A stretch of DNA of 64,000 bases, from positions 4,836,001-4,900,000 of the forward strand of contig NW_027361688.1 of assembly GCF_039654945.1 (NCBI RefSeq). Reading direction: 5' to 3'. Both the position numbers and the translations under genes were made by a program. The first letter of the stretch is position 1, and each line of letters begins with the position of its first letter. The notes beneath the pieces were generated by a model that did no database searches, was not told the origin of the DNA, and saw nothing but the letters and a program-made list of their open reading frames with translations. Positions 1 through 64,000 of the stretch are shown in pieces. Source of the DNA: Dendrobates tinctorius (taxonomy: Eukaryota).

Positions 1-723
1 TGACATTTGTCTACCGGCAGCCTCCACTAGAGGGAGCCCAGGAGCTGAGCGCATACACTTTATACATTGCACTCCATAATAAATCTGTCTTCAGTGAGCT
101 CCTCCTACTGGTGGCTGACAGAATTTCATTATTTTTTTTTGGTGTAGAGGATTTAGAGCTCTGTATCAGAACATAGACTGAGGGTAAAAGGTGGAGATTT
201 CACTAATGTTCTTCATATTTATCCTGCATTATGCCCACACTTTAATCACTTAGGACAGCCTGATTCATTATGGGGGGGCTTGCATTGAATTTTTATGTCT
301 GAAAAATGCACAAAGGAGACAAACTCCCAGCAAAACCTAATAAAGAAATCTACCTTTTTATCCCAGTTGTCATTTTTCTTTATTTTTTTTGTCACTCTCA
401 AAAATTTCTCAAATCGGTCTACAGATCTGTCTTCAGTGAAAGATCAAATTACACCTGAGCCAAGAAGTCTACGGCGAGCGGAGAGAACATGCAAAGAGAG
501 AATGCTGGGGCCACTAGTGCGGAAGGAAAGGCTGATACCTAAAATAGTACAAGTCCTGTAATGGCCAGCGTCTTCAGCCGCTCACCTGCTTACTGATGGT
601 TTCCACATAACCAACCATGTCTTCTACACTATAGAAAACTGAGCCACAACCCTGTACTGCCCATCCCCTCCGCCGGGCTCAGCCATGTATACACATAGAG
701 GAGGGGATTCTCCAGGGTTACCA

Positions 724-2670
724 CTGTGACCGCAGGTGATGTCTGTGACTGACTGCTCTCCCCTATCTGTGACCTCAGGTGATGTCTGTGATTGACTGCT
801 CTCCCCTATCTGTGACTGAAGGTGGTGTCTGTGATTGGCTGCTCTACCCTGTCTGTGACTGCAGGTGATGTCTGTGATTGGCTGCTCTACCCTATCTGTG
901 ACTGCAGGTGATGTCTGTGATTGTCGGCTCTCCCCTATCTGTGACTGCGGGTGATGTCTGTGATTGGCGGCTCTCCCCTATCTGTGACCGCAGGTGATGT
1001 CTGTGATTGGCTGCTCTACCCTATCTGTGACTGCAGGTGATGTCTGTGATTGGCGGCTCTCCCCTATCTGTGACTGCAGGTGATGTCTGTGATTGTCGGC
1101 TCTCCCCTATCTGTGACTGCGGGTGATGTCTGTGATTGGCGGCTCTCCCCTATCTGTGACCGCAGGTGATGTCTGTGATTGGCTGCTCTACCCTATCTGT
1201 GACTGCAGGTGATGTCTGTGATTGGCGGCTCTCCCCTATCTGTGACTGCAGGTGATGTCTGTGATTGTCGGCTCTCCCCTATCTGTGACTGAAGGTGGTG
1301 TCTGGTCTGTGATTGGCTGCTCTACCCTATCTGTGACTGCAGGTGATGTCTGTGATTGGCTGCTCTACCCTATCTGTGACTGCAGGTGATGTCTGTGATT
1401 GGCGGCTCTCCCCTATCTGACTGCAGGTGATGTCTGTGATTGGCGGCTCTCCCCTATCTGTGACTGCAGGTGATGTCTGTGATTGGCGGCTCTCCCCTAT
1501 CTGTGACTGCAGGTGATGTCTGTGATTGGCGGCTCTCCCCTATCTGTGACCGCTGATGATGTCTGTGATTGGTGGCTCTCCCCTATCTGTGACTGCGGGT
1601 GATGTCTGTGATTGGCGTCTCTTCCCTATCTGTGACCGCAGGTGATGTCTGTGATTGGCGGCTCTCCCCTATCTGTGACCGCAGGTGATGTCTGTGATTG
1701 GCGGCTCTCCCCTATCTGTGACTGCAGGTGATGTCTGTGATTGGCGTCTCTTCCCTATCTGTGACTGCAGGTGATGTCTGTGATTGGCGGCTCTCCCCTA
1801 TCTGTGACTGCAGGTGATGTCTGTGATTGGCGGCTCTCCCCTATCTGTGACTGCGGGTGATGTCTGTGATTGGCGTCTCTTCCCTATCTGTGACCGCAGG
1901 TGATGTCTGTGATTGGCGGCTCTCCCCTATCTGTGACCGCTGATGATGTCTGTGATTGGTGGCTCTCCCCTATCTGTGACTGCGGGTGATGTCTGTGATT
2001 GGCGGCTCTCCCCTATCTGTGACTGCGGGTGATGTCTGTGATTGGCGGCTCTCCCCTATCTGTGACCGCTGATGATGTCTGTGATTGGTGGCTCTCCCCT
2101 ATCTGTGACTGCAGGTGATGTCTGTGATTGGCGGCTCTCCCCTATCTGTGACTGCGGGTGATGTCTGTGATTGGCGTCTCTTCCCTATCTGTGACCGCAG
2201 GTGATGTCTGTGATTGGCGGCTCTCCCCTATCTGTGACTGCAGGTGATGTCTGTGATTGGCGGCTCTCCCCTATCTGTGACTGCAGGTGATGTCTGTGAT
2301 TGGCGTCTCTTCCCTATCTGTGACCGCAGGTGATGTCTGTGATTGGCGTCTCTTCCCTATCTGTGACCGCAGGTGATGTCTGTGATTGGCGGCTCTCCCC
2401 TATCTGTGACCGCTGATGATGTCTGTGATTGGTGGCTCTCCCCTATCTGTGACTGCAGGTGATGTCTGTGATTGGCGTCTCTTCCCTATCTGTGACCGCA
2501 GGTGATGTCTGTGATTGGCGTCTCTTCCCTATCTGTGACCGCAGGTGATGTCTGTGATTGGCGGCTCTCCCCTATCTGTGACTGCAGGTGATGTCTGTGA
2601 TTGGCGGCTCTCCCCTATCTGTGACTGCAGGTGATGTCTGTGATTGGCGGCTCTCCCTTATCTGTGACCG
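724..2670. repeat. 43-bp minisatellite (CTATCTGTGACTGCAGGTGATGTCTGTGATTGGCGGCTCTCCC), ~45 units
   Basis: Directly visible tandem repeat; CTATCTG recurs at 1021 and 1064 (period 43). Confidence 0.97.
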
Positions 2671-2748
2671 GTGACAGCTGATAATCCAGCGCTGACGGCG
2701 GCCGCTCACATGACCCTAGCGGAGGAGCACCGATCACATCTGCCGGCG
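2671..2748 (+). other. Candidate non-coding first exon (possibly TMEM140 5' UTR)
   Basis: GC/CpG-rich stretch immediately after the minisatellite, ending at a consensus donor GCG|GTGAGT (2749). The start coordinate and the assignment to TMEM140 are inference. Confidence 0.3.
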
Positions 2749-4185
2749 GTGAGTTCTCCCGGACTTATTCCATATCCTATTCCTCACCCATCTATTCGGG
2801 CTGTTCTTAGTATTAACCCCTGCCGTGCTGCTGCCGCCTGCATTTGTGGCTTCTTTTATTACATATAGTCAGTTTCCAGACTGCTGGGAGTTGTAGTTTT
2901 CCAATATCCACAGTTTGGAGACCGCCGTCCTTATAGGTTCCGTTATAATTTTTATTTTTATGGTGGATTAATTTATCCGGACCGGCATGGATGTCTGTCG
3001 CCCAGACACGTCCTGTTTTTATTTGCTCTTGCTCAGACTTAGGCTTTTTCCTTTTTGGATCCAATCCCAGTCTTGGGAAAAAATAAAAACATCCGCCATA
3101 TGGTGCCGAAGCGCGCTGTGTTCATCATCCGGTAGTAAAATAGACGGGTCAATAGTGACCAGCCCCAAAGTGGCCACAAAATAACAAATGCGCGGCCTAC
3201 ATGTTCCCACCACCAGATGGCGCCACTGATTTAAAGGAGCAGATGTATATAAAGGTATAACCGCGTCATATTAGATCTGATTTCCTTTCTCCTGCTGAGA
3301 GTTGTAGTTACACTCTGACCGGAGTTGTAGTTCTGAAGTCTCTGAAGGTACACGGTGTTGATTTAAAGGGATCTGAACTTTGGCTCCTTGGTCTTTGCCA
3401 TTGGCAAACCTGCTCACCCCAGCTAAGAATGCAAAACACATCTGTACTCTGCCCTTTACTGAGGATTCGTGCTTGTGTTATTAGGATGGACCTACAAGGT
3501 GATGGGGGCAAAGTGCACGACTGTGGGGGGAGCGCTAGAATTGATTTCCATCATATTCCTGGTATTTACCCACAGTGACCACTAGGTGGCACCTTGTGCC
3601 CCTTTATTTGGCTGTATGTGTTGAGCTCCCTCTAGTGGTGTCCGCAATCAGAATTTTTGTTAAGAGCAGAACTTTGTTGTACTTAACATAAAGCTGATAA
3701 TTCACCATTATCTAATCACATGAGTAAAGGGTCCGCAGTGCCCCAGCAGGTGATACATACCTGACACAGCGTCGTAATCTAGGCAGAGGCTGTGCCTGGT
3801 ATTACAGCATCTAATCCCTATTAAAGTAAATGGAACTGGGTTGCAATACCCGGCATGGCCACTTTTTAAAAAGTGGCGCTGCGTCTGATGTACCATAAAG
3901 ACGCAAGACCGCTCGCCAGAGCGCCGCAGACACCTCCGTCATCAGATCATTGGGGACAAGTCAGACCCCCTGCTATCTTATATTGATGACTGATCCTAAG
4001 CCGGACCCTCACCCCAAAATGGCCCATTTTTTCACAGAAATGTACAGTAAACGAGTGTGCATGGCTCATGCATATTTGCATGAAAGTAGGGGGCTTTGTA
4101 GTTTTTTGGGGGGTTGGGGGCCTAACAGTTTCCAAGGAAAAGAAATGGAAATATTAAGGGGTCTGTCATAACCCAAAACTGGAGG

Positions 4186-7100
4186 TAGTGAGGGGTCACA
4201 GGAGACCACCGTGTACACAGGCAGTGAGGGGTCACAGGAGACCACTGTGTACAGAGGCAGTGAGGGGTCACAGGAGACCACCCTGTACAGAGGCAGTGAG
4301 GGGTTACAAGAGACCACCCTGTGCAGAGGCAGTGAGGGGTCACAGGAGAACACCCTGTACAGAGGCAGTGAGGGGTCACAAGAGACCACCGTGTACAGAG
4401 GCAGTGAGGGGTCACAGGAGACCACCGTGTACAGAGGAAGTGAGGGGTCACAGGAGACCACCCTGTACAGAGGCAGTGAGGGGTCACAAGAGACCACCCT
4501 GCAGGGGCAGTGAGGGGTCACAGGAGAACACCCTGTACAGAGGCAGTGAGGGGTCACAGGAGACCACCGTGTACAGAGGCAGTGAGGGGTCACAGGAGAA
4601 CACCCTGTACAGAGGCAGTGAGGGGTCACAGGAGACCACCGTGTACAGAGGCAGTGAGGGGTCACAGGAGAACACCCTGTACAGAGGCAGTGAGGGGTCA
4701 CAGGAGACCACCCAGTACAGAGGCAGTGAGGGGTCACAGGAGACCACCCTGTACAGAGGCAGTGAGGGGTCACAGGAGAACACCCTGTGCAGGGGCAGTG
4801 AGGGGTCACAGGAGACCACCCTGTACAGAGGCAGTGAGGGGTCACAGGAGACCACCCTGTACAGAGGCAGTGAGGGGTCACAGGAGACCACCCTGTGCAG
4901 AGGCAGTGAGGGGGCACAGGAGACCACCCTGTACAGAGGCAGTGAGGGGTCACAAGAGACCACCCTGCACAGAGGCAGTGAGGGGTCACAGGAGACCACC
5001 CTGTACAGAGGCAGTGAGGGGTCACAAGAGACCACCCTGTACAGAGGCAGTGAGGGGTCACAGGAGAACACCCTGTACAGAGGCAGTGAGGGGTCACAGG
5101 AGACCACTCTACAGAGGCAGTGAGGGGTCACAGGAGACCACCCTGTACAGAGGAAGTGAGGGGTCAAAGGAGACCAACCTGTACAGAGGCAGTGAGGGGT
5201 CACAGGAGAACACCCTGTACAGAGGCAGTGAGGGGTCACAGGAGAACACCCTGTACAGAGGCAGTGAGGGGTCACAGGAGAACACCCTGTACAGAGGCAG
5301 TGAGGGGTCACAGGAGACCACCGTGTACAGAGGCAGTGAGGGGTCACAGGAGAACACCCTGTACAGAGGCAGTGAGGGGTCACAGGAGAACACCGTGTAC
5401 AGAGGCAGTGAGGGGTCACAGGAGACCACCGTGTACAGAGGCAGTGAGAGGTCACAGGAGACCACCGTGTACAGAGGCAGTGAGGGGTCACAAGAGACCA
5501 CCGTGTACAGAGGCAGTGAGGGGTCACAAGAGACCATCCTGTGCAGAGGCAGTGAGGGGTCACATGAGGCCACCCTGTGCAGAGGCAGTGAGGGGTCACA
5601 GGAGACCACCCTGTACAGAGGCAGTGAGGGGTCACAGGAGACCACCCTGTGCAGGGGCAGTGAGGGGTCACAGGAGACCACCGTGTACAGAGGCAGTGAG
5701 GGGTCACAGGAGACCACCCTGTACAGAGGCAGTGAGGGGTCACAGGAGACCACCCTGTACAGAGGCAGTGAGGGGTCACAAGAGACCACCCTGTACAGAG
5801 GCAGTGAGGGGTCACAGGAGACCACCCTGTACAGAGGCAGTGAGGGGTCACAGGAGACCACCCTGTACAGAGGCAGTGAGGGGTCACAGGAGACCACCCT
5901 GTACAGAGGCAGTGAGGGGTCACAGGAGGCCACCCTGTGCAGAGGCAGTGAGGGGTCACAGGAGACCACCCTGTGCAGGGGCAGTGAGGGGTCACAGGAG
6001 AACACCCTGTGCAGGGGCAGTGAGGGGTCACAGGAGACCACCCCGTACAGAGGCAGTGAGGGGTCACAGGAGACCACCCTGTACAGAGGCAGTGAGGGGT
6101 CACAGGAGACCACCCTGTGCAGGGGCAGTGAGGGGTCACAGGAGACCACCCTGTGCAGGGGCAGTGAGGGGTCACAGGAGGCCACCCTGTGCAGAGGCAG
6201 TGAGGGGTCACAGGAGACCACCCTGTGCAGAGGCAGTGAGGGGTCACAGGAGACCACCCTGTGCAGAGGCAGTGAGGGGTCACAGGAGACCACCCTGTGC
6301 AGAGGCAGTGAGGAGTCACAGGAGACCACCCTGTACAGAGGCAGTGAGGGGTCACAGGAGACCACCCTGTGCAGAGGCAGTGAGGGGTCACATGAGGCCA
6401 CCCTGTGCAGAAGCAGTGAGGGGTCACAGGAGACCACCCTGCAGAGGCAGTGAGGGGTCACAGGAGACCACCCTGTGCAGAGGCAGTGAGGGGTCACAGG
6501 AGACCACCCTGTGCAGGGGCAGTGAGGGGTCACAGGAGACCACCCTGTACAGAAGCAGTGAGGGGTCACCGGAGACCACCCTGTACAGAGGCAGTGAGGG
6601 GTCACAGGAGACCACCCTGTGCAGGGGCAGTGAGGAGTCACAGGAGACCACCCTGTGCAGAGGCAGTGAGGGGTCACATGAGGCCACCCTGTGCAGAGGC
6701 AGTGAGGGGTCACAGGAGACCACCCTGCAGAGGCAGTGAGGGGTCACAGGAGACCACCCTGTAGAGGCAGTGAGGGGTCACAGGAGGCCACCCTGTACAG
6801 AGGCAGTGAGGGGTCACAGGAGAACAGCCTGTGCAGGGGCAGTGAGGGGTCACAGGAGACCACCCTGTGCAGAGGCAGTGAGGGGTCACAGGAGACCACC
6901 CTGCAGAGGCAGTGAGGGGTCACAGGAGACCACCCTGTAGAGGCAGTGAGGGGTCACAGGAGGCCACCCTGTACAGAGGCAGTGAGGGGTCACAGGAGAA
7001 CACCCTGTGCAGGGGCAGTGAGGGGTCACAGGAGACCACCCTGTACAGAGGCAGTGAGGGGTCACAGGAGAACACCCTGTGCAGGGGCAGTGTGGGGTCA

Positions 7101-9025
7101 CAGGAGACCACCCTGTGCAGGGACAGTGAGGGGTCACAGAAGACCACCCTGTGCAGGGGCAGTGAGGGGTCACAGGAGGCCACCCTGTACAGAGGCAGTG
7201 AGGGGTCACAGGAGACCACCCTGTACAGAGGCAGTGAGGGGTCACAGGAGACCGCCCTGTGCAGGGGCAGTGAGGGGTCACAGGAGGCCGCCCTGTGCTG
7301 AGGCAGTGAGGGGTCACAGGAGACCGCTCTGTACAGAGGCAGTGAGGGGTCACAGGAGGCCACCCTGTGCAGAGGCAGTGAGGGGTCACAGGAGACCACC
7401 CTGTGCAGGGGCAGTGAGGGGTCACAGGAGAACACCCTGTGCAGGGGCAGTGAGGGGTCACAGGAGAACACCCTCTGCAGGGGCAGTGAGGGGTCACAGG
7501 AGACCACCCTGTACAGAGGCAGTGAGGGGTCACAGGAGGCCACCCTGTGCAGAGGCAGTGAGGGGTCACAGGAGGCCACCCTGTGCAGAGGCAGTGAGGG
7601 GTCACAGGGGACCACCGTGTACAGAGGCAGTGAGGGGTCACAGGAGACCACCCTGCACAGAGGCAGTGAGGGGTCACAGGAGACCACCGTGTACAGAGGC
7701 AGTGAGGGGTCACAGGAGACCACCCTGCACAGAGGCAGTGAGGGGTCACAGGAGACCACCTTGCGCAGAGGCAGTGAGGGGTCACAGGAGACTACCCTGT
7801 GCAGGGGCAGTGAGGGGTCACAGGAGACCACCCTGTGCAGAGGCAGTGAGGGGTCACAGGAGACCACCCTGTGCAGGGGCAGTGAGGGGTCACAGGAGAC
7901 CACCCTGTACAGAAGCAGTGAGGGGTCACAGGAGACCACCCTGTACAGAGGCAGTGAGGGGTCACAGGAGACCACCCTGTGCAGAGGCAGTGAGGAGTCA
8001 CAGGAGACCACCCTGTGCAGAGGCAGTGAGGAGTCACAGGAGACCACCCTGTGCAGGGGCAGTGAGGGGTCACATGAGGCCACCCTGTGCAGAGGCAGTG
8101 AGGGGTCACAGGAGACCACCCTGCAGAGGCAGTGAGGGGTCACAGGAAACCACCCTGTGCAGAGGCAGTGAGGGGTCACAGGAGACCACCCTGTGCAGGG
8201 GCAGTGAGGGGTCACAGGAGACCACCCTGTGCAGGGGCAGTGAGGGGTCACAGGAGACCACCCTGTACAGAAGCAGTGAGGGGTCACAGGAGACCACCCT
8301 GTACAGAGGCAGTGAGGGGTCACAGGAGACCACCCTGTGCAGGGGCAGTGAGGAGTCACAGGAGACCACCCTGTGCAGAGGCAGTGAGGGGTCACATGAG
8401 GCCACCCTGTGCAGAGGCAGTGAGTGGTCACAGGAGACCACCCTGCAGAGGCAGTGAGGGGTCACAGGAGGCCACCCTGTACAGAGGCAGTGAGGGGTCA
8501 CAGGAGGCCACCCTGTACAGAGGCAGTGAGGGGTCACAGGAGAACACCCTGTGCAGGGGCAGTGAGCGGTCACAGGAGACCACCCTGTACAGAGGCAGTG
8601 AGGGGTCACAGGAGACCACCCTGTGCAGGGGCAGTGAGGGGTCACAGGAGACCACCCTGTGCAGGGGCAGTGAGGGGTCACAGGAGGCCACCCTGTACAG
8701 AGGCAGTGAGGGGTCACAGGAGACCGCCCTGTACAGAGGCAGTGAGGGGTCACAGGAGACCGCCCTGTACAGAGGCAGTGAGGGGTCACAGGAGACCACC
8801 CTGTGCAGAGGCAGTGAGGGGTCACAGGAGACCACCCTGTGCAGGGGCAGTGAGGGGTCACAGGAGACCACCCTGTGCAGAGGCAGTGAGGGGTCACAGG
8901 AGACCACCCTGTGCAGAGGCAGTGAGGGGTCACAGGAGACCACCCTGTGCAGAGGCAGTGAGGGGTCACAGGAGAACACCCTGTGCAGGGGCAGTGAGGG
9001 GTCACAGGAGACCACCCTGTACAGA
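4186..9025. repeat. 36-bp minisatellite (AGAGGCAGTGAGGGGTCACAGGAGACCACCCTGTAC), ~134 units
   Basis: Direct tandem repeat with period 36 (GTGAGGGG at 4188 and 4224) and occasional 34-bp units; it generates the spurious YRGSEGSQETTL ORFs. Confidence 0.97.
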
Positions 9026-9091
9026 GCTGCGCCCCAGGCGCCTTGCTGCAAATCTGAGAAAGGAGGTGACTGTGAACCACTCAGCAGCGGC

Positions 9092-9123
<32 letters not shown>
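9092..9123. repeat. (TAT)n microsatellite
   Basis: Run tattattattat... visible directly. Confidence 0.9.
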
Positions 9124-9125
<2 letters not shown>

Positions 9126-9382
9126 CTAAGAGGTTTTACAAAAAAAAGGAAACAATCAGATGATATTTTATTTACTTTTATAGAAAATGAAAGAATCTTA
9201 TGGGAACATCAATGACAGAAAGCTAGGCGGTGAGGATTACACCATGGGCGAGCCACCGGGGTCAGGGTCCTGCTGGAGGGGGTCGGGCCTGGGCTGGGGG
9301 AGGTTTGACCAAATCTCAAGTCTCTTCATGAACAGAAAGTATCAAAACACAAGAAGAGAAGAGAAGGTAAGGAAGAGCAAGG

Positions 9383-11672
9383 AGAGGGGCCACAGGAGAC
9401 CACCCTATACAGAGGGGCCACAGGAGACCACCCTATACAGAGGGGCCACAGGAGACCACCCTATACAGAGGGGAGAGGGGCCACAGGAGACCACCCTATA
9501 CAGAGGGGAGAGGGGCCACAGGAGACCACCCTATACAGAGGGGCCACAGGAGACCACCCTATACAGAGGGGCCACAGGAGACCACCCTATACAGAGGGGA
9601 GAGGGGCCACAGGAGATCACCCTATACAGAGGGGAGAGGGGCCACAGGAGACCACCCTATACAGATGGGCCACAGGAGACCACCCTATACAGAGGGGAGA
9701 GGGGCCACAGGAGACCACCCTATACAGAGGGAAGAGGGGCCACAGGAGACCACCCTATACAGATGGGCCACAGGAGACCACCCTATACAGAGGGGCCACA
9801 GGAGACCACCCTATACAGAGGGGAGAGGGGCCACAGGAGACCACCCTATACAGAGGGAAGAGGGGCCACAGGAGACCACCCTATACAGAGGGGTCACAGG
9901 AGACCACCCTATACAGAGGGGAGAGGGGCCACAGGAGACCACCCTATACAGAGGGGCCACAGGAGACCACCCTATACAGAGGGGAGAGGTGCCACAGGAG
10001 ACCACCCTATACAGAGGGGAGAGGGGCCACAGGAGACCACCCTGTACAGAGGGGAGAGGGGCCACAGGAGACCACCCTATACAGAGGGGAGAGGGGCCAC
10101 AGGAGACCACCCTATACAGAGGGGAGAGGGGCCACAGGAGACCACCCTATACAGAGGGGAGAGGGGCCACAGGAGACCACCCTATACAGAGGGGCCACAG
10201 GAGACCACCCTATACAGAGGGGCCACAGGAGACCACCCTATACAGAGGGGAGAGGGGCCACAGGAGATCACCCTATACAGAGGGGAGAGGGGCCACAGGA
10301 GATCACCCTATACAGAGGGGAGAGGGGCCACAGGAGATCACCCTATACAGAGGGGAGAGGGGCCACAGGAGACCACCCTATACAGAGGGGAGAGGGGCCA
10401 CAGGAGACCACCCTATACAGAGGGAAGAGGGGCCACAGGAGACCACCCTATACAGATGGGCCACAGGAGACCACCCTATACAGAGGGGAGAGGGGCCACA
10501 GGAGACCACCCTATACAGATGGGCCACAGGAGACCACCCTATACAGAGGGGAGAGGGGCCACAGGAGACCACCCTATACAGAGGGAAGAGGGGCCACAGG
10601 AGACCACCCTATACAGAGGGGCCACAGGAGACCACCCTATACAGAGGGGAGAGGTGCCACAGGAGACCACCCTATACAGAGGGAAGAGGGGCCACAGGAG
10701 ACCACCCTATACAGAGGGGCCACAGGAGACCACCCTATACAGAGGGGAGAGGGGCCACAGGAGACTACCCTATAGGGAGGGGCCACAGGAGACCACCCTA
10801 TACAGAGGGGAGAGGGACCACCCAATACAGAGGCAGTGAGGGGTCACAGGAGACCACCCTGTGCAGAGGAGAGAGGGGACACAGGAGACCACCCTATACA
10901 GAGGGGCCACAGGAGACCACCCTGTACAAAGGGGAGAGGGGCCACAGGGGACCGCACTGCACAGAGGGGAGAGGGGCCCACAGGAGACCACCCTGTACAA
11001 AGGGGAGAGGGGCCACAGGAGACCACCCTATACAGAGGGAAGAGGGGCCACAGGAGACCACCCTATACAGAGGGGCCACAGGAGACCACCCTATACAGAG
11101 GGGAGAGGTGCCACAGGAGACCACCCTATACAGAGGGAAGAGGGGCCACAGGAGACCACCCTATACAGAGGGGCCACAGGAGACCACCCTATACAGAGGG
11201 GAGAGGGGCCACAGGAGACCACCCTATAGGGAGGGGCCACAGGAGACCACCCTATACAGAGGGGAGAGGGACCACCCAATACAGAGGCAGTGAGGGGTCA
11301 CAGGAGACCACCCTGTGCAGAGGAGAGAGGGGACACAGGAGACCACCCTATACAGAGGGGCCACAGGAGACCACCCTGTACAAAGGGGAGAGGGGCCACA
11401 GGGGACCGCACTGCACAGAGGGGAGAGGGGCCCACAGGAGACCACCCTGTACAAAGGGGAGAGGGGCCACAGGAGACCACCCTATACAGAGGGGAGAGGG
11501 GCCACAGGGGACCACCCTATACAGAGGGGAGAGGGGCCACAGGGGACCACCCTGTATAGAGGGGCCACAGGAGACCACCCTATACAGAGGGGAGAGGGGC
11601 CACAGGAGACCACCCTGTATAGAGGGGCCACAGGAGACCACCCTGTATAGAGGGCCACAGGAGACCACTCTG
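9383..11672. repeat. 28/35-bp minisatellite (AGAGGGG[AGAGGGG]CCACAGGAGACCACCCTATAC) related to the 36-bp array
   Basis: Period 28 (CACAGG at 9391 and 9419) mixed with 35-bp units; shares the core CACAGGAGACCACCCTRTACAGAG with the upstream array. Confidence 0.95.
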
Positions 11673-11799
11673 CAGTCTTCATCAGCCTCATGGAGATACA
11701 TTGATGCATTTTCTGGGGTCTTTGAGCATTGGCTTTAATGGCTTTTTTCCATCCTGTCCAGTGATTAATCAGTTAACGTTAACTCTTTCTTCCCCACAG

Positions 11800-11851
11800 G
11801 TCGCCTCTCTGACATAGAAGGGGTCTTGTGTCGCTGAGCTCCTACACTCAG
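11800..11851 (+). other. TMEM140: Probable 52-nt 5' UTR exon of TMEM140
   Basis: Strong acceptor TCTTTCTTCCCCACAG| before 11800 and donor CAG|GTAGGC at 11852; lies ~930 nt upstream of the coding-exon acceptor. Confidence 0.5.
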
Positions 11852-12804
11852 GTAGGCAGTCCTGTGCAAATCACATGTAATGACATCTAACCCCATGTAA
11901 GTCGCTGAGGACTGTGGGTTTCAGTTTCTTGGAAGCCGAGTCACAACAACCTACAATAACCTTCCTGGAAACCGAAAGGACGAGTGACAGCAGCACTGCG
12001 ACCATCTCCTGGCACTGTGTCCCTATAAATTTACATAGGACTGCAGGTAAAGTAACCGGTTATCTCAGGGTAAAATAGCCGTCTGTGTGTACAGTTGGCG
12101 GTCTCCTGAGCCAATCATCAGTTACACCATGTACCTCAGAGCTGCATTCACAATTCTGCTGATTTCTCCTCTTGATCTCAGGTTGTGTGTTCTCTGCTGC
12201 CCTCTGGTGGTCACTCTGCTGTAGTGCACTTTGGCAAATGTGATTTGCGTCTTTGTTGTACCCTGGAAATAAATTACTTAGGAGCAAATACTTACTATCT
12301 GTATGGTCACCTATTACTATACAGGGACATTTTATGTATTTCTGTCCTCTAGGTGGCGCTGTGTACAGTTTCAATGTATCATCAGAACATGACCTTCTAT
12401 AAAGGGGTCTTCTAACCCCAACTAATAGGAACATCTCCTCAGGATATGACATTAATGATTGGTAGCTGTGGATCCCACCTCCTTTATGGGGAGAAAAGGG
12501 GTCTGTGATGGAAATGGGGTCAACAGCATAATTTCCCTAGCGGGTGAAGACTTGATTGACCGGTGACAGCTGCAATCCCGGGGTCTCCTTGGGAGGGGTT
12601 GTCCTCCATCTATAAAAACACTGCTCATTTTCCACCCATTGGCTCCTATTCCTATCTGGTCACCACCATGGGTGAGGGGGTTGGACAAGGATTTGTGGAG
12701 GTTGCGTCCATACAGAATATTGATTTTTTTTATAGGATCCTTTAACCCCAAAAATTTATAGAAGATTTTCTGTTTTCTCCACAGGGTTTGGACCGTCTTA
12801 GAGG

Positions 12805-13413
12805 ATGGAGGACAAGATGCTCGAGAAGCAGAAGAAGAGTCCGAGCCTTCAATATTTGGCATACACAATCGTGGTAGCGCAGACCCTGATCTGCATTCTC
12901 CTCTCCTACTCCTTGTTCATCGGAGCTGGAGACTTCCTTATCGATGGCTGCAAAAAGATCGGCTTTTACAACTTCTGCCTACACAACGCCAATAACGATG
13001 GTGGCTGCCGCTGCATCACCCAACTGGAGGACCTGCACTCAAAGCTCTTCACCTACGAAGCCACCTTGTCCCTCATCTTAACGTATTCTTCTCTGGTCAT
13101 TGTCCTCATGGGCCTTGTCACCATGGTCGTAGCTCAGGGCTTCAAGGATGACATCTTGTGGCACTTTGAACTGGGCCTAAATGTCTTAAGCCTGGTAGGA
13201 CTTTTCGTAGGGACAAGCATCCACCTCTTTCTTAACTGGGACCAGTATGACCTTTTCCAAATGACTCCTGGTTTCTGGGCGTTGCTGTTGGCCATTGGTG
13301 GGTCAGCTCTCCAGACTTATCTCTTAAGTCGTTACGTAAGACTCAACCGTGTGTTGGCAGAGTGTAAAACTGAGGACCACGCGGTCAAGGACCTCAAAGT
13401 CTTGGTGGCCTAG
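12805..13413 (+). CDS. TMEM140: Transmembrane protein 140 (four-TM, claudin-superfamily-like), single coding exon
   Basis: 202-aa ORF with four hydrophobic segments. It carries the IGFYNFCL motif shared with human TMEM140 plus matching AG, AQ...D...W and PGF.AL blocks. An acceptor TTTTCTGTTTTCTCCACAG| ends at 12784, and CYREN, its known neighbour, is in the same window. Confidence 0.9.
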   Translation: MEDKMLEKQKKSPSLQYLAYTIVVAQTLICILLSYSLFIGAGDFLIDGCKKIGFYNFCLHNANNDGGCRCITQLEDLHSKLFTYEATLSLILTYSSLVIVLMGLVTMVVAQGFKDDILWHFELGLNVLSLVGLFVGTSIHLFLNWDQYDLFQMTPGFWALLLAIGGSALQTYLLSRYVRLNRVLAECKTEDHAVKDLKVLVA

Positions 13414-14511
13414 TGAGGAACTGGTGACGTTGATCATGACTTCAACATCTTGGTGGCCTAATGGGGAGCTGGTGACGTCCATGATGATTTCTCCTCTTGA
13501 GAACTGTTGTTTGAGGTGACCACTTTCTCTACTTGAATGGTCACTGGACACTTTGAGTTGCACTGGTGACTACGTCTTCATGTGGGGAACGAGGGAGGAA
13601 CATGGGTGACGGAGAGTTACGTAGTGTCAGAGTCTACCTCCTACTGTATTTTACTACTCCACTGATTTACTATAACATTGTATTGCACTTTATAAATGTG
13701 TCTCAAATTGCGGAATATTTGTAATCCTCGTCCCACCTGGCACCTTGTATCGGAATCACCAGATATCGGACAACATGTAGTGCCCAATTACTACACTATA
13801 ATAGTGACCAGTATGTGTACACTACTGGGAGCCTCGCCGATCCCGAAAATGGGGTCCATTCACTATTACGGGACTTAACGGAACATTAGTCAGTCCTAAA
13901 GAAGAGAATGAAGTGGTGGCCGAGCATCCGGCACTACCACTTCATTTAGTCCTCTTTTAGGCATGGAGGGGGTCCTACAGTAGTGATGATGTGTGTTTAG
14001 TGGGTCAACCCCTGTATCTATGCCGTACAGTGGCCCATTAATAGTCCCAGATATGGTCATATGATTGCGCCACTTACCAACGGCTTTCAAAGGTGGTCAG
14101 GCTTGTGCAAATATGTCCAAAAATTATCCATTAGATAGGCAGGGGTGGGGCTAGAAATGTCCCATAACTGTGGTTGAAAAGATGGGAGGTATGTTGACGA
14201 TACAGTCACTTGACTCCATCACCATAATGCGAAGCGTCATGCCTCATCTAGACAACCCCTTTAAGTGTTTTGCAAATTTTTTTGTTTGTTTGTGGGGTTT
14301 TTTAGATGATGATTTTCTATTATTGTGTGTGTGTGAACTGTATAAGTTAGAAAGTATTAAGTGAAAACAAACTTGCACTCAAATTTTGAGTTTGCCGATA
14401 ATCGTTATGTGAATCTGTGTTATCGGTATTATGTTTACAATAAATGATTTTTTTGAGAAGGTTGATGACTCTTTGCATCTGGGAGAAACCTGTAGATTGA
14501 GTATTGCGTAA

Positions 14512-14742
14512 GGCTATGTGCACACACAGTTTCTGCTCCAAAAACTCTTTAAAAAACTGAGTGCTAACTCTTCAAATCCTCCTCAAAAATTCTCCAAAAA
14601 TTTGGAAATTCTGCTCAGTTTCCGCTAAAAAAAAAAAAATTCAGAGCCGATCCTAACTTTTTGAGGAGTTTTGAGTTCATGAGAAGAATTTGGAAAGTTT
14701 CCGCTCATTTCGCTAAAATAAAGACCCTGTGTGCATATAGTC
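14512..14742. mobile_element. Harbinger-type MITE
   Basis: Terminal inverted repeats GGCTATGTGCACAC ... GTGTGCATATAGTC flanked by TAA/TTA. Confidence 0.6.
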
Positions 14743-15812
14743 TTAGAGTTTGAGGTTTTTTGCTGAGTTTTCAGAGCAGAAACTCTCCAAAAATCACAAG
14801 GTGTTCAAAAAACACCAGTTTTAAGTCGAGTTTCTGATCCCGAAAACTTTGCAAAAAAAAAAAACAAATTTTAAGGTTCATTCAGACATCAGTGATTTAT
14901 CTGGTACGAGAAAAACTGTCGGTTTCATCAGTGTTTTTGTTCAGAGTGTCATAGGGGAATGGTCAGAGTTTCATTGGTTTTTGAAACTTTTGATCTTACT
15001 TATAGGGTCAATATCTTACTTGTCCGTGGGAAAAAAGTCAAAAGTGAACAATCCCATAGACTATCATAGGATTAAGTGTAAAAAAAACCAAATTGCACTT
15101 GAATGTAGAAAATTGAAGTCTGAACAAGCCCTTAGGTTGATTTTTTTTTTTCCCTGAGTTATCAGAGCAAGAAACTCAGATCACAACTGATTGTTTTTTT
15201 TTTGTTTTTTTTTATTTCTTGTGATTTTCGGAGAAGTTTTCCTCCATACACCCAGCAAAAAATAAAACAAAAAATGGTGTAAACTTATTGTGCCCCAACA
15301 TCTTTTTCTTTTTTTTATTGACAGTAGAGCACACTGTTTAAGTGTGTAGGCATAGGAACAGAGAACTTATCTTTTTCGAGCAGATTACACCTGAAAAAGC
15401 AATCGCAAATCAGACACAAACAATGAACGTAATATATGTTCAGTCTTTTCTTACTTTTTGGAAATGGTGAAGTTGTTTTTATATATTTCGTTATGGTTTA
15501 AGATGCTGGCAGAAGAAGAGCCTCTACAAAAACCGTAGCAAAAGCTCCCGCGAAGACTGTCGGCTTTTTCCTGACGCGTGGTAAACCTTGGCGGGTTAAA
15601 GATGACGTGTGCACATACACATCTTATGGTTATGTTCACACTGAGTGTTTTCTTGAGTTTTTGGAGAAAACTTTCCAAAATCCTCCTCAAAAAACCTGGA
15701 GTTATTGCTCAAGTTCTGCTCCAAAAACTCAGCAAATAAAAACCTCATTCCCTATTTGTAGGTATTAATGTTATCCGTGAAAAACACGAAGGGACGTCTG
15801 TATGAGCCCTTA

Positions 15813-16131
15813 GGGTACGTGCACACGCTGAGGAATCTGCTGCGGATTCATCCGCACGGATTTTGCAAAATCCGCAGATAAATCCGCAGGTCAAAAGACC
15901 TGCGGTTTCACCATCTCCACAATGGTGGAGATAGGAAACCGCTGCGGAATCCGCAGAAAGAATTGACATGTCAATTCTTTCTGCAGTTTAGAAACCGCAG
16001 ATAATCCGCGCGGAAAATTCCGCACCGTCTACACAGCGGTTTCCATTTCCCATAGGGAATAATGGTACTGTACACCAGCGGCCAAATCCGCTGCGGATCC
16101 GCAGCAGAATCCGCAGCGTGTGCACACACCC
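15813..16131. mobile_element. Palindromic Harbinger-type MITE (copy A)
   Basis: TIRs GGGTACGTGCACACGCTG ... CAGCGTGTGCACACACCC; TTA on both sides; internal CCGCA/TGCGG repeats. Confidence 0.75.
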
Positions 16132-16134
16132 TTA

Positions 16135-16481
16135 GGGTACGTGCACACGCTGCGGATTGTGGTGCGGATTTGGTCGCGCAGATTTTGTAAAATCCGCAGG
16201 TAAATCTGCAGGTCAAAAGACCTGCGGATTGGCCTGCGGTTTTTCATCTCCACAATGGAGGAGATGGCAAACCGCAGCGGAATCCGCAGAAAGAATTGAC
16301 ATGTCAATTCTTTCTGCAGTTTCAAAGCCGCGCGGAAAAATCTGCACCGTCTGGCACTGCGGTTTTTTATTCCCATAGGGAATAATGGTACTGTACACCG
16401 CAGCAAAAACTGCTGCGAACCCGCAGGGGGGCCAGAACCACTGCGGAACCGCAGCAGAATCCGCAGCGTGTGCACACAGCC
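16135..16481. mobile_element. Palindromic Harbinger-type MITE (copy B), sharing a TTA with copy A
   Basis: Same TIRs and internal GAATTGACATGTCAATTC palindrome; TTA at 16132-16134 and 16482-16484. Confidence 0.75.
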
Positions 16482-18405
16482 TTAGGGAGATGAAGATAAT
16501 CATCGTCACCCGCACCTGATGCCGCTTCTGGGGGGAACAAAGGATAGAACGAAAAAAAAAGAAAAAAAAACATCCAGAATCAGGCCGCTGTTTTTTAAAC
16601 AGAAAACGCTCCTTTTTGGGCAGTTTCTGGAGGATTTTTTATTATCCTGAAGCGGTTTTGGAATAGTTGTGTTTTTTTTTAAGCTACTTCCATCAAGATC
16701 CACTTTTTTTTTTTTTTTTTTCCCACCAGGAATTTTTAAAAACCCCTTCCGGGAAGAAAGAAAAAAAAATAAAAAAAAACTTCTCCTTTGAACTGTGGAG
16801 TGGATTTTCCACTGGATTTGCTCTAAAAAAAAACAAAAGAAAACAAAACCTTTAAAAATAAAAAAAATAAAAAAATGATTGCATTATTCTCAAAAACGGA
16901 GCCACAAGTTTCTACTGTTGTCGTAAGTGGCCAATTTTCTGGAAGAAAGCAGCCATGTTTTTCTACTCCTGGACAACCCCCTTTACTTCCTACACAACTA
17001 GTCCTTGTTTTCCCCAGGAGCAGATATTCAGGGCTATAATTAAAGGGGTTGTCCAGGTTTATGATGTTGATGGCCCGTCCCTTGGATACTTGGGATCTAT
17101 GGGGTCCATCCCTCGTTACCCCCATTTATAAGTAGTTTTCAGCTCCAGATGTAAGAATAATGAAAGGAGTCGAAAAAGCATTAAAATATTCTGGTACAGA
17201 CGTAGGACATACATCCTGAAAATGGCAAAGAATTATAAAAAAAATATATATTACTAATTTTTAGAAATTTTTATCACACACAGATTACGGATCTTTTAGG
17301 CAGATCGGTGAAACAATTACAACATGTCTTAAGATTAATTCTAGAAATATTAATGTGATGCTAAGTATTTTAAAATGTTATCAATGTTAATGAGGTACAG
17401 AACATTATCGACAGGCTTCAATCCTTCCGTCCTTGCACTAGGCCCGTTTCCCATAGCAACCAATCAGAGTCCTGCTTTCATTGCTCCTGGACAGTGAGAG
17501 GAAAGAAAGGTGAGCTCTGATTGGTTGCTATGTGTAGCACGGACAGTTGTGATAAATGAGGCCTAGTGTAGGAGTTTTAGCCATCGTATCACCTTATATA
17601 CAGTTAATTAAACTTCAGGAAGCCATAGTGCGGCCCTGTACAGCAGGTCACAGTGTTTGCTTTTTGGACTGAGAATATAGCTTCCCCTTCATAACATAAT
17701 TGCAAGGAGAAATGTAATATTTATATATACACCATAATTTATATAATTTACAACCCCACACTAAGGCACTGGAATCCAAAGTAGCACACACCCGAAAATG
17801 AATGTAAAGCTGGGACCAGCCCCTTAAACCCACATACACTCCTACACAGACAGAGAACCAAGCCCAAAAAAAAAGGAACCCAAACTCCCTCAATATATAT
17901 AGACCCAGAAAAGACTCCCTGACAGGTGTCGTGACTAGAGATGGTGTGAATAGATTCGCGGGACCTGGTCACGTCAGTTTTCTGCCACAATCAGACGGGA
18001 GCTGTGATAACGGCTTCCTATCTGCCAGGATCCCCAGCTCTTTTTCTGATTAGTCAGCCTACTGTGATGGCAAATGTATGTCACATTGTAATGAGGTTGT
18101 CACGCCAGGAGTTGGGGATGCCGTCGCAGAAGGGACGGTTCACCAGGCTCCGGTCTGATGTGGCTGCTTGACTTTGCTATACCGCCTATCCCTACTCATC
18201 CTAGCTGGGACTACACGTGGTGTCCCATGCTACAGTTACTCTCAGAGGGGGCAGGATTGCTAGGAGGGCTGTGTCAGAACAACCAGCACTGATAATGACA
18301 ATGAGCGGGTACCCACTAAAAAGCTAGCTATGGGACCCTGACCTAGATATACCCCGAATCCCTTAATCAGAGCAAATCCCAGATAGACTCTGAACTAATG
18401 CAGAC

Positions 18406-19223
18406 TGTTATGATGAGTCACCGAAGAAGGAAAAAACAAAATACCAGCTAAGTCCAGAAAAACCAGAGAGGTTGGCAGCTATCGGATTGCAGACCCCTGA
18501 ACCCATCCACAACAACTAGCAGTAGCCGTGGGGGGTTCCTACGGTGCCCTAGACCCCTCGATCACAGCCGGAGAACTACATAGCCTAAAGAAAGAAAGGG
18601 GAAATCTAACTGCCCCAGAGCAGACCCCAAAGCAATAGGCAGCCCCCAACATATAATGACGGTGAAGCAAGATGAAAACACTAACACAGATAGAAAGATA
18701 GGTTGAGCAAATGATGGGGCCCAAGCTAACTACATAGGACAGGATAGGAAAGCTGCTGTCTGCCATCCGCAAAAACCCTATCAAAATGAGCCAACCAACT
18801 GATAGGAAAAACAGGCCCTGAAGTCGCTAGGCTTCAAAAGACTATATCAGCACTCAGGTATATTCTGAAGACAGAGCAAAAGATCAACAGATCAGAGACA
18901 AAAATGGAATTCAGCTCACTCCCGGCCGGGGATGGCAGAACTTTCAAAAAACAAGGCAAAACTAAAACAAAACTGAAGAGTACAAAGCAGAGCAGAAAAA
19001 CTTAGCTTTGAGATGCAGGAATCAGACTGGTCTCCAAGAATCCAGCAGGAAAATCACCAGCCAGGAAAAAGGGCGTCGGCAGCCTTATATCCAGTCCTCA
19101 ATTCCAGCCACCCAGTCATCATCTAGCTGCCCAGGTGTTTGGTAATCAGCCTCACTACCTTCCTTCACCAGAGGAGGGAGTTCATCAGACCACAATGGTG
19201 AAGGGAAAAATGAACTCACAACA
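18406..19223. mobile_element. Solo LTR (818 bp)
   Basis: TG...CA termini with inverted ends TGTTATGA / TCACAACA, flanked on both sides by the direct repeat GCAGAC; no coding content. Family not determined. Confidence 0.7.
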
Positions 19224-19893
19224 GCAGACCTCTGATGGCCTTCTAGTAAGTAGAGACCCCCGAACTAAAATCATATTTGCCAACAACCCAATTTTAACTG
19301 AGACAGTCCCATGAAGCAAAGTGCAATCCTAGTGCAAAACTCTACCTAAAAGTGGGCATTTTTGGGCCTTTGGGGGCAGGTTTGGTGGTTTAGGAGGGCT
19401 TTAACGTCCTAGGTTTAACTATATAAACATTTGGCAATGATTGTAAATTCACGCTAGATACTTCTAAACATCTTCAGACGGAGACGCTCTGAATACAAAC
19501 CCCAGACAGGCCCACCTAAACTAATGCAGACCTCAGACCATCCCCCTTGAATACACCTAAATACATTTCCACCTAGATCCACTAAATATTTACAGATCCC
19601 CTAAAAACCACCACAGACAAGGTCCTCTCATTGACTACAGAGGCAAGACCAGGACCCTACAGATACTTTCCTCATTTGCTTCTGCAGCTTGCAGTGTTGA
19701 ACCCTTGGTGGCCCTACAAGGCCTGAGGGTGGAGAGAACTTCAGGATTGAGGGGAGTTACGATATGTACAATATGGCTCCTTGCTCACAACAAATCCTAC
19801 GGAAATCTAGGCGGCCTCCCCGATTACGAGGAGAGTCGCCTAATATGTGTTACATAATTCTAGTCAACTTGTCTTCGAGTTCATCTGCTCACG

Positions 19894-21222
19894 TTATTTT
19901 TTCAGCCAATTCTCCCACGTTGGCAGCGTAACATCAGGGATGTTACTGAATAAACCTTTGTTTTCTGACCTGGAGGAAGCAGAAGGACTATCAATTATCA
20001 TAAATGGCTCCCGAGCTACAGACGGTGCAGGGACCGAAGATGCTGTCGGTTGCTCTCTGGATGGGAACAAGCTCCACCTGTCTCTGTCACCATGAAATAG
20101 CCGATTTATCGGCAAGAAACTAAAGAATGAGGTATTGCCTCGTTCCTCAGATGCCATCTTGGTCGGATCTGTTAAATCATCAGAATTCTTTTCCACGCAA
20201 AACATTTTCTTCACTCCAGATATGATATCATCTAAATTTTTGTGTAAAGTGTCCGAGATCAATCCGTCATCCAGATCAGATACAATACGAGCCGTCACGT
20301 CACCTTCTGACTTATCTTCCCATAGTTTCCAGCTGGCCGATTCTCTTAGGAATTCCAAAGAGTCTTGTACGTTACATGTCATCTCCAAATGGCGGATCTT
20401 CTCTGTCAACTCTTCTGTCTTTGTCTCCAGGTTCTTGATTGCATCCGAGACTGACAGTGACACCTGCTCTTCTTGCCTAGAGATCTCACTCAGGACCTTC
20501 TTCTCCAAGTTGTCCAGTTGGGTCCTCATGTCTGCAAACAAGGTGGCAACTGTCTCTGTTAGATGACTTGCTTTTCCTTGCGCCTCTCTTCTGTGATCCT
20601 GTAGACACTTGACCCTTTTGTCAGTCTCTTTCCTTTTTATGGTCATTTCCTGCAGAACACTCCTCAGGAGATCTTTCTCCGTCTTAGAGGCCTCATCCAG
20701 CATCTCCACCTGGTGTTTTCTGTGGCCACCAAAGTAGCAGCTGGAACAGATTGGTGTAGCATCTTCTAAGCAGTAATACTCCAAGAGCTCCTTATGGGTA
20801 GAACATTTTCTATTCTCCAGAGAAGTGCTGGGATCAGATAAGACGTGTTCTGCTGCCTTGCTGTGAACTCTCAGGTGTTTATCACACAGAGAAGCTTCAC
20901 ACATCAGACAGGATTTGACAGCAGGTACCGGAGAGTCCACGCAGTAAGTGCAGCAGATCCCACTTTCAGTCTGTGTCGATGGAGTAAACAGGAAATTCTC
21001 CATAATGTTACGTAGAGCTATATTCCTCATCAGTGTCGGCCGCTCCAGAAACTCTTCTCTGCAATCAGGACAGGAATAAACTCCAGACCCGTCCTGTGTA
21101 TCCAGCACACGATCAATACAGACCCGGCAGAAGTTGTGTCCACATGTCAGCGTTACAGGATCTCTAAAAATGTCCAAACAGATGGAACAGTCGAGCTCGT
21201 CTCTCAGAACCGCAGACGCCAT
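19894..21222 (-). CDS. Intronless TRIM E3 ligase (RING, B-box1, B-box2, coiled coil; TRIM25/finTRIM-like), no PRY/SPRY; divergent paralogue
   Basis: C3HC4 RING CSICLDIFRDPVTLTCGHNFCRVC...CPDC, B-box1 CTYC...CLMCEASLCDKH...H, B-box2 CSTH...C...CSSC...H..H, then coiled coil. Likely start MASAVLRDEL at 21222 by homology to the paralogues (the ORF is open from 21264). Confidence 0.9.
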   Translation of the reverse strand: MASAVLRDELDCSICLDIFRDPVTLTCGHNFCRVCIDRVLDTQDGSGVYSCPDCREEFLERPTLMRNIALRNIMENFLFTPSTQTESGICCTYCVDSPVPAVKSCLMCEASLCDKHLRVHSKAAEHVLSDPSTSLENRKCSTHKELLEYYCLEDATPICSSCYFGGHRKHQVEMLDEASKTEKDLLRSVLQEMTIKRKETDKRVKCLQDHRREAQGKASHLTETVATLFADMRTQLDNLEKKVLSEISRQEEQVSLSVSDAIKNLETKTEELTEKIRHLEMTCNVQDSLEFLRESASWKLWEDKSEGDVTARIVSDLDDGLISDTLHKNLDDIISGVKKMFCVEKNSDDLTDPTKMASEERGNTSFFSFLPINRLFHGDRDRWSLFPSREQPTASSVPAPSVAREPFMIIDSPSASSRSENKGLFSNIPDVTLPTWENWLKK

Positions 21223-22003
21223 GACTTCCAGTGCGAAGGAAAACATTGCACCTCTCAGGTGCACACCCTATTCCACGCCTGTGTGGTTTCCAAATAAACC
21301 CTGACCTTTGTTCTGTGCTCAGCTCATAATAAACCGGTTTGTCGGCCTGCAAGATTTGTGTGTGGATCTCTTGTGGAGAACATAAATGTTTATTTCCTTT
21401 TGATCTGCTTGATTTAAGGTTCATATAGACATTCGGTCCAATCTTAGATTGCAAGGCACGAATTCGCTGAGGGTCTCCCGATCTAATTGTGACATCCTCA
21501 TAGAAAGACATGAAGCCGTCATGCTTTGGTCAGCGGCCTGTCCTTGCATTGTGATCCGAGACGGTACGGATTGGCACGGAGGTCTGCATGAGACCTTAGG
21601 CTGGCACACAATTGAGGGGCTGAGTTTAATTAAAGGGGCAAAACTTAAGAGCATCGTCCCCTTTCAGAATATCACAATCCTTGGGGTCTGTTTATTTAAA
21701 AAAAAATGGCATTTATTCACCATCGTCAAGTCTAGTACAGAGTGTCCGCTCACACTGTCTGGTATTGGTTGAAGATCTGACATCACGTCGACAGCGTGGC
21801 AGCCAATCGGTGAGCTCAGCGGCTCTGAGTGTGGTGCTCCGTCTACATCGGCACAGCCAATGGCTACAACGCTATCGACGTGAAGTTAGCCTTTCACACA
21901 ATAGAAGACTGGCAACAGTGTTGGAGACTCATCGCAGAACAGTTGGGTTGAGCTCCTGCTGTAGATAGTTGTTTTATGGCCTAGGAGGAGGACGATCTCT
22001 ATA

Positions 22004-22203
22004 AGGGCACAGTCAGATGGGCATAAAAATGGGACCAAGATCGGACCCGCAATGCTCAGACTGGTCAGCCGGTCTCCCAACCCGAGCGTGACAACTGCAT
22101 AGAATTAGATGAAGATGTCAGGCTCGAGGAGGGAGTCCCGCCGGCCAGTCCGAGCATTGTCTTCTGATCTCGGTCCAATTTATATGACTGTCCGACTGAG
22201 CCC
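22004..22203. mobile_element. Degenerate palindromic MITE, same family as 22721-22910
   Basis: TIR-like GGGCACAGTCAGA ... TCCGACTGAGCCC with TAA flanks; shares GCAATGCTC, GAGCGTGACA.CTGCATAGAA and GCCGGCCAGTCCGAGCATTG with the next element. Confidence 0.65.
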
Positions 22204-22720
22204 TAACAGTGTTAGGGCCTCAAAAAATAATCCCAAGCATTGGCTACAGAGTTTCTGGTTTGTACGGAGCACCAACAAAACATGTGGGTGTTTTGCAAAG
22301 ATGACCTCAAAGTCTAGACACCTTCTGAAGAAACCGGTAAAGAAATGATCTCTGATGACCCCATTGTGGCCCATTGTTGAGGAGCCAACGGCAGAGACCT
22401 TCAGGAAAATTTGCACAGGTCGAACTGCCCTACTAGTTATCTGACTTTTCATATCCTGTACATCCCTTTTCCTCTCAATCTGAAATCTTTAAGGACCTCA
22501 ACATTCAGGATTTAAAGGGATTGTTCTAGAATCTATTTTCACTGTAGGCTAATAACCTCTCTAAAGTGAACCACCCAAGCCTTCAGATATTTTCTTACTC
22601 CAGCTCCTTCAGAATTGTGTCTCTCTGCCCGGGGGGTGAAGTGGGCGAAGGTCCTTAAATGCTTCCCATGTGACCACTGTGAACTACATTTCCCACAACC
22701 ACCATTTCCCACAACCTGTG

Positions 22721-22910
22721 CCCTACGGGCGCAGTCAGATGGCCGTATAACATGGACGACGATCGCATCGCAATGCTCGGACTGGCCGGCGACTCTCAGG
22801 ACGCGAGCGTGACAGCTGCATAGAAGTGGTAGGAAGAGCTGCCGGCCAGTCCGAGCATTGCGATGCGATCGTCGTCCATGTTATACGGCCATCTGACTGC
22901 GCCTGTAGGG
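22721..22910. mobile_element. Hairpin MITE with 70-bp arms
   Basis: 22721-22790 is the reverse complement of 22841-22910 with one mismatch; 50-nt loop. Confidence 0.85.
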
Positions 22911-23369
22911 TGAGTGGACGCCGCCGCTTAATCTACATCCGAGAAAAACGGTCCTGTTTTGCTGATCAGACGTTGATCACTTTTTTCAAAGGTGGAGTGA
23001 AAACAACACCAAAATGTTTGTCCACCTTCTCTGCTTTGTCAGTCTGTGAAAATCGGATGTCATCCGAGTGCGGGCCGATATTTTCCATGGAACCATAGAC
23101 TTGGATTGCTGATTTTGATCCGACACCAAAGAAAAAATTGGACATGCGCACGGCCCCATAGAATAACGTGGGTACGAATGAGAATCACAGGGAGCACTCA
23201 TCCGATATAATCGGGGGCGCGCACCAGCCCAGATGGTGACATTCCTTGGGTCAGCAGTTGCCAATATCACCTGCTTAAAAAAACATGTGAAAAAAGCAGA
23301 AATCAGCTCTCCTGTCCAGGTACACGACAAAATACTACAGTAATAGCAGTAGTCTAAACCCCAGCCGGC

Positions 23370-23572
23370 ATTGCTTTATTAATCCAGTAGTATAAAAGGC
23401 ACAAAAAATGGTTGAACACAACAGCACAAAACTGACCTGACAAAGGACCGTGAAGGTCTGAAATATGGTGCCTGCGAGCGCAGCGGATATTTTCTGGTTT
23501 TTTTTTTCATTTTTGCACTGCTCTGTTCAACTATTTTTTGTGCCTTTTATACTACTGGATCAATAAAGCAAT
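23370..23572. repeat. 49-bp inverted repeat downstream of TRIM (present in all four cassettes); possibly a Penelope-like remnant
   Basis: 23370-23418 versus 23524-23572 are reverse complements with two mismatches; each arm carries AATAAA on its own strand. Confidence 0.8.
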
Positions 23573-23916
23573 TCTTCTAAGAAGATGCGAGCGCCGGCTA
23601 TCGTTTGGACTGTTGCTTGGAAAGATGTTTATAGCAAATTTACTTAAAAATTGCTGAAAATTAGAAACAAAAATATAGTAAATTACTTAACTTTTATTTA
23701 TGAGCAAATATAACACATTAGATATTACCGGCATGGTCAATTACACCTAGAGTGAACCTCCTATATGTGGCCCCCCGGCATCAGGAGAGGCGAGGGCCCG
23801 TACACCTGCTCTGTATAAATGAGGGGCCTACACTAATCTTTAGGGATATGTTATTAAAATTATGCAAACTAGACAAATCGGCAGTATGGGAAAAAAAAAC
23901 AAAGCAATTTTTATTC

Positions 23917-25155
23917 CTACTTATAAAAACCATAAAAATTATTTTCTAGATAACCCATAGAAGTAGCTGCTATGTTTGGCATTGGTGGTTTTTGCGGAAT
24001 AGTAACCTGTTTCGGTTTGGCTTCAGTCCTCTTCTTATTTTCGACAGCTGAAGCCAAAGACAATTTGTCTAATCTTATACTAAGATCGTTACTTCCCTTC
24101 ACATAAAATTTTGACATTGATTCAGTCAAAATACTAAGTAATCCCATGTGTAACTTATTAGACATCACCGCCACATCCAGGTCATCTCCATCATGGGGCA
24201 GCTTATCATGTCCCCCTGTGTCCTCATCCCCTCCCTCCTTCTTAGGATCACACAAGTCACCAATATCTGGATCCTGTAGGACAGTCAGTGGATCCGCCAT
24301 GTTACACAGCTCCTCAATGTGTCTCATCTTTCTGGACAGCTCGTCCTTCTTTATTTCCAGCTGATGGATCAGAGTAGACAGTGACAGCGACATCTTCTCT
24401 TCCTGCCTGGAGATCTCACTCAGGATACTCTTCTCCAGGTCGTCCACCCGTCTCCTGATGTCTGTACACAGGGCAGTCACTTTCCCCGCTTGTTCAGCTG
24501 CTTTTTCTTGAGCTTTTCTCCTCTGTTCCTCCAGACTCTTGACTTGTTCCTCAGTCTTCTTTCTCTTTGTGGTCAATTTCTGGTGAACATTTCTCAGTTT
24601 CTCCTTCTTCTTCTCTGAGGCCTCATCCAGCGTCTCCACCCGGTGTCCTCGATGTTCTCCGGCCAGACTGCAGGACACACAGATACAAGAATCGTCCTCA
24701 GTGCAGTAATATTCCAGGATCTTCTTATGGACAGAACATTTCCTTTTCTCCAGAGAAGTGCTGGGATCAGATAAGACGTGTTCTGCTGATTTGCTGTGAA
24801 CGTTTAGGTGTTTCTCACACAGAGAAGCCTCACAGTGTAGACAGGATTTCACAGCTGGTAGAGGAGAGTCCACACAGTAAGTGCAGCAGATCCCAGTGAT
24901 CTCCTTACTTGGTTCATCACGCTGGAGAGTCTTCATGATCTTACACAGAGCTAAACATCTCATCAGTGCCGGCCGCTCCTGAAACTCTTCTCTGCATTCC
25001 GGACAGGAATAAACTCCAGACCCGTCCTGTGTATCCAGCACACGACCAATACAGACCCGGCAGAAATTGTGTCCACATCTCAGCATTACAGGATCTGTAT
25101 AAGTGCTCAGACAGATGGAGCAGTCCAGCTGTTCTCTCAGATCGGTGGACGCCAT
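23917..25155 (-). CDS. Intronless RBCC TRIM E3 ligase lacking PRY/SPRY, cassette copy 1 (412 aa)
   Basis: RING CSICLSTYTDPVMLRCGHNFCRVC...CPEC, two B-boxes, coiled coil; Kozak-like GCCATGG; AATAAA just after the stop and again near 23693. Confidence 0.92.
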   Translation of the reverse strand: MASTDLREQLDCSICLSTYTDPVMLRCGHNFCRVCIGRVLDTQDGSGVYSCPECREEFQERPALMRCLALCKIMKTLQRDEPSKEITGICCTYCVDSPLPAVKSCLHCEASLCEKHLNVHSKSAEHVLSDPSTSLEKRKCSVHKKILEYYCTEDDSCICVSCSLAGEHRGHRVETLDEASEKKKEKLRNVHQKLTTKRKKTEEQVKSLEEQRRKAQEKAAEQAGKVTALCTDIRRRVDDLEKSILSEISRQEEKMSLSLSTLIHQLEIKKDELSRKMRHIEELCNMADPLTVLQDPDIGDLCDPKKEGGDEDTGGHDKLPHDGDDLDVAVMSNKLHMGLLSILTESMSKFYVKGSNDLSIRLDKLSLASAVENKKRTEAKPKQVTIPQKPPMPNIAATSMGYLENNFYGFYK

Positions 25156-25336
25156 GGCTGACAGAGGAAGAAAGAACTCAAACAGGAACTTTCTTTTTTT
25201 TTTTGTGCCTCTACGAAATGGGAGGTTGGGCGGAGGGGATACTCACATTAGTCTCCACCCTTGTTAGCTGTGCTGCTACGTTGAGAACGCAGCATACATA
25301 GGCGAAGCAACTATCGCATCAGGCTTTTCCGAGGGA

Positions 25337-25367
25337 GGCCTTTTGGCCAAGATCAAGTGTAGTATCT
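25337..25367 (+). pseudogene. U2 snRNA fragment (nt ~11-41), cassette 1
   Basis: GGCCTTTTGGCCAAGATCAAGTGTAGTATCT versus U2 GGCCTTTTGGCTAAGATCAAGTGTAGTATCT: 30/31 identical, including the branch-point recognition sequence GTAGTA. No Sm site or 3' stem-loops follow. Confidence 0.85.
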
Positions 25368-26051
25368 TTCGAGAAGGTGGCCTTCTCCTACAACCCTAGC
25401 ACATTGATACACAATACACACTGGGCTGGTGCACTTGCTAGTACGCCTGGTCGATGGCTGATAAAGTCATCTGGTGGAAACCATGGCCCCCCAGCATCGA
25501 AGTCACTAGGCTGGGTAAGTGTGAGGACTTATGGTGCAATGTGCCCCAGGAGTGGTCGCCCTGGTGGGAGTGTGAGCTTCCTTAGAGTGAGATCCCGGGT
25601 AAGTCTTGCATTCCATAGCACGCCTCACCTAGCCTTTCATACTTTCTTCAGCACCCCACCTATTCCTGGCCTTCAGATCGGGAAGGGGAATTTTTATAAA
25701 CCCAGTCGAAGGTCAGCTTTGGGTTGAGAAACCAACACGAGACAGGTCTCCCAGCTCCACTAGGGTGAAGAGTCTGGTTGAAGCACGAAAACAGCTGTCC
25801 GATCTTGGCTAGGAAGAGCATCGAAGATCCCTGACCCTTGCTGTGGCTTTCTGGTTTATTGGGGACCCTCTCCTCCGGGAAATGTGCACATGAATCCTTG
25901 CCTTGTGTGCTGTTTTGGTGTGACTTTGGTCACATTTTTCAGAGCCCTGGATGTTGCTTCAATCAAAAAATCAGACTTCAGGGGGCAGCGACCTGGTGTT
26001 TGACGAGGGGAAGATTGCAGAGGATGAAAGCCAGAGCGGCCATTACAGTTA

Positions 26052-26351
26052 GGCTGTGTTCACACACAGCGTTTTTTTAGCGGTATTTTTAGAGGTTTTG
26101 CCTATAAAACCGCTAAAATTAAGCTTCCCATTAATTTCGCATCACGGTAAAAAACGCAGCATGCTCATTAATTTCGCGGATTTTTCCGCATTTCTGGCTA
26201 GTTCAATGCGTTTTGAAAACGCGCCGGCAAAAAAAAACGCATCAAAAACGCGCAAAAGCCGCAACGAAAATGCAAAAAAAAAAAAGGCGTGGTTTCTGGG
26301 AAGGGAGTCAGGTTTTTGAGCAGAAATTTTCTGCTGCGTGTGCACTTAGCC
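26052..26351. mobile_element. Harbinger-type MITE within the cassette (all four copies)
   Basis: TTA|GGCTGTGTTCACAC ... GTGTGCACTTAGCC|TTA. Confidence 0.65.
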
Positions 26352-26689
26352 TTAGAAGGAATCTGTAGGTATTCACACACAGCTCTGCAGTGAGATCAGG
26401 AGAGCAGACTGTCAGCCATTACATGTCTCACACTAGTAACAGCCCGTCATTTACAATAATTTCTGGAGGCAGATTGTCGGGGTGATCTATGTCCCACCCG
26501 GAGATCTTAACAGCTCATTTACATACAAGAAAAACGTGAATTTCTCTGGAATTAAACACTGGATCTCAGATATCAAGCCGTCATTTTATTCAACTTCTAT
26601 GAGCTCCATGCCCATGTAGACGGCTGCACACTGATGGATAAGTGTGCAATTCCTCCTCCCTCTCTGCAGATCCTGTCAATGAATGCTTT

Positions 26690-28633
26690 CCGGAGCAGAG
26701 AGCGTCAGAGCACACAGCAAAGACCGGAGCAGAGAGCGTCAGAGCACACAGCAAAGACCGGAGCAGAGAGCGTCAGACCACACAGCAAAGACCGGAGCAG
26801 AGAGCGTCAAAGCACACAGCAAAGACCGGAGCAGAGAGCGTCAAAGCACACAGCAAAGACCGGAGCAGAGAGCGTCAGAGCCCACAGCAAAGACCGGAGC
26901 AGAGAGCGTCAGATCACACAGCAAAGACCGGAGCAGAGAGCGTCAGATCACACAGCAAAGACCGGAGCAGAGAGCGTCAGAGCACACAGCAAAGACCGGA
27001 GCAGAGAGCGTCAAAGCACACAGCAAAGACCGGAGCAGAGAGCGTCAGAGCCCACAGCAAAGACCGGAGCAGAGAGCGTCAGAGCACACAGCAAAGACCG
27101 GAGCAGAGAGCGTCAAAGCACACAGCAAAGACCGGAGCAGAGAGCGTCAGAGCCCACAGCAAAGACCGGAGCAGAGAGCGTCAGAGCACACAGCAAAGAC
27201 CGGAGCAGAGAGCGCCAGAGCACACAGCAAAGACCGGAGCAGAGAGCGTCAAAGCACACAGCAAAGACCGGAGCAGAGAGCGTCAAAGCACACAGCAAAG
27301 ACCGGAGCAGAGAGCGTCAGAGCCCACAGCAAAGACCGGAGCAGAGAGCGTCAGATCACACAGCAAAGACCGGAGCAGAGAGCGTCAGAGCCCACAGCAA
27401 AGACCGGAGCAGAGAGCGTCAGAGCACACAGCAAAGACCGGAGCAGAGAGCGTCAGATCACACAGCAAAGACCGGAGCAGAGAGCGTCAGAGCCCACAGC
27501 AAAGACCGGAGCAGAGAGCGTCAGAGCACACAGCAAAGACCAGAGCAGAGAGCGTCAGAGCCCACAGCAAAGACCGGAGCAGAGAGCGTCAGATCACACA
27601 GCAAAGACCGGAGCAGAGAGCGTCAGCGCCCACAGCAAAGACCGGAGCAGAGAGCGTCAGAGCACACAGCAAAGACCGGAGCAGAGAGCGTCAGAGCCCA
27701 CAGCAAAGACCGGAGCAGAGAGCGTCAGATCACACAGCAAAGACCGGAGCAGAGAGCGTCAGAGCCCACAGCAAAGCACAGAGCAGAGAGCGTCAGAGCA
27801 CACAGCAAAGACCGGAGCAGAGAGCGTCAGAGCACACAGCAAAGACCGGAGCAGAGAGCGTCAGATCACACAGCAAAGACCAGAGCAGAGAGCGTCAGAG
27901 CCCACAGCAAAGACCAGAGCAGAGAGCGTCAGAGCACACAGCAAAGACCGGAGCAGAGAGCGTCAGAGCCCACAGCAAAGCACAGAGCAGAGAGCGTCAG
28001 AGCCCACAGCAAAGACCGGAGCAGAGAGCGTCAAAGCACACAGCAAAGACCGGAGCAGAGAGCGTCAGAGCCCACAGCAAAGACCGGAGCAGAGAGCGTC
28101 AGATCACACAGCAAAGACCAGAGCAGAGAGCGTCAGAGCACACAGCAAAGACCGGAGCAGAGAGCGTCAAAGCACACAGCAAAGACCGGAGCAGAGAGCG
28201 TCAGAGCCCACAGCAAAGACCGGAGCAGAGAGCGTCAGAGCACACAGCAAAGACCGGAGCAGAGAGCGTCAGAGCCCACAGCAAAGACCGGAGCAGAGAG
28301 CGTCAGAGCACACAGCAAAGACCGGAGCAGAGAGCGTCAGAGCCCACAGCAAAGACCGGAGCAGAGAGCGTCAGAGCCCACAGCAAATACCGGAGCAGAG
28401 AGCGTCAGAGCACACAGCAAAGACCGGAGCAGAGAGCGTCAGAGCCCACAGCAAAGACCGGAGCAGAGAGCGTCAGAGCCCACAGCAAAGACCGGAGCAG
28501 AGAGCGTCAGAGCCCACAGCAAAGACCGGAGCAGAGAGCGTCAGAGCCCACAGCAAAGACCGGAGCAGAGAGCGTCAGAGCACAGCAATGTCCGGAGCAG
28601 AGAGCGTCAGAGCACACAGCAAAGACCGGAGCA
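26690..28633. repeat. 34-bp minisatellite (CGGAGCAGAGAGCGTCAGAGCACACAGCAAAGAC), array 1, ~57 units
   Basis: Direct tandem repeat. Confidence 0.97.
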
Positions 28634-29729
28634 TAGAAGTGGTAGGAAGAGCTGCCGGCCAGTCCGAGCACTGCGATGCGATCGTCGTCCATGTTATACG
28701 GCCATCTGACTGCGCCTGTAGGGTGAGTGGACGCCGCCGCTTAATCTACATCCGAGAAAAACGGTCCTGTTTCGCTGATCAGACGTTGATCACTTTTTTC
28801 AAAGGTGGAGAGAAAAAAACACCAAAATGTTTGTCCACCTTCTCTGCTTTGTCAGTCTGTGAAAATCGGATGTCATCCGAGTGCGGTCCGATATTTTCCA
28901 TGGAACCATAGACTTGGATTGCTGATTTTGATCCGACACCAAAGAAAAAATTGGACATGCGCACGGCCCCATAGAATAACGTGGGTACGAATGAGAATCA
29001 CAGGGAGCACTCATCCGATATAATCGGGGGCGCGCACCAGCCCAGATGGTGACATTCCTTGGGTCAGCAGTTGCCAATATCACCTGCTTAAAAAAACATG
29101 TGAAAAAAGCAGAAATCAGCTCTCCTGTCCAGGTACACGACAAAATACTACAGTAATAGCAGTAGTCTAAACCCCAGCCGGCATTGCTTTATTAATCCAG
29201 TAGTATAAAAGGCACAAAAAATGGTTGAACACAACAGCACAAAACTGACCTGACAAAGGACCGTGAAGGTCTGAAATATGGTGCCTGCGAGCGCAGCGGA
29301 TATTTTCTGGTTTTTTTTTTCATTTTTGCACTGCTCTGTTCAACTATTTTTTGTGCCTTTTATACTACTGGATCAATAAAGCAATTCTTCTAAGAAGATG
29401 CGAGCGCCGGCTATCGTTTGGACTGTTGCTTGGAAAGATGTTTATAGCAAATTTACTTAAAAATTGCTGAAAATTAGAAACAAAAATATAGTAAATTACT
29501 TAACTTTTATTTATGAGCAAATATAACACATTAGATATTACCGGCATAGTCAATTACACCTAGAGTGAACCTCCTATATGTGGCCCCCCGGCATCAGGAG
29601 AGGCGAGGGCCCGTACACCTGCTCTGTATAAATGAGGGGCCTACACTAATCTTTAGGGATATGTTATTAAAATTATGCAAACTAGACAAATCGGCAGTAT
29701 GGGAAAAAAAAACAAAGCAATTTTTATTC

Positions 29730-30968
29730 CTACTTATAAAAACCATAAAAATTATTTTCTAGATAACCCATAGAAGTAGCTGCTATGTTTGGCATTGGTG
29801 GTTTTTGCGGAATAGTAACCTGTTTCGGTTTGGCTTCAGTCCTCTTCTTATTTTCGACAGCTGAAGCCAAAGACAATTTGTCTAATCTTATACTAAGATC
29901 GTTACTTCCCTTCACATAAAATTTTGACATTGATTCAGTCAAAATACTAAGTAATCCCATGTGTAACTTATTAGACATCACCGCCACATCCAGGTCATCT
30001 CCATCATGGGGCAGCTTATCATGTCCCCCTGTGTCCTCATCCCCTCCCTCCTTCTTAGGATCACACAAGTCACCAATATCTGGATCCTGTAGGACAGTCA
30101 GTGGATCCGTCATGTTACACAGCTCCTCAATGTGTCTCATCTTCCTGGACAGCTCGTCCTTCTTTATTTCCAGCTGATGGATCAGAGTAGACAGTGACAG
30201 CGACATCTTCTCTTCCTGCCTGGAGATCTCACTCAGGATACTCTTCTCCAGGTCGTCCACCCGTCTCCTGATGTCTGTACACAGGGCAGTCACTTTCCCC
30301 GCTTGTTCAGCTGCTTTTTCTTGAGCTTTTCTCCTCTGTTCCTCCAGACTCTTGACTTGTTCCTCAGTCTTCTTTCTCTTTGTGGTCAATTTCTGGTGAA
30401 CATTTCTCAGTTTCTCCTTCTTCTTCTCTGAGGCCTCATCCAGCGTCTCCACCCGGTGTCCTCGATGTTCTCCGGCCAGACTGCAGGACACACAGATACA
30501 AGAATCGTCCTTAGTGCAGTAATATTCCAGGATCTTCTTATGGACAGAACATTTCCTTTTCTCCAGAGAAGTGCTGGGATCAGATAAGACGTGTTCTGCT
30601 GATTTGCTGTGAACGTTTAGGTGTTTCTCACACAGAGAAGCCTCACAGTGTAGACAGGATTTCACAGCTGGTAGAGGAGAGTCCACACAGAAAGTGCAGC
30701 AGATCCCGGTGGCCTCCTTACTTGGTTCATCACGCTGGAGAGTCTTCATGATCTTACACAGAGCTAAACATCTCATCAGTGCCGGCCGCTCCTGAAACTC
30801 TTCTCTGCATTCCGGACAGGAATAAACTCCAGACCCGTCCTGTGTATCCAGCACACGATCAATACAGACCCGGCAGAAGTTGTGTCCACATCTCAGCATT
30901 ACAGGATCTGTATAAGTGCTCAGACAGATGGAGCAGTCCAGCTGTTCTCTCAGATCGGTGGACGCCAT
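29730..30968 (-). CDS. Intronless RBCC TRIM lacking PRY/SPRY, cassette copy 2 (412 aa)
   Basis: Intact ORF; differs from copy 1 by G37D, I86A, Y93F, E153K and A287T. Confidence 0.92.
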   Translation of the reverse strand: MASTDLREQLDCSICLSTYTDPVMLRCGHNFCRVCIDRVLDTQDGSGVYSCPECREEFQERPALMRCLALCKIMKTLQRDEPSKEATGICCTFCVDSPLPAVKSCLHCEASLCEKHLNVHSKSAEHVLSDPSTSLEKRKCSVHKKILEYYCTKDDSCICVSCSLAGEHRGHRVETLDEASEKKKEKLRNVHQKLTTKRKKTEEQVKSLEEQRRKAQEKAAEQAGKVTALCTDIRRRVDDLEKSILSEISRQEEKMSLSLSTLIHQLEIKKDELSRKMRHIEELCNMTDPLTVLQDPDIGDLCDPKKEGGDEDTGGHDKLPHDGDDLDVAVMSNKLHMGLLSILTESMSKFYVKGSNDLSIRLDKLSLASAVENKKRTEAKPKQVTIPQKPPMPNIAATSMGYLENNFYGFYK

Positions 30969-31148
30969 GGCTGACAGAGGAAGAAAGAACTCAAACAGGA
31001 ACTTTCTTTTTTTTTTGTGCCTCTACGAAATGGGAGGTTGGGCGGAGGGGATACTCACATTAGTCTCCACCCTTGTTAGCTGTGCTGCTACGTTGAGAAC
31101 GCAGCATACATAGGCGAAGCAACTATCGCATCAGGCTTTTCCGAGGGA

Positions 31149-31179
31149 GGCCTTTTGGCCAAGATCAAGTGTAGTATCT
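31149..31179 (+). pseudogene. U2 snRNA fragment, cassette 2
   Basis: Same 31-mer as at 25337. Confidence 0.85.
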
Positions 31180-32501
31180 TTCGAGAAGGTGGCCTTCTCC
31201 TACAACCCTAGCACATTGATACACAATACACACTGGGATGGTGCACTTGCTAGTACGCCTGGTCGATGGCTGATAAAGTCATCTGGTGGAAACCATGGCC
31301 CCCCAGCATCGAAGTCACTAGGCTGGGTAAGTGTGAGGACTTATGGTTGAATGTGCCCCAGGAGTGGTCGCCCTGGTGGGAGTGTGAGCTTCCTTAGAGT
31401 GAGATCCCGGGTAAGTCTTGCATTCCATAGCACGCCTCACCTAGCCTTTCATACTTTCTTCAGCACCCCACCTATTCCTGGCCTTCAGATCGGGAAGGGG
31501 AATTTTTATAAACCCAGTCGAAGGTCAGCTTTGGGTTGAGAAACCAACACGAGACAGGTCTCCCAGCTCCACTAGGGTGAAGAGTCTGGTTGAAGCACGA
31601 AAACAGCTGTCCGATCTTGGCTAGGAAGAGCATCGAAGATCCCTGACCCTTGCTGTGGCTTTCTGGTTTATTGGGGACCCTCTCCTCCGGGAAATGTGCA
31701 CATGAATCCTTGCCTTGTGTGCTGTTTTGGTGTGACTTTGGTCACATTTTTCAGAGCCCTGGATGTTGCTTCAATCAAAAAATCAGACTTCAGGGGGCAG
31801 CGACCTGGTGTTTGACGAGGGGAAGATTGCAGAGGATGAAAGCCAGAGCGGCCATTACAGTTAGGCTGTGTTCACACACAGCGTTTTTTTAGCGGTATTT
31901 TTAGAGGTTTTGCCTATAAAACCGCTAAAATTAAGCTTCCCATTAATTTCGCATCACGGTAAAAAACGCAGCATGCTCATTAATTTCGCGGATTTTTCCG
32001 CATTTCTGGCTAGTTCAATGCGTTTTGAAAACGCGCCGGCAAAAAAAAACGCATCAAAAACGCGCAAAAGCCGCAACGAAAATGCAAAAAAAAAAAAGGC
32101 GTGGTTTCTGGGAAGGGAGTCAGGTTTTTGAGCAGAAATTTTCTGCTGCGTGTGCACTTAGCCTTAGAAGGAATCTGTAGGTATTCACACACAGCTCTGC
32201 AGTGAGATCAGGAGAGCAGACTGTCAGCCATTACATGTCTCACACTAGTAACAGCCCGTCATTTACAATAATTTCTGGAGGCAGATTGTCGGGGAGATCT
32301 ATGTCCCACCCGGAGATCTTAACAGCTCATTTACATACAAGAAAAACGTGAATTTCTCTGGAATTAAACACTGGATCTCAGATATCAAGCCGTCATTTTA
32401 TTCAACTTCTATGAGCTCCATGCCCATGTAGACGGCTGCACACTGATGGATAAGTGTGCAATTCCTCCTCCCTCTCTGCAGATCCTGTCAATGAATGCTT
32501 T

Positions 32502-35467
32502 CCGGAGCAGAGAGCGTCAGAGCACACAGCAAAGACCGGAGCAGAGAGCGTCAGAGCACACAGCAAAGACCGGAGCAGAGAGCGTCAGAGCACACAGCAA
32601 AGACCGGAGCAGAGAGCGTCAGAGCACACAGCAAAGACCGGAGCAGAGAGCGTCAGAGCACACAGCAAAGACCGGAGCAGAGAGCGTCAGAGCCCACAGC
32701 AAAGACCGGAGCAGAGAGCGTCAAAGCACACAGCAAAGACCGGAGCAGAGAGCGTCAAAGCACACAGCAAAGACCGGAGCAGAGAGCGTCAGAGCCCACA
32801 GCAAAGACCGGAGCAGAGAGCGTCAGAGCACACAGCAAAGACCGGAGCAGAGAGCGTCAGAGCACACAGCAAAGACCGGAGCAGAGAGCGTCAGAGCACA
32901 CAGCAAAGACCGGAGCAGAGAGCGTCAGAGCACACAGCAAAGACCGGAGCAGAGAGCGTCAGAGCCCACAGCAAAGACCGGAGCAGAGAGCGTCAGAGCA
33001 CACAGCAAAGACCGGAGCAGAGAGCGTCAGAGCACACAGCAAAGACCGGAGCAGAGAGCGTCAGAGCACACAGCAAAGACCGGAGCAGAGAGCGTCAGAG
33101 CACACAGCAAAGACCGGAGCAGAGAGCGTCAAAGCACACAGCAAAGACCGGAGCAGAGAGCGTCAAAGCACACAGCAAAGACCGGAGCAGAGAGCGTCAG
33201 AGCCCACAGCAAAGACCGGAGCAGAGAGCGTCAGATCACACAGCAAAGACCGGAGCAGAGAGCGTCAGATCACACAGCAAAGACCGGAGCAGAGAGCGTC
33301 AGAGCACACAGCAAAGACCGGAGCAGAGAGCGTCAAAGCACACAGCAAAGACCGGAGCAGAGAGCGTCAGAGCCCACAGCAAAGACCGGAGCAGAGAGCG
33401 TCAGAGCACACAGCAAAGACCGGAGCAGAGAGCGTCAAAGCACACAGCAAAGACCGGAGCAGAGAGCGTCAGAGCCCACAGCAAAGACCGGAGCAGAGAG
33501 CGTCAGAGCACACAGCAAAGACCGGAGCAGAGAGCGTCAGAGCACACAGCAAAGACCGGAGCAGAGAGCGTCAAAGCACACAGCAAAGACCGGAGCAGAG
33601 AGCGTCAAAGCACACAGCAAAGACCGGAGCAGAGAGCGTCAGAGCCCACAGCAAAGACCGGAGCAGAGAGCGTCAGATCACACAGCAAAGACCGGAGCAG
33701 AGAGCGTCAGAGCCCACAGCAAAGACCGGAGCAGAGAGCGTCAGAGCACACAGCAAAGACCGGAGCAGAGAGCGTCAGATCACACAGCAAAGACCGGAGC
33801 AGAGAGCGTCAGAGCCCACAGCAAAGACCGGAGCAGAGAGCGTCAGAGCACACAGCAAAGACCGGAGCAGAGAGCGTCAGAGCCCACAGCAAAGACCGGA
33901 GCAGAGAGCGTCAGATCACACAGCAAAGACCGGAGCAGAGAGCGTCAGAGCCCACAGCAAAGACCGGAGCAGAGAGCGTCAGAGCACACAGCAAAGACCA
34001 GAGCAGAGAGCGTCAGATCACACAGCAAAGACCGGAGCAGAGAGCGTCAAAGCACACAGCAAAGACCGGAGCAGAGAGCGTCAGAGCCCACAGCAAAGAC
34101 CGGAGCAGAGAGCGTCAGAGCACACAGCAAAGACCGGAGCAGAGAGCGTCAGAGCCCACAGCAAAGACCGGAGCAGAGAGCGTCAGATCACACAGCAAAG
34201 ACCGGAGCAGAGAGCGTCAGAGCCCACAGCAAAGCACAGAGCAGAGAGCGTCAGAGCCCACAGCAAAGACCAGAGCAGAGAGCGTCAGAGCACACAGCAA
34301 AGACCGGAGCAGAGAGCGTCAGAGCCCACAGCAAAGCACAGAGCAGAGAGCGTCAGAGCACACAGCAAAGACCGGAGCAGAGAGCGTCAGAGCACACAGC
34401 AAAGACCGGAGCAGAGAGCGTCAGAGCACACAGCAAAGACCGGAGCAGAGAGCGTCAGAGCACACAGCAAAGACCGGAGCAGAGAGCGTCAGAGCACACA
34501 GCAAAGACCGGAGCAGAGAGCGTCAGATCACACAGCAAAGACCAGAGCAGAGAGCGTCAGAGCCCACAGCAAAGACCAGAGCAGAGAGCGTCAGAGCACA
34601 CAGCAAAGACCGGAGCAGAGAGCGTCAGAGCCCACAGCAAAGCACAGAGCAGAGAGCGTCAGAGCCCACAGCAAAGACCAGAGCAGAGAGCGTCAGAGCA
34701 CACAGCAAAGACCGGAGCAGAGAGCGTCAGAGCACACAGCAAAGACCGGAGCAGAGAGCGTCAGAGCACACAGCAAAGACCGGAGCAGAGAGCGTCAGAG
34801 CACACAGCAAAGACCGGAGCAGAGAGCGTCAGAGCACACAGCAAAGACCGGAGCAGAGAGCGTCAGATCACACAGCAAAGACCAGAGCAGAGAGCGTCAG
34901 AGCCCACAGCAAAGACCAGAGCAGAGAGCGTCAGAGCACACAGCAAAGACCGGAGCAGAGAGCGTCAGAGCCCACAGCAAAGCACAGAGCAGAGAGCGTC
35001 AGAGCCCACAGCAAAGACCGGAGCAGAGAGCGTCAAAGCACACAGCAAAGACCGGAGCAGAGAGCGTCAGAGCCCACAGCAAAGACCGGAGCAGAGAGCG
35101 TCAGATCACACAGCAAAGACCAGAGCAGAGAGCGTCAGAGCACACAGCAAAGACCGGAGCAGAGAGCGTCAAAGCACACAGCAAAGACCGGAGCAGAGAG
35201 CGTCAGAGCCCACAGCAAAGACCGGAGCAGAGAGCGTCAGAGCACACAGCAAAGACCGGAGCAGAGAGCGTCAGAGCCCACAGCAAAGACCGGAGCAGAG
35301 AGCGTCAGAGCACACAGCAAAGACCGGAGCAGAGAGCGTCAGAGCCCACAGCAAAGACCGGAGCAGAGAGCGTCAGAGCACACAGCAAAGACCGGAGCAG
35401 AGAGCGTCAGAGCACACAGCAAAGACCGGAGCAGAGAGCGTCAGAGCACACAGCAAAGACCGGAGCA
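32502..35467. repeat. 34-bp minisatellite array 2, ~87 units
   Basis: Direct tandem repeat. Confidence 0.97.
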
Positions 35468-36571
35468 TAGAAGTGGTAGGAAGAGCTGCCGGCCAGTCCG
35501 AGCATTGCGATGCGATCGTCGTCCATGTTATACGGCCATCTGACTGCGCCTGTAGGGTGAGTGGACGCCGCCGCTTAATCTACATCCGAGAAAAACGGTC
35601 CTGTTTTGCTGATCAGCTGATCAGACGTTGATCACTTTTTTCAAAGGTGGAGAGAAAAAAACACCAAAATGTTTGTCCACCTTCTCTGCTTTGTCAGTCT
35701 GTGAAAATCGGATGTCATCCGAGTGCGGTCCGATATTTTCCATGGAACCATAGACTTGGATTGCTGATTTTGATCCGACACCAAAGAAAAAATTGGACAT
35801 GCGCACGGCCCCATAGAATAACGTGGGTACGAGTGAGAATCACAGGGAGCACTCATCCGATATAATCGGGGGCGCGCACCAGCCCAGATGGTGACATTCC
35901 TTGGGTCAGCAGTTGCCAATATCACCTGCTTAAAAAAACATGTGAAAAAAGCAGAAATCAGCTCTCCTGTCCAGGTACACGACAAAATACTACAGTAATA
36001 GCAGTAGTCTAAACCCCAGCCGGCATTGCTTTATTAATCCAGTAGTATAAAAGGCACAAAAAATGGTTGAACACAACAGCACAAAACTGACCTGACAAAG
36101 GACCGTGAAGGTCTGAAATATGGTGCCTGCGAGCGCAGCGGATATTTTCTGGTTTTTTTTTTCATTTTTGCACTGCTCTGTTCAACTATTTTTTGTGCCT
36201 TTTATACTACTGGATCAATAAAGCAATTCTTCTAAGAAGATGCGAGCGCCGGCTATCGTTTGGACTGTTGCTTGGAAAGATGTTTATAGCAAATTTACTT
36301 AAAAATTGCTGAAAATTAGAAACAAAAATATAGTAAATTACTTAACTTTTATTTATGAGCAAATATAACACATTAGATATTACCGGCATGGTCAATTACA
36401 CCTAGAGTGAACCTCCTATATGTGGCCCCCCGGCATCAGGAGAGGCGAGGGCCCGTACACCTGCTCTGTATAAATGAGGGGCCTACACTAATCTTTAGGG
36501 ATATGTTATTAAAATTATGCAAACTAGACAAATCGGCAGTATGGGAAAAAAAAACAAAGCAATTTTTATTC

Positions 36572-37810
36572 CTACTTATAAAAACCATAAAAATTATTTT
36601 CTAGATAACCCATAGAAGTAGCTGCTATGTTTGGCATTGGTGGTTTTTGCGGAATAGTAACCTGTTTCGGTTTGGCTTCAGTCCTCTTCTTATTTTCGAC
36701 AGCTGAAGCCAAAGACAATTTGTCTAATCTTATACTAAGATCGTTACTTCCCTTCACATAAAATTTTGACATTGATTCAGTCAAAATACTAAGTAATCCC
36801 ATGTGTAACTTATTAGACATCACCGCCACATCCAGGTCATCTCCATCATGGGGCAGCTTATCATGTCCCCCTGTGTCCTCATCCCCTCCCTCCTTCTTAG
36901 GATCACACAAGTCACCAGTGTCTGGTTCCTGTAGGACAGTCAGTGGATCCGTCATGTTACACAGCTCCTCAATGTGTCTCATCTTCCTGGACAGCTCGTC
37001 CTTCTTTATTTCCAGCTGATGGATCAGAGTAGACAGTGACAGCGACATCTTCTCTTCCTGCCTGGAGATCTCACTCAGGATACTCTTCTCCAGGTCGTCC
37101 ACCCGTCTCCTGATGTCTGTACACAGGGCAGTCACTTTCCCCGCTTGTTCAGCTGCTTTTTCTTGAGCTTTTCTCCTCTGTTCCTCCAGACTCTTGACTT
37201 GTTCCTCAGTCTTCTTTCTCTTTGTGGTCAATTTCTGGTGAACATTTCTCAGTTTCTCCTTCTTCTTCTCTGAGGCCTCATCCAGCGTCTCCACCCGGTG
37301 TCCTCGATGTTCTCCGGCCAGACTGCAGGACACACAGATACAAGAATCGTCCTCAGTGCAGTAATATTCCAGGATCTTCTTATGGACAGAACATTTCCTT
37401 TTCTCCAGAGAAGTGCTGGGATCAGATAAGACGTGTTCTGCTGATTTGCTGTGAACGTTTAGGTGTTTCTCACACAGAGAAGCCTCACAGTGTAGACAGG
37501 ATTTCACAGCTGGTAGAGGAGAGTCCACACAGTAAGTGCAGCAGATCCCAGTGATCTCCTTACTTGGTTCATCACGCTGGAGAGTCTTCATGATCTTACA
37601 CAGAGCTAAACATCTCATCAGTGCCGGCCGCTCCTGAAACTCTTCTCTGCATTCCGGACAGGAATAAACTCCAGACCCGTCCTGTGTATCCAGCACACGA
37701 TCAATACAGACCCGGCAGAAATTGTGTCCACATCTCAGCATTACAGGATCTGTATAAGTGCTCAGACAGATGGAGCAGTCCAGCTGTTCTCTCAGATCGG
37801 TGGACGCCAT
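36572..37810 (-). CDS. Intronless RBCC TRIM lacking PRY/SPRY, cassette copy 3 (412 aa)
   Basis: Intact ORF; differs from copy 1 by G37D, A287T, D295E and I298T. Confidence 0.92.
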   Translation of the reverse strand: MASTDLREQLDCSICLSTYTDPVMLRCGHNFCRVCIDRVLDTQDGSGVYSCPECREEFQERPALMRCLALCKIMKTLQRDEPSKEITGICCTYCVDSPLPAVKSCLHCEASLCEKHLNVHSKSAEHVLSDPSTSLEKRKCSVHKKILEYYCTEDDSCICVSCSLAGEHRGHRVETLDEASEKKKEKLRNVHQKLTTKRKKTEEQVKSLEEQRRKAQEKAAEQAGKVTALCTDIRRRVDDLEKSILSEISRQEEKMSLSLSTLIHQLEIKKDELSRKMRHIEELCNMTDPLTVLQEPDTGDLCDPKKEGGDEDTGGHDKLPHDGDDLDVAVMSNKLHMGLLSILTESMSKFYVKGSNDLSIRLDKLSLASAVENKKRTEAKPKQVTIPQKPPMPNIAATSMGYLENNFYGFYK

Positions 37811-37991
37811 GGCTGACAGAGGAAGAAAGAACTCAAACAGGAACTTTCTTTTTTTTTTTGTGCCTCTACGAAATGGGAGGTTGGGCGGAGGGGATACTCA
37901 CATTAGTCTCCACCCTTGTTAGCTGTGCTGCTACGTTGAGAACGCAGCATACATAGGCGAAGCAACTATCGCATCAGGCTTTTCCGAGGGA

Positions 37992-38022
37992 GGCCTTTTG
38001 GCCAAGATCAAGTGTAGTATCT
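37992..38022 (+). pseudogene. U2 snRNA fragment, cassette 3
   Basis: Same 31-mer as at 25337. Confidence 0.85.
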
Positions 38023-39344
38023 TTCGAGAAGGTGGCCTTCTCCTACAACCCTAGCACATTGATACACAATACACACTGGGCTGGTGCACTTGCTAGTACG
38101 CCTGGTCGATGGCTGATAAAGTCATCTGGTGGAAACCATGGCCCCCCAGCATCGAAGTCACAAGGCTGGGTAAGTGTGAGGACTTATGGTGCAATGTGCC
38201 CCAGGAGTGGTCGCCCTGGTGGGAGTGTGAGCTTCCTTAGAGTGAGATCCCGGGTAAGTCTTGCATTCCATAGCACGCCTCACCTAGCCTTTCATACTTT
38301 CTTGAGCACCCCACCTATTCCTGGCCTTCAGATCGGGAAGGGGAATTTTTATAAACCCAGTCGAAGGTCAGCTTTGGGTTGAGAAACCAACACGAGACAG
38401 GTCTCCCAGCTCCACTAGGGTGAAGAGTCTGGTTGAAGCACGAAAACAGCTGTCCGATCTTGGCTAGGAAGAGCATCGAAGATCCCTGACCCTTGCTGTG
38501 GCCTTCTGGTTTATTGGGGACCCTCTCCTCCGGGAAATGTGCACATGAATCCTTGCCTTGTGTGCTGTTTTGGTGTGACTTTGGTCACATTTTTCAGAGC
38601 CCTGGATGTTGCTTCAATCAAAAAATCAGACTTCAGGGGGCAGCGACCTGGTGTTTGACGAGGGGAAGATTGCAGAGGATGAAAGCCAGAGCGGCCATTA
38701 CAGTTAGGCTGTGTTCACACACAGCGTTTTTTTAGCGGTATTTTTAGAGGTTTTGCCTATAAAACCGCTAAAATTAAGCTTCCCATTAATTTCGCATCAC
38801 GGTAAAAAACGCAGCATGCTCATTAATTTCGCGGATTTTTCCGCATTTCTGGCTAGTTCAATGCGTTTTGAAAACGCGCCGGCAAAAAAAAACGCATCAA
38901 AAACGCGCAAAAGCCGCAACGAAAATGCAAAAAAAAAAAAGGCGTGGTTTCTGGGAAGGGAGTCAGGTTTTTGAGCAGAAATTTTCTGCTGCGTGTGCAC
39001 TTAGCCTTAGAAGGAATCTGTAGGTATTCACACACAGCTCTGCAGTGAGATCAGGAGAGCAGACTGTCAGCCATTACATGTCTCACACTAGTAACAGCCC
39101 GTCATTTACAATAATTTCTGGAGGCAGATTGTCGGGGAGATCTATGTCCCACCCGGAGATCTTAACAGCTCATTTACATACAAGAAAAACGTGAATTTCT
39201 CTGGAATTAAACACTGGATCTCAGATATCAAGCCGTCATTTTATTCAACTTCTATGAGCTCCATGCCCATGTAGACGGCTGCACACTGATGGATAAGTGT
39301 GCAATTCCTCCTCCCTCTCTGCAGATCCTGTCAATGAATGCTTT

Positions 39345-40948
39345 CCGGAGCAGAGAGCGTCAGAGCACACAGCAAAGACCGGAGCAGAGAGCGTCAGAGC
39401 ACACAGCAAAGACCGGAGCAGAGAGCGTCAGAGCACACAGCAAAGACCGGAGCAGAGAGCGTCAAAGCACACAGCAAAGACCGGAGCAGAGAGCGTCAAA
39501 GCACACAGCAAAGACCGGAGCAGAGAGCGTCAGAGCCCACAGCAAAGACCGGAGCAGAGAGCGTCAGATCACACAGCAAAGACCGGAGCAGAGAGCGTCA
39601 AAGCACACAGCAAAGACCGGAGCAGAGAGCGTCAGAGCACACAGCAAAGTACAGAGCAGAGAGCATCAGAGCCCACAGCAAAGACCGGAGCAGAGAGCGT
39701 CAGAGCACACAGCAAAGACCGGAGCAGAGAGCGTCAGAGCACACAGCAAAGACCGGAGCAGAGAGCGTCAGAGCACACAGCAAAGACCGGAGCAGAGAGC
39801 GTCAAAGCACACAGCAAAGACCGGAGCAGAGAGCGTCAAAGCACACAGCAAAGACCGGAGCAGAGAGCGTCAGAGCCCACAGCAAAGACCGGAGCAGAGA
39901 GCGTCAGATCACACAGCAAAGACCGGAGCAGAGAGCGTCAGATCACACAGCAAAGACCGGAGCAGAGAGCGTCAGAGCACACAGCAAAGACCGGAGCAGA
40001 GAGCGTCAAAGCACACAGCAAAGACCGGAGCAGAGAGCGTCAGAGCACACAGCAAAGACCGGAGCAGAGAGCGTCAAAGCACACAGCAAAGACCGGAGCA
40101 GAGAGCGTCAGAGCCCACAGCAAAGACCGGAGCAGAGAGCGTCAGAGCACACAGCAAAGACCGGAGCAGAGAGCGTCAGAGCACACAGCAAAGACCGGAG
40201 CAGAGAGCGTCAAAGCACACAGCAAAGACCGGAGCAGAGAGCGTCAAAGCACACAGCAAAGACCAGAGCAGAGAGCGTCAGAGCCCACAGCAAAGACCGG
40301 AGCAGAGAGCGTCAGATCACACAGCAAAGACCGGAGCAGAGAGCGTCAGAGCCCACAGCAAAGACCAGAGCAGAGAGCGTCAGAGCACACAGCAAAGACC
40401 GGAGCAGAGAGCGTCAGAGCCCACAGCAAAGCACAGAGCAGAGAGCGTCAGAGCCCACAGCAAAGACCGGAGCAGAGAGCGTCAAAGCACACAGCAAAGA
40501 CCGGAGCAGAGAGCGTCAGAGCCCACAGCAAAGACCGGAGCAGAGAGCGTCAGAGCACACAGCAAAGACCGGAGCAGAGAGCGTCAGATCACACAGCAAA
40601 GACCAGAGCAGAGAGCGTCAGAGCCCACAGCAAAGACCGGAGCAGAGAGCGTCAGAGCACACAGCAAAGACCGGAGCAGAGAGCGTCAGAGCCCACAGCA
40701 AAGACCGGAGCAGAGAGCGTCAGAGCACACAGCAAAGACCGGAGCAGAGAGCGTCAGAGCACACAGCAAAGACCGGAGCAGAGAGCGTCAGAGCACACAG
40801 CAAAGACCGGAGCAGAGAGCGTCAGAGCACAGCAATGTCCGGAGCAGAGAGCGTCAGAGCACACAGCAAAGACCGGAGCAGAGAGCGTCAGAGCACACAG
40901 CAAAGACCGGAGCAGAGAGCGTCAGAGCACACAGCAAAGACCGGAGCA
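39345..40948. repeat. 34-bp minisatellite array 3, ~47 units
   Basis: Direct tandem repeat. Confidence 0.97.
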
Positions 40949-42044
40949 TAGAAGTGGTAGGAAGAGCTGCCGGCCAGTCCGAGCATTGCGATGCGATCGT
41001 CGTCCATGTTATACGGCCATCTGACTGCGCCTGTAGGGTGAGTGGACGCCGCCGCTTAATCTACATCCGAGAAAAACGGTCCTGTTTTGCTGATCAGACG
41101 TTGATCACTTTTTTCAAAGGTGGAGAGAAAAAAACACCAAAATGTTTGTCCACCTTCTCTGCTTTGTCAGTCTGTGAAAATCGGATGTCATCCGAGTGCG
41201 GGCCGATATTTTCCATGGAACCATAGACTTGGATTGCTGATTTTGATCCGACACCAAAGAAAAAATTGGACATGCGCACGGCCCCATAGAATAACGTGGG
41301 TACGAATGAGAATCACAGGGAGCACTCATCCGATATAATCGGGGGCGCGCACCAGCCCAGATGGTGACATTCCTTGGGTCAGCAGTTGCCAATATCACCT
41401 GCTTAAAAAAACATGTGAAAAAAGCAGAAATCAGCTCTCCTGTCCAGGTACACGACAAAATACTACAGTAATAGCAGTAGTCTAAACCCCAGCCGGCATT
41501 GCTTTATTAATCCAGTAGTATAAAAGGCACAAAAAATGGTTGAACACAACAGCACAAAACTGACCTGACAAAGGACCGTGAAGGTCTGAAATATGGTGCC
41601 TGCGAGCGCAGCGGATATTTTCTGTTTTTTTTTTTCATTTTTGCACTGCTCTGTTCAACTATTTTTTGTGCCTTTTATACTACTGGATCAATAAAGCAAT
41701 TCTTCTAAGAAGATGCGAGCGCCGGCTATCGTTTGGACTGTTGCTTGGAAAGATGTTTATAGCAAATTTACTTAAAAATTGCTGAAAATTAGAAACAAAA
41801 ATATAGTAAATTACTTAACTTTTATTTATGAGCAAATATAACACATTAGATATTACCGGCATGGTCAATTACACCTAGAGTGAACCTCCTATATGTGGCC
41901 CCCCGGCATCAGGAGAGGCGAGGGCCCGTACACCTGCTCTGTATAAATGAGGGGCCTACACTAATCTTTAGGGATATGTTATTAAAATTATGCAAACTAG
42001 ACAAATCGGCAGTATGGGAAAAAAAAACAAAGCAATTTTTATTC

Positions 42045-43283
42045 CTACTTATAAAAACCATAAAAATTATTTTCTAGATAACCCATAGAAGTAGCTGCTA
42101 TGTTTGGCATTGGTGGTTTTTGCGGAATAGTAACCTGTTTCGGTTTGGCTTCAGTCCTCTTCTTATTTTCGACAGCTGAAGCCAAAGACAATTTGTCTAA
42201 TCTTATACTAAGATCGTTACTTCCCTTCACATAAAATTTTGACATTGATTCAGTCAAAATACTAAGTAATCCCATGTGTAACTTATTAGACATCACCGCC
42301 ACATCCAGGTCATCTCCATCATGGGGCAGCTTATCATGTCCCCCTGTGTCCTCATCCCCTCCCTCCTTCTTAGGATCACACAAGTCACCAATATCTGGAT
42401 CCTGTAGGACAGTCAGTGGATCCGTCATGTTACACAGCTCCTCAATGTGTCTCATCTTCCTGGACAGCTCGTCCTTCTTTATTTCCAGCTGATGGATCAG
42501 AGTAGACAGTGACAGCGACATCTTCTCTTCCTGCCTGGAGATCTCACTCAGGATACTCTTCTCCAGGTCGTCCACCCGTCTCCTGATGTCTGTACACAGG
42601 GCAGTCACTTTCCCCGCTTGTTCAGCTGCTTTTTCTTGAGCTTTTCTCCTCTGTTCCTCCAGACTCTTGACTTGTTCCTCAGTCTTCTTTCTCTTTGTGG
42701 TCAATTTCTGGTGAACATTTCTCAGTTTCTCCTTCTTCTTCTCTGAGGCCTCATCCAGCGTCTCCACCCGGTGTCCTCGATGTTCTCCGGCCAGACTGCA
42801 GGACACACAGATACAAGAATCGTCCTCAGTGCAGTAATATTCCAGGATCTTCTTATGGACAGAACATTTCCTTTTCTCCAGAGAAGTGCTGGGATCAGAT
42901 AAGACGTGTTCTGCTGATTTGCTGTGAACGTTTAGGTGTTTCTCACACAGAGAAGCCTCACAGTGTAGACAGGATTTCACAGCTGGTAGAGGAGAGTCCA
43001 CACAGAAAGTGCAGCAGATCCCGGTGGCCTCCTTACTTGGTTCATCACGCTGGAGAGTCTTCATGATCTTACACAGAGCTAAACATCTCATCAGTGCCGG
43101 CCGCTCCTGAAACTCTTCTCTGCATTCCGGACAGGAATAAACTCCAGACCCGTCCTGTGTATCCAGCACACGACCAATACAGACCCGGCAGAAGTTGTGT
43201 CCACATCTCAGCATTACAGGATCTGTATAAGTGCTCAGACAGATGGAGCAGTCCAGCTGTTCTCTCAGATCGGTGGACGCCAT
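42045..43283 (-). CDS. Intronless RBCC TRIM lacking PRY/SPRY, cassette copy 4 (412 aa)
   Basis: Intact ORF; differs from copy 1 by I86A, Y93F and A287T. Confidence 0.92.
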   Translation of the reverse strand: MASTDLREQLDCSICLSTYTDPVMLRCGHNFCRVCIGRVLDTQDGSGVYSCPECREEFQERPALMRCLALCKIMKTLQRDEPSKEATGICCTFCVDSPLPAVKSCLHCEASLCEKHLNVHSKSAEHVLSDPSTSLEKRKCSVHKKILEYYCTEDDSCICVSCSLAGEHRGHRVETLDEASEKKKEKLRNVHQKLTTKRKKTEEQVKSLEEQRRKAQEKAAEQAGKVTALCTDIRRRVDDLEKSILSEISRQEEKMSLSLSTLIHQLEIKKDELSRKMRHIEELCNMTDPLTVLQDPDIGDLCDPKKEGGDEDTGGHDKLPHDGDDLDVAVMSNKLHMGLLSILTESMSKFYVKGSNDLSIRLDKLSLASAVENKKRTEAKPKQVTIPQKPPMPNIAATSMGYLENNFYGFYK

Positions 43284-43467
43284 GGCTGACAGAGGAAGAA
43301 AGAACTCAAACAGGAACTTTCTTTCTTTTTTTTTTGTGCCTCTACGAAATGGGAGGTTGGGCGGAGGGGATACTCACATTAGTCTCCACCCTTGTTAGCT
43401 GTGCTGCTACGTTGAGAACGCAGCATACATAGGCGAAGCAACTATCGCATCAGGCTTTTCCGAGGGA

Positions 43468-43498
43468 GGCCTTTTGGCCAAGATCAAGTGTAGTATCT
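43468..43498 (+). pseudogene. U2 snRNA fragment, cassette 4
   Basis: Same 31-mer as at 25337. Confidence 0.85.
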
Positions 43499-44820
43499 TT
43501 CGAGAAGGTGGCCTTCTCCTACAACCCTAGCACATTGATACACAATACACACTGGGCTGGTGCACTTGCTAGTACGCCTGGCCGATGGCTGATAAAGTCA
43601 TCTGGTGGAAACCATGGCCCCCCAGCATCGAAGTCACTAGGCTGGGTAAGTGTGAGGACTTATGGTTGAATGTGCCCCAGGAGTGGTCGCCCTGGTGGGA
43701 GTGTGAGCTTCCTTAGAGTGAGATCCCGGGTAAGTCTTGCATTCCATAGCACGCCTCACCTAGCCTTTCATACTTTCTTCAGCACCCCACCTATTCCTGG
43801 CCTTCAGATCGGGAAGGGGAATTTTTATAAACCCAGTCGAAGGTCAGCTTTGGGTTGAGAAACCAACACGAGACAGGTCTCCCAGCTCCACTAGGGTGAA
43901 GAGTCTGGTTGAAGCACGAAAACAGCTGTCCGATCTTGGCTAGGAAGAGCATCGAAGATCCCTGACCCTTGCTGTGGCCTTCTGGTTTATTGGGGACCCT
44001 CTCCTCCGGGAAATGTGCACATGAATCCTTGCCTTGTGTGCTGTTTTGGTGTGACTTTGGTCACATTTTTCAGAGCCCTGGATGTTGCTTCAATCAAAAA
44101 ATCAGACTTCAGGGGGCAGCGACCTGGTGTTTGACGAGGGGAAGATTGCAGAGGATGAAAGCCAGGCGGCCATTACAGTTAGGCTGTGTTCACACACAGC
44201 GTTTTTTTAGCGGTATTTTTAGAGGTTTTGCCTATAAAACCGCTAAAATTAAGCTTCCCATTAATTTCGCATCACGGTAAAAAACGCAGCATGCTCATTA
44301 ATTTCGCGGATTTTTCCGCATTTCTGGCTAGTTCAATGCGTTTTGAAAACGCGCCGGCAAAAAAAAACGCATCAAAAACGCGCAAAAGCCGCAACGAAAA
44401 TGCAAAAAAAAAAAAAGGCGTGGTTTCTGGGAAGGGAGTCAGGTTTTTGAGCAGAAATTTTCTGCTGCGTGTGCACTTAGCCTTAGAAGGAATCTGTAGG
44501 TATTCACACACAGCTCTGCAGTGAGATCAGGAGAGCAGACTGTCAGCCATTACATGTCTCACACTAGTAACAGCCCGTCATTTACAATAATTTCTGGAGG
44601 CAGATTGTCGGGGAGATCTATGTCCCACCCGGAGATCTTAACAGCTCATTTACATACAAGAAAAACGTGAATTTCTCTGGAATTAAACACTGGATCTCAG
44701 ATATCAAGCCGTCATTTTATTCAACTTCTATGAGCTCCATGCCCATGTAGACGGCTGCACACTGATGGATAAGTGTGCAATTCCTCCTCCCTCTCTGCAG
44801 ATCCTGTCAATGAATGCTTT

Positions 44821-47800
44821 CCGGAGCAGAGAGCGTCAGAGCACACAGCAAAGACCGGAGCAGAGAGCGTCAGAGCACACAGCAAAGACCGGAGCAGAGA
44901 GCGTCAGAGCACACAGCAAAGACCGGAGCAGAGAGCGTCAGAGCACACAGCAAAGACCGGAGCAGAGAGCGTCAGAGCACACAGCAAAGACCGGAGCAGA
45001 GAGCGTCAGAGCACACAGCAAAGACCGGAGCAGAGAGCGTCAGAGCCCACAGCAAAGACCGGAGCAGAGAGCGTCAAAGCACACAGCAAAGACCGGAGCA
45101 GAGAGCGTCAAAGCACACAGCAAAGACCGGAGCAGAGAGCGTCAGAGCCCACAGCAAAGACCGGAGCAGAGAGCGTCAGAGCACACAGCAAAGACCGGAG
45201 CAGAGAGCGTCAGAGCACACAGCAAAGACCGGAGCAGAGAGCGTCAGAGCACACAGCAAAGTACAGAGCAGAGAGCGTCAGAGCACACAGCAAAGACCGG
45301 AGCAGAGAGTGTCAGAGCACACAGCAAAGACCGGAGCAGAGAGCGTCAGAGCACACAGCAAAGACCGGAGCAGAGAGTGTCAGAGCACACAGCAAAGACC
45401 GGAGCAGAGAGCGTCAGAGCCCACAGCAAAGACCGGAGCAGAGAGTGTCAGAGCACACAGCAAAGACCGGAGCAGAGAGCGTCAGAGCACACAGCAAAGA
45501 CCGGAGCAGAGAGCGTCAGAGCACACAGCAAAGACCGGAGCAGAGAGCGTCAGAGCACACAGCAAAGACCGGAGCAGAGAGCGTCAGAGCACACAGCAAA
45601 GACCGGAGCAGAGAGCGTCAAAGCACACAGCAAAGCACAGAGCAGAGAGCGTCAGAGCCCACAGCAAAGACCGGAGCAGAGAGCGTCAGATCCCACAGCA
45701 AAGACCGGAGCAGAGAGCGTCAGAGCACACAGCAAAGACCGGAGCAGAGAGTGTCAGAGCACACAGCAAAGACCGGAGCAGAGAGCGTCAGAGCACACAG
45801 CAAAGACCGGAGCAGAGAGCGTCAGAGCACACAGCAAAGACCGGAGCAGAGAGCGTCAGAGCACACAGCAAAGACCGGAGCAGAGAGCGTCAGAGCACAC
45901 AGCAAAGACCGGAGCAGAGAGCGTCAAAGCACACAGCAAAGACCGGAGCAGAGAGCGTCAGAGCCCACAGCAAAGACCGGAGCAGAGAGCGTCAGATCCC
46001 ACAGCAAAGACCGGAGCAGAGAGCGTCAGATCACACAGCAAAGACCGGAGCAGAGAGCGTCAGAGCACACAGCAAAGACCGGAGCAGAGAGCGTCAGAGA
46101 ACACAGCAAAGACCGGAGCAGAGAGCGTCAGAGCACACAGCAAAGACCGGAGCAGAGAGCGTCAGAGCACACAGCAAAGACCGGAGCAGAGAGCGTCAGA
46201 GCACACAGCAAAGACCGGAGCAGAGAGCGTCAGAGCACACAGCAAAGACCGGAGCAGAGAGTGTCAGAGCACACAGCAAAGACCGGAGCAGAGAGCGTCA
46301 GAGCACACAGCAAAGTACAGAGCAGAGAGCGTCAGAGCCCACAGCAAAGACCAGAGCAGAGAGCGTCAGAGCACACAGCAAAGTCCGGAGCAGAGAGCGT
46401 CAGAGCACACAGCAAAGACCGGAGCAGAGAGCGTCAGAGCACACAGCAACGTCCGGAGCAGAGAGCGTCAGAGAACACAGCAAAGACCGGAGCAGAGAGC
46501 GTCAGAGCACACAGCAAAGACCGGAGCAGAGAGCGTCAGAGCACACAGCAAAGACCGGAGCAGAGAGCGTCAGAGCACACAGCAAAGACCGGAGCAGAGA
46601 GCGTCAGAGCACACAGCAACGTCCGGAGCAGAGAGCGTCAGAGAACACAGCAAAGACCGGAGCAGAGAGCGTCAGAGCACACAGCAAAGACCGGAGCAGA
46701 GAGCGTCAGAGCACACAGCAAAGACCGGAGCAGAGAGCGTCAGAGCACACAGCAAAGACCGGAGCAGAGAGCGTCAGAGCACACAGCAAAGACCGGAGCA
46801 GAGAGCGTCAGAGTACACAGCAAAGACCAGAGCATAGAGCGTCAGAGCACACAGCAAAGACCAGAGCAGAGAGCGTCAGAGCACACAGCAAAGACCGGAG
46901 CAGAGAGCGTCAGAGCACACAGCAAAGACCGGAGCAGAGAGCGTCAGAGCACACAGCAAAGTACAGAGCAGAGAGCGTCAGAGCCCACAGCAAAGACCGG
47001 AGCAGAGAGTGTCAGAGCACACAGCAAAGACCGGAGCAGAGAGCGTCAGAGCACACAGCAAAGTACAGAGCAGAGAGCGTCAGAGCCCACAGCAAAGTCC
47101 GGAGCAGAGAGCGTCAGAGCACACAGCAAAGACCGGAGCAGAGAGCGTCAGAGCACACAGCAACGTCCGGAGCAGAGAGCATCAGAGAACACAGCAAAGA
47201 CCGGAGCAGAGAGCGTCAGAGCACACAGCAAAGACCGGAGCAGAGAGCGTCAGAGCACACAGCAAAGACCGGAGCAGAGAGCGTCAGAGCACACAGCAAC
47301 GTCCGGAGCAGAGAGCGGAGCAGAGAGCGTCAGAGCACACAGCAAAGACCGGAGCAGAGAGCGTCAGAGCACACAGCAAAGACCGGAGCAGAGAGCGTCA
47401 GATCACACAGCAAAGACCAGAGCAGAGAGCGTCAGAGCACAGCAAAGACCGGAGCAGAGAGCATCAGAGCACAAAGCAACGTCCGGAGCAGAGAGCGTCA
47501 GAGCACAAAGCAACGTCCGGAGCAGAGAGCGTCAGAGAACACAGCAAAGACTGGAGCAGAGAGCGTCAGAGCCCACAGCAAAGACTGGAGCAGAGAGCGT
47601 CAGAGCACACAGCAAAGACCGGAGCAGAGAGCGTCAGAGTACACAGCAAAGACCGGAGCAGAGAGCGTCAGAGTACACAGCAAAGACAGGAGCAGAGAGC
47701 GTCAGAGCCCACAGCAAAGACCAGAGCAGAGAGCGTCAGAGCCCACAGCAAAGACCAGAGCAGAGAGCGTCAGAGCACACAGCAGAGACCAGAGCAGAGA

Positions 47801-48083
47801 GCGTCAGAGCACACAGCAAAGACCGGAGCAGAGAGCGTCAGAGCACACAGCAAAGACAGGAGCAGAGAGCGTCAGAGCCCACAGCAAAGACCAGAGCAGA
47901 GAGCGTCAGAGCACACAGCAGAGACCAGAGCAGAGAGCGTCAGAGCACACAGCAAAGACCGGAGCAGAGAGCTTCAGAGCCCACAGCAAAGACCAGAGCA
48001 GAGAGCGTCAGAGCACACAGCAGAGACCAGAGCAGAGAGCGTCAGAGCCCACAGCAGAGACCAGAGCAGAGAGCGTCAGAGAA
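44821..48083. repeat. 34-bp minisatellite array 4, ~96 units, more diverged distally, interrupted by CR1 (last unit resumes at ~49770-49803)
   Basis: Direct tandem repeat; GAACACAGCAAAGACCGGAGCAGAGAGCGCCAG follows the CR1 tail. Confidence 0.97.
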
Positions 48084-49770
48084 CTTTTAAATTCCTATTT
48101 TGCATCTGTTTTCTCTCAGAAAGGAAATGTAACATCAACTGCTATTCACTGTCCTATTAAGGGAATAGAAGAATCCAGGATATCTATAAACAGAAAGATA
48201 GTGAGGAAACACTTAGCTAACCTAAATGTATTCAAGTCTCCAGGTCCAGATGAATTACACCCCAGAGTACTGAAGGAGATAGCAGAAGATATTTTTGAAC
48301 CCCTCTCCATAATCTTTGAAAATTCTTGGAGAACAGGAGAAGTGCCAGAAGACTGGAGAAGAGCAAATGTTGTTCCTATCTTCAAAAAGGGGAAGAAGGT
48401 GGACCCAGGTAACTATAGGCCGGTGAGTCTGACTTCTATACCAGGAAAGATCTTTGAACAAATTATTAAACAACATGTATGTCAATACCTGGATAAGAAT
48501 GAAGTGATTAAACAGAGTCAGCATGGGTTTGTAACTAATAAGTCATGTCAGACTAATTTAATTTCCTTCTATGATGGTATTACTGATTGGGTGGATCAAG
48601 GAAATGCTGTAGATATAGTATATCTTGACTTCAGCAAAGCATTTGACAAAGTCTCTCATACAATCCTTATTGAAAAAATGACTAAGTATGGAATGGACAA
48701 GGCAACTGTTAGGTGGATTCATAACTGGCTTAGTGATCGGACACAAAGAGTGGTCGTAAATGGCTGCACATCCAGTTGGAAGAATGTCTCAAGTGGGGTA
48801 CCACAGGGCTCTGTCCTGGGCCCTGTATTGTTCAACATCTTTATCAACGATTTAGATGAAGGAATTGAGGGTAAACTGATTAAATTTGCTGATGACACAA
48901 AGCTAGGAGGGATAGCTAATACTAGAGAAGAGAGAGAGAGGATTCATAAAGATTTAAATAAACTGGAGAAGTGGGCAGCAACTAACAGAATGGTTTTTTA
49001 ACAGGGAGAAATGCAAAGTACTACATCTGGGCAATAAAAATGAAAAAAGCATATATAGAATGGGAGGAATAGGGCTAAGTGACAGCACATGTGAAAAAGA
49101 CTTGGGTATACTAATAGATCACAGACTGAATATGAGTCAACAGTGTGATGCAGCAGCAAAAAAGGCAACTGCAATTCTAGGATGTATTAACAGAAGCATA
49201 CAGTCTAGATCACGTGAAGTAATTATTTCCCTCTACTCCTCTTTGGTCAGACCTCATCTGGAATATTGTGTCCAGTTTTGGGCACCACATTTTAAAAAAG
49301 ACATCAACAAACTGGAGCAAGTTCAGAAAAGAGCGACCAGAATGGTGACCGGTCTGCAAACCCTGTCTTATGAGGAAAGGTTGCAGGATTTGGGAATGTT
49401 TAGTTTGCAAAAGAGAAGACTGAGAGGAGACTTAATAGCTGTCTACAAATATCTAAAGGGCTGTCACATTGTAGAAGGATCAACTTTATTCTCATTTGCA
49501 CAAGGAAAGACTAGAAGCAATGGGATGAAACTGAATGGGAGGAGACACAGATTAGATATTAGAAAAAACTTTTTGACAGTTAGAGTGATCAATGAGTGGA
49601 ACAGGCTGCCACGAGAAGTGGCGAGTTCCCCTTCAATGGAAGTCTTCAAACAGAGGCTGGACAGACATCTAACTGGGATGATTTAGCGAATCCTGCTTTG
49701 AGCAGGGGGTTGGACCAGATGGCCCAGGAGGTCCCTTCCAACTCTACGATTCTATGATTCTATGATTCTA
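48084..49770 (+). mobile_element. 5'-truncated CR1 non-LTR retrotransposon (RT and 3' end)
   Basis: RT motifs KSPGPDELHPRVLKE, NYRPVSLTS, YLDFSKAFD, GVPQGSVLGP and FADD; C-terminal CR1 region continues in 49060-49686 after one frameshift in a T-run at ~48994-48999; CR1 tail (ATTCTATG)n. Confidence 0.95.
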
Positions 49771-50174
49771 GAACACAGCAAAGACCGGAGCAGAGAGCGC
49801 CAGGGGGAAAGGAGGTGTGGGGTTTTTTTATGTGTAAATGTGTGCGGGCTCGGTTTGTATAAAAGCTTTGTGGGGCTTATACCTCTTATAGGGGCTATGT
49901 GAGGGTGTATACTATGTATAAGGGGACTGTGTGGGGCCTCACAATGTATATGGGGCTGTAGGGTCTCATACTGTGTGTGGGGCTGTGATGTCTTATAGTG
50001 TTTACAGAGGGCTTTGTGGGGCTCATACTGAATACTACTGTATAAAGGGAGGCTCATTCTTTAGATAGAAGGCTCATACTGTATATGGGGGTCCTTACTG
50101 TCTATAGGACTCCTGCTGTATACAGGGAAGCTGTGAGGGATCATACTTTATATAGTGGGTGATGTGCGTAGGCT

Positions 50175-53100
50175 CATACTGTATATAGGGGGCTGTGTGT
50201 GGCATACTGTATATAGGGGGCTGTGTGTGGCATGCTGTATATAGGGGGCTGTGTGTGGCATGCTGTATATAGGGGCTGTGTGTGGCATGCTGTATATAGG
50301 GGGCTGTGTGTGGCATACTGTATATAGGGGGCTGTATGTGGCATGCTGTATATAGGGGCTGTGTGGCATGCTGTATATAGGGGGCTGTATGTGGCATGCT
50401 GTATATAGGGGCTGTGTGTGGCATGCTGTATATAGGGGGCTGTGTGTGGCATACTGTATATAGGGGGCTGTATGTGGCATGCTGTAGATAGGGGCTGTGT
50501 GTGGCATGCTGTATATAGGGGGCTGTATGTGGCATACTGTATATAGGGGGCTGTGTGTGGCATGCTGTATATAGGGACTGTGTGTGGCATACTGTATATA
50601 GGGGGCTGTGTGTGGCATACTGTATATAGGGGGATGTGTGTGGCATGCTGTATATAGGGGGCTGTGTGTGGCATACTGTATATAGGGGCTGTGTGTGGCA
50701 TGCTGTATATAGGGGCTGTGTGTGGCATGCTGTATATAGGGGGCTGTGTGTGGCATACTGTATATAGGGGGCTGTATGTGGCATGCTGTATATAGGGGCT
50801 GTGTGTGGCATGCTGTATATAGGGGGCTGTGTGTGGCATACTGTATATAGGGGGCTGTGTGTGGCATGCTGTATATAGGGACTGTGTGTGGCATACTGTA
50901 TATAGGGGGCTGTGTGTGGCATACTGTATATAGGGGGATGTGTGTGGCATGCTGTATATAGGGGGCTGTGTGTGGCATACTGTATATAGGGGCTGTGTGT
51001 GGCATGCTGTATATAGGGGGATGTGTGTGGCATGCTGTATATAGGGGGCTGTGTGTGGCATGCTGTATATAGGGGCTGTGTGTGGCATGCTGTATATAGG
51101 GGGCTGTGTGTGGCATACTGTATATAGGGGCTGTGTGTGGCATGCTGTATATAGCGGGCTGTGTGTGGCATGCTGTATATAGGGGGCTGTGTGTGGCATG
51201 CTGTATATAGGGGCTGTGTGTGGCATGCTGTATATAGGGGGCTGTGTGTGGCATACTGTATATAGGGGCTGTGTGTGGCATGCTGTATATAGGGGGCTGT
51301 GTGTGGCATACTGTATATAGCGGGCTGTGTGTGGCATGCTGTATATAGGGGCTGTGTGTGGCATACTGTATATAGGGGGCTGTGTGTGGCATACTGTATA
51401 AAGGGGGCTGTGTGTGGCATACTGTATATAGCGGGCTGTGTGTGGCATGCTGTATATAGGGGCTGTGTGTGGCATACTGTATATAGCGGGCTGTGTGTGG
51501 CATACTGTATATAGGGGGCTGTGTGTGGCATACTGTATATAGGGGGCTGTGTGTGGCATACTGTATATAGCGGGCTGTGTGTGGCATGCTGTATATAGGG
51601 GCTGTGTGTGGCATACTGTATATAGCGGGCTGTGTGTGGCATACTGTATATAGGGGGCTGTGTGTGGCATACTGTATATAGGGGGCTGTGTGTGGCATAC
51701 TGTATATAGCGGGCTGTGTGGCATGCTGTATATAGGGGCTGTGTGTGGCATGCTGTATATAGCGGGCTGTGTGTGGCATGCTGTATATAGGGGGCTGTGT
51801 GTGGCATACTGTATATAGGGGGCTGTGTGTGGCATGCTGTATATAGGGGCTGTGTGTGGCATGCTGTATATAGGGGGCTGTGTGTGGCATACTGTATATA
51901 GGGGGCTGTGTGTGGCATGCTGTATATAGGGGCTGTGTGTGGCATGCTGTATATAGGGGGCTGTGTGTGGCATACTGTATATAGGGGCTGTGTGTGGCAT
52001 ACTGTATATAGGGGGCTGTGTGTGGCATGCTGTATATAGAGGGCTGTGTGTGGCATACTGTATATAGGGGCTGTGTGTGGCATGCTGTATATAGGGGGCT
52101 GTGTGTGGCATACTGTATATAGGGGCTGTGTGTGGCATGCTGTATATAGGGGGCTGTGTGTGGCATGCTGTATATAGGGGGCTGTGTGTGGCATACTGTA
52201 TATAGGGGGCTGTGTGTGGCATACTGTATATAGGGGGCTGTGTGTGGCATACTGTATATAGGGGGCTGTGTGTGGCATACTGTATATAGGGGCTGTGTGT
52301 GGCATGCTGTATATAGCGGGCTGTATGTGGCATGCTGTATATAGGGGGCTGTGTGTGGCATACTGTATATAGCGGGCTGTGTGTGGCATACTGTATATAG
52401 GGGGCTGTGTGTGGCATACTGTATATAGGGGGCTGTGTGTGGCATACTGTATATAGCGGGCTGTGTGTGGCATGCTGTATATAGGGGCTGTGTGTGGCAT
52501 GCTGTATATAGCGGGCTGTGTGTGGCATGCTGTATATAGGGGGCTGTGTGTGGCATACTGTATATAGGGGGCTGTGTGTGGCATGCTGTATATAGGGGCT
52601 GTGTGTGGCATGCTGTATATAGGGGGCTGTGTGTGGCATACTGTATATAGGGGCTGTGTGTGGCATACTGTATATAGGGGGCTGTGTGTGGCATGCTGTA
52701 TATAGGGGCTGTGTGTGGCATGCTGTATATAGGGGGCTGTGTGTGGCATGCTGTATATAGGGGCTGTGTGTGGCATGCTGTATATAGCGGGCTGTGTGTG
52801 GCATGCTGTATATAGGGGGCTGTGTGTGGCATGCTGTATATAGGGGGCTGTGTGTGGCATACTGTATATAGGGGGCTGTGTGTGGCATACTGTATATAGG
52901 GGGCTGTGTGTGGCATACTGTATATAGGGGCTGTGTGTGGCATGCTGTATATAGGGGCTGTGTGTGGCATACTGTATATAGGGGGCTGTGTGTGGCATGC
53001 TGTATATAGGGGCTGTGTGTGGCATGCTGTATATAGGGGGCTGTGTGTGGCATGCTGTATATAGGGGGCTGTGTGTGGCATACTGTATATAGCGGGCTGT

Positions 53101-53620
53101 GTGTGGCATACTGTATATAGCGGGCTGTGTGTGGCATACTGTATATAGCGGGCTGTGTGTGGCATGCTGTATATAGGGGGCTGTGTGTGGCATGCTGTAT
53201 ATAGGGGCTGTGTGTGGCATGCTGTATATAGGGGGCTGTGTGTGGCATGCTGTATATAGGGGGCTGTGTGTGGCATACTGTATATAGCGGGCTGTGTGTG
53301 GCATACTGTATATAGCGGGCTGTGTGTGGCATACTGTATATAGCGGGCTGTGTGTGGCATACTGTATATAGCGGGCTGTGTGTGGCATGCTGTATATAGG
53401 GGGCTGTGTGTGGCATGCTGTATATAGGGGCTGTGTGTGGCATGCTGTATATAGGGGGCTGTGTGTGGCATGCTGTATATAGGGGGCTGTGTGTGGCATA
53501 CTGTATATAGCGGGCTGTGTGTGGCATACTGTATATAGCGGGCTGTGTGTGGCATACTGTATATAGCGGGCTGTGTGTGGCATGCTGTATATAGGGGGCT
53601 GTATGTGGCATACTGTTTAT
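50175..53620. repeat. 28/27-bp minisatellite (GGGGGCTGTGTGTGGCATRCTGTATATA), with degenerate units back to ~49860
   Basis: Direct tandem repeat; source of the three >1100-aa minus-strand ORFs. Confidence 0.97.
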
Positions 53621-53683
53621 AGGGGCTTTTACAATAGTTGAGGGGTACTGTGTGTGGACACATACTGTATATAGGGGGTGTCA

Positions 53684-54195
53684 GCATCGCTGGCCATCCC
53701 TGTAAAAAATAGAATCAAAATAAAAAATATAGTTATTCTCACCTTCCGACGTCGCGTTCAGCCATCCCGCCTCTCTCCACGCTCCCGGTCCCAGTGATCC
53801 TTTGCATGAATGACCGCGAGATGTCACGGTCTCGAGGGATAACAAAGTCTCGCGGTCATTCGTGCAAAGGATCACTGGGACCGGAGCGTGGAGAGAGGCG
53901 GGATGGCTGAACGCGACGTCGGAAGGTGAGAATAACTATATTTTTTTTTATTATTTTTTACACCTGATCGCTGGTCTCCCACCTGTCACACACAGCGATG
54001 CGTGCTGGCCAGCGGGAGACCAGCGACCAAAGAAATGTCCAGAGGTTTCTTCCAGCGATCAGCGATACCGACAGGGGGGCCGCTCGCTGATCGCTGTCAC
54101 ACACAGCGATCTCGCTGGTGAGATCGCTGTTACGTCACAAAAGTTGTGACTCAGCAGCGATCTCGCTACCGAGATCGCTTAGTGAGACGGGGCCT
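53684..54195. mobile_element. Non-autonomous DNA-transposon remnant with an internal ~100-bp-arm palindrome
   Basis: 53722-53821 is inverted against 53848-53946; followed by AGCGAT/ATCGCT subterminal repeats and the terminus GTGAGACGGGGCCT|TTA. Confidence 0.65.
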
Positions 54196-54199
54196 TTAG

Positions 54200-57099
54200 A
54201 GAAGAGGCTGCAGAACTGGAGCCCTCAGGAAAGCTAGAAGAAGGCGCTATAGACCTGCTCTTCCCTCCGTCATTATGGGCAATGTGAGGTCACTCGGGAA
54301 TAAGATGGACGAACTGTCGGCGCTGACCAGACATCATCGGGAATTAAGGGAGAGCAGCATGTTGCTGTTTACAGAGACCTGGCTCACCGAAGGTACTCCG
54401 GACACTGTTGTCTCGTTGGATGGCTTTAAACTCATTCGCGCGGACAGGACAAGGGAGAGCGGTAAGAGGAAAGGCGGAGGGCTGGCGATATTTGTGAATG
54501 ATAGATGGTGTGACTCTAGGCACATCGTGGTCAAAGAGCAAACATGCTGTAAGGACATTGAGCTATTAGCTGTGGGGATGAGACCTTTTTATTTACCGAG
54601 GGAATTATCGCATGTAATCATGATAGCTGCATATGTCCCCCCTTCTGCGAAAGCTGAGCCGCCACTGAGGTCCTACAATCCACAGTGAGCATGATGCGGT
54701 CCCTTCACCCCCAAGCACTCCTTCTGGTTTCGGGAGACTTCAATCATGTGTCTCCAGCATCCATACTACCCGGTTGCACACAGTATGTTACCTGCCTCAC
54801 TAGAAACAGCAAAACATTGGACTTGTTCTTTGCCAATGTGAGAGGGGCATATGCCTCGTCAGCCCTACCGCCCCTTGGAAGATCGGATCACAACCTAGTG
54901 CACCTCCAACCCGTGTACAAGCCACTTGTACAGAGAGAACCTGCTGTCACTCGCACAGTGAGGATATGGACTGAGGAGAGTGATGATGCTCTGAGAGACT
55001 GCTTTAAAGCAACCACTTGGGAAGTGCTGCAAGATTCCTATGGTTGATGACATGGATGGTCTCACACACTGTATAACGGACTACATTAATTTCTGTGTAG
55101 ACAACACGGTACCCACTAAAGTAGTGAGGTGCTTCTCTAACAATAAACCATGGATCAGCCCCGGAATAAAGGCTCTTCTCAAAGAGAAGAAGTTGGCCTT
55201 CAGATCAGGTGACAAGGGCAGGCTGAGAGAGGTGCAGAAAGATCTGAAGAATCTAATCAGGCAGGGAAAGGCTAATTATAAGAGAAATATTGAACTGAAA
55301 TTGTCACAGAAAAGGATCCATGAAGTCTGGGAGGGTCTAAAGTCTATATCTGGGCATAGACAGACTGTCTCCAGGATGGTTGTAGATAAAGAGGGGCTTA
55401 ATGAACTTAATCTATTCTTTAACAGATTTAATCACACACTGGCTGCTCCTGCCCTTGCATACCATTCACACCTCTCTGCTACAATAACCTCACCCCCGCT
55501 GCAACTTGTCAACTGAGCCAGGGTCTGTTCTTTACAAGTACCCAGGTTGCAAAAGAACTGGATAAGATCAAAGTTTTGAAGGCTGCAGGTCCTGACAGCA
55601 TCAGTGCAAGGCTAATCAGAACCTGCGGGCACCAGCTGAGTGAGATCATTACATATCTGTTCAATATGAGCCTGAGAATAGGTATAGTACCACAAATGTG
55701 GAAATTATCGTGTGTGGTACCAGTTCCGAAGAAACCTTATCCGAAAGACCTTAATGACTATAGACCTGTAGCATTGACATCACACCTGATGAAGGTACTA
55801 GAGAGATTGGTTCTCACACGTCTCCGTCCTCTAGTGAGCTCGGATATGGACCCTCTCCAGTTTGCCTACAGGCCGGGCATTGGTGTGGATGATGCCATTA
55901 TCCACCTTCTAGATAGGACTCTCACCTGGAGAAACCTGGGAACACTGTGAGAATAATGTTCTTCAATTTCTCTAGTGCTTTTAATACCATACAGCCAGGT
56001 CTACTGAGAGACAAGCTGGGCCTTGTTGGCGTGGACCTCCAACTCTCCTCCTGGATCCTTAACTACCTCACGAGCCAACCTCAGTTTGTAAAGGATCGGG
56101 ACAGTGTGTCAGACACGGTGATCTGCAATACAGGGGCACCTCAAGGTACAGTTCTTGCCCCTTTTCTCTTCACACTGTACACTGCGGATTTTAAGTGCAA
56201 CTCATCTAGCTGCGACTTGCAGAAGTATTCTGATGACTCTGCAATAGTAGGTCTCATCACAGGAGGAGATGAAAGAGAGTACAGAGATACTAACCAAGCT
56301 TTTGTGGAGTGGTGTCAGAGGAACCACCTTAGGATGAATTCCGGGAAGACCAAGGAATTGGTGGTGGACTTTCGCAAGGGAAAAAATCCACCAGTAGTGG
56401 TGAACATTCAGGGAAATGACATTGAGATAGTCAACACCTATAAGTACCTTGGTGTGATCCTCAATAATAAGCTTGACTGGGCCCATCACTTGGATGCAGT
56501 GTACAGGAAGGGCCACAGTAGGCTTTATCTGCTCAGAAGGCTGAGAGCCTTCGGAGTTAGGGGGGCACTCCTTGCATCCTTCAACTCTGTTGTGGCATCA
56601 GTCATCTTCTTTGGTGTGGCGTGCTGGGGTAGTGGCATATCAACCAGGGACAGGAATAGGCTGGACAAACTGATTAGAAGGGCCAGCTCTGTCCTGGGAG
56701 GCCCCCTTGATCCAGTTCAGGAAGTAGGCGACAGGAGGATACTGGCCAAGGTGAGCTACATGGTGCAGAATGATTCCCATCCCATGCATGAGCCCGTGAC
56801 AAAGATGTGCAGTACTGTCAGTGACCGGCTACTTCATCCTAAATGTGAGCGGGAGCGCTATCGAAAGTCCTTCCTTCCTGCTGCAGTTAGGCTGTATAAC
56901 CAGCACTGTCCAAAACGGAGAACGACCCAAACAGTGAACTGATAGATCCAAAGTTGTGATAGTCCGGTTATATCTTTTTCCGTATATGTACCTACCTACT
57001 GTCAGTGTAATGCCTGTATGCATCTGTATCTGTACTTGTTCCTGCCTTGCTGCTGTAATGCTCTGAATTTCCCCATGGTGGGACGATTAAAGGATTATC
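54200..57099 (+). mobile_element. Rex1/Babar-like LINE, near full-length APE+RT, frameshifted
   Basis: APE motifs GNVRSL, FTETWL, GDFNH and SDH; RT motifs KAAGPD, DYRPVALTS, QFAYR, GAPQG and KYSDDS spread over five broken ORFs; 3' end AATTTCCCC...GGGACGATTAAAG. Confidence 0.85.
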
Positions 57100-57295
57100 A
57101 ATGATACAATTATTATAGGTTAATAAGGGACATCCGGCCCGGTGACCCCGGTAGCCGCCGGCGGTGTGAGGTCTGCGCAGGTCTCAGCCGCGGGATGTCA
57201 TCCGTAACATTTCTCTTCACTGACGAGCAGAGATCCCGACAACCATGAGGACGTTACAGACCCATTTATTAAAAATATAAAACTTTATTCTCTCG

Positions 57296-57901
57296 TCAGC
57301 TGAAGAAAATCTCCCGGACGTATTTTAGGGGGTCGTTGTCCGGGTCGTCAGAGTCATGACACGATGGCGGCTTGGTCTGAGGTCTCTCGGATCGGGCGGC
57401 GGTCGGAGGCGGCTCCTCGTGGCCGGCAGCGGGGGAGGCCGCCTCTTCGTCTGCTCCAGCTTTGCTCTTCTCCTCGTCTTCTCTCTGTCCTTTACTCTAG
57501 AACAGAAGGAGACATGATACAAACCTCGGTCACAGCAGGCGCAATACTGGGGGTAGGTGTGACGCGCCTCGGGGTGGTGACCTCTGACCTATCCCACCAT
57601 TGTGTACAGTGGCGCCCCCTCATGGCGCAGTACCTGGCTCAGGACCTCCAGGGCGCACTCCACCAGCTCCTTCTCATTCATACAATACACCGTCCTCTTC
57701 CTGGAAGAAACGGAACTAAAAACATAAAAAAAGTCAGACGAGCACATGCAGAGGACCCCTACAGTCCGAGACCCCCAGAGCTCACACTTGTGTCTTCCTC
57801 CTCCGCGGCTCTGCGCTGCGCGGCTTCCTGGGAGCGGAGTTATCATCGGTCATCCAGGAGGGGAGCAGGCGCCTCTTCACTGCGGAGCCAGCGCCGGCCA
57901 T
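57296..57901 (-). CDS. CYREN: CYREN / MRI (cell-cycle regulator of NHEJ); exons 57901-57786, 57715(or 57700)-57634 and 57496-57296; 132 or 127 aa
   Basis: Manual translation: MAGAGSAVKRRLLPSWMTDD... (Ku-binding motif), ...RTVYCMNEKELVECALEVLSQ, and SKGQREDEE...DPLKYVREIFFS* (XLF-like motif). Introns are GT-AG with compatible phases (2, then 0); AATAAA on the minus strand at 57284-57289 and 57265-57270; acceptor TTCTTTCTTAG 4 nt before the ATG. Confidence 0.93.
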
Positions 57902-57949
57902 GTCACTAAGAAAGAACTACTGGTACTGTCTCACCCATAACAATGACAG

Positions 57950-58916
57950 CCACAGCGCCCCCGTAATCATTACAGCACCCCATAATTACAGCCTCTACAT
58001 ATTACAGCGCCCCCATACTCATTACAGCGCCCCGTAATCATTACAGCACCCCCATACTCATTACAGCGCCCCGTAATCATTACAGCACCCCCATACTCAT
58101 TACAGCACCCCCATACTCATTACAGCACCCCCATACTCATTACAGCACCCCATAATCATTACAGCACCCCATAATCATTACAGCACCCCCATACTCATTA
58201 CAGCACCCCATAATCATTACAGCACCCCCATACTCATTACAGCACCCCCATACTCATTACAGCACCCCCATACTCATTACAGCACCCCCATAATCATTAC
58301 AGCACCCCCATACTCATTACAGCACCCCAATACTCATTACAGCACCCCAATACTCATTACAGCGCCCCGTAATCATTACAGCACCCCAATACTCATTACA
58401 GCGCCCCGTAATCATTACAGCACCCCAATACTCATTACAGCGCCCCGTAATCATTACAGCACCCCAATACTCATTACAGCGCCCCGTAATCATTACAGCA
58501 CCCCAATACTCATTACAGCGCCCCGTAATCATTACAGCACCCCAATACTCATTACAGCGCCCCGTAATCATTACAGCACCCCAATACTCATTACAGCACC
58601 CCGTAATCATTACAGCCCCCATACTCATTACAGCGCCCCGTAATCATTACAGCACCCCCATAATCATTACAGCACCCCCATAATCATTACAGCACCCCCA
58701 TAATCATTACAGCACCCCCATAATCATTACAGCGCCCCGTAATCATTACAGCACCCCCATAATCATTACAGCACCCCCATAATCATTACAGCACCCCCAT
58801 AATCATTACAGCACCCCCATACTCATTACAGCACCCCCATACTCATTACAGCACCCCCATAATCATTACAGCACCCCCATAATCATTACAGCGCCCCCAT
58901 ACTCATTACAGCACCC
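57950..58916. repeat. 20/19-bp minisatellite (CATTACAGCACCCCCATACT)
   Basis: Direct tandem repeat immediately upstream of the first coding exon of CYREN. Confidence 0.95.
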
Positions 58917-59420
58917 CAGGCCCGGATTGGCAATATAACCAACTGGGCATTTTCCCGCTGGGCCGCTGTCACGTGGGCCGCGGGTGGCCGCTTGCCAGCT
59001 GCTGCGGCCACTGTTGCTCCTGCCGCTGGCCCGGCGGTGATAGTTTCAAGTTCCTCCCGCACTGCAGGGAGATAAGCCGCCACGCCTCCCCCAACGCACC
59101 CCATCCTCGCCTTAGCATGAGACCCCCGCCCCCTCCGCAGCCACTCACAGCGTCGCACTCGCTTGCCTGCTGGCTCTGTTCGCAGGACCTGTGATGAGGT
59201 CACAGGAGGGGAGGAGTCAGGGGGTCACATGATCAGGAGCCTTTGTCCAGACCCCCGATCATATCACCCCTGACTCCGCCCCTCCTGTGACCTCATCACA
59301 GGTCCTGTGCGCTCAGCCTTGCCTCTACCGTCTGCAAGACTCTGCTTTGCTGTTGTCATGGTACTGGTTGAGGTAAGTATGTGTGGGGTCAGGATTTACA
59401 GTGTGGATGTAGCAGAGCTG
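58917..59420. mobile_element. Probable end of a non-autonomous DNA transposon with an internal hairpin (59183-59307); second copy at 62036-62530
   Basis: CAGGCCCGGATT start; inverted CAGGACCTGTGATGAGGTCACAGGAGGGG / CCCCTCCTGTGACCTCATCACAGGTCCTG; runs into an internal minisatellite. The transposon call is inference. Confidence 0.5.
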
Positions 59421-61281
59421 TGTGTGTACGAGGTGTACGGAGCGGAGCCGCGTGTGTACGAGGTGTACGGAGCGGAGCCGCGTGTGTGCGAGGTGTACGG
59501 AGCGGAACCGCGTGTGTACGAGGTGTACGGAGCGGAACCGCGTGTGTACGAGGTGTACGGAGCGGAACCGCGTGTGTACGAGGTGTACGGAGCGGAACCG
59601 CGTGTGTACGAGGTGTACGGAGCGGAACCGTGTGTGTACGAGGTGTACGGAGCGGAACCGTGTGTGTACGAGGTGTACGGAGCGGAACCGTGTGTGTACG
59701 AGGTGTACGGAGCGGAACCGTGTGTGTACGGAGCGGAACCGTGTGTGTACGAGGTGTACGGAGCGGAACAGTGTGTGTACGAGGTGTACGGAGCGGAACC
59801 GTGTGTGTACGGAGCGGAACCGTGTGTGTACGAGGTGTACGGAGCGGAACAGTGTGTGTACGAGGTGTACGGAGCGGAGCCGTGAGTGTACGAGGTGTAC
59901 GGAGCGGAGCCGTGAGTGTACGAGGTGTACGGAGCGGAGCCGTGAGTGTACGAGGTGTACGGAGCGGAGCCGTGAGTGTACGAGGTGTACGGAGCGGAGC
60001 CGTGAGTGTACTAGGTGTACGGAGCGGAGCCGTGAGTGTACGAGGTGTACGGAGCGGAGCCGTGTGTACGAGGTATACGGAGCGGAACCGTGTGTGTACG
60101 AGGTGTACGGAGCGGAACCGTGTGTACGAGGTATACGGAGCGGAGCCGTGAGTGTACGAGGTGTACGGAGCGGAGCCCTGTGTGTACGAGGTGTACGGAG
60201 CGGAGCCGTGAGTGTACGAGGTGTACGGAGCGGAACCGTGTGTGTACGAGGTGTACGGAGCGGAACCGTGTGTGTACGAGGTGTACGGAGCGGAACCGTG
60301 TGTGTACGAGGTGTACGGAGCGGAGCCGTGAGTGTACGAGGTGTACGGAGCGGAACCGTGTGTGTACGAGGTGTACGGAGCGGAAGCGTGTGTGTACGAG
60401 GTGTACGGAGCGGAGCCGTGAGTGTACGAGGTGTACGGAGCGGAGCCCTGTGTGTACGAGGTGTACGGAGCGGAGCCGTGAGTGTACGAGGTGTACGGAG
60501 CAGAGCCCCGTGTGTACGAGGTGTACGGAGCGGAGCCGTGTGTGTACGAGGTGTACGGAGCGGAGCCGTGTGTGTACGAGGTGTACGGAGCAGAGCCGTG
60601 AGTGTACGAGGTGTACGGAGCAGAGCCCCCTGTGTGTACGAGGTGTACGGAGCGGAGCCGTGAGTGTACGAGGTGTACGGAGCGGAGCCGTGAGTGTACG
60701 AGGTGTACGGAGCAAAGCCGTGAGTGTACGAGGTGTACGGAGCAAAGCCGTGAGTGTACGAGGTGTACGGAGCAAAGCCGTGAGTGTACGAGGTGTACGG
60801 AGCGGAGCCGTGAGTGTACGAGGTGTACGGAGCGGAGCCGTGAGTGTACGAGGTGTACGGAGCGGAGCCGTGAGTGTACGAGGTGTACGGAGCGGAGCCG
60901 TGAGTGTACGAGGTGTACGGAGCGGAGCCGTGAGTGTACGAGGTGTACGGAGCGGAGCCGTGAGTGTACGAGGTGTACGGAGCGGAGCCGTGAGTGTACG
61001 AGGTGTACGGAGCGGAGCCGTGAGTGTACGAGGTGTACGGAGCGGAGCCGTGAGTGTACGAGGTGTACGGAGCGGAGCCGTGAGTGTACGAGGTGTACGG
61101 AGCGGAGCCGTGAGTGTACGAGGTGTACGGAGCGGAGCCGTGAGTGTACGAGGTGTACGGAGCGGAGCCGTGAGTGTACGAGGTGTACGGAGCGGAGCCG
61201 TGAGTGTACGAGGTGTACGGAGCGGAGCCGTGAGTGTACGAGGTGTACGGAGCGGAGCCGTGAGTGTACGAGGTGTACGGA
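59421..61281. repeat. 30-bp minisatellite (GTGTACGAGGTGTACGGAGCGGAGCCGTGA)
   Basis: Direct tandem repeat, period 30. Confidence 0.97.
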
Positions 61282-62035
61282 GCACCCCCATACTCATTAC
61301 AGCACCCCCATACTCATTACAGCACCCCCATACTCATTACAGCACCCCCATACTCATTACAGCACCCCCATACTCATTACAGCACCCCATAATCATTACA
61401 GCACCCCATAATCATTACAGCACCCCCATACTCATTACAGCACCCCATAATCATTACAGCACCCCCATACTCATTACAGCACCCCCATACTCATTACAGC
61501 ACCCCCATACTCATTACAGCACCCCCATAATCATTACAGCACCCCCATACTCATTACAGCACCCCCATACTCATTACAGCACCCCAATACTCATTACAGC
61601 ACCCCAATACTCATTACAGCACCCCAATACTCATTACAGCGCCCCGTAATCATTACAGCACCCCAATACTCATTACAGCGCCCCGTAATCATTACAGCAC
61701 CCCAATACTCATTACAGCGCCCCGTAATCATTACAGCACCCCAATACTCATTACAGCGCCCCGTAATCATTACAGCACCCCAATACTCATTACAGCGCCC
61801 CGTAATCATTACAGCACCCCAATACTCATTACAGCACCCCGTAATCATTACAGCCCCCATACTCATTACAGCGCCCCGTAATCATTACAGCACCCCCATA
61901 ATCATTACAGCACCCCCATAATCATTACAGCACCCCCATAATCATTACAGCACCCCCATAATCATTACAGCACCCCCATAATCATTACAGCACCCCCATA
62001 ATCATTACAGCACCCCCATACTCATTACAGCACCC
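61282..62035. repeat. 20/19-bp minisatellite, duplicated copy
   Basis: Same unit and the same order of variant units as in 57950-58916. Confidence 0.95.
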
Positions 62036-62530
62036 CAGGCCCGGATTGGCAATATAACCAACTGGGCATTTTCCCGCTGGGCCGCTGTCACGTGGGCCGC
62101 GGGTGGCCGCTTGCCAGCTGCTGCGGCCACTGTTGCTCCTGCCGCTGGCCCGGCGGTGATAGTTTCAAGTTCCTCCCGCACTGCAGGGCGATAAGCCGCC
62201 TCCCCCCACGCACCCCATCCTCGCCTTAGCATGAGACCCCCGCCCCTCCGCAGCCACTCACAGCGTCGCACTCGCTTGCCTGCTGGCTCTGTTCGCAGGA
62301 CCTGTGATGAGGTCACAGGAGGGGAGGAGTCAGGGGGTCACATGATCAGGAGCCTTTGTCCAGACCCCCGATCATATCACCCCTGACTCCGCCCCTCCTG
62401 TGACCTCATCACAGGTCCTGTGCGCTCAGCCTTGCCTCTACCGTCTGCAAGACTCTGCTTTGCTGTTGTCATGGTACTGGTTGAGGTAAGTATGTGTGGG
62501 GTCAGGATTTACAGTGTGGATGTAGCAGAG

Positions 62531-64000
62531 CTGTGTGTGTACGAGGTGTACGGAGCGGAGCCGCGTGTGTACGAGGTGTACGGAGCGGAGCCGCGTGTGT
62601 GCGAGGTGTACGGAGCGGAACCGCGTGTGTACGAGGTGTACGGAGCGGAACCGTGTGTGTACGAGGTGTACGGAGCGGAACCGTGTGTGTACGAGGTGTA
62701 CGGAGCGGAACCGTGTGTGTACGAGGTGTACGGAGCGGAACAGTGTGTGTACGAGGTGTACGGAGCGGAGCCGTGAGTGTACGAGGTGTACGGAGCAGAG
62801 CCCCGTGTGTACGAGGTGTACGGAGCGGAGCCGTGTGTGTACGAGGTGTACGGAGCGGAGCCGTGTGTGTACGAGGTGTACGGAGCAGAGCCGTGAGTGT
62901 ACGAGGTGTACGGAGCAGAGCCCCCTGTGTGTACGAGGTGTACGGAGCGGAGCCGTGAGTGTACGAGGTGTACGGAGCGGAGCCGTGAGTGTACGAGGTG
63001 TACGGAGCGGAGCCGTGAGTGTACGAGGTGTACGGAGCGGAGCCGTGAGTGTACGAGGTGTACGGAGCGGAGCCGTGAGTGTACGAGGTGTACGGAGCGG
63101 AGCCGTGAGTGTACGAGGTGTACGGAGCGGAGCCGTGAGTGTACGAGGTGTACGGAGCGGAGCCGTGAGTGTACGAGGTGTACGGAGCGGAGCCGTGAGT
63201 GTACGAGGTGTACGGAGCGGAGCCGTGAGTGTACGAGGTGTACGGAGCGGAGCCGTGAGTGTACGAGGTGTACGGAGCGGAGCCGTGAGTGTACGAGGTG
63301 TACGGAGCGGAGCCGTGAGTGTACGAGGTGTACGGAGCGGAGCCGTGAGTGTACGAGGTGTACGGAGCGGAGCCGTGAGTGTACGAGGTGTACGGAGCGG
63401 AGCCGTGAGTGTACGAGGTGTACGGAGCGGAGCCGTGAGTGTACGAGGTGTACGGAGCGGAGCCGTGAGTGTACGAGGTGTACGGAGCGGAGCCGTGAGT
63501 GTACGAGGTGTACGGAGCGGAGCCGTGTGTGTACGAGGTGTACGGAGAGGAGCCGTGTGTACGAGGTGTACGGAGAGGAGCCGTGTGTACGAGATGTACG
63601 GAGCGGAGCCGTGTGTGTGTACGAGGTGGAGCCGTGTGTGTACGAGGTGTACTTAGAGGAGCCGTGTGTATGAGGTGTACGGAGCGGAGCCGTGTGTGTG
63701 TACGAGGTGGAGCCGTGTGTGTACGAGGTGTACTTAGAGGAGCCGTGTGTATGAGGTGTACGGAGCGGAGCCGTGTGTGTGTACGAGGTGGAGCCGTGTG
63801 TATGAGGTGTACGGAGAGGAGCCGCGCGTGTACGAGGTGTACGGAGAGGAGCCGCGCGTGTACGAGGTGTACGGAGAGGAGCCGCGCGTGTACGAGGTGT
63901 ACGGAGAGGAGCCGCGCGTGTACGAGGTGTACGGAGAGGAGCCGCGCGTGTACGAGGTGTACGGAGAGGAGCCGCGCGTGTACGAGGTGTACGGAGAGGA
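62531..64000. repeat. 30-bp minisatellite, second copy, running off the window end
   Basis: Direct tandem repeat. Confidence 0.97.

Follow-up and report, generated by a model that had tools for sequence, protein, structure and literature searches.

Two SPRY-less TRIM genes lie between TMEM140 and CYREN

The window analysed here, by which we mean the whole 64,000-nt stretch of Dendrobates tinctorius DNA, is without sequence gaps, and in it TMEM140 (plus strand) and CYREN (minus strand) converge on an interval holding five minus-strand RING-Bbox1-Bbox2-coiled-coil ORFs, T1–T5. T1 (19894..21222, ATG at 21222, stop at 19894) encodes 442 aa arranged as RING-Bbox1-Bbox2-coiled-coil-L2 helix with a tail of about 100 aa, and T2 (23917..25155, without SPRY), T3 (29730..30968), T4 (36572..37810), and T5 (42045..43283) each encode 412 aa. 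In all five ORFs, RING and B-box score above the Pfam cut-off and TRIM_CC below it, and the zinc-ligand patterns of RING, B-box1, and B-box2 are complete. By this domain order and these zinc ligands, T1–T5 classify as members of the TRIM/RBCC E3 ligases, with ligase activity predicted. An earlier interpretation of this DNA, made from the letters alone (the sequence-only reading), had described five such open ORFs on one strand between the two converging genes and proposed that they keep the E3 and dimerisation modules. ORFs and Pfam matches agree with the former, and the complete zinc ligands together with the presence of the coiled coil and L2 helix agree with the latter. The L2 dimer helix is retained in both the T1 and T2 genes, and divergence from the SPRY-bearing family starts a few residues downstream of it. 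The same reading called the genes intronless, which holds for the coding sequence only, as T2–T5 carry an acceptor-like site (pyrimidine tract and CAG, common to paralogues; putatively 25158..25176 on the minus strand for T2) two bases 5' of the ATG. No spliced contig was seen there, and the first exon of T2–T5 was not located. The interval thus contains two different SPRY-less TRIM genes, namely T1 and a T2 type present in four copies (T2–T5).

On the TMEM140 side, a coding exon (12782..13413, plus strand, ATG at 12805) was identified by Pfam PF14985 and by contigs, which start at the exon's acceptor with 46 and 128 extra letters. A pattern scan placed an ISRE-like site upstream of it (11917..11928, plus strand; 2 matches vs 0.12 expected) and returned no exact ISRE match upstream of the T1–T5 ORFs, whose first exons are not placed. 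The TMEM140 protein cluster has one member, and the synteny of T1 and TMEM140 given here is that of this genome. CYREN (57296..57901, minus strand) has three coding exons (~57901–57788, ~57699–57634, and ~57496–57296), the last matching PF15325, and its stop is directly followed by its own AATAAA. The locus is flanked on the same contig by two megabase TRIM clusters (86 of 101 matches), which the sequence-only reading had overlooked. Tandem repeats occupy much of the window.

PRY/SPRY sequence is absent and transcripts cross both stops

None of the five ORFs has a PRY/SPRY match by Pfam, a tblastn search of the window with the PRY-SPRY domains of three paralogues found no remnant (best E 0.76), and the 50-kb flanks on each side returned nothing when searched as ten 10-kb stretches with three TRIM queries, including one full-length protein that carries a SPRY. 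These searches bear out the earlier claim of SPRY loss, and T1–T5, with no PRY-SPRY in the ORF or in a downstream exon, fall outside the PRY-SPRY class C-IV.

Four sequencing runs were taken as RNA from their behaviour rather than from their record. In the contigs of these RNA-like runs, intergenic bins are near zero, and the stop of T1 as well as that of the T2 type is spanned by unspliced contigs in all four runs, which argues against splicing onto a SPRY exon. The sequence-only reading had itself raised a lack of transcription and a spliced SPRY exon as alternatives, and contigs passing both stops without a splice speak against the two of them. The contig evidence consists of the 32 pieces and 15 joints listed, and contigs lose rare isoforms and do not tell which of T2–T5 is transcribed. 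By contig coverage, the T1 3' UTR spans 17204..19893 (minus strand) and may reach ~15300. The T2-type transcript has an AATAAA at 23693..23698 (minus strand), with contigs stopping at 23683, 23704, and 23736.

Among ten hand-picked short-frame loci, seven premature-stop paralogues keep SPRY sequence 72–77% identical 3' of the stop. T1–T5 show neither a premature stop with a SPRY remnant behind it nor the lack of conservation that would mark disabled pseudogenes, and they probably function as regulators and are not the remains of broken genes.

T1 is an old single-copy gene with a conserved terminal motif

T1 is present as one copy in the genome. SPRY-less orthologues of 428–444 aa, which NCBI labels "E3 ubiquitin/ISG15 ligase TRIM25-like," occur in five frog families (7 matches among 82 candidates: Ranitomeya, Phyllobates, Anomaloglossus, Eleutherodactylus, Bufo, Rhinoderma, and Leptodactylus) with a common stop position, and no hylid, ranoid, or pipid match was among the candidates returned. 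T1 therefore lies outside the recent amplification, and the earlier description of the whole array as recent and lineage-specific fits T2–T5 alone. Published dates range from ~66 to 126 Mya (PMC13107284), which puts the persistence of T1 as a single copy in the five families at ~66 million years or more. The T1 rows form one branch with 100/100 support, apart from 23 SPRY-bearing paralogues and three T2 rows. T1 and T2 are also apart in the best tree, yet a clade uniting them survives the AU test (p 0.214), so the SPRY losses may or may not be independent.

Across seven T1 sequences, invariant columns number 54 of 80 in the RING, 47 of 121 in the coiled coil, 2 of 23 in the pre-L2 linker, 18 of 27 over residues 317–343 spanning the L2 helix (residues 319–341; 20200..20268, minus strand), and 19 of 74 in the proximal tail. 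The last 25 residues, with 17 of 25 columns invariant, are as fixed as the RING. They include a candidate binding motif at residues 420–442 (19897..19965, minus strand), read from the alignment as K-x-L-F-S..P-D-V-T-L-P-x-W-x-x-W-L-K-K. Measured as protein identity, this conservation is in line with the earlier suggestion of a new tail under apparent selection, and the T1 tail looks selected. From the early hyloid radiation on, T1 has remained a single gene and its terminal motif has been conserved.

The S/P-rich T1 tail has no Pfam match and no real relative beyond its own cluster among 1.84 billion representatives; the sole other match, P0016, is a translated repeat and was discarded as a distant relative. 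The T1-tail search returned no mammalian protein. ESM Atlas top scores for the two tails were 0.77 and 0.79 (all below 0.8), which serve as leads only. The structure model, based on seven sequences, is poor, with a mean pLDDT of 48, the tail in low confidence below 50, and a long helix at residues 168–296 at pLDDT 74–90 over most of its length, and both tail disorder and a terminal helix are weak predictions. An origin of the tails in the long linkers that SPRY-bearing paralogues carry was considered and rejected, given that across 49 protein rows (the five window ORFs included) an HMM of the T1 tail matches the L2 region weakly (best E 0.008) and the T2 tail does not match at all. Derivation of the T2 tail from that of T1 was likewise rejected, the two sharing 6 of 30 residues and no DNA likeness.

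T2–T5 are tandem copies of a younger dendrobatid gene

The T2 gene was found only in dendrobatids, with four T2-type records in D. tinctorius, two in R. variabilis that end differently, and one in R. imitator, and with Phyllobates also positive. The expectation in the sequence-only reading that copy number would vary is matched by these differing record numbers between species. T2 groups with the large, young family of SPRY-bearing TRIMs on this contig. Its coiled coil is 80–83% identical to those of SPRY-bearing paralogues, and its RBCC DNA is 85–89% identical to theirs up to ~24147, where the likeness stops and the T2-type tail begins (23917..24147, minus strand). The DNA of this tail is restricted to the four copies in the assembly. 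Over the 50 residues past the break, identity is 92–94% with Ranitomeya and 82% with Phyllobates, a level equal to that of the RBCC, and the last ~26 residues are 46–62% identical and vary in length.

Repeat analysis resolved four tandem units: unit 1 (22818..28630) comprises 3.87 kb of unique sequence and a 34-bp minisatellite in 57 copies (26690–28637); the minisatellite is present in 87 copies (32502–35471) in unit 2 (28631..35464), in 47 copies (39345–40952) in unit 3 (35465..40945), and in ~96 copies (44821–48081) in unit 4 (40946..48083), where it is most divergent and bears the outer end. Over the 3.87 kb of unique sequence the units differ by 10–21 substitutions (0.26–0.54%), as expected from the recent tandem amplification that had been proposed, and the differences are mosaic. 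At each of the three internal junctions, all identical, the minisatellite meets the loop of a hairpin (MITE-like) element (22721..22910), which contains the junction at 22818 and has GCA in common with the minisatellite. The gene probably reached four copies via one junction with this 3-bp microhomology, followed by unequal crossing-over. A ~635-bp interspersed repeat (25337..25974 for T2; 47 matches, 43 of them outside the window) lies upstream of each T2-type ORF. Seven of the 11 variable codons among T2–T5 change the residue, which gives no sign of purifying selection acting on the extra copies, and none of the four copies has a stop or frameshift, which carries little weight in copies this young.

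Comparison with known TRIM proteins

We found no paper on the T1–T5 genes in the open-access literature searched. The parent family, the frog TRIM25-like/TRIM16-like single-coding-exon RBCC-PRYSPRY genes, likewise carries RING, two B-boxes, coiled coil, and L2 in one exon. In contrast to that family, T1–T5 have new tails and no PRY-SPRY or remnant, and T1 has one-to-one orthologues whereas this genome's SPRY-bearing paralogues, as sampled, cluster together. Mammalian class C-V TRIMs, e.g., TRIM8, TRIM31, and TRIM40, also consist of an RBCC followed by an unclassified tail; this layout resembles that of T1–T5, with no orthology suggested and no mammalian match to the T1 tail.

Excerpts of PMC1906832 describe B30.2-less TRIM5 isoforms that act dominant-negatively through the coiled coil. 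Like TRIM5gamma and TRIM5delta, T1–T5 keep the RBCC, lack B30.2, are expressed insofar as the runs are RNA, and could in principle heteromultimerise with full-length relatives; but TRIM5gamma/delta are splice isoforms of one gene (PMC1906832, in excerpt), whereas T1 and T2–T5 are separate genes, one of them tandem-amplified. In TRIMCyp, the recognition domain was swapped after a retained L2 helix (excerpts of PMC1906832 and PMC5667893), a helix that packs at the dimer centre (PMC5667893). TRIMCyp gained a folded, retroposed cyclophilin, whereas the T1 tail is of low confidence with a short terminal motif. The finTRIMs (PMC2657112) and harbiTRIMs (PMC12262214), as far as the excerpts of these sources go, resemble this locus in forming large, volatile TRIM clusters that recombine, in having intronless members (medaka), and in expressing forms without B30.2. 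However, finTRIMs are teleost-specific, without tetrapod orthologues, and produce short forms by splicing or alleles (PMC2657112, in excerpt), whereas the host here is a frog, and the excerpts of both sources describe no SPRY-less member that has been conserved for long and bears a new motif.

Interpretation

The explanation we favour, to which we assign an even chance, is that T1 is a ligase retargeted by its terminal linear motif and that T2–T5 dampen SPRY-bearing paralogues by heterodimerising with them. T1 would act as a dimeric E3 with both tails leaving the dimer centre, the usual site of PRY-SPRY, and its last ~23 residues would bind to a substrate, a membrane, or some conserved partner in the host, the short motif taking the place of the recognition domain. 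From the similarity of the T2 coiled coil to those of SPRY-bearing paralogues and its want of a conserved terminal motif, we infer that T2–T5 heterodimerise with these paralogues, and they may lower paralogue avidity or promote paralogue turnover in the manner of TRIM5gamma/delta, yet from separate genes, with additional copies raising the dose.

A serious contender, although we would bet against it, is that the fourfold amplification is a neutral by-product in which a minisatellite-bearing unit slipped once and then underwent unequal exchange, the genes still working; the extra copies may even have no promoter or first exon and leave the dose unchanged. The identical minisatellite-to-hairpin junctions, the mosaic differences, the abundance of tandem repeats in the window, the unlocated first exon, and the predominantly non-synonymous codon changes all suit this explanation, while the differently ending R. 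variabilis records, from which duplication may have recurred, and the four intact, if young, frames tell against it. The unit distances are also within allelic range, and the closest pairs are units 1/3 (14 changes) and 2/4 (10), as would be expected had two haplotypes of a two-copy array been placed in tandem by the assembly. We consider such inflation improbable: the four minisatellite arrays differ in length and variant code, which calls for two or more distinct copies on each haplotype, the window has no gaps, and no second copy of the T2-type tail exists elsewhere in the assembly. Splicing of the T1–T5 ORFs, as first coding exons, to a PRY/SPRY exon, read-through from CYREN, or silence as pseudogenes has been largely refuted and is scarcely credible. 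Rare isoforms could have been lost from the contigs, but no SPRY lies in the window or its flanks, unspliced contigs cross both stops with the T2 type ending at an AATAAA, the T1 stop is kept across five families, and CYREN has a polyadenylation signal of its own.

For T1, it is also conceivable, though unlikely, that the protein is merely a scaffold or attenuator of other TRIMs, with a terminal motif that recruits no substrate but either folds onto the coiled coil of T1 or determines how stable the protein is or where it resides. The tail contains no domain, L2 is retained, and fish express short B30.2-less finTRIMs (PMC2657112, in excerpt); however, the RING and B-box ligands are all in place and conserved, and the coiled coil is merely 50–52% identical to those of the tested SPRY-bearing paralogues, making heterodimers less likely. 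Far more doubtful is that the terminal motif is a non-canonical Ku80-binding module drawing the ligase to Ku/DNA-PK beside CYREN, with T2–T5 as a dose-tuned brake. The tail's K-G-L-F-S and L-P-x-W are reminiscent of the XLF-like motif and KBM given in excerpts of PMC4831024, and both patterns, picked after viewing the tail, occur jointly in 0.04% of tail shuffles. Yet the APLF-like motif of a basic patch and an R-x-x-P-x-W core, the minimal KBM core in the same excerpts, is found in none of nine T1 orthologues, and no basic patch precedes L-P-x-W. K-x-L-F-S is invariant in seven of seven T1 sequences, with few basic residues around it, but lies 16 residues inside, whereas XLF-like motifs are normally C-terminal, and the order is reversed relative to WRN; proximity to CYREN by itself is no link. 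If true, an immune-family TRIM would have traded its PRY-SPRY for this module early in the evolution of hyloid frogs, and Ku80 binding would connect DNA-end sensing to TRIM control next to a Ku adaptor, CYREN.

In the fast-changing TRIM clusters of frogs, members without SPRY are readily taken for debris. T1 provides a small, testable handle on how an E3 ligase may acquire another target when no folded domain is involved, and T2–T5 bear on how a frog with at least 80 related ligases on one contig restrains them. Should an immune role prove real, and only then, both genes would be relevant to amphibian antiviral and antifungal immunity.

Five SPRY-less TRIM reading frames between TMEM140 and CYREN

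Five open minus-strand frames encoding the RING-B-box-coiled-coil (RBCC) part of TRIM proteins lie between the converging genes TMEM140 (plus strand, PF14985) and CYREN (minus strand, PF15325): T1, of 442 aa, at 21222-19894, and four near-identical tandem copies of 412 aa each, T2-T5. Identity of 92-100% to named dendrobatid proteins places the stretch in a dendrobatid poison frog. Pfam assigned a RING and a B-box, with a weak match to the TRIM coiled coil, to all five and a PRY or SPRY to none, and the zinc ligands are complete in all three fingers of each, which bears out the arrangement proposed in the sequence-only reading. The frames had also been called intronless, which holds for the coding sequence alone, since an acceptor-like site, common to paralogues, lies 2 bases 5' of the ATG in T2-T5. 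The claimed SPRY loss was confirmed: PRY-SPRY domains of three paralogues found no match in the window by tblastn (best E 0.76), and TRIM queries found none in the 50 kb on each side.

Contigs from four of the 22 listed runs were placed on window 12000-26680 (32 pieces listed, rare isoforms dropped). None of the runs is recorded as RNA, and we infer that the four are from their contig totals of 51-97 million letters, the near-emptiness of two intergenic bins (21310-21799: 0-0.65; 25230-25719: 0-1.12) and two TMEM140 contigs, which carry 46 and 128 additional letters and begin exactly at acceptor 12782. In all four presumed RNA runs, unspliced contigs cross the T1 stop, reaching at least 17204, and likewise bridge the T2-type stop, the copy of origin among T2-T5 being indistinguishable. 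T2-type contigs terminate at 23683, 23704 and 23736 in three runs, around an AATAAA at 23698-23693. Splicing onto a SPRY exon, which would have undone the original claim, was not seen among the 32 pieces. TMEM140 and T1 3' UTR contigs approach to about 1 kb (14378-15300), if the 15293-15886 contig is T1's.

T1 is an old, conserved gene

The T1 tail (everything after L2, the helix following the coiled coil) occurs once in the genome. Residues 320-442 as query gave seven matches among 82 candidates, all of 428-444 aa and SPRY-less: T1 itself, Ranitomeya imitator (92%), Anomaloglossus (85%), Bufo gargarizans (74%), Rhinoderma (71%), Eleutherodactylus (69%) and Leptodactylus (65%); R. variabilis and Phyllobates are further cluster members. 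When 1.84 billion representatives were scanned in full with the tail, the T1 cluster and one translated repeat were the only matches. Across the seven sequences, the invariant columns number 54/80 in the RING, 47/85 in the B-boxes, 47/121 in the coiled coil, 2/23 in the pre-L2 linker, 18/27 in L2, 19/74 in the proximal tail and 17/25 in the last 25 residues.

A midpoint-rooted tree was built from the RBCC part of 34 rows, after exclusion of 16 that were near-duplicates or gappy, with all paralogues drawn from this genome. In it, the eight T1 rows form one 100/100 branch separate from all 23 SPRY-bearing paralogues, with Rhinoderma splitting first. Crown Hyloidea is dated to 126 Mya in PMC13107284, where estimates near 66 Mya are also cited. 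The searches returned no hylid, ranoid or pipid match, which could reflect loss, missing annotation or the limits of the search. Judged from these sequences, T1 is an old gene, and the earlier claim that the whole array was recently amplified does not extend to it.

T2-T5 are younger and tandemly amplified

The recent amplification was upheld for T2-T5, which are younger than T1: the four units are 0.26-0.54% apart with mosaic differences, and the three internal junctions are identical, each linking a hairpin loop with the 34-bp minisatellite through the shared bases GCA. One microhomology duplication followed by unequal exchange would account for these junctions and mosaics. The minisatellite arrays of the four units all differ, which excludes a simple doubled read as their source and is compatible with a two-copy array represented by both its haplotypes. 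Seven of the 11 variable codons are non-synonymous, and none lies in the tail.

The T2 tail query gave two matches among 11 candidates; its cluster holds three window proteins, two R. variabilis records, one R. imitator record and a fused Phyllobates model. T2-type accessions adjoin those of T1 orthologues (XP_069619269/70; XP_077122904/6/7), which suggests a shared neighbourhood. The fused model, P0015 (XP_073505333.1, 867 aa), joins T2 and T1 orthologues of Phyllobates terribilis; the fusion is probably an annotation artefact, and it places the two adjacent and in the same order in that species.

DNA identity of the T2 RBCC to SPRY-bearing paralogues is 85-89%, ending sharply near 24147, inside the L2 helix; for T1 it is only 76-81%. 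Past the break, identity between T2 and its Ranitomeya counterparts is 92-94% over the first 50 residues and falls to 46-62% over the last ~26. In the tree, T2 is nested, at a modest support of 89/93, within the paralogues of 6.7-14.5 Mb, and constraining T1 and T2 together was not rejected (p-AU 0.214), so that independent SPRY losses appear likely from sequence, not proven. Alternatively, T2 may have an older 3' end joined to an RBCC acquired by conversion.

Paralogues and neighbours

Against the genome, T2 had at least 101 matches, 86 of them on the window's contig, including T1-T5. The contig carries two very large clusters of single-coding-exon TRIMs (0.26-3.40 and 6.66-14.47 Mb), with at least 81 matches besides T1-T5. 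Of the closest 26 paralogues, 23 have a whole PRY-SPRY, two stop inside the SPRY and one is broken early. Ten hand-picked short-frame loci mostly keep SPRY sequence behind the stop (seven; none within ~4 kb in two, one unclear), so ordinary decay leaves a remnant that is absent from T1-T5.

Between the coiled coil and L2 of three SPRY-bearing loci, L053 (370500-375000 of the contig), L061 and L065, lies an acidic 9-residue repeat that keeps the frame, a coding minisatellite that alters spacer length; its expansion takes one ORF to 996 aa. Loci L054, L058 and L026 carry inserts of 45-55 residues between L2 and PRY, a possible source of new tails, with no significant likeness found; L054 also has an internal duplication within its SPRY.

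CYREN is very compact, with three coding exons in ~600 bp (57296-57901), and retains its N-terminal R-x-x-P-x-W and C-terminal XLF-like motifs. An AGBL-type cytosolic carboxypeptidase, a LisH/WD-repeat gene interpreted as WDR91, and a permease of the SLC23 type lie at 4.798, 4.906-4.919 and 4.936-4.938 Mb of the contig, an order that we take to match the human locus. Plus-strand LINE fragments lie at 48080-49686 (presumably CR1-like, abutting the last 34-bp minisatellite) and 54200-56942 (RVT_1 match). Long, unrelated minisatellites at 724-2668, 4182-11672, 50114-53625 and 57952-64000 (units of 43, 36/35, 28, and 20 and 30 bp) occupy introns and flanks and yield many spurious long ORFs.

Proposed mechanism and significance

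Both types keep the L2 helix, placed with low confidence at residues 319-341 of the structure model, together with the residues that immediately follow. L2 packs on the antiparallel dimer centre and is retained in TRIMCyp (PMC5667893), so the tails begin where PRY-SPRY would sit. With its S/P-rich spacer drifting while the terminus stays fixed, T1 would end in a linear binding motif. The terminus resembles Ku-binding motifs such as those of adjoining CYREN; the arginine that defines such motifs (PMC4831024, PMC8224183 and two bioRxiv preprints) is absent in 9/9 T1 orthologues, and a putative Ku-binding module is, on sequence, highly improbable.

Heterodimer attenuation is reported for TRIM5gamma/delta (PMC1906832). 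By analogy, T2-T5 would attenuate SPRY-bearing paralogues by heterodimerising, given a coiled-coil identity to these of 80-83% and an unstable terminus; T1, at 50-52%, would fit this role less well. An ISRE-like site and a second GAAA-NN-GAAA site (11917-11978) lie just 5' of the probable TMEM140 5' UTR exon, fitting the listing of human TMEM140 as an interferon-stimulated gene (PMC9718408); no exact ISRE pattern occurs upstream of T1-T5. Together with TRIM family background (PMC2657112, PMC12262214), the TMEM140 site makes an immune role of the array a candidate one.

There are precedents for TRIMs without SPRY, for tail swaps and for volatile TRIM clusters, and public annotation includes T1- and T2-type proteins, naming them generically as TRIM25-like; the listings of our literature searches showed no publication on them. 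The picture of a recently amplified SPRY-less array describes T2-T5 and overlooked T1, the conserved and more informative gene of the locus. What is new is a SPRY-less TRIM that has been conserved long-term and whose terminal motif is fixed, next to a younger, amplified one.
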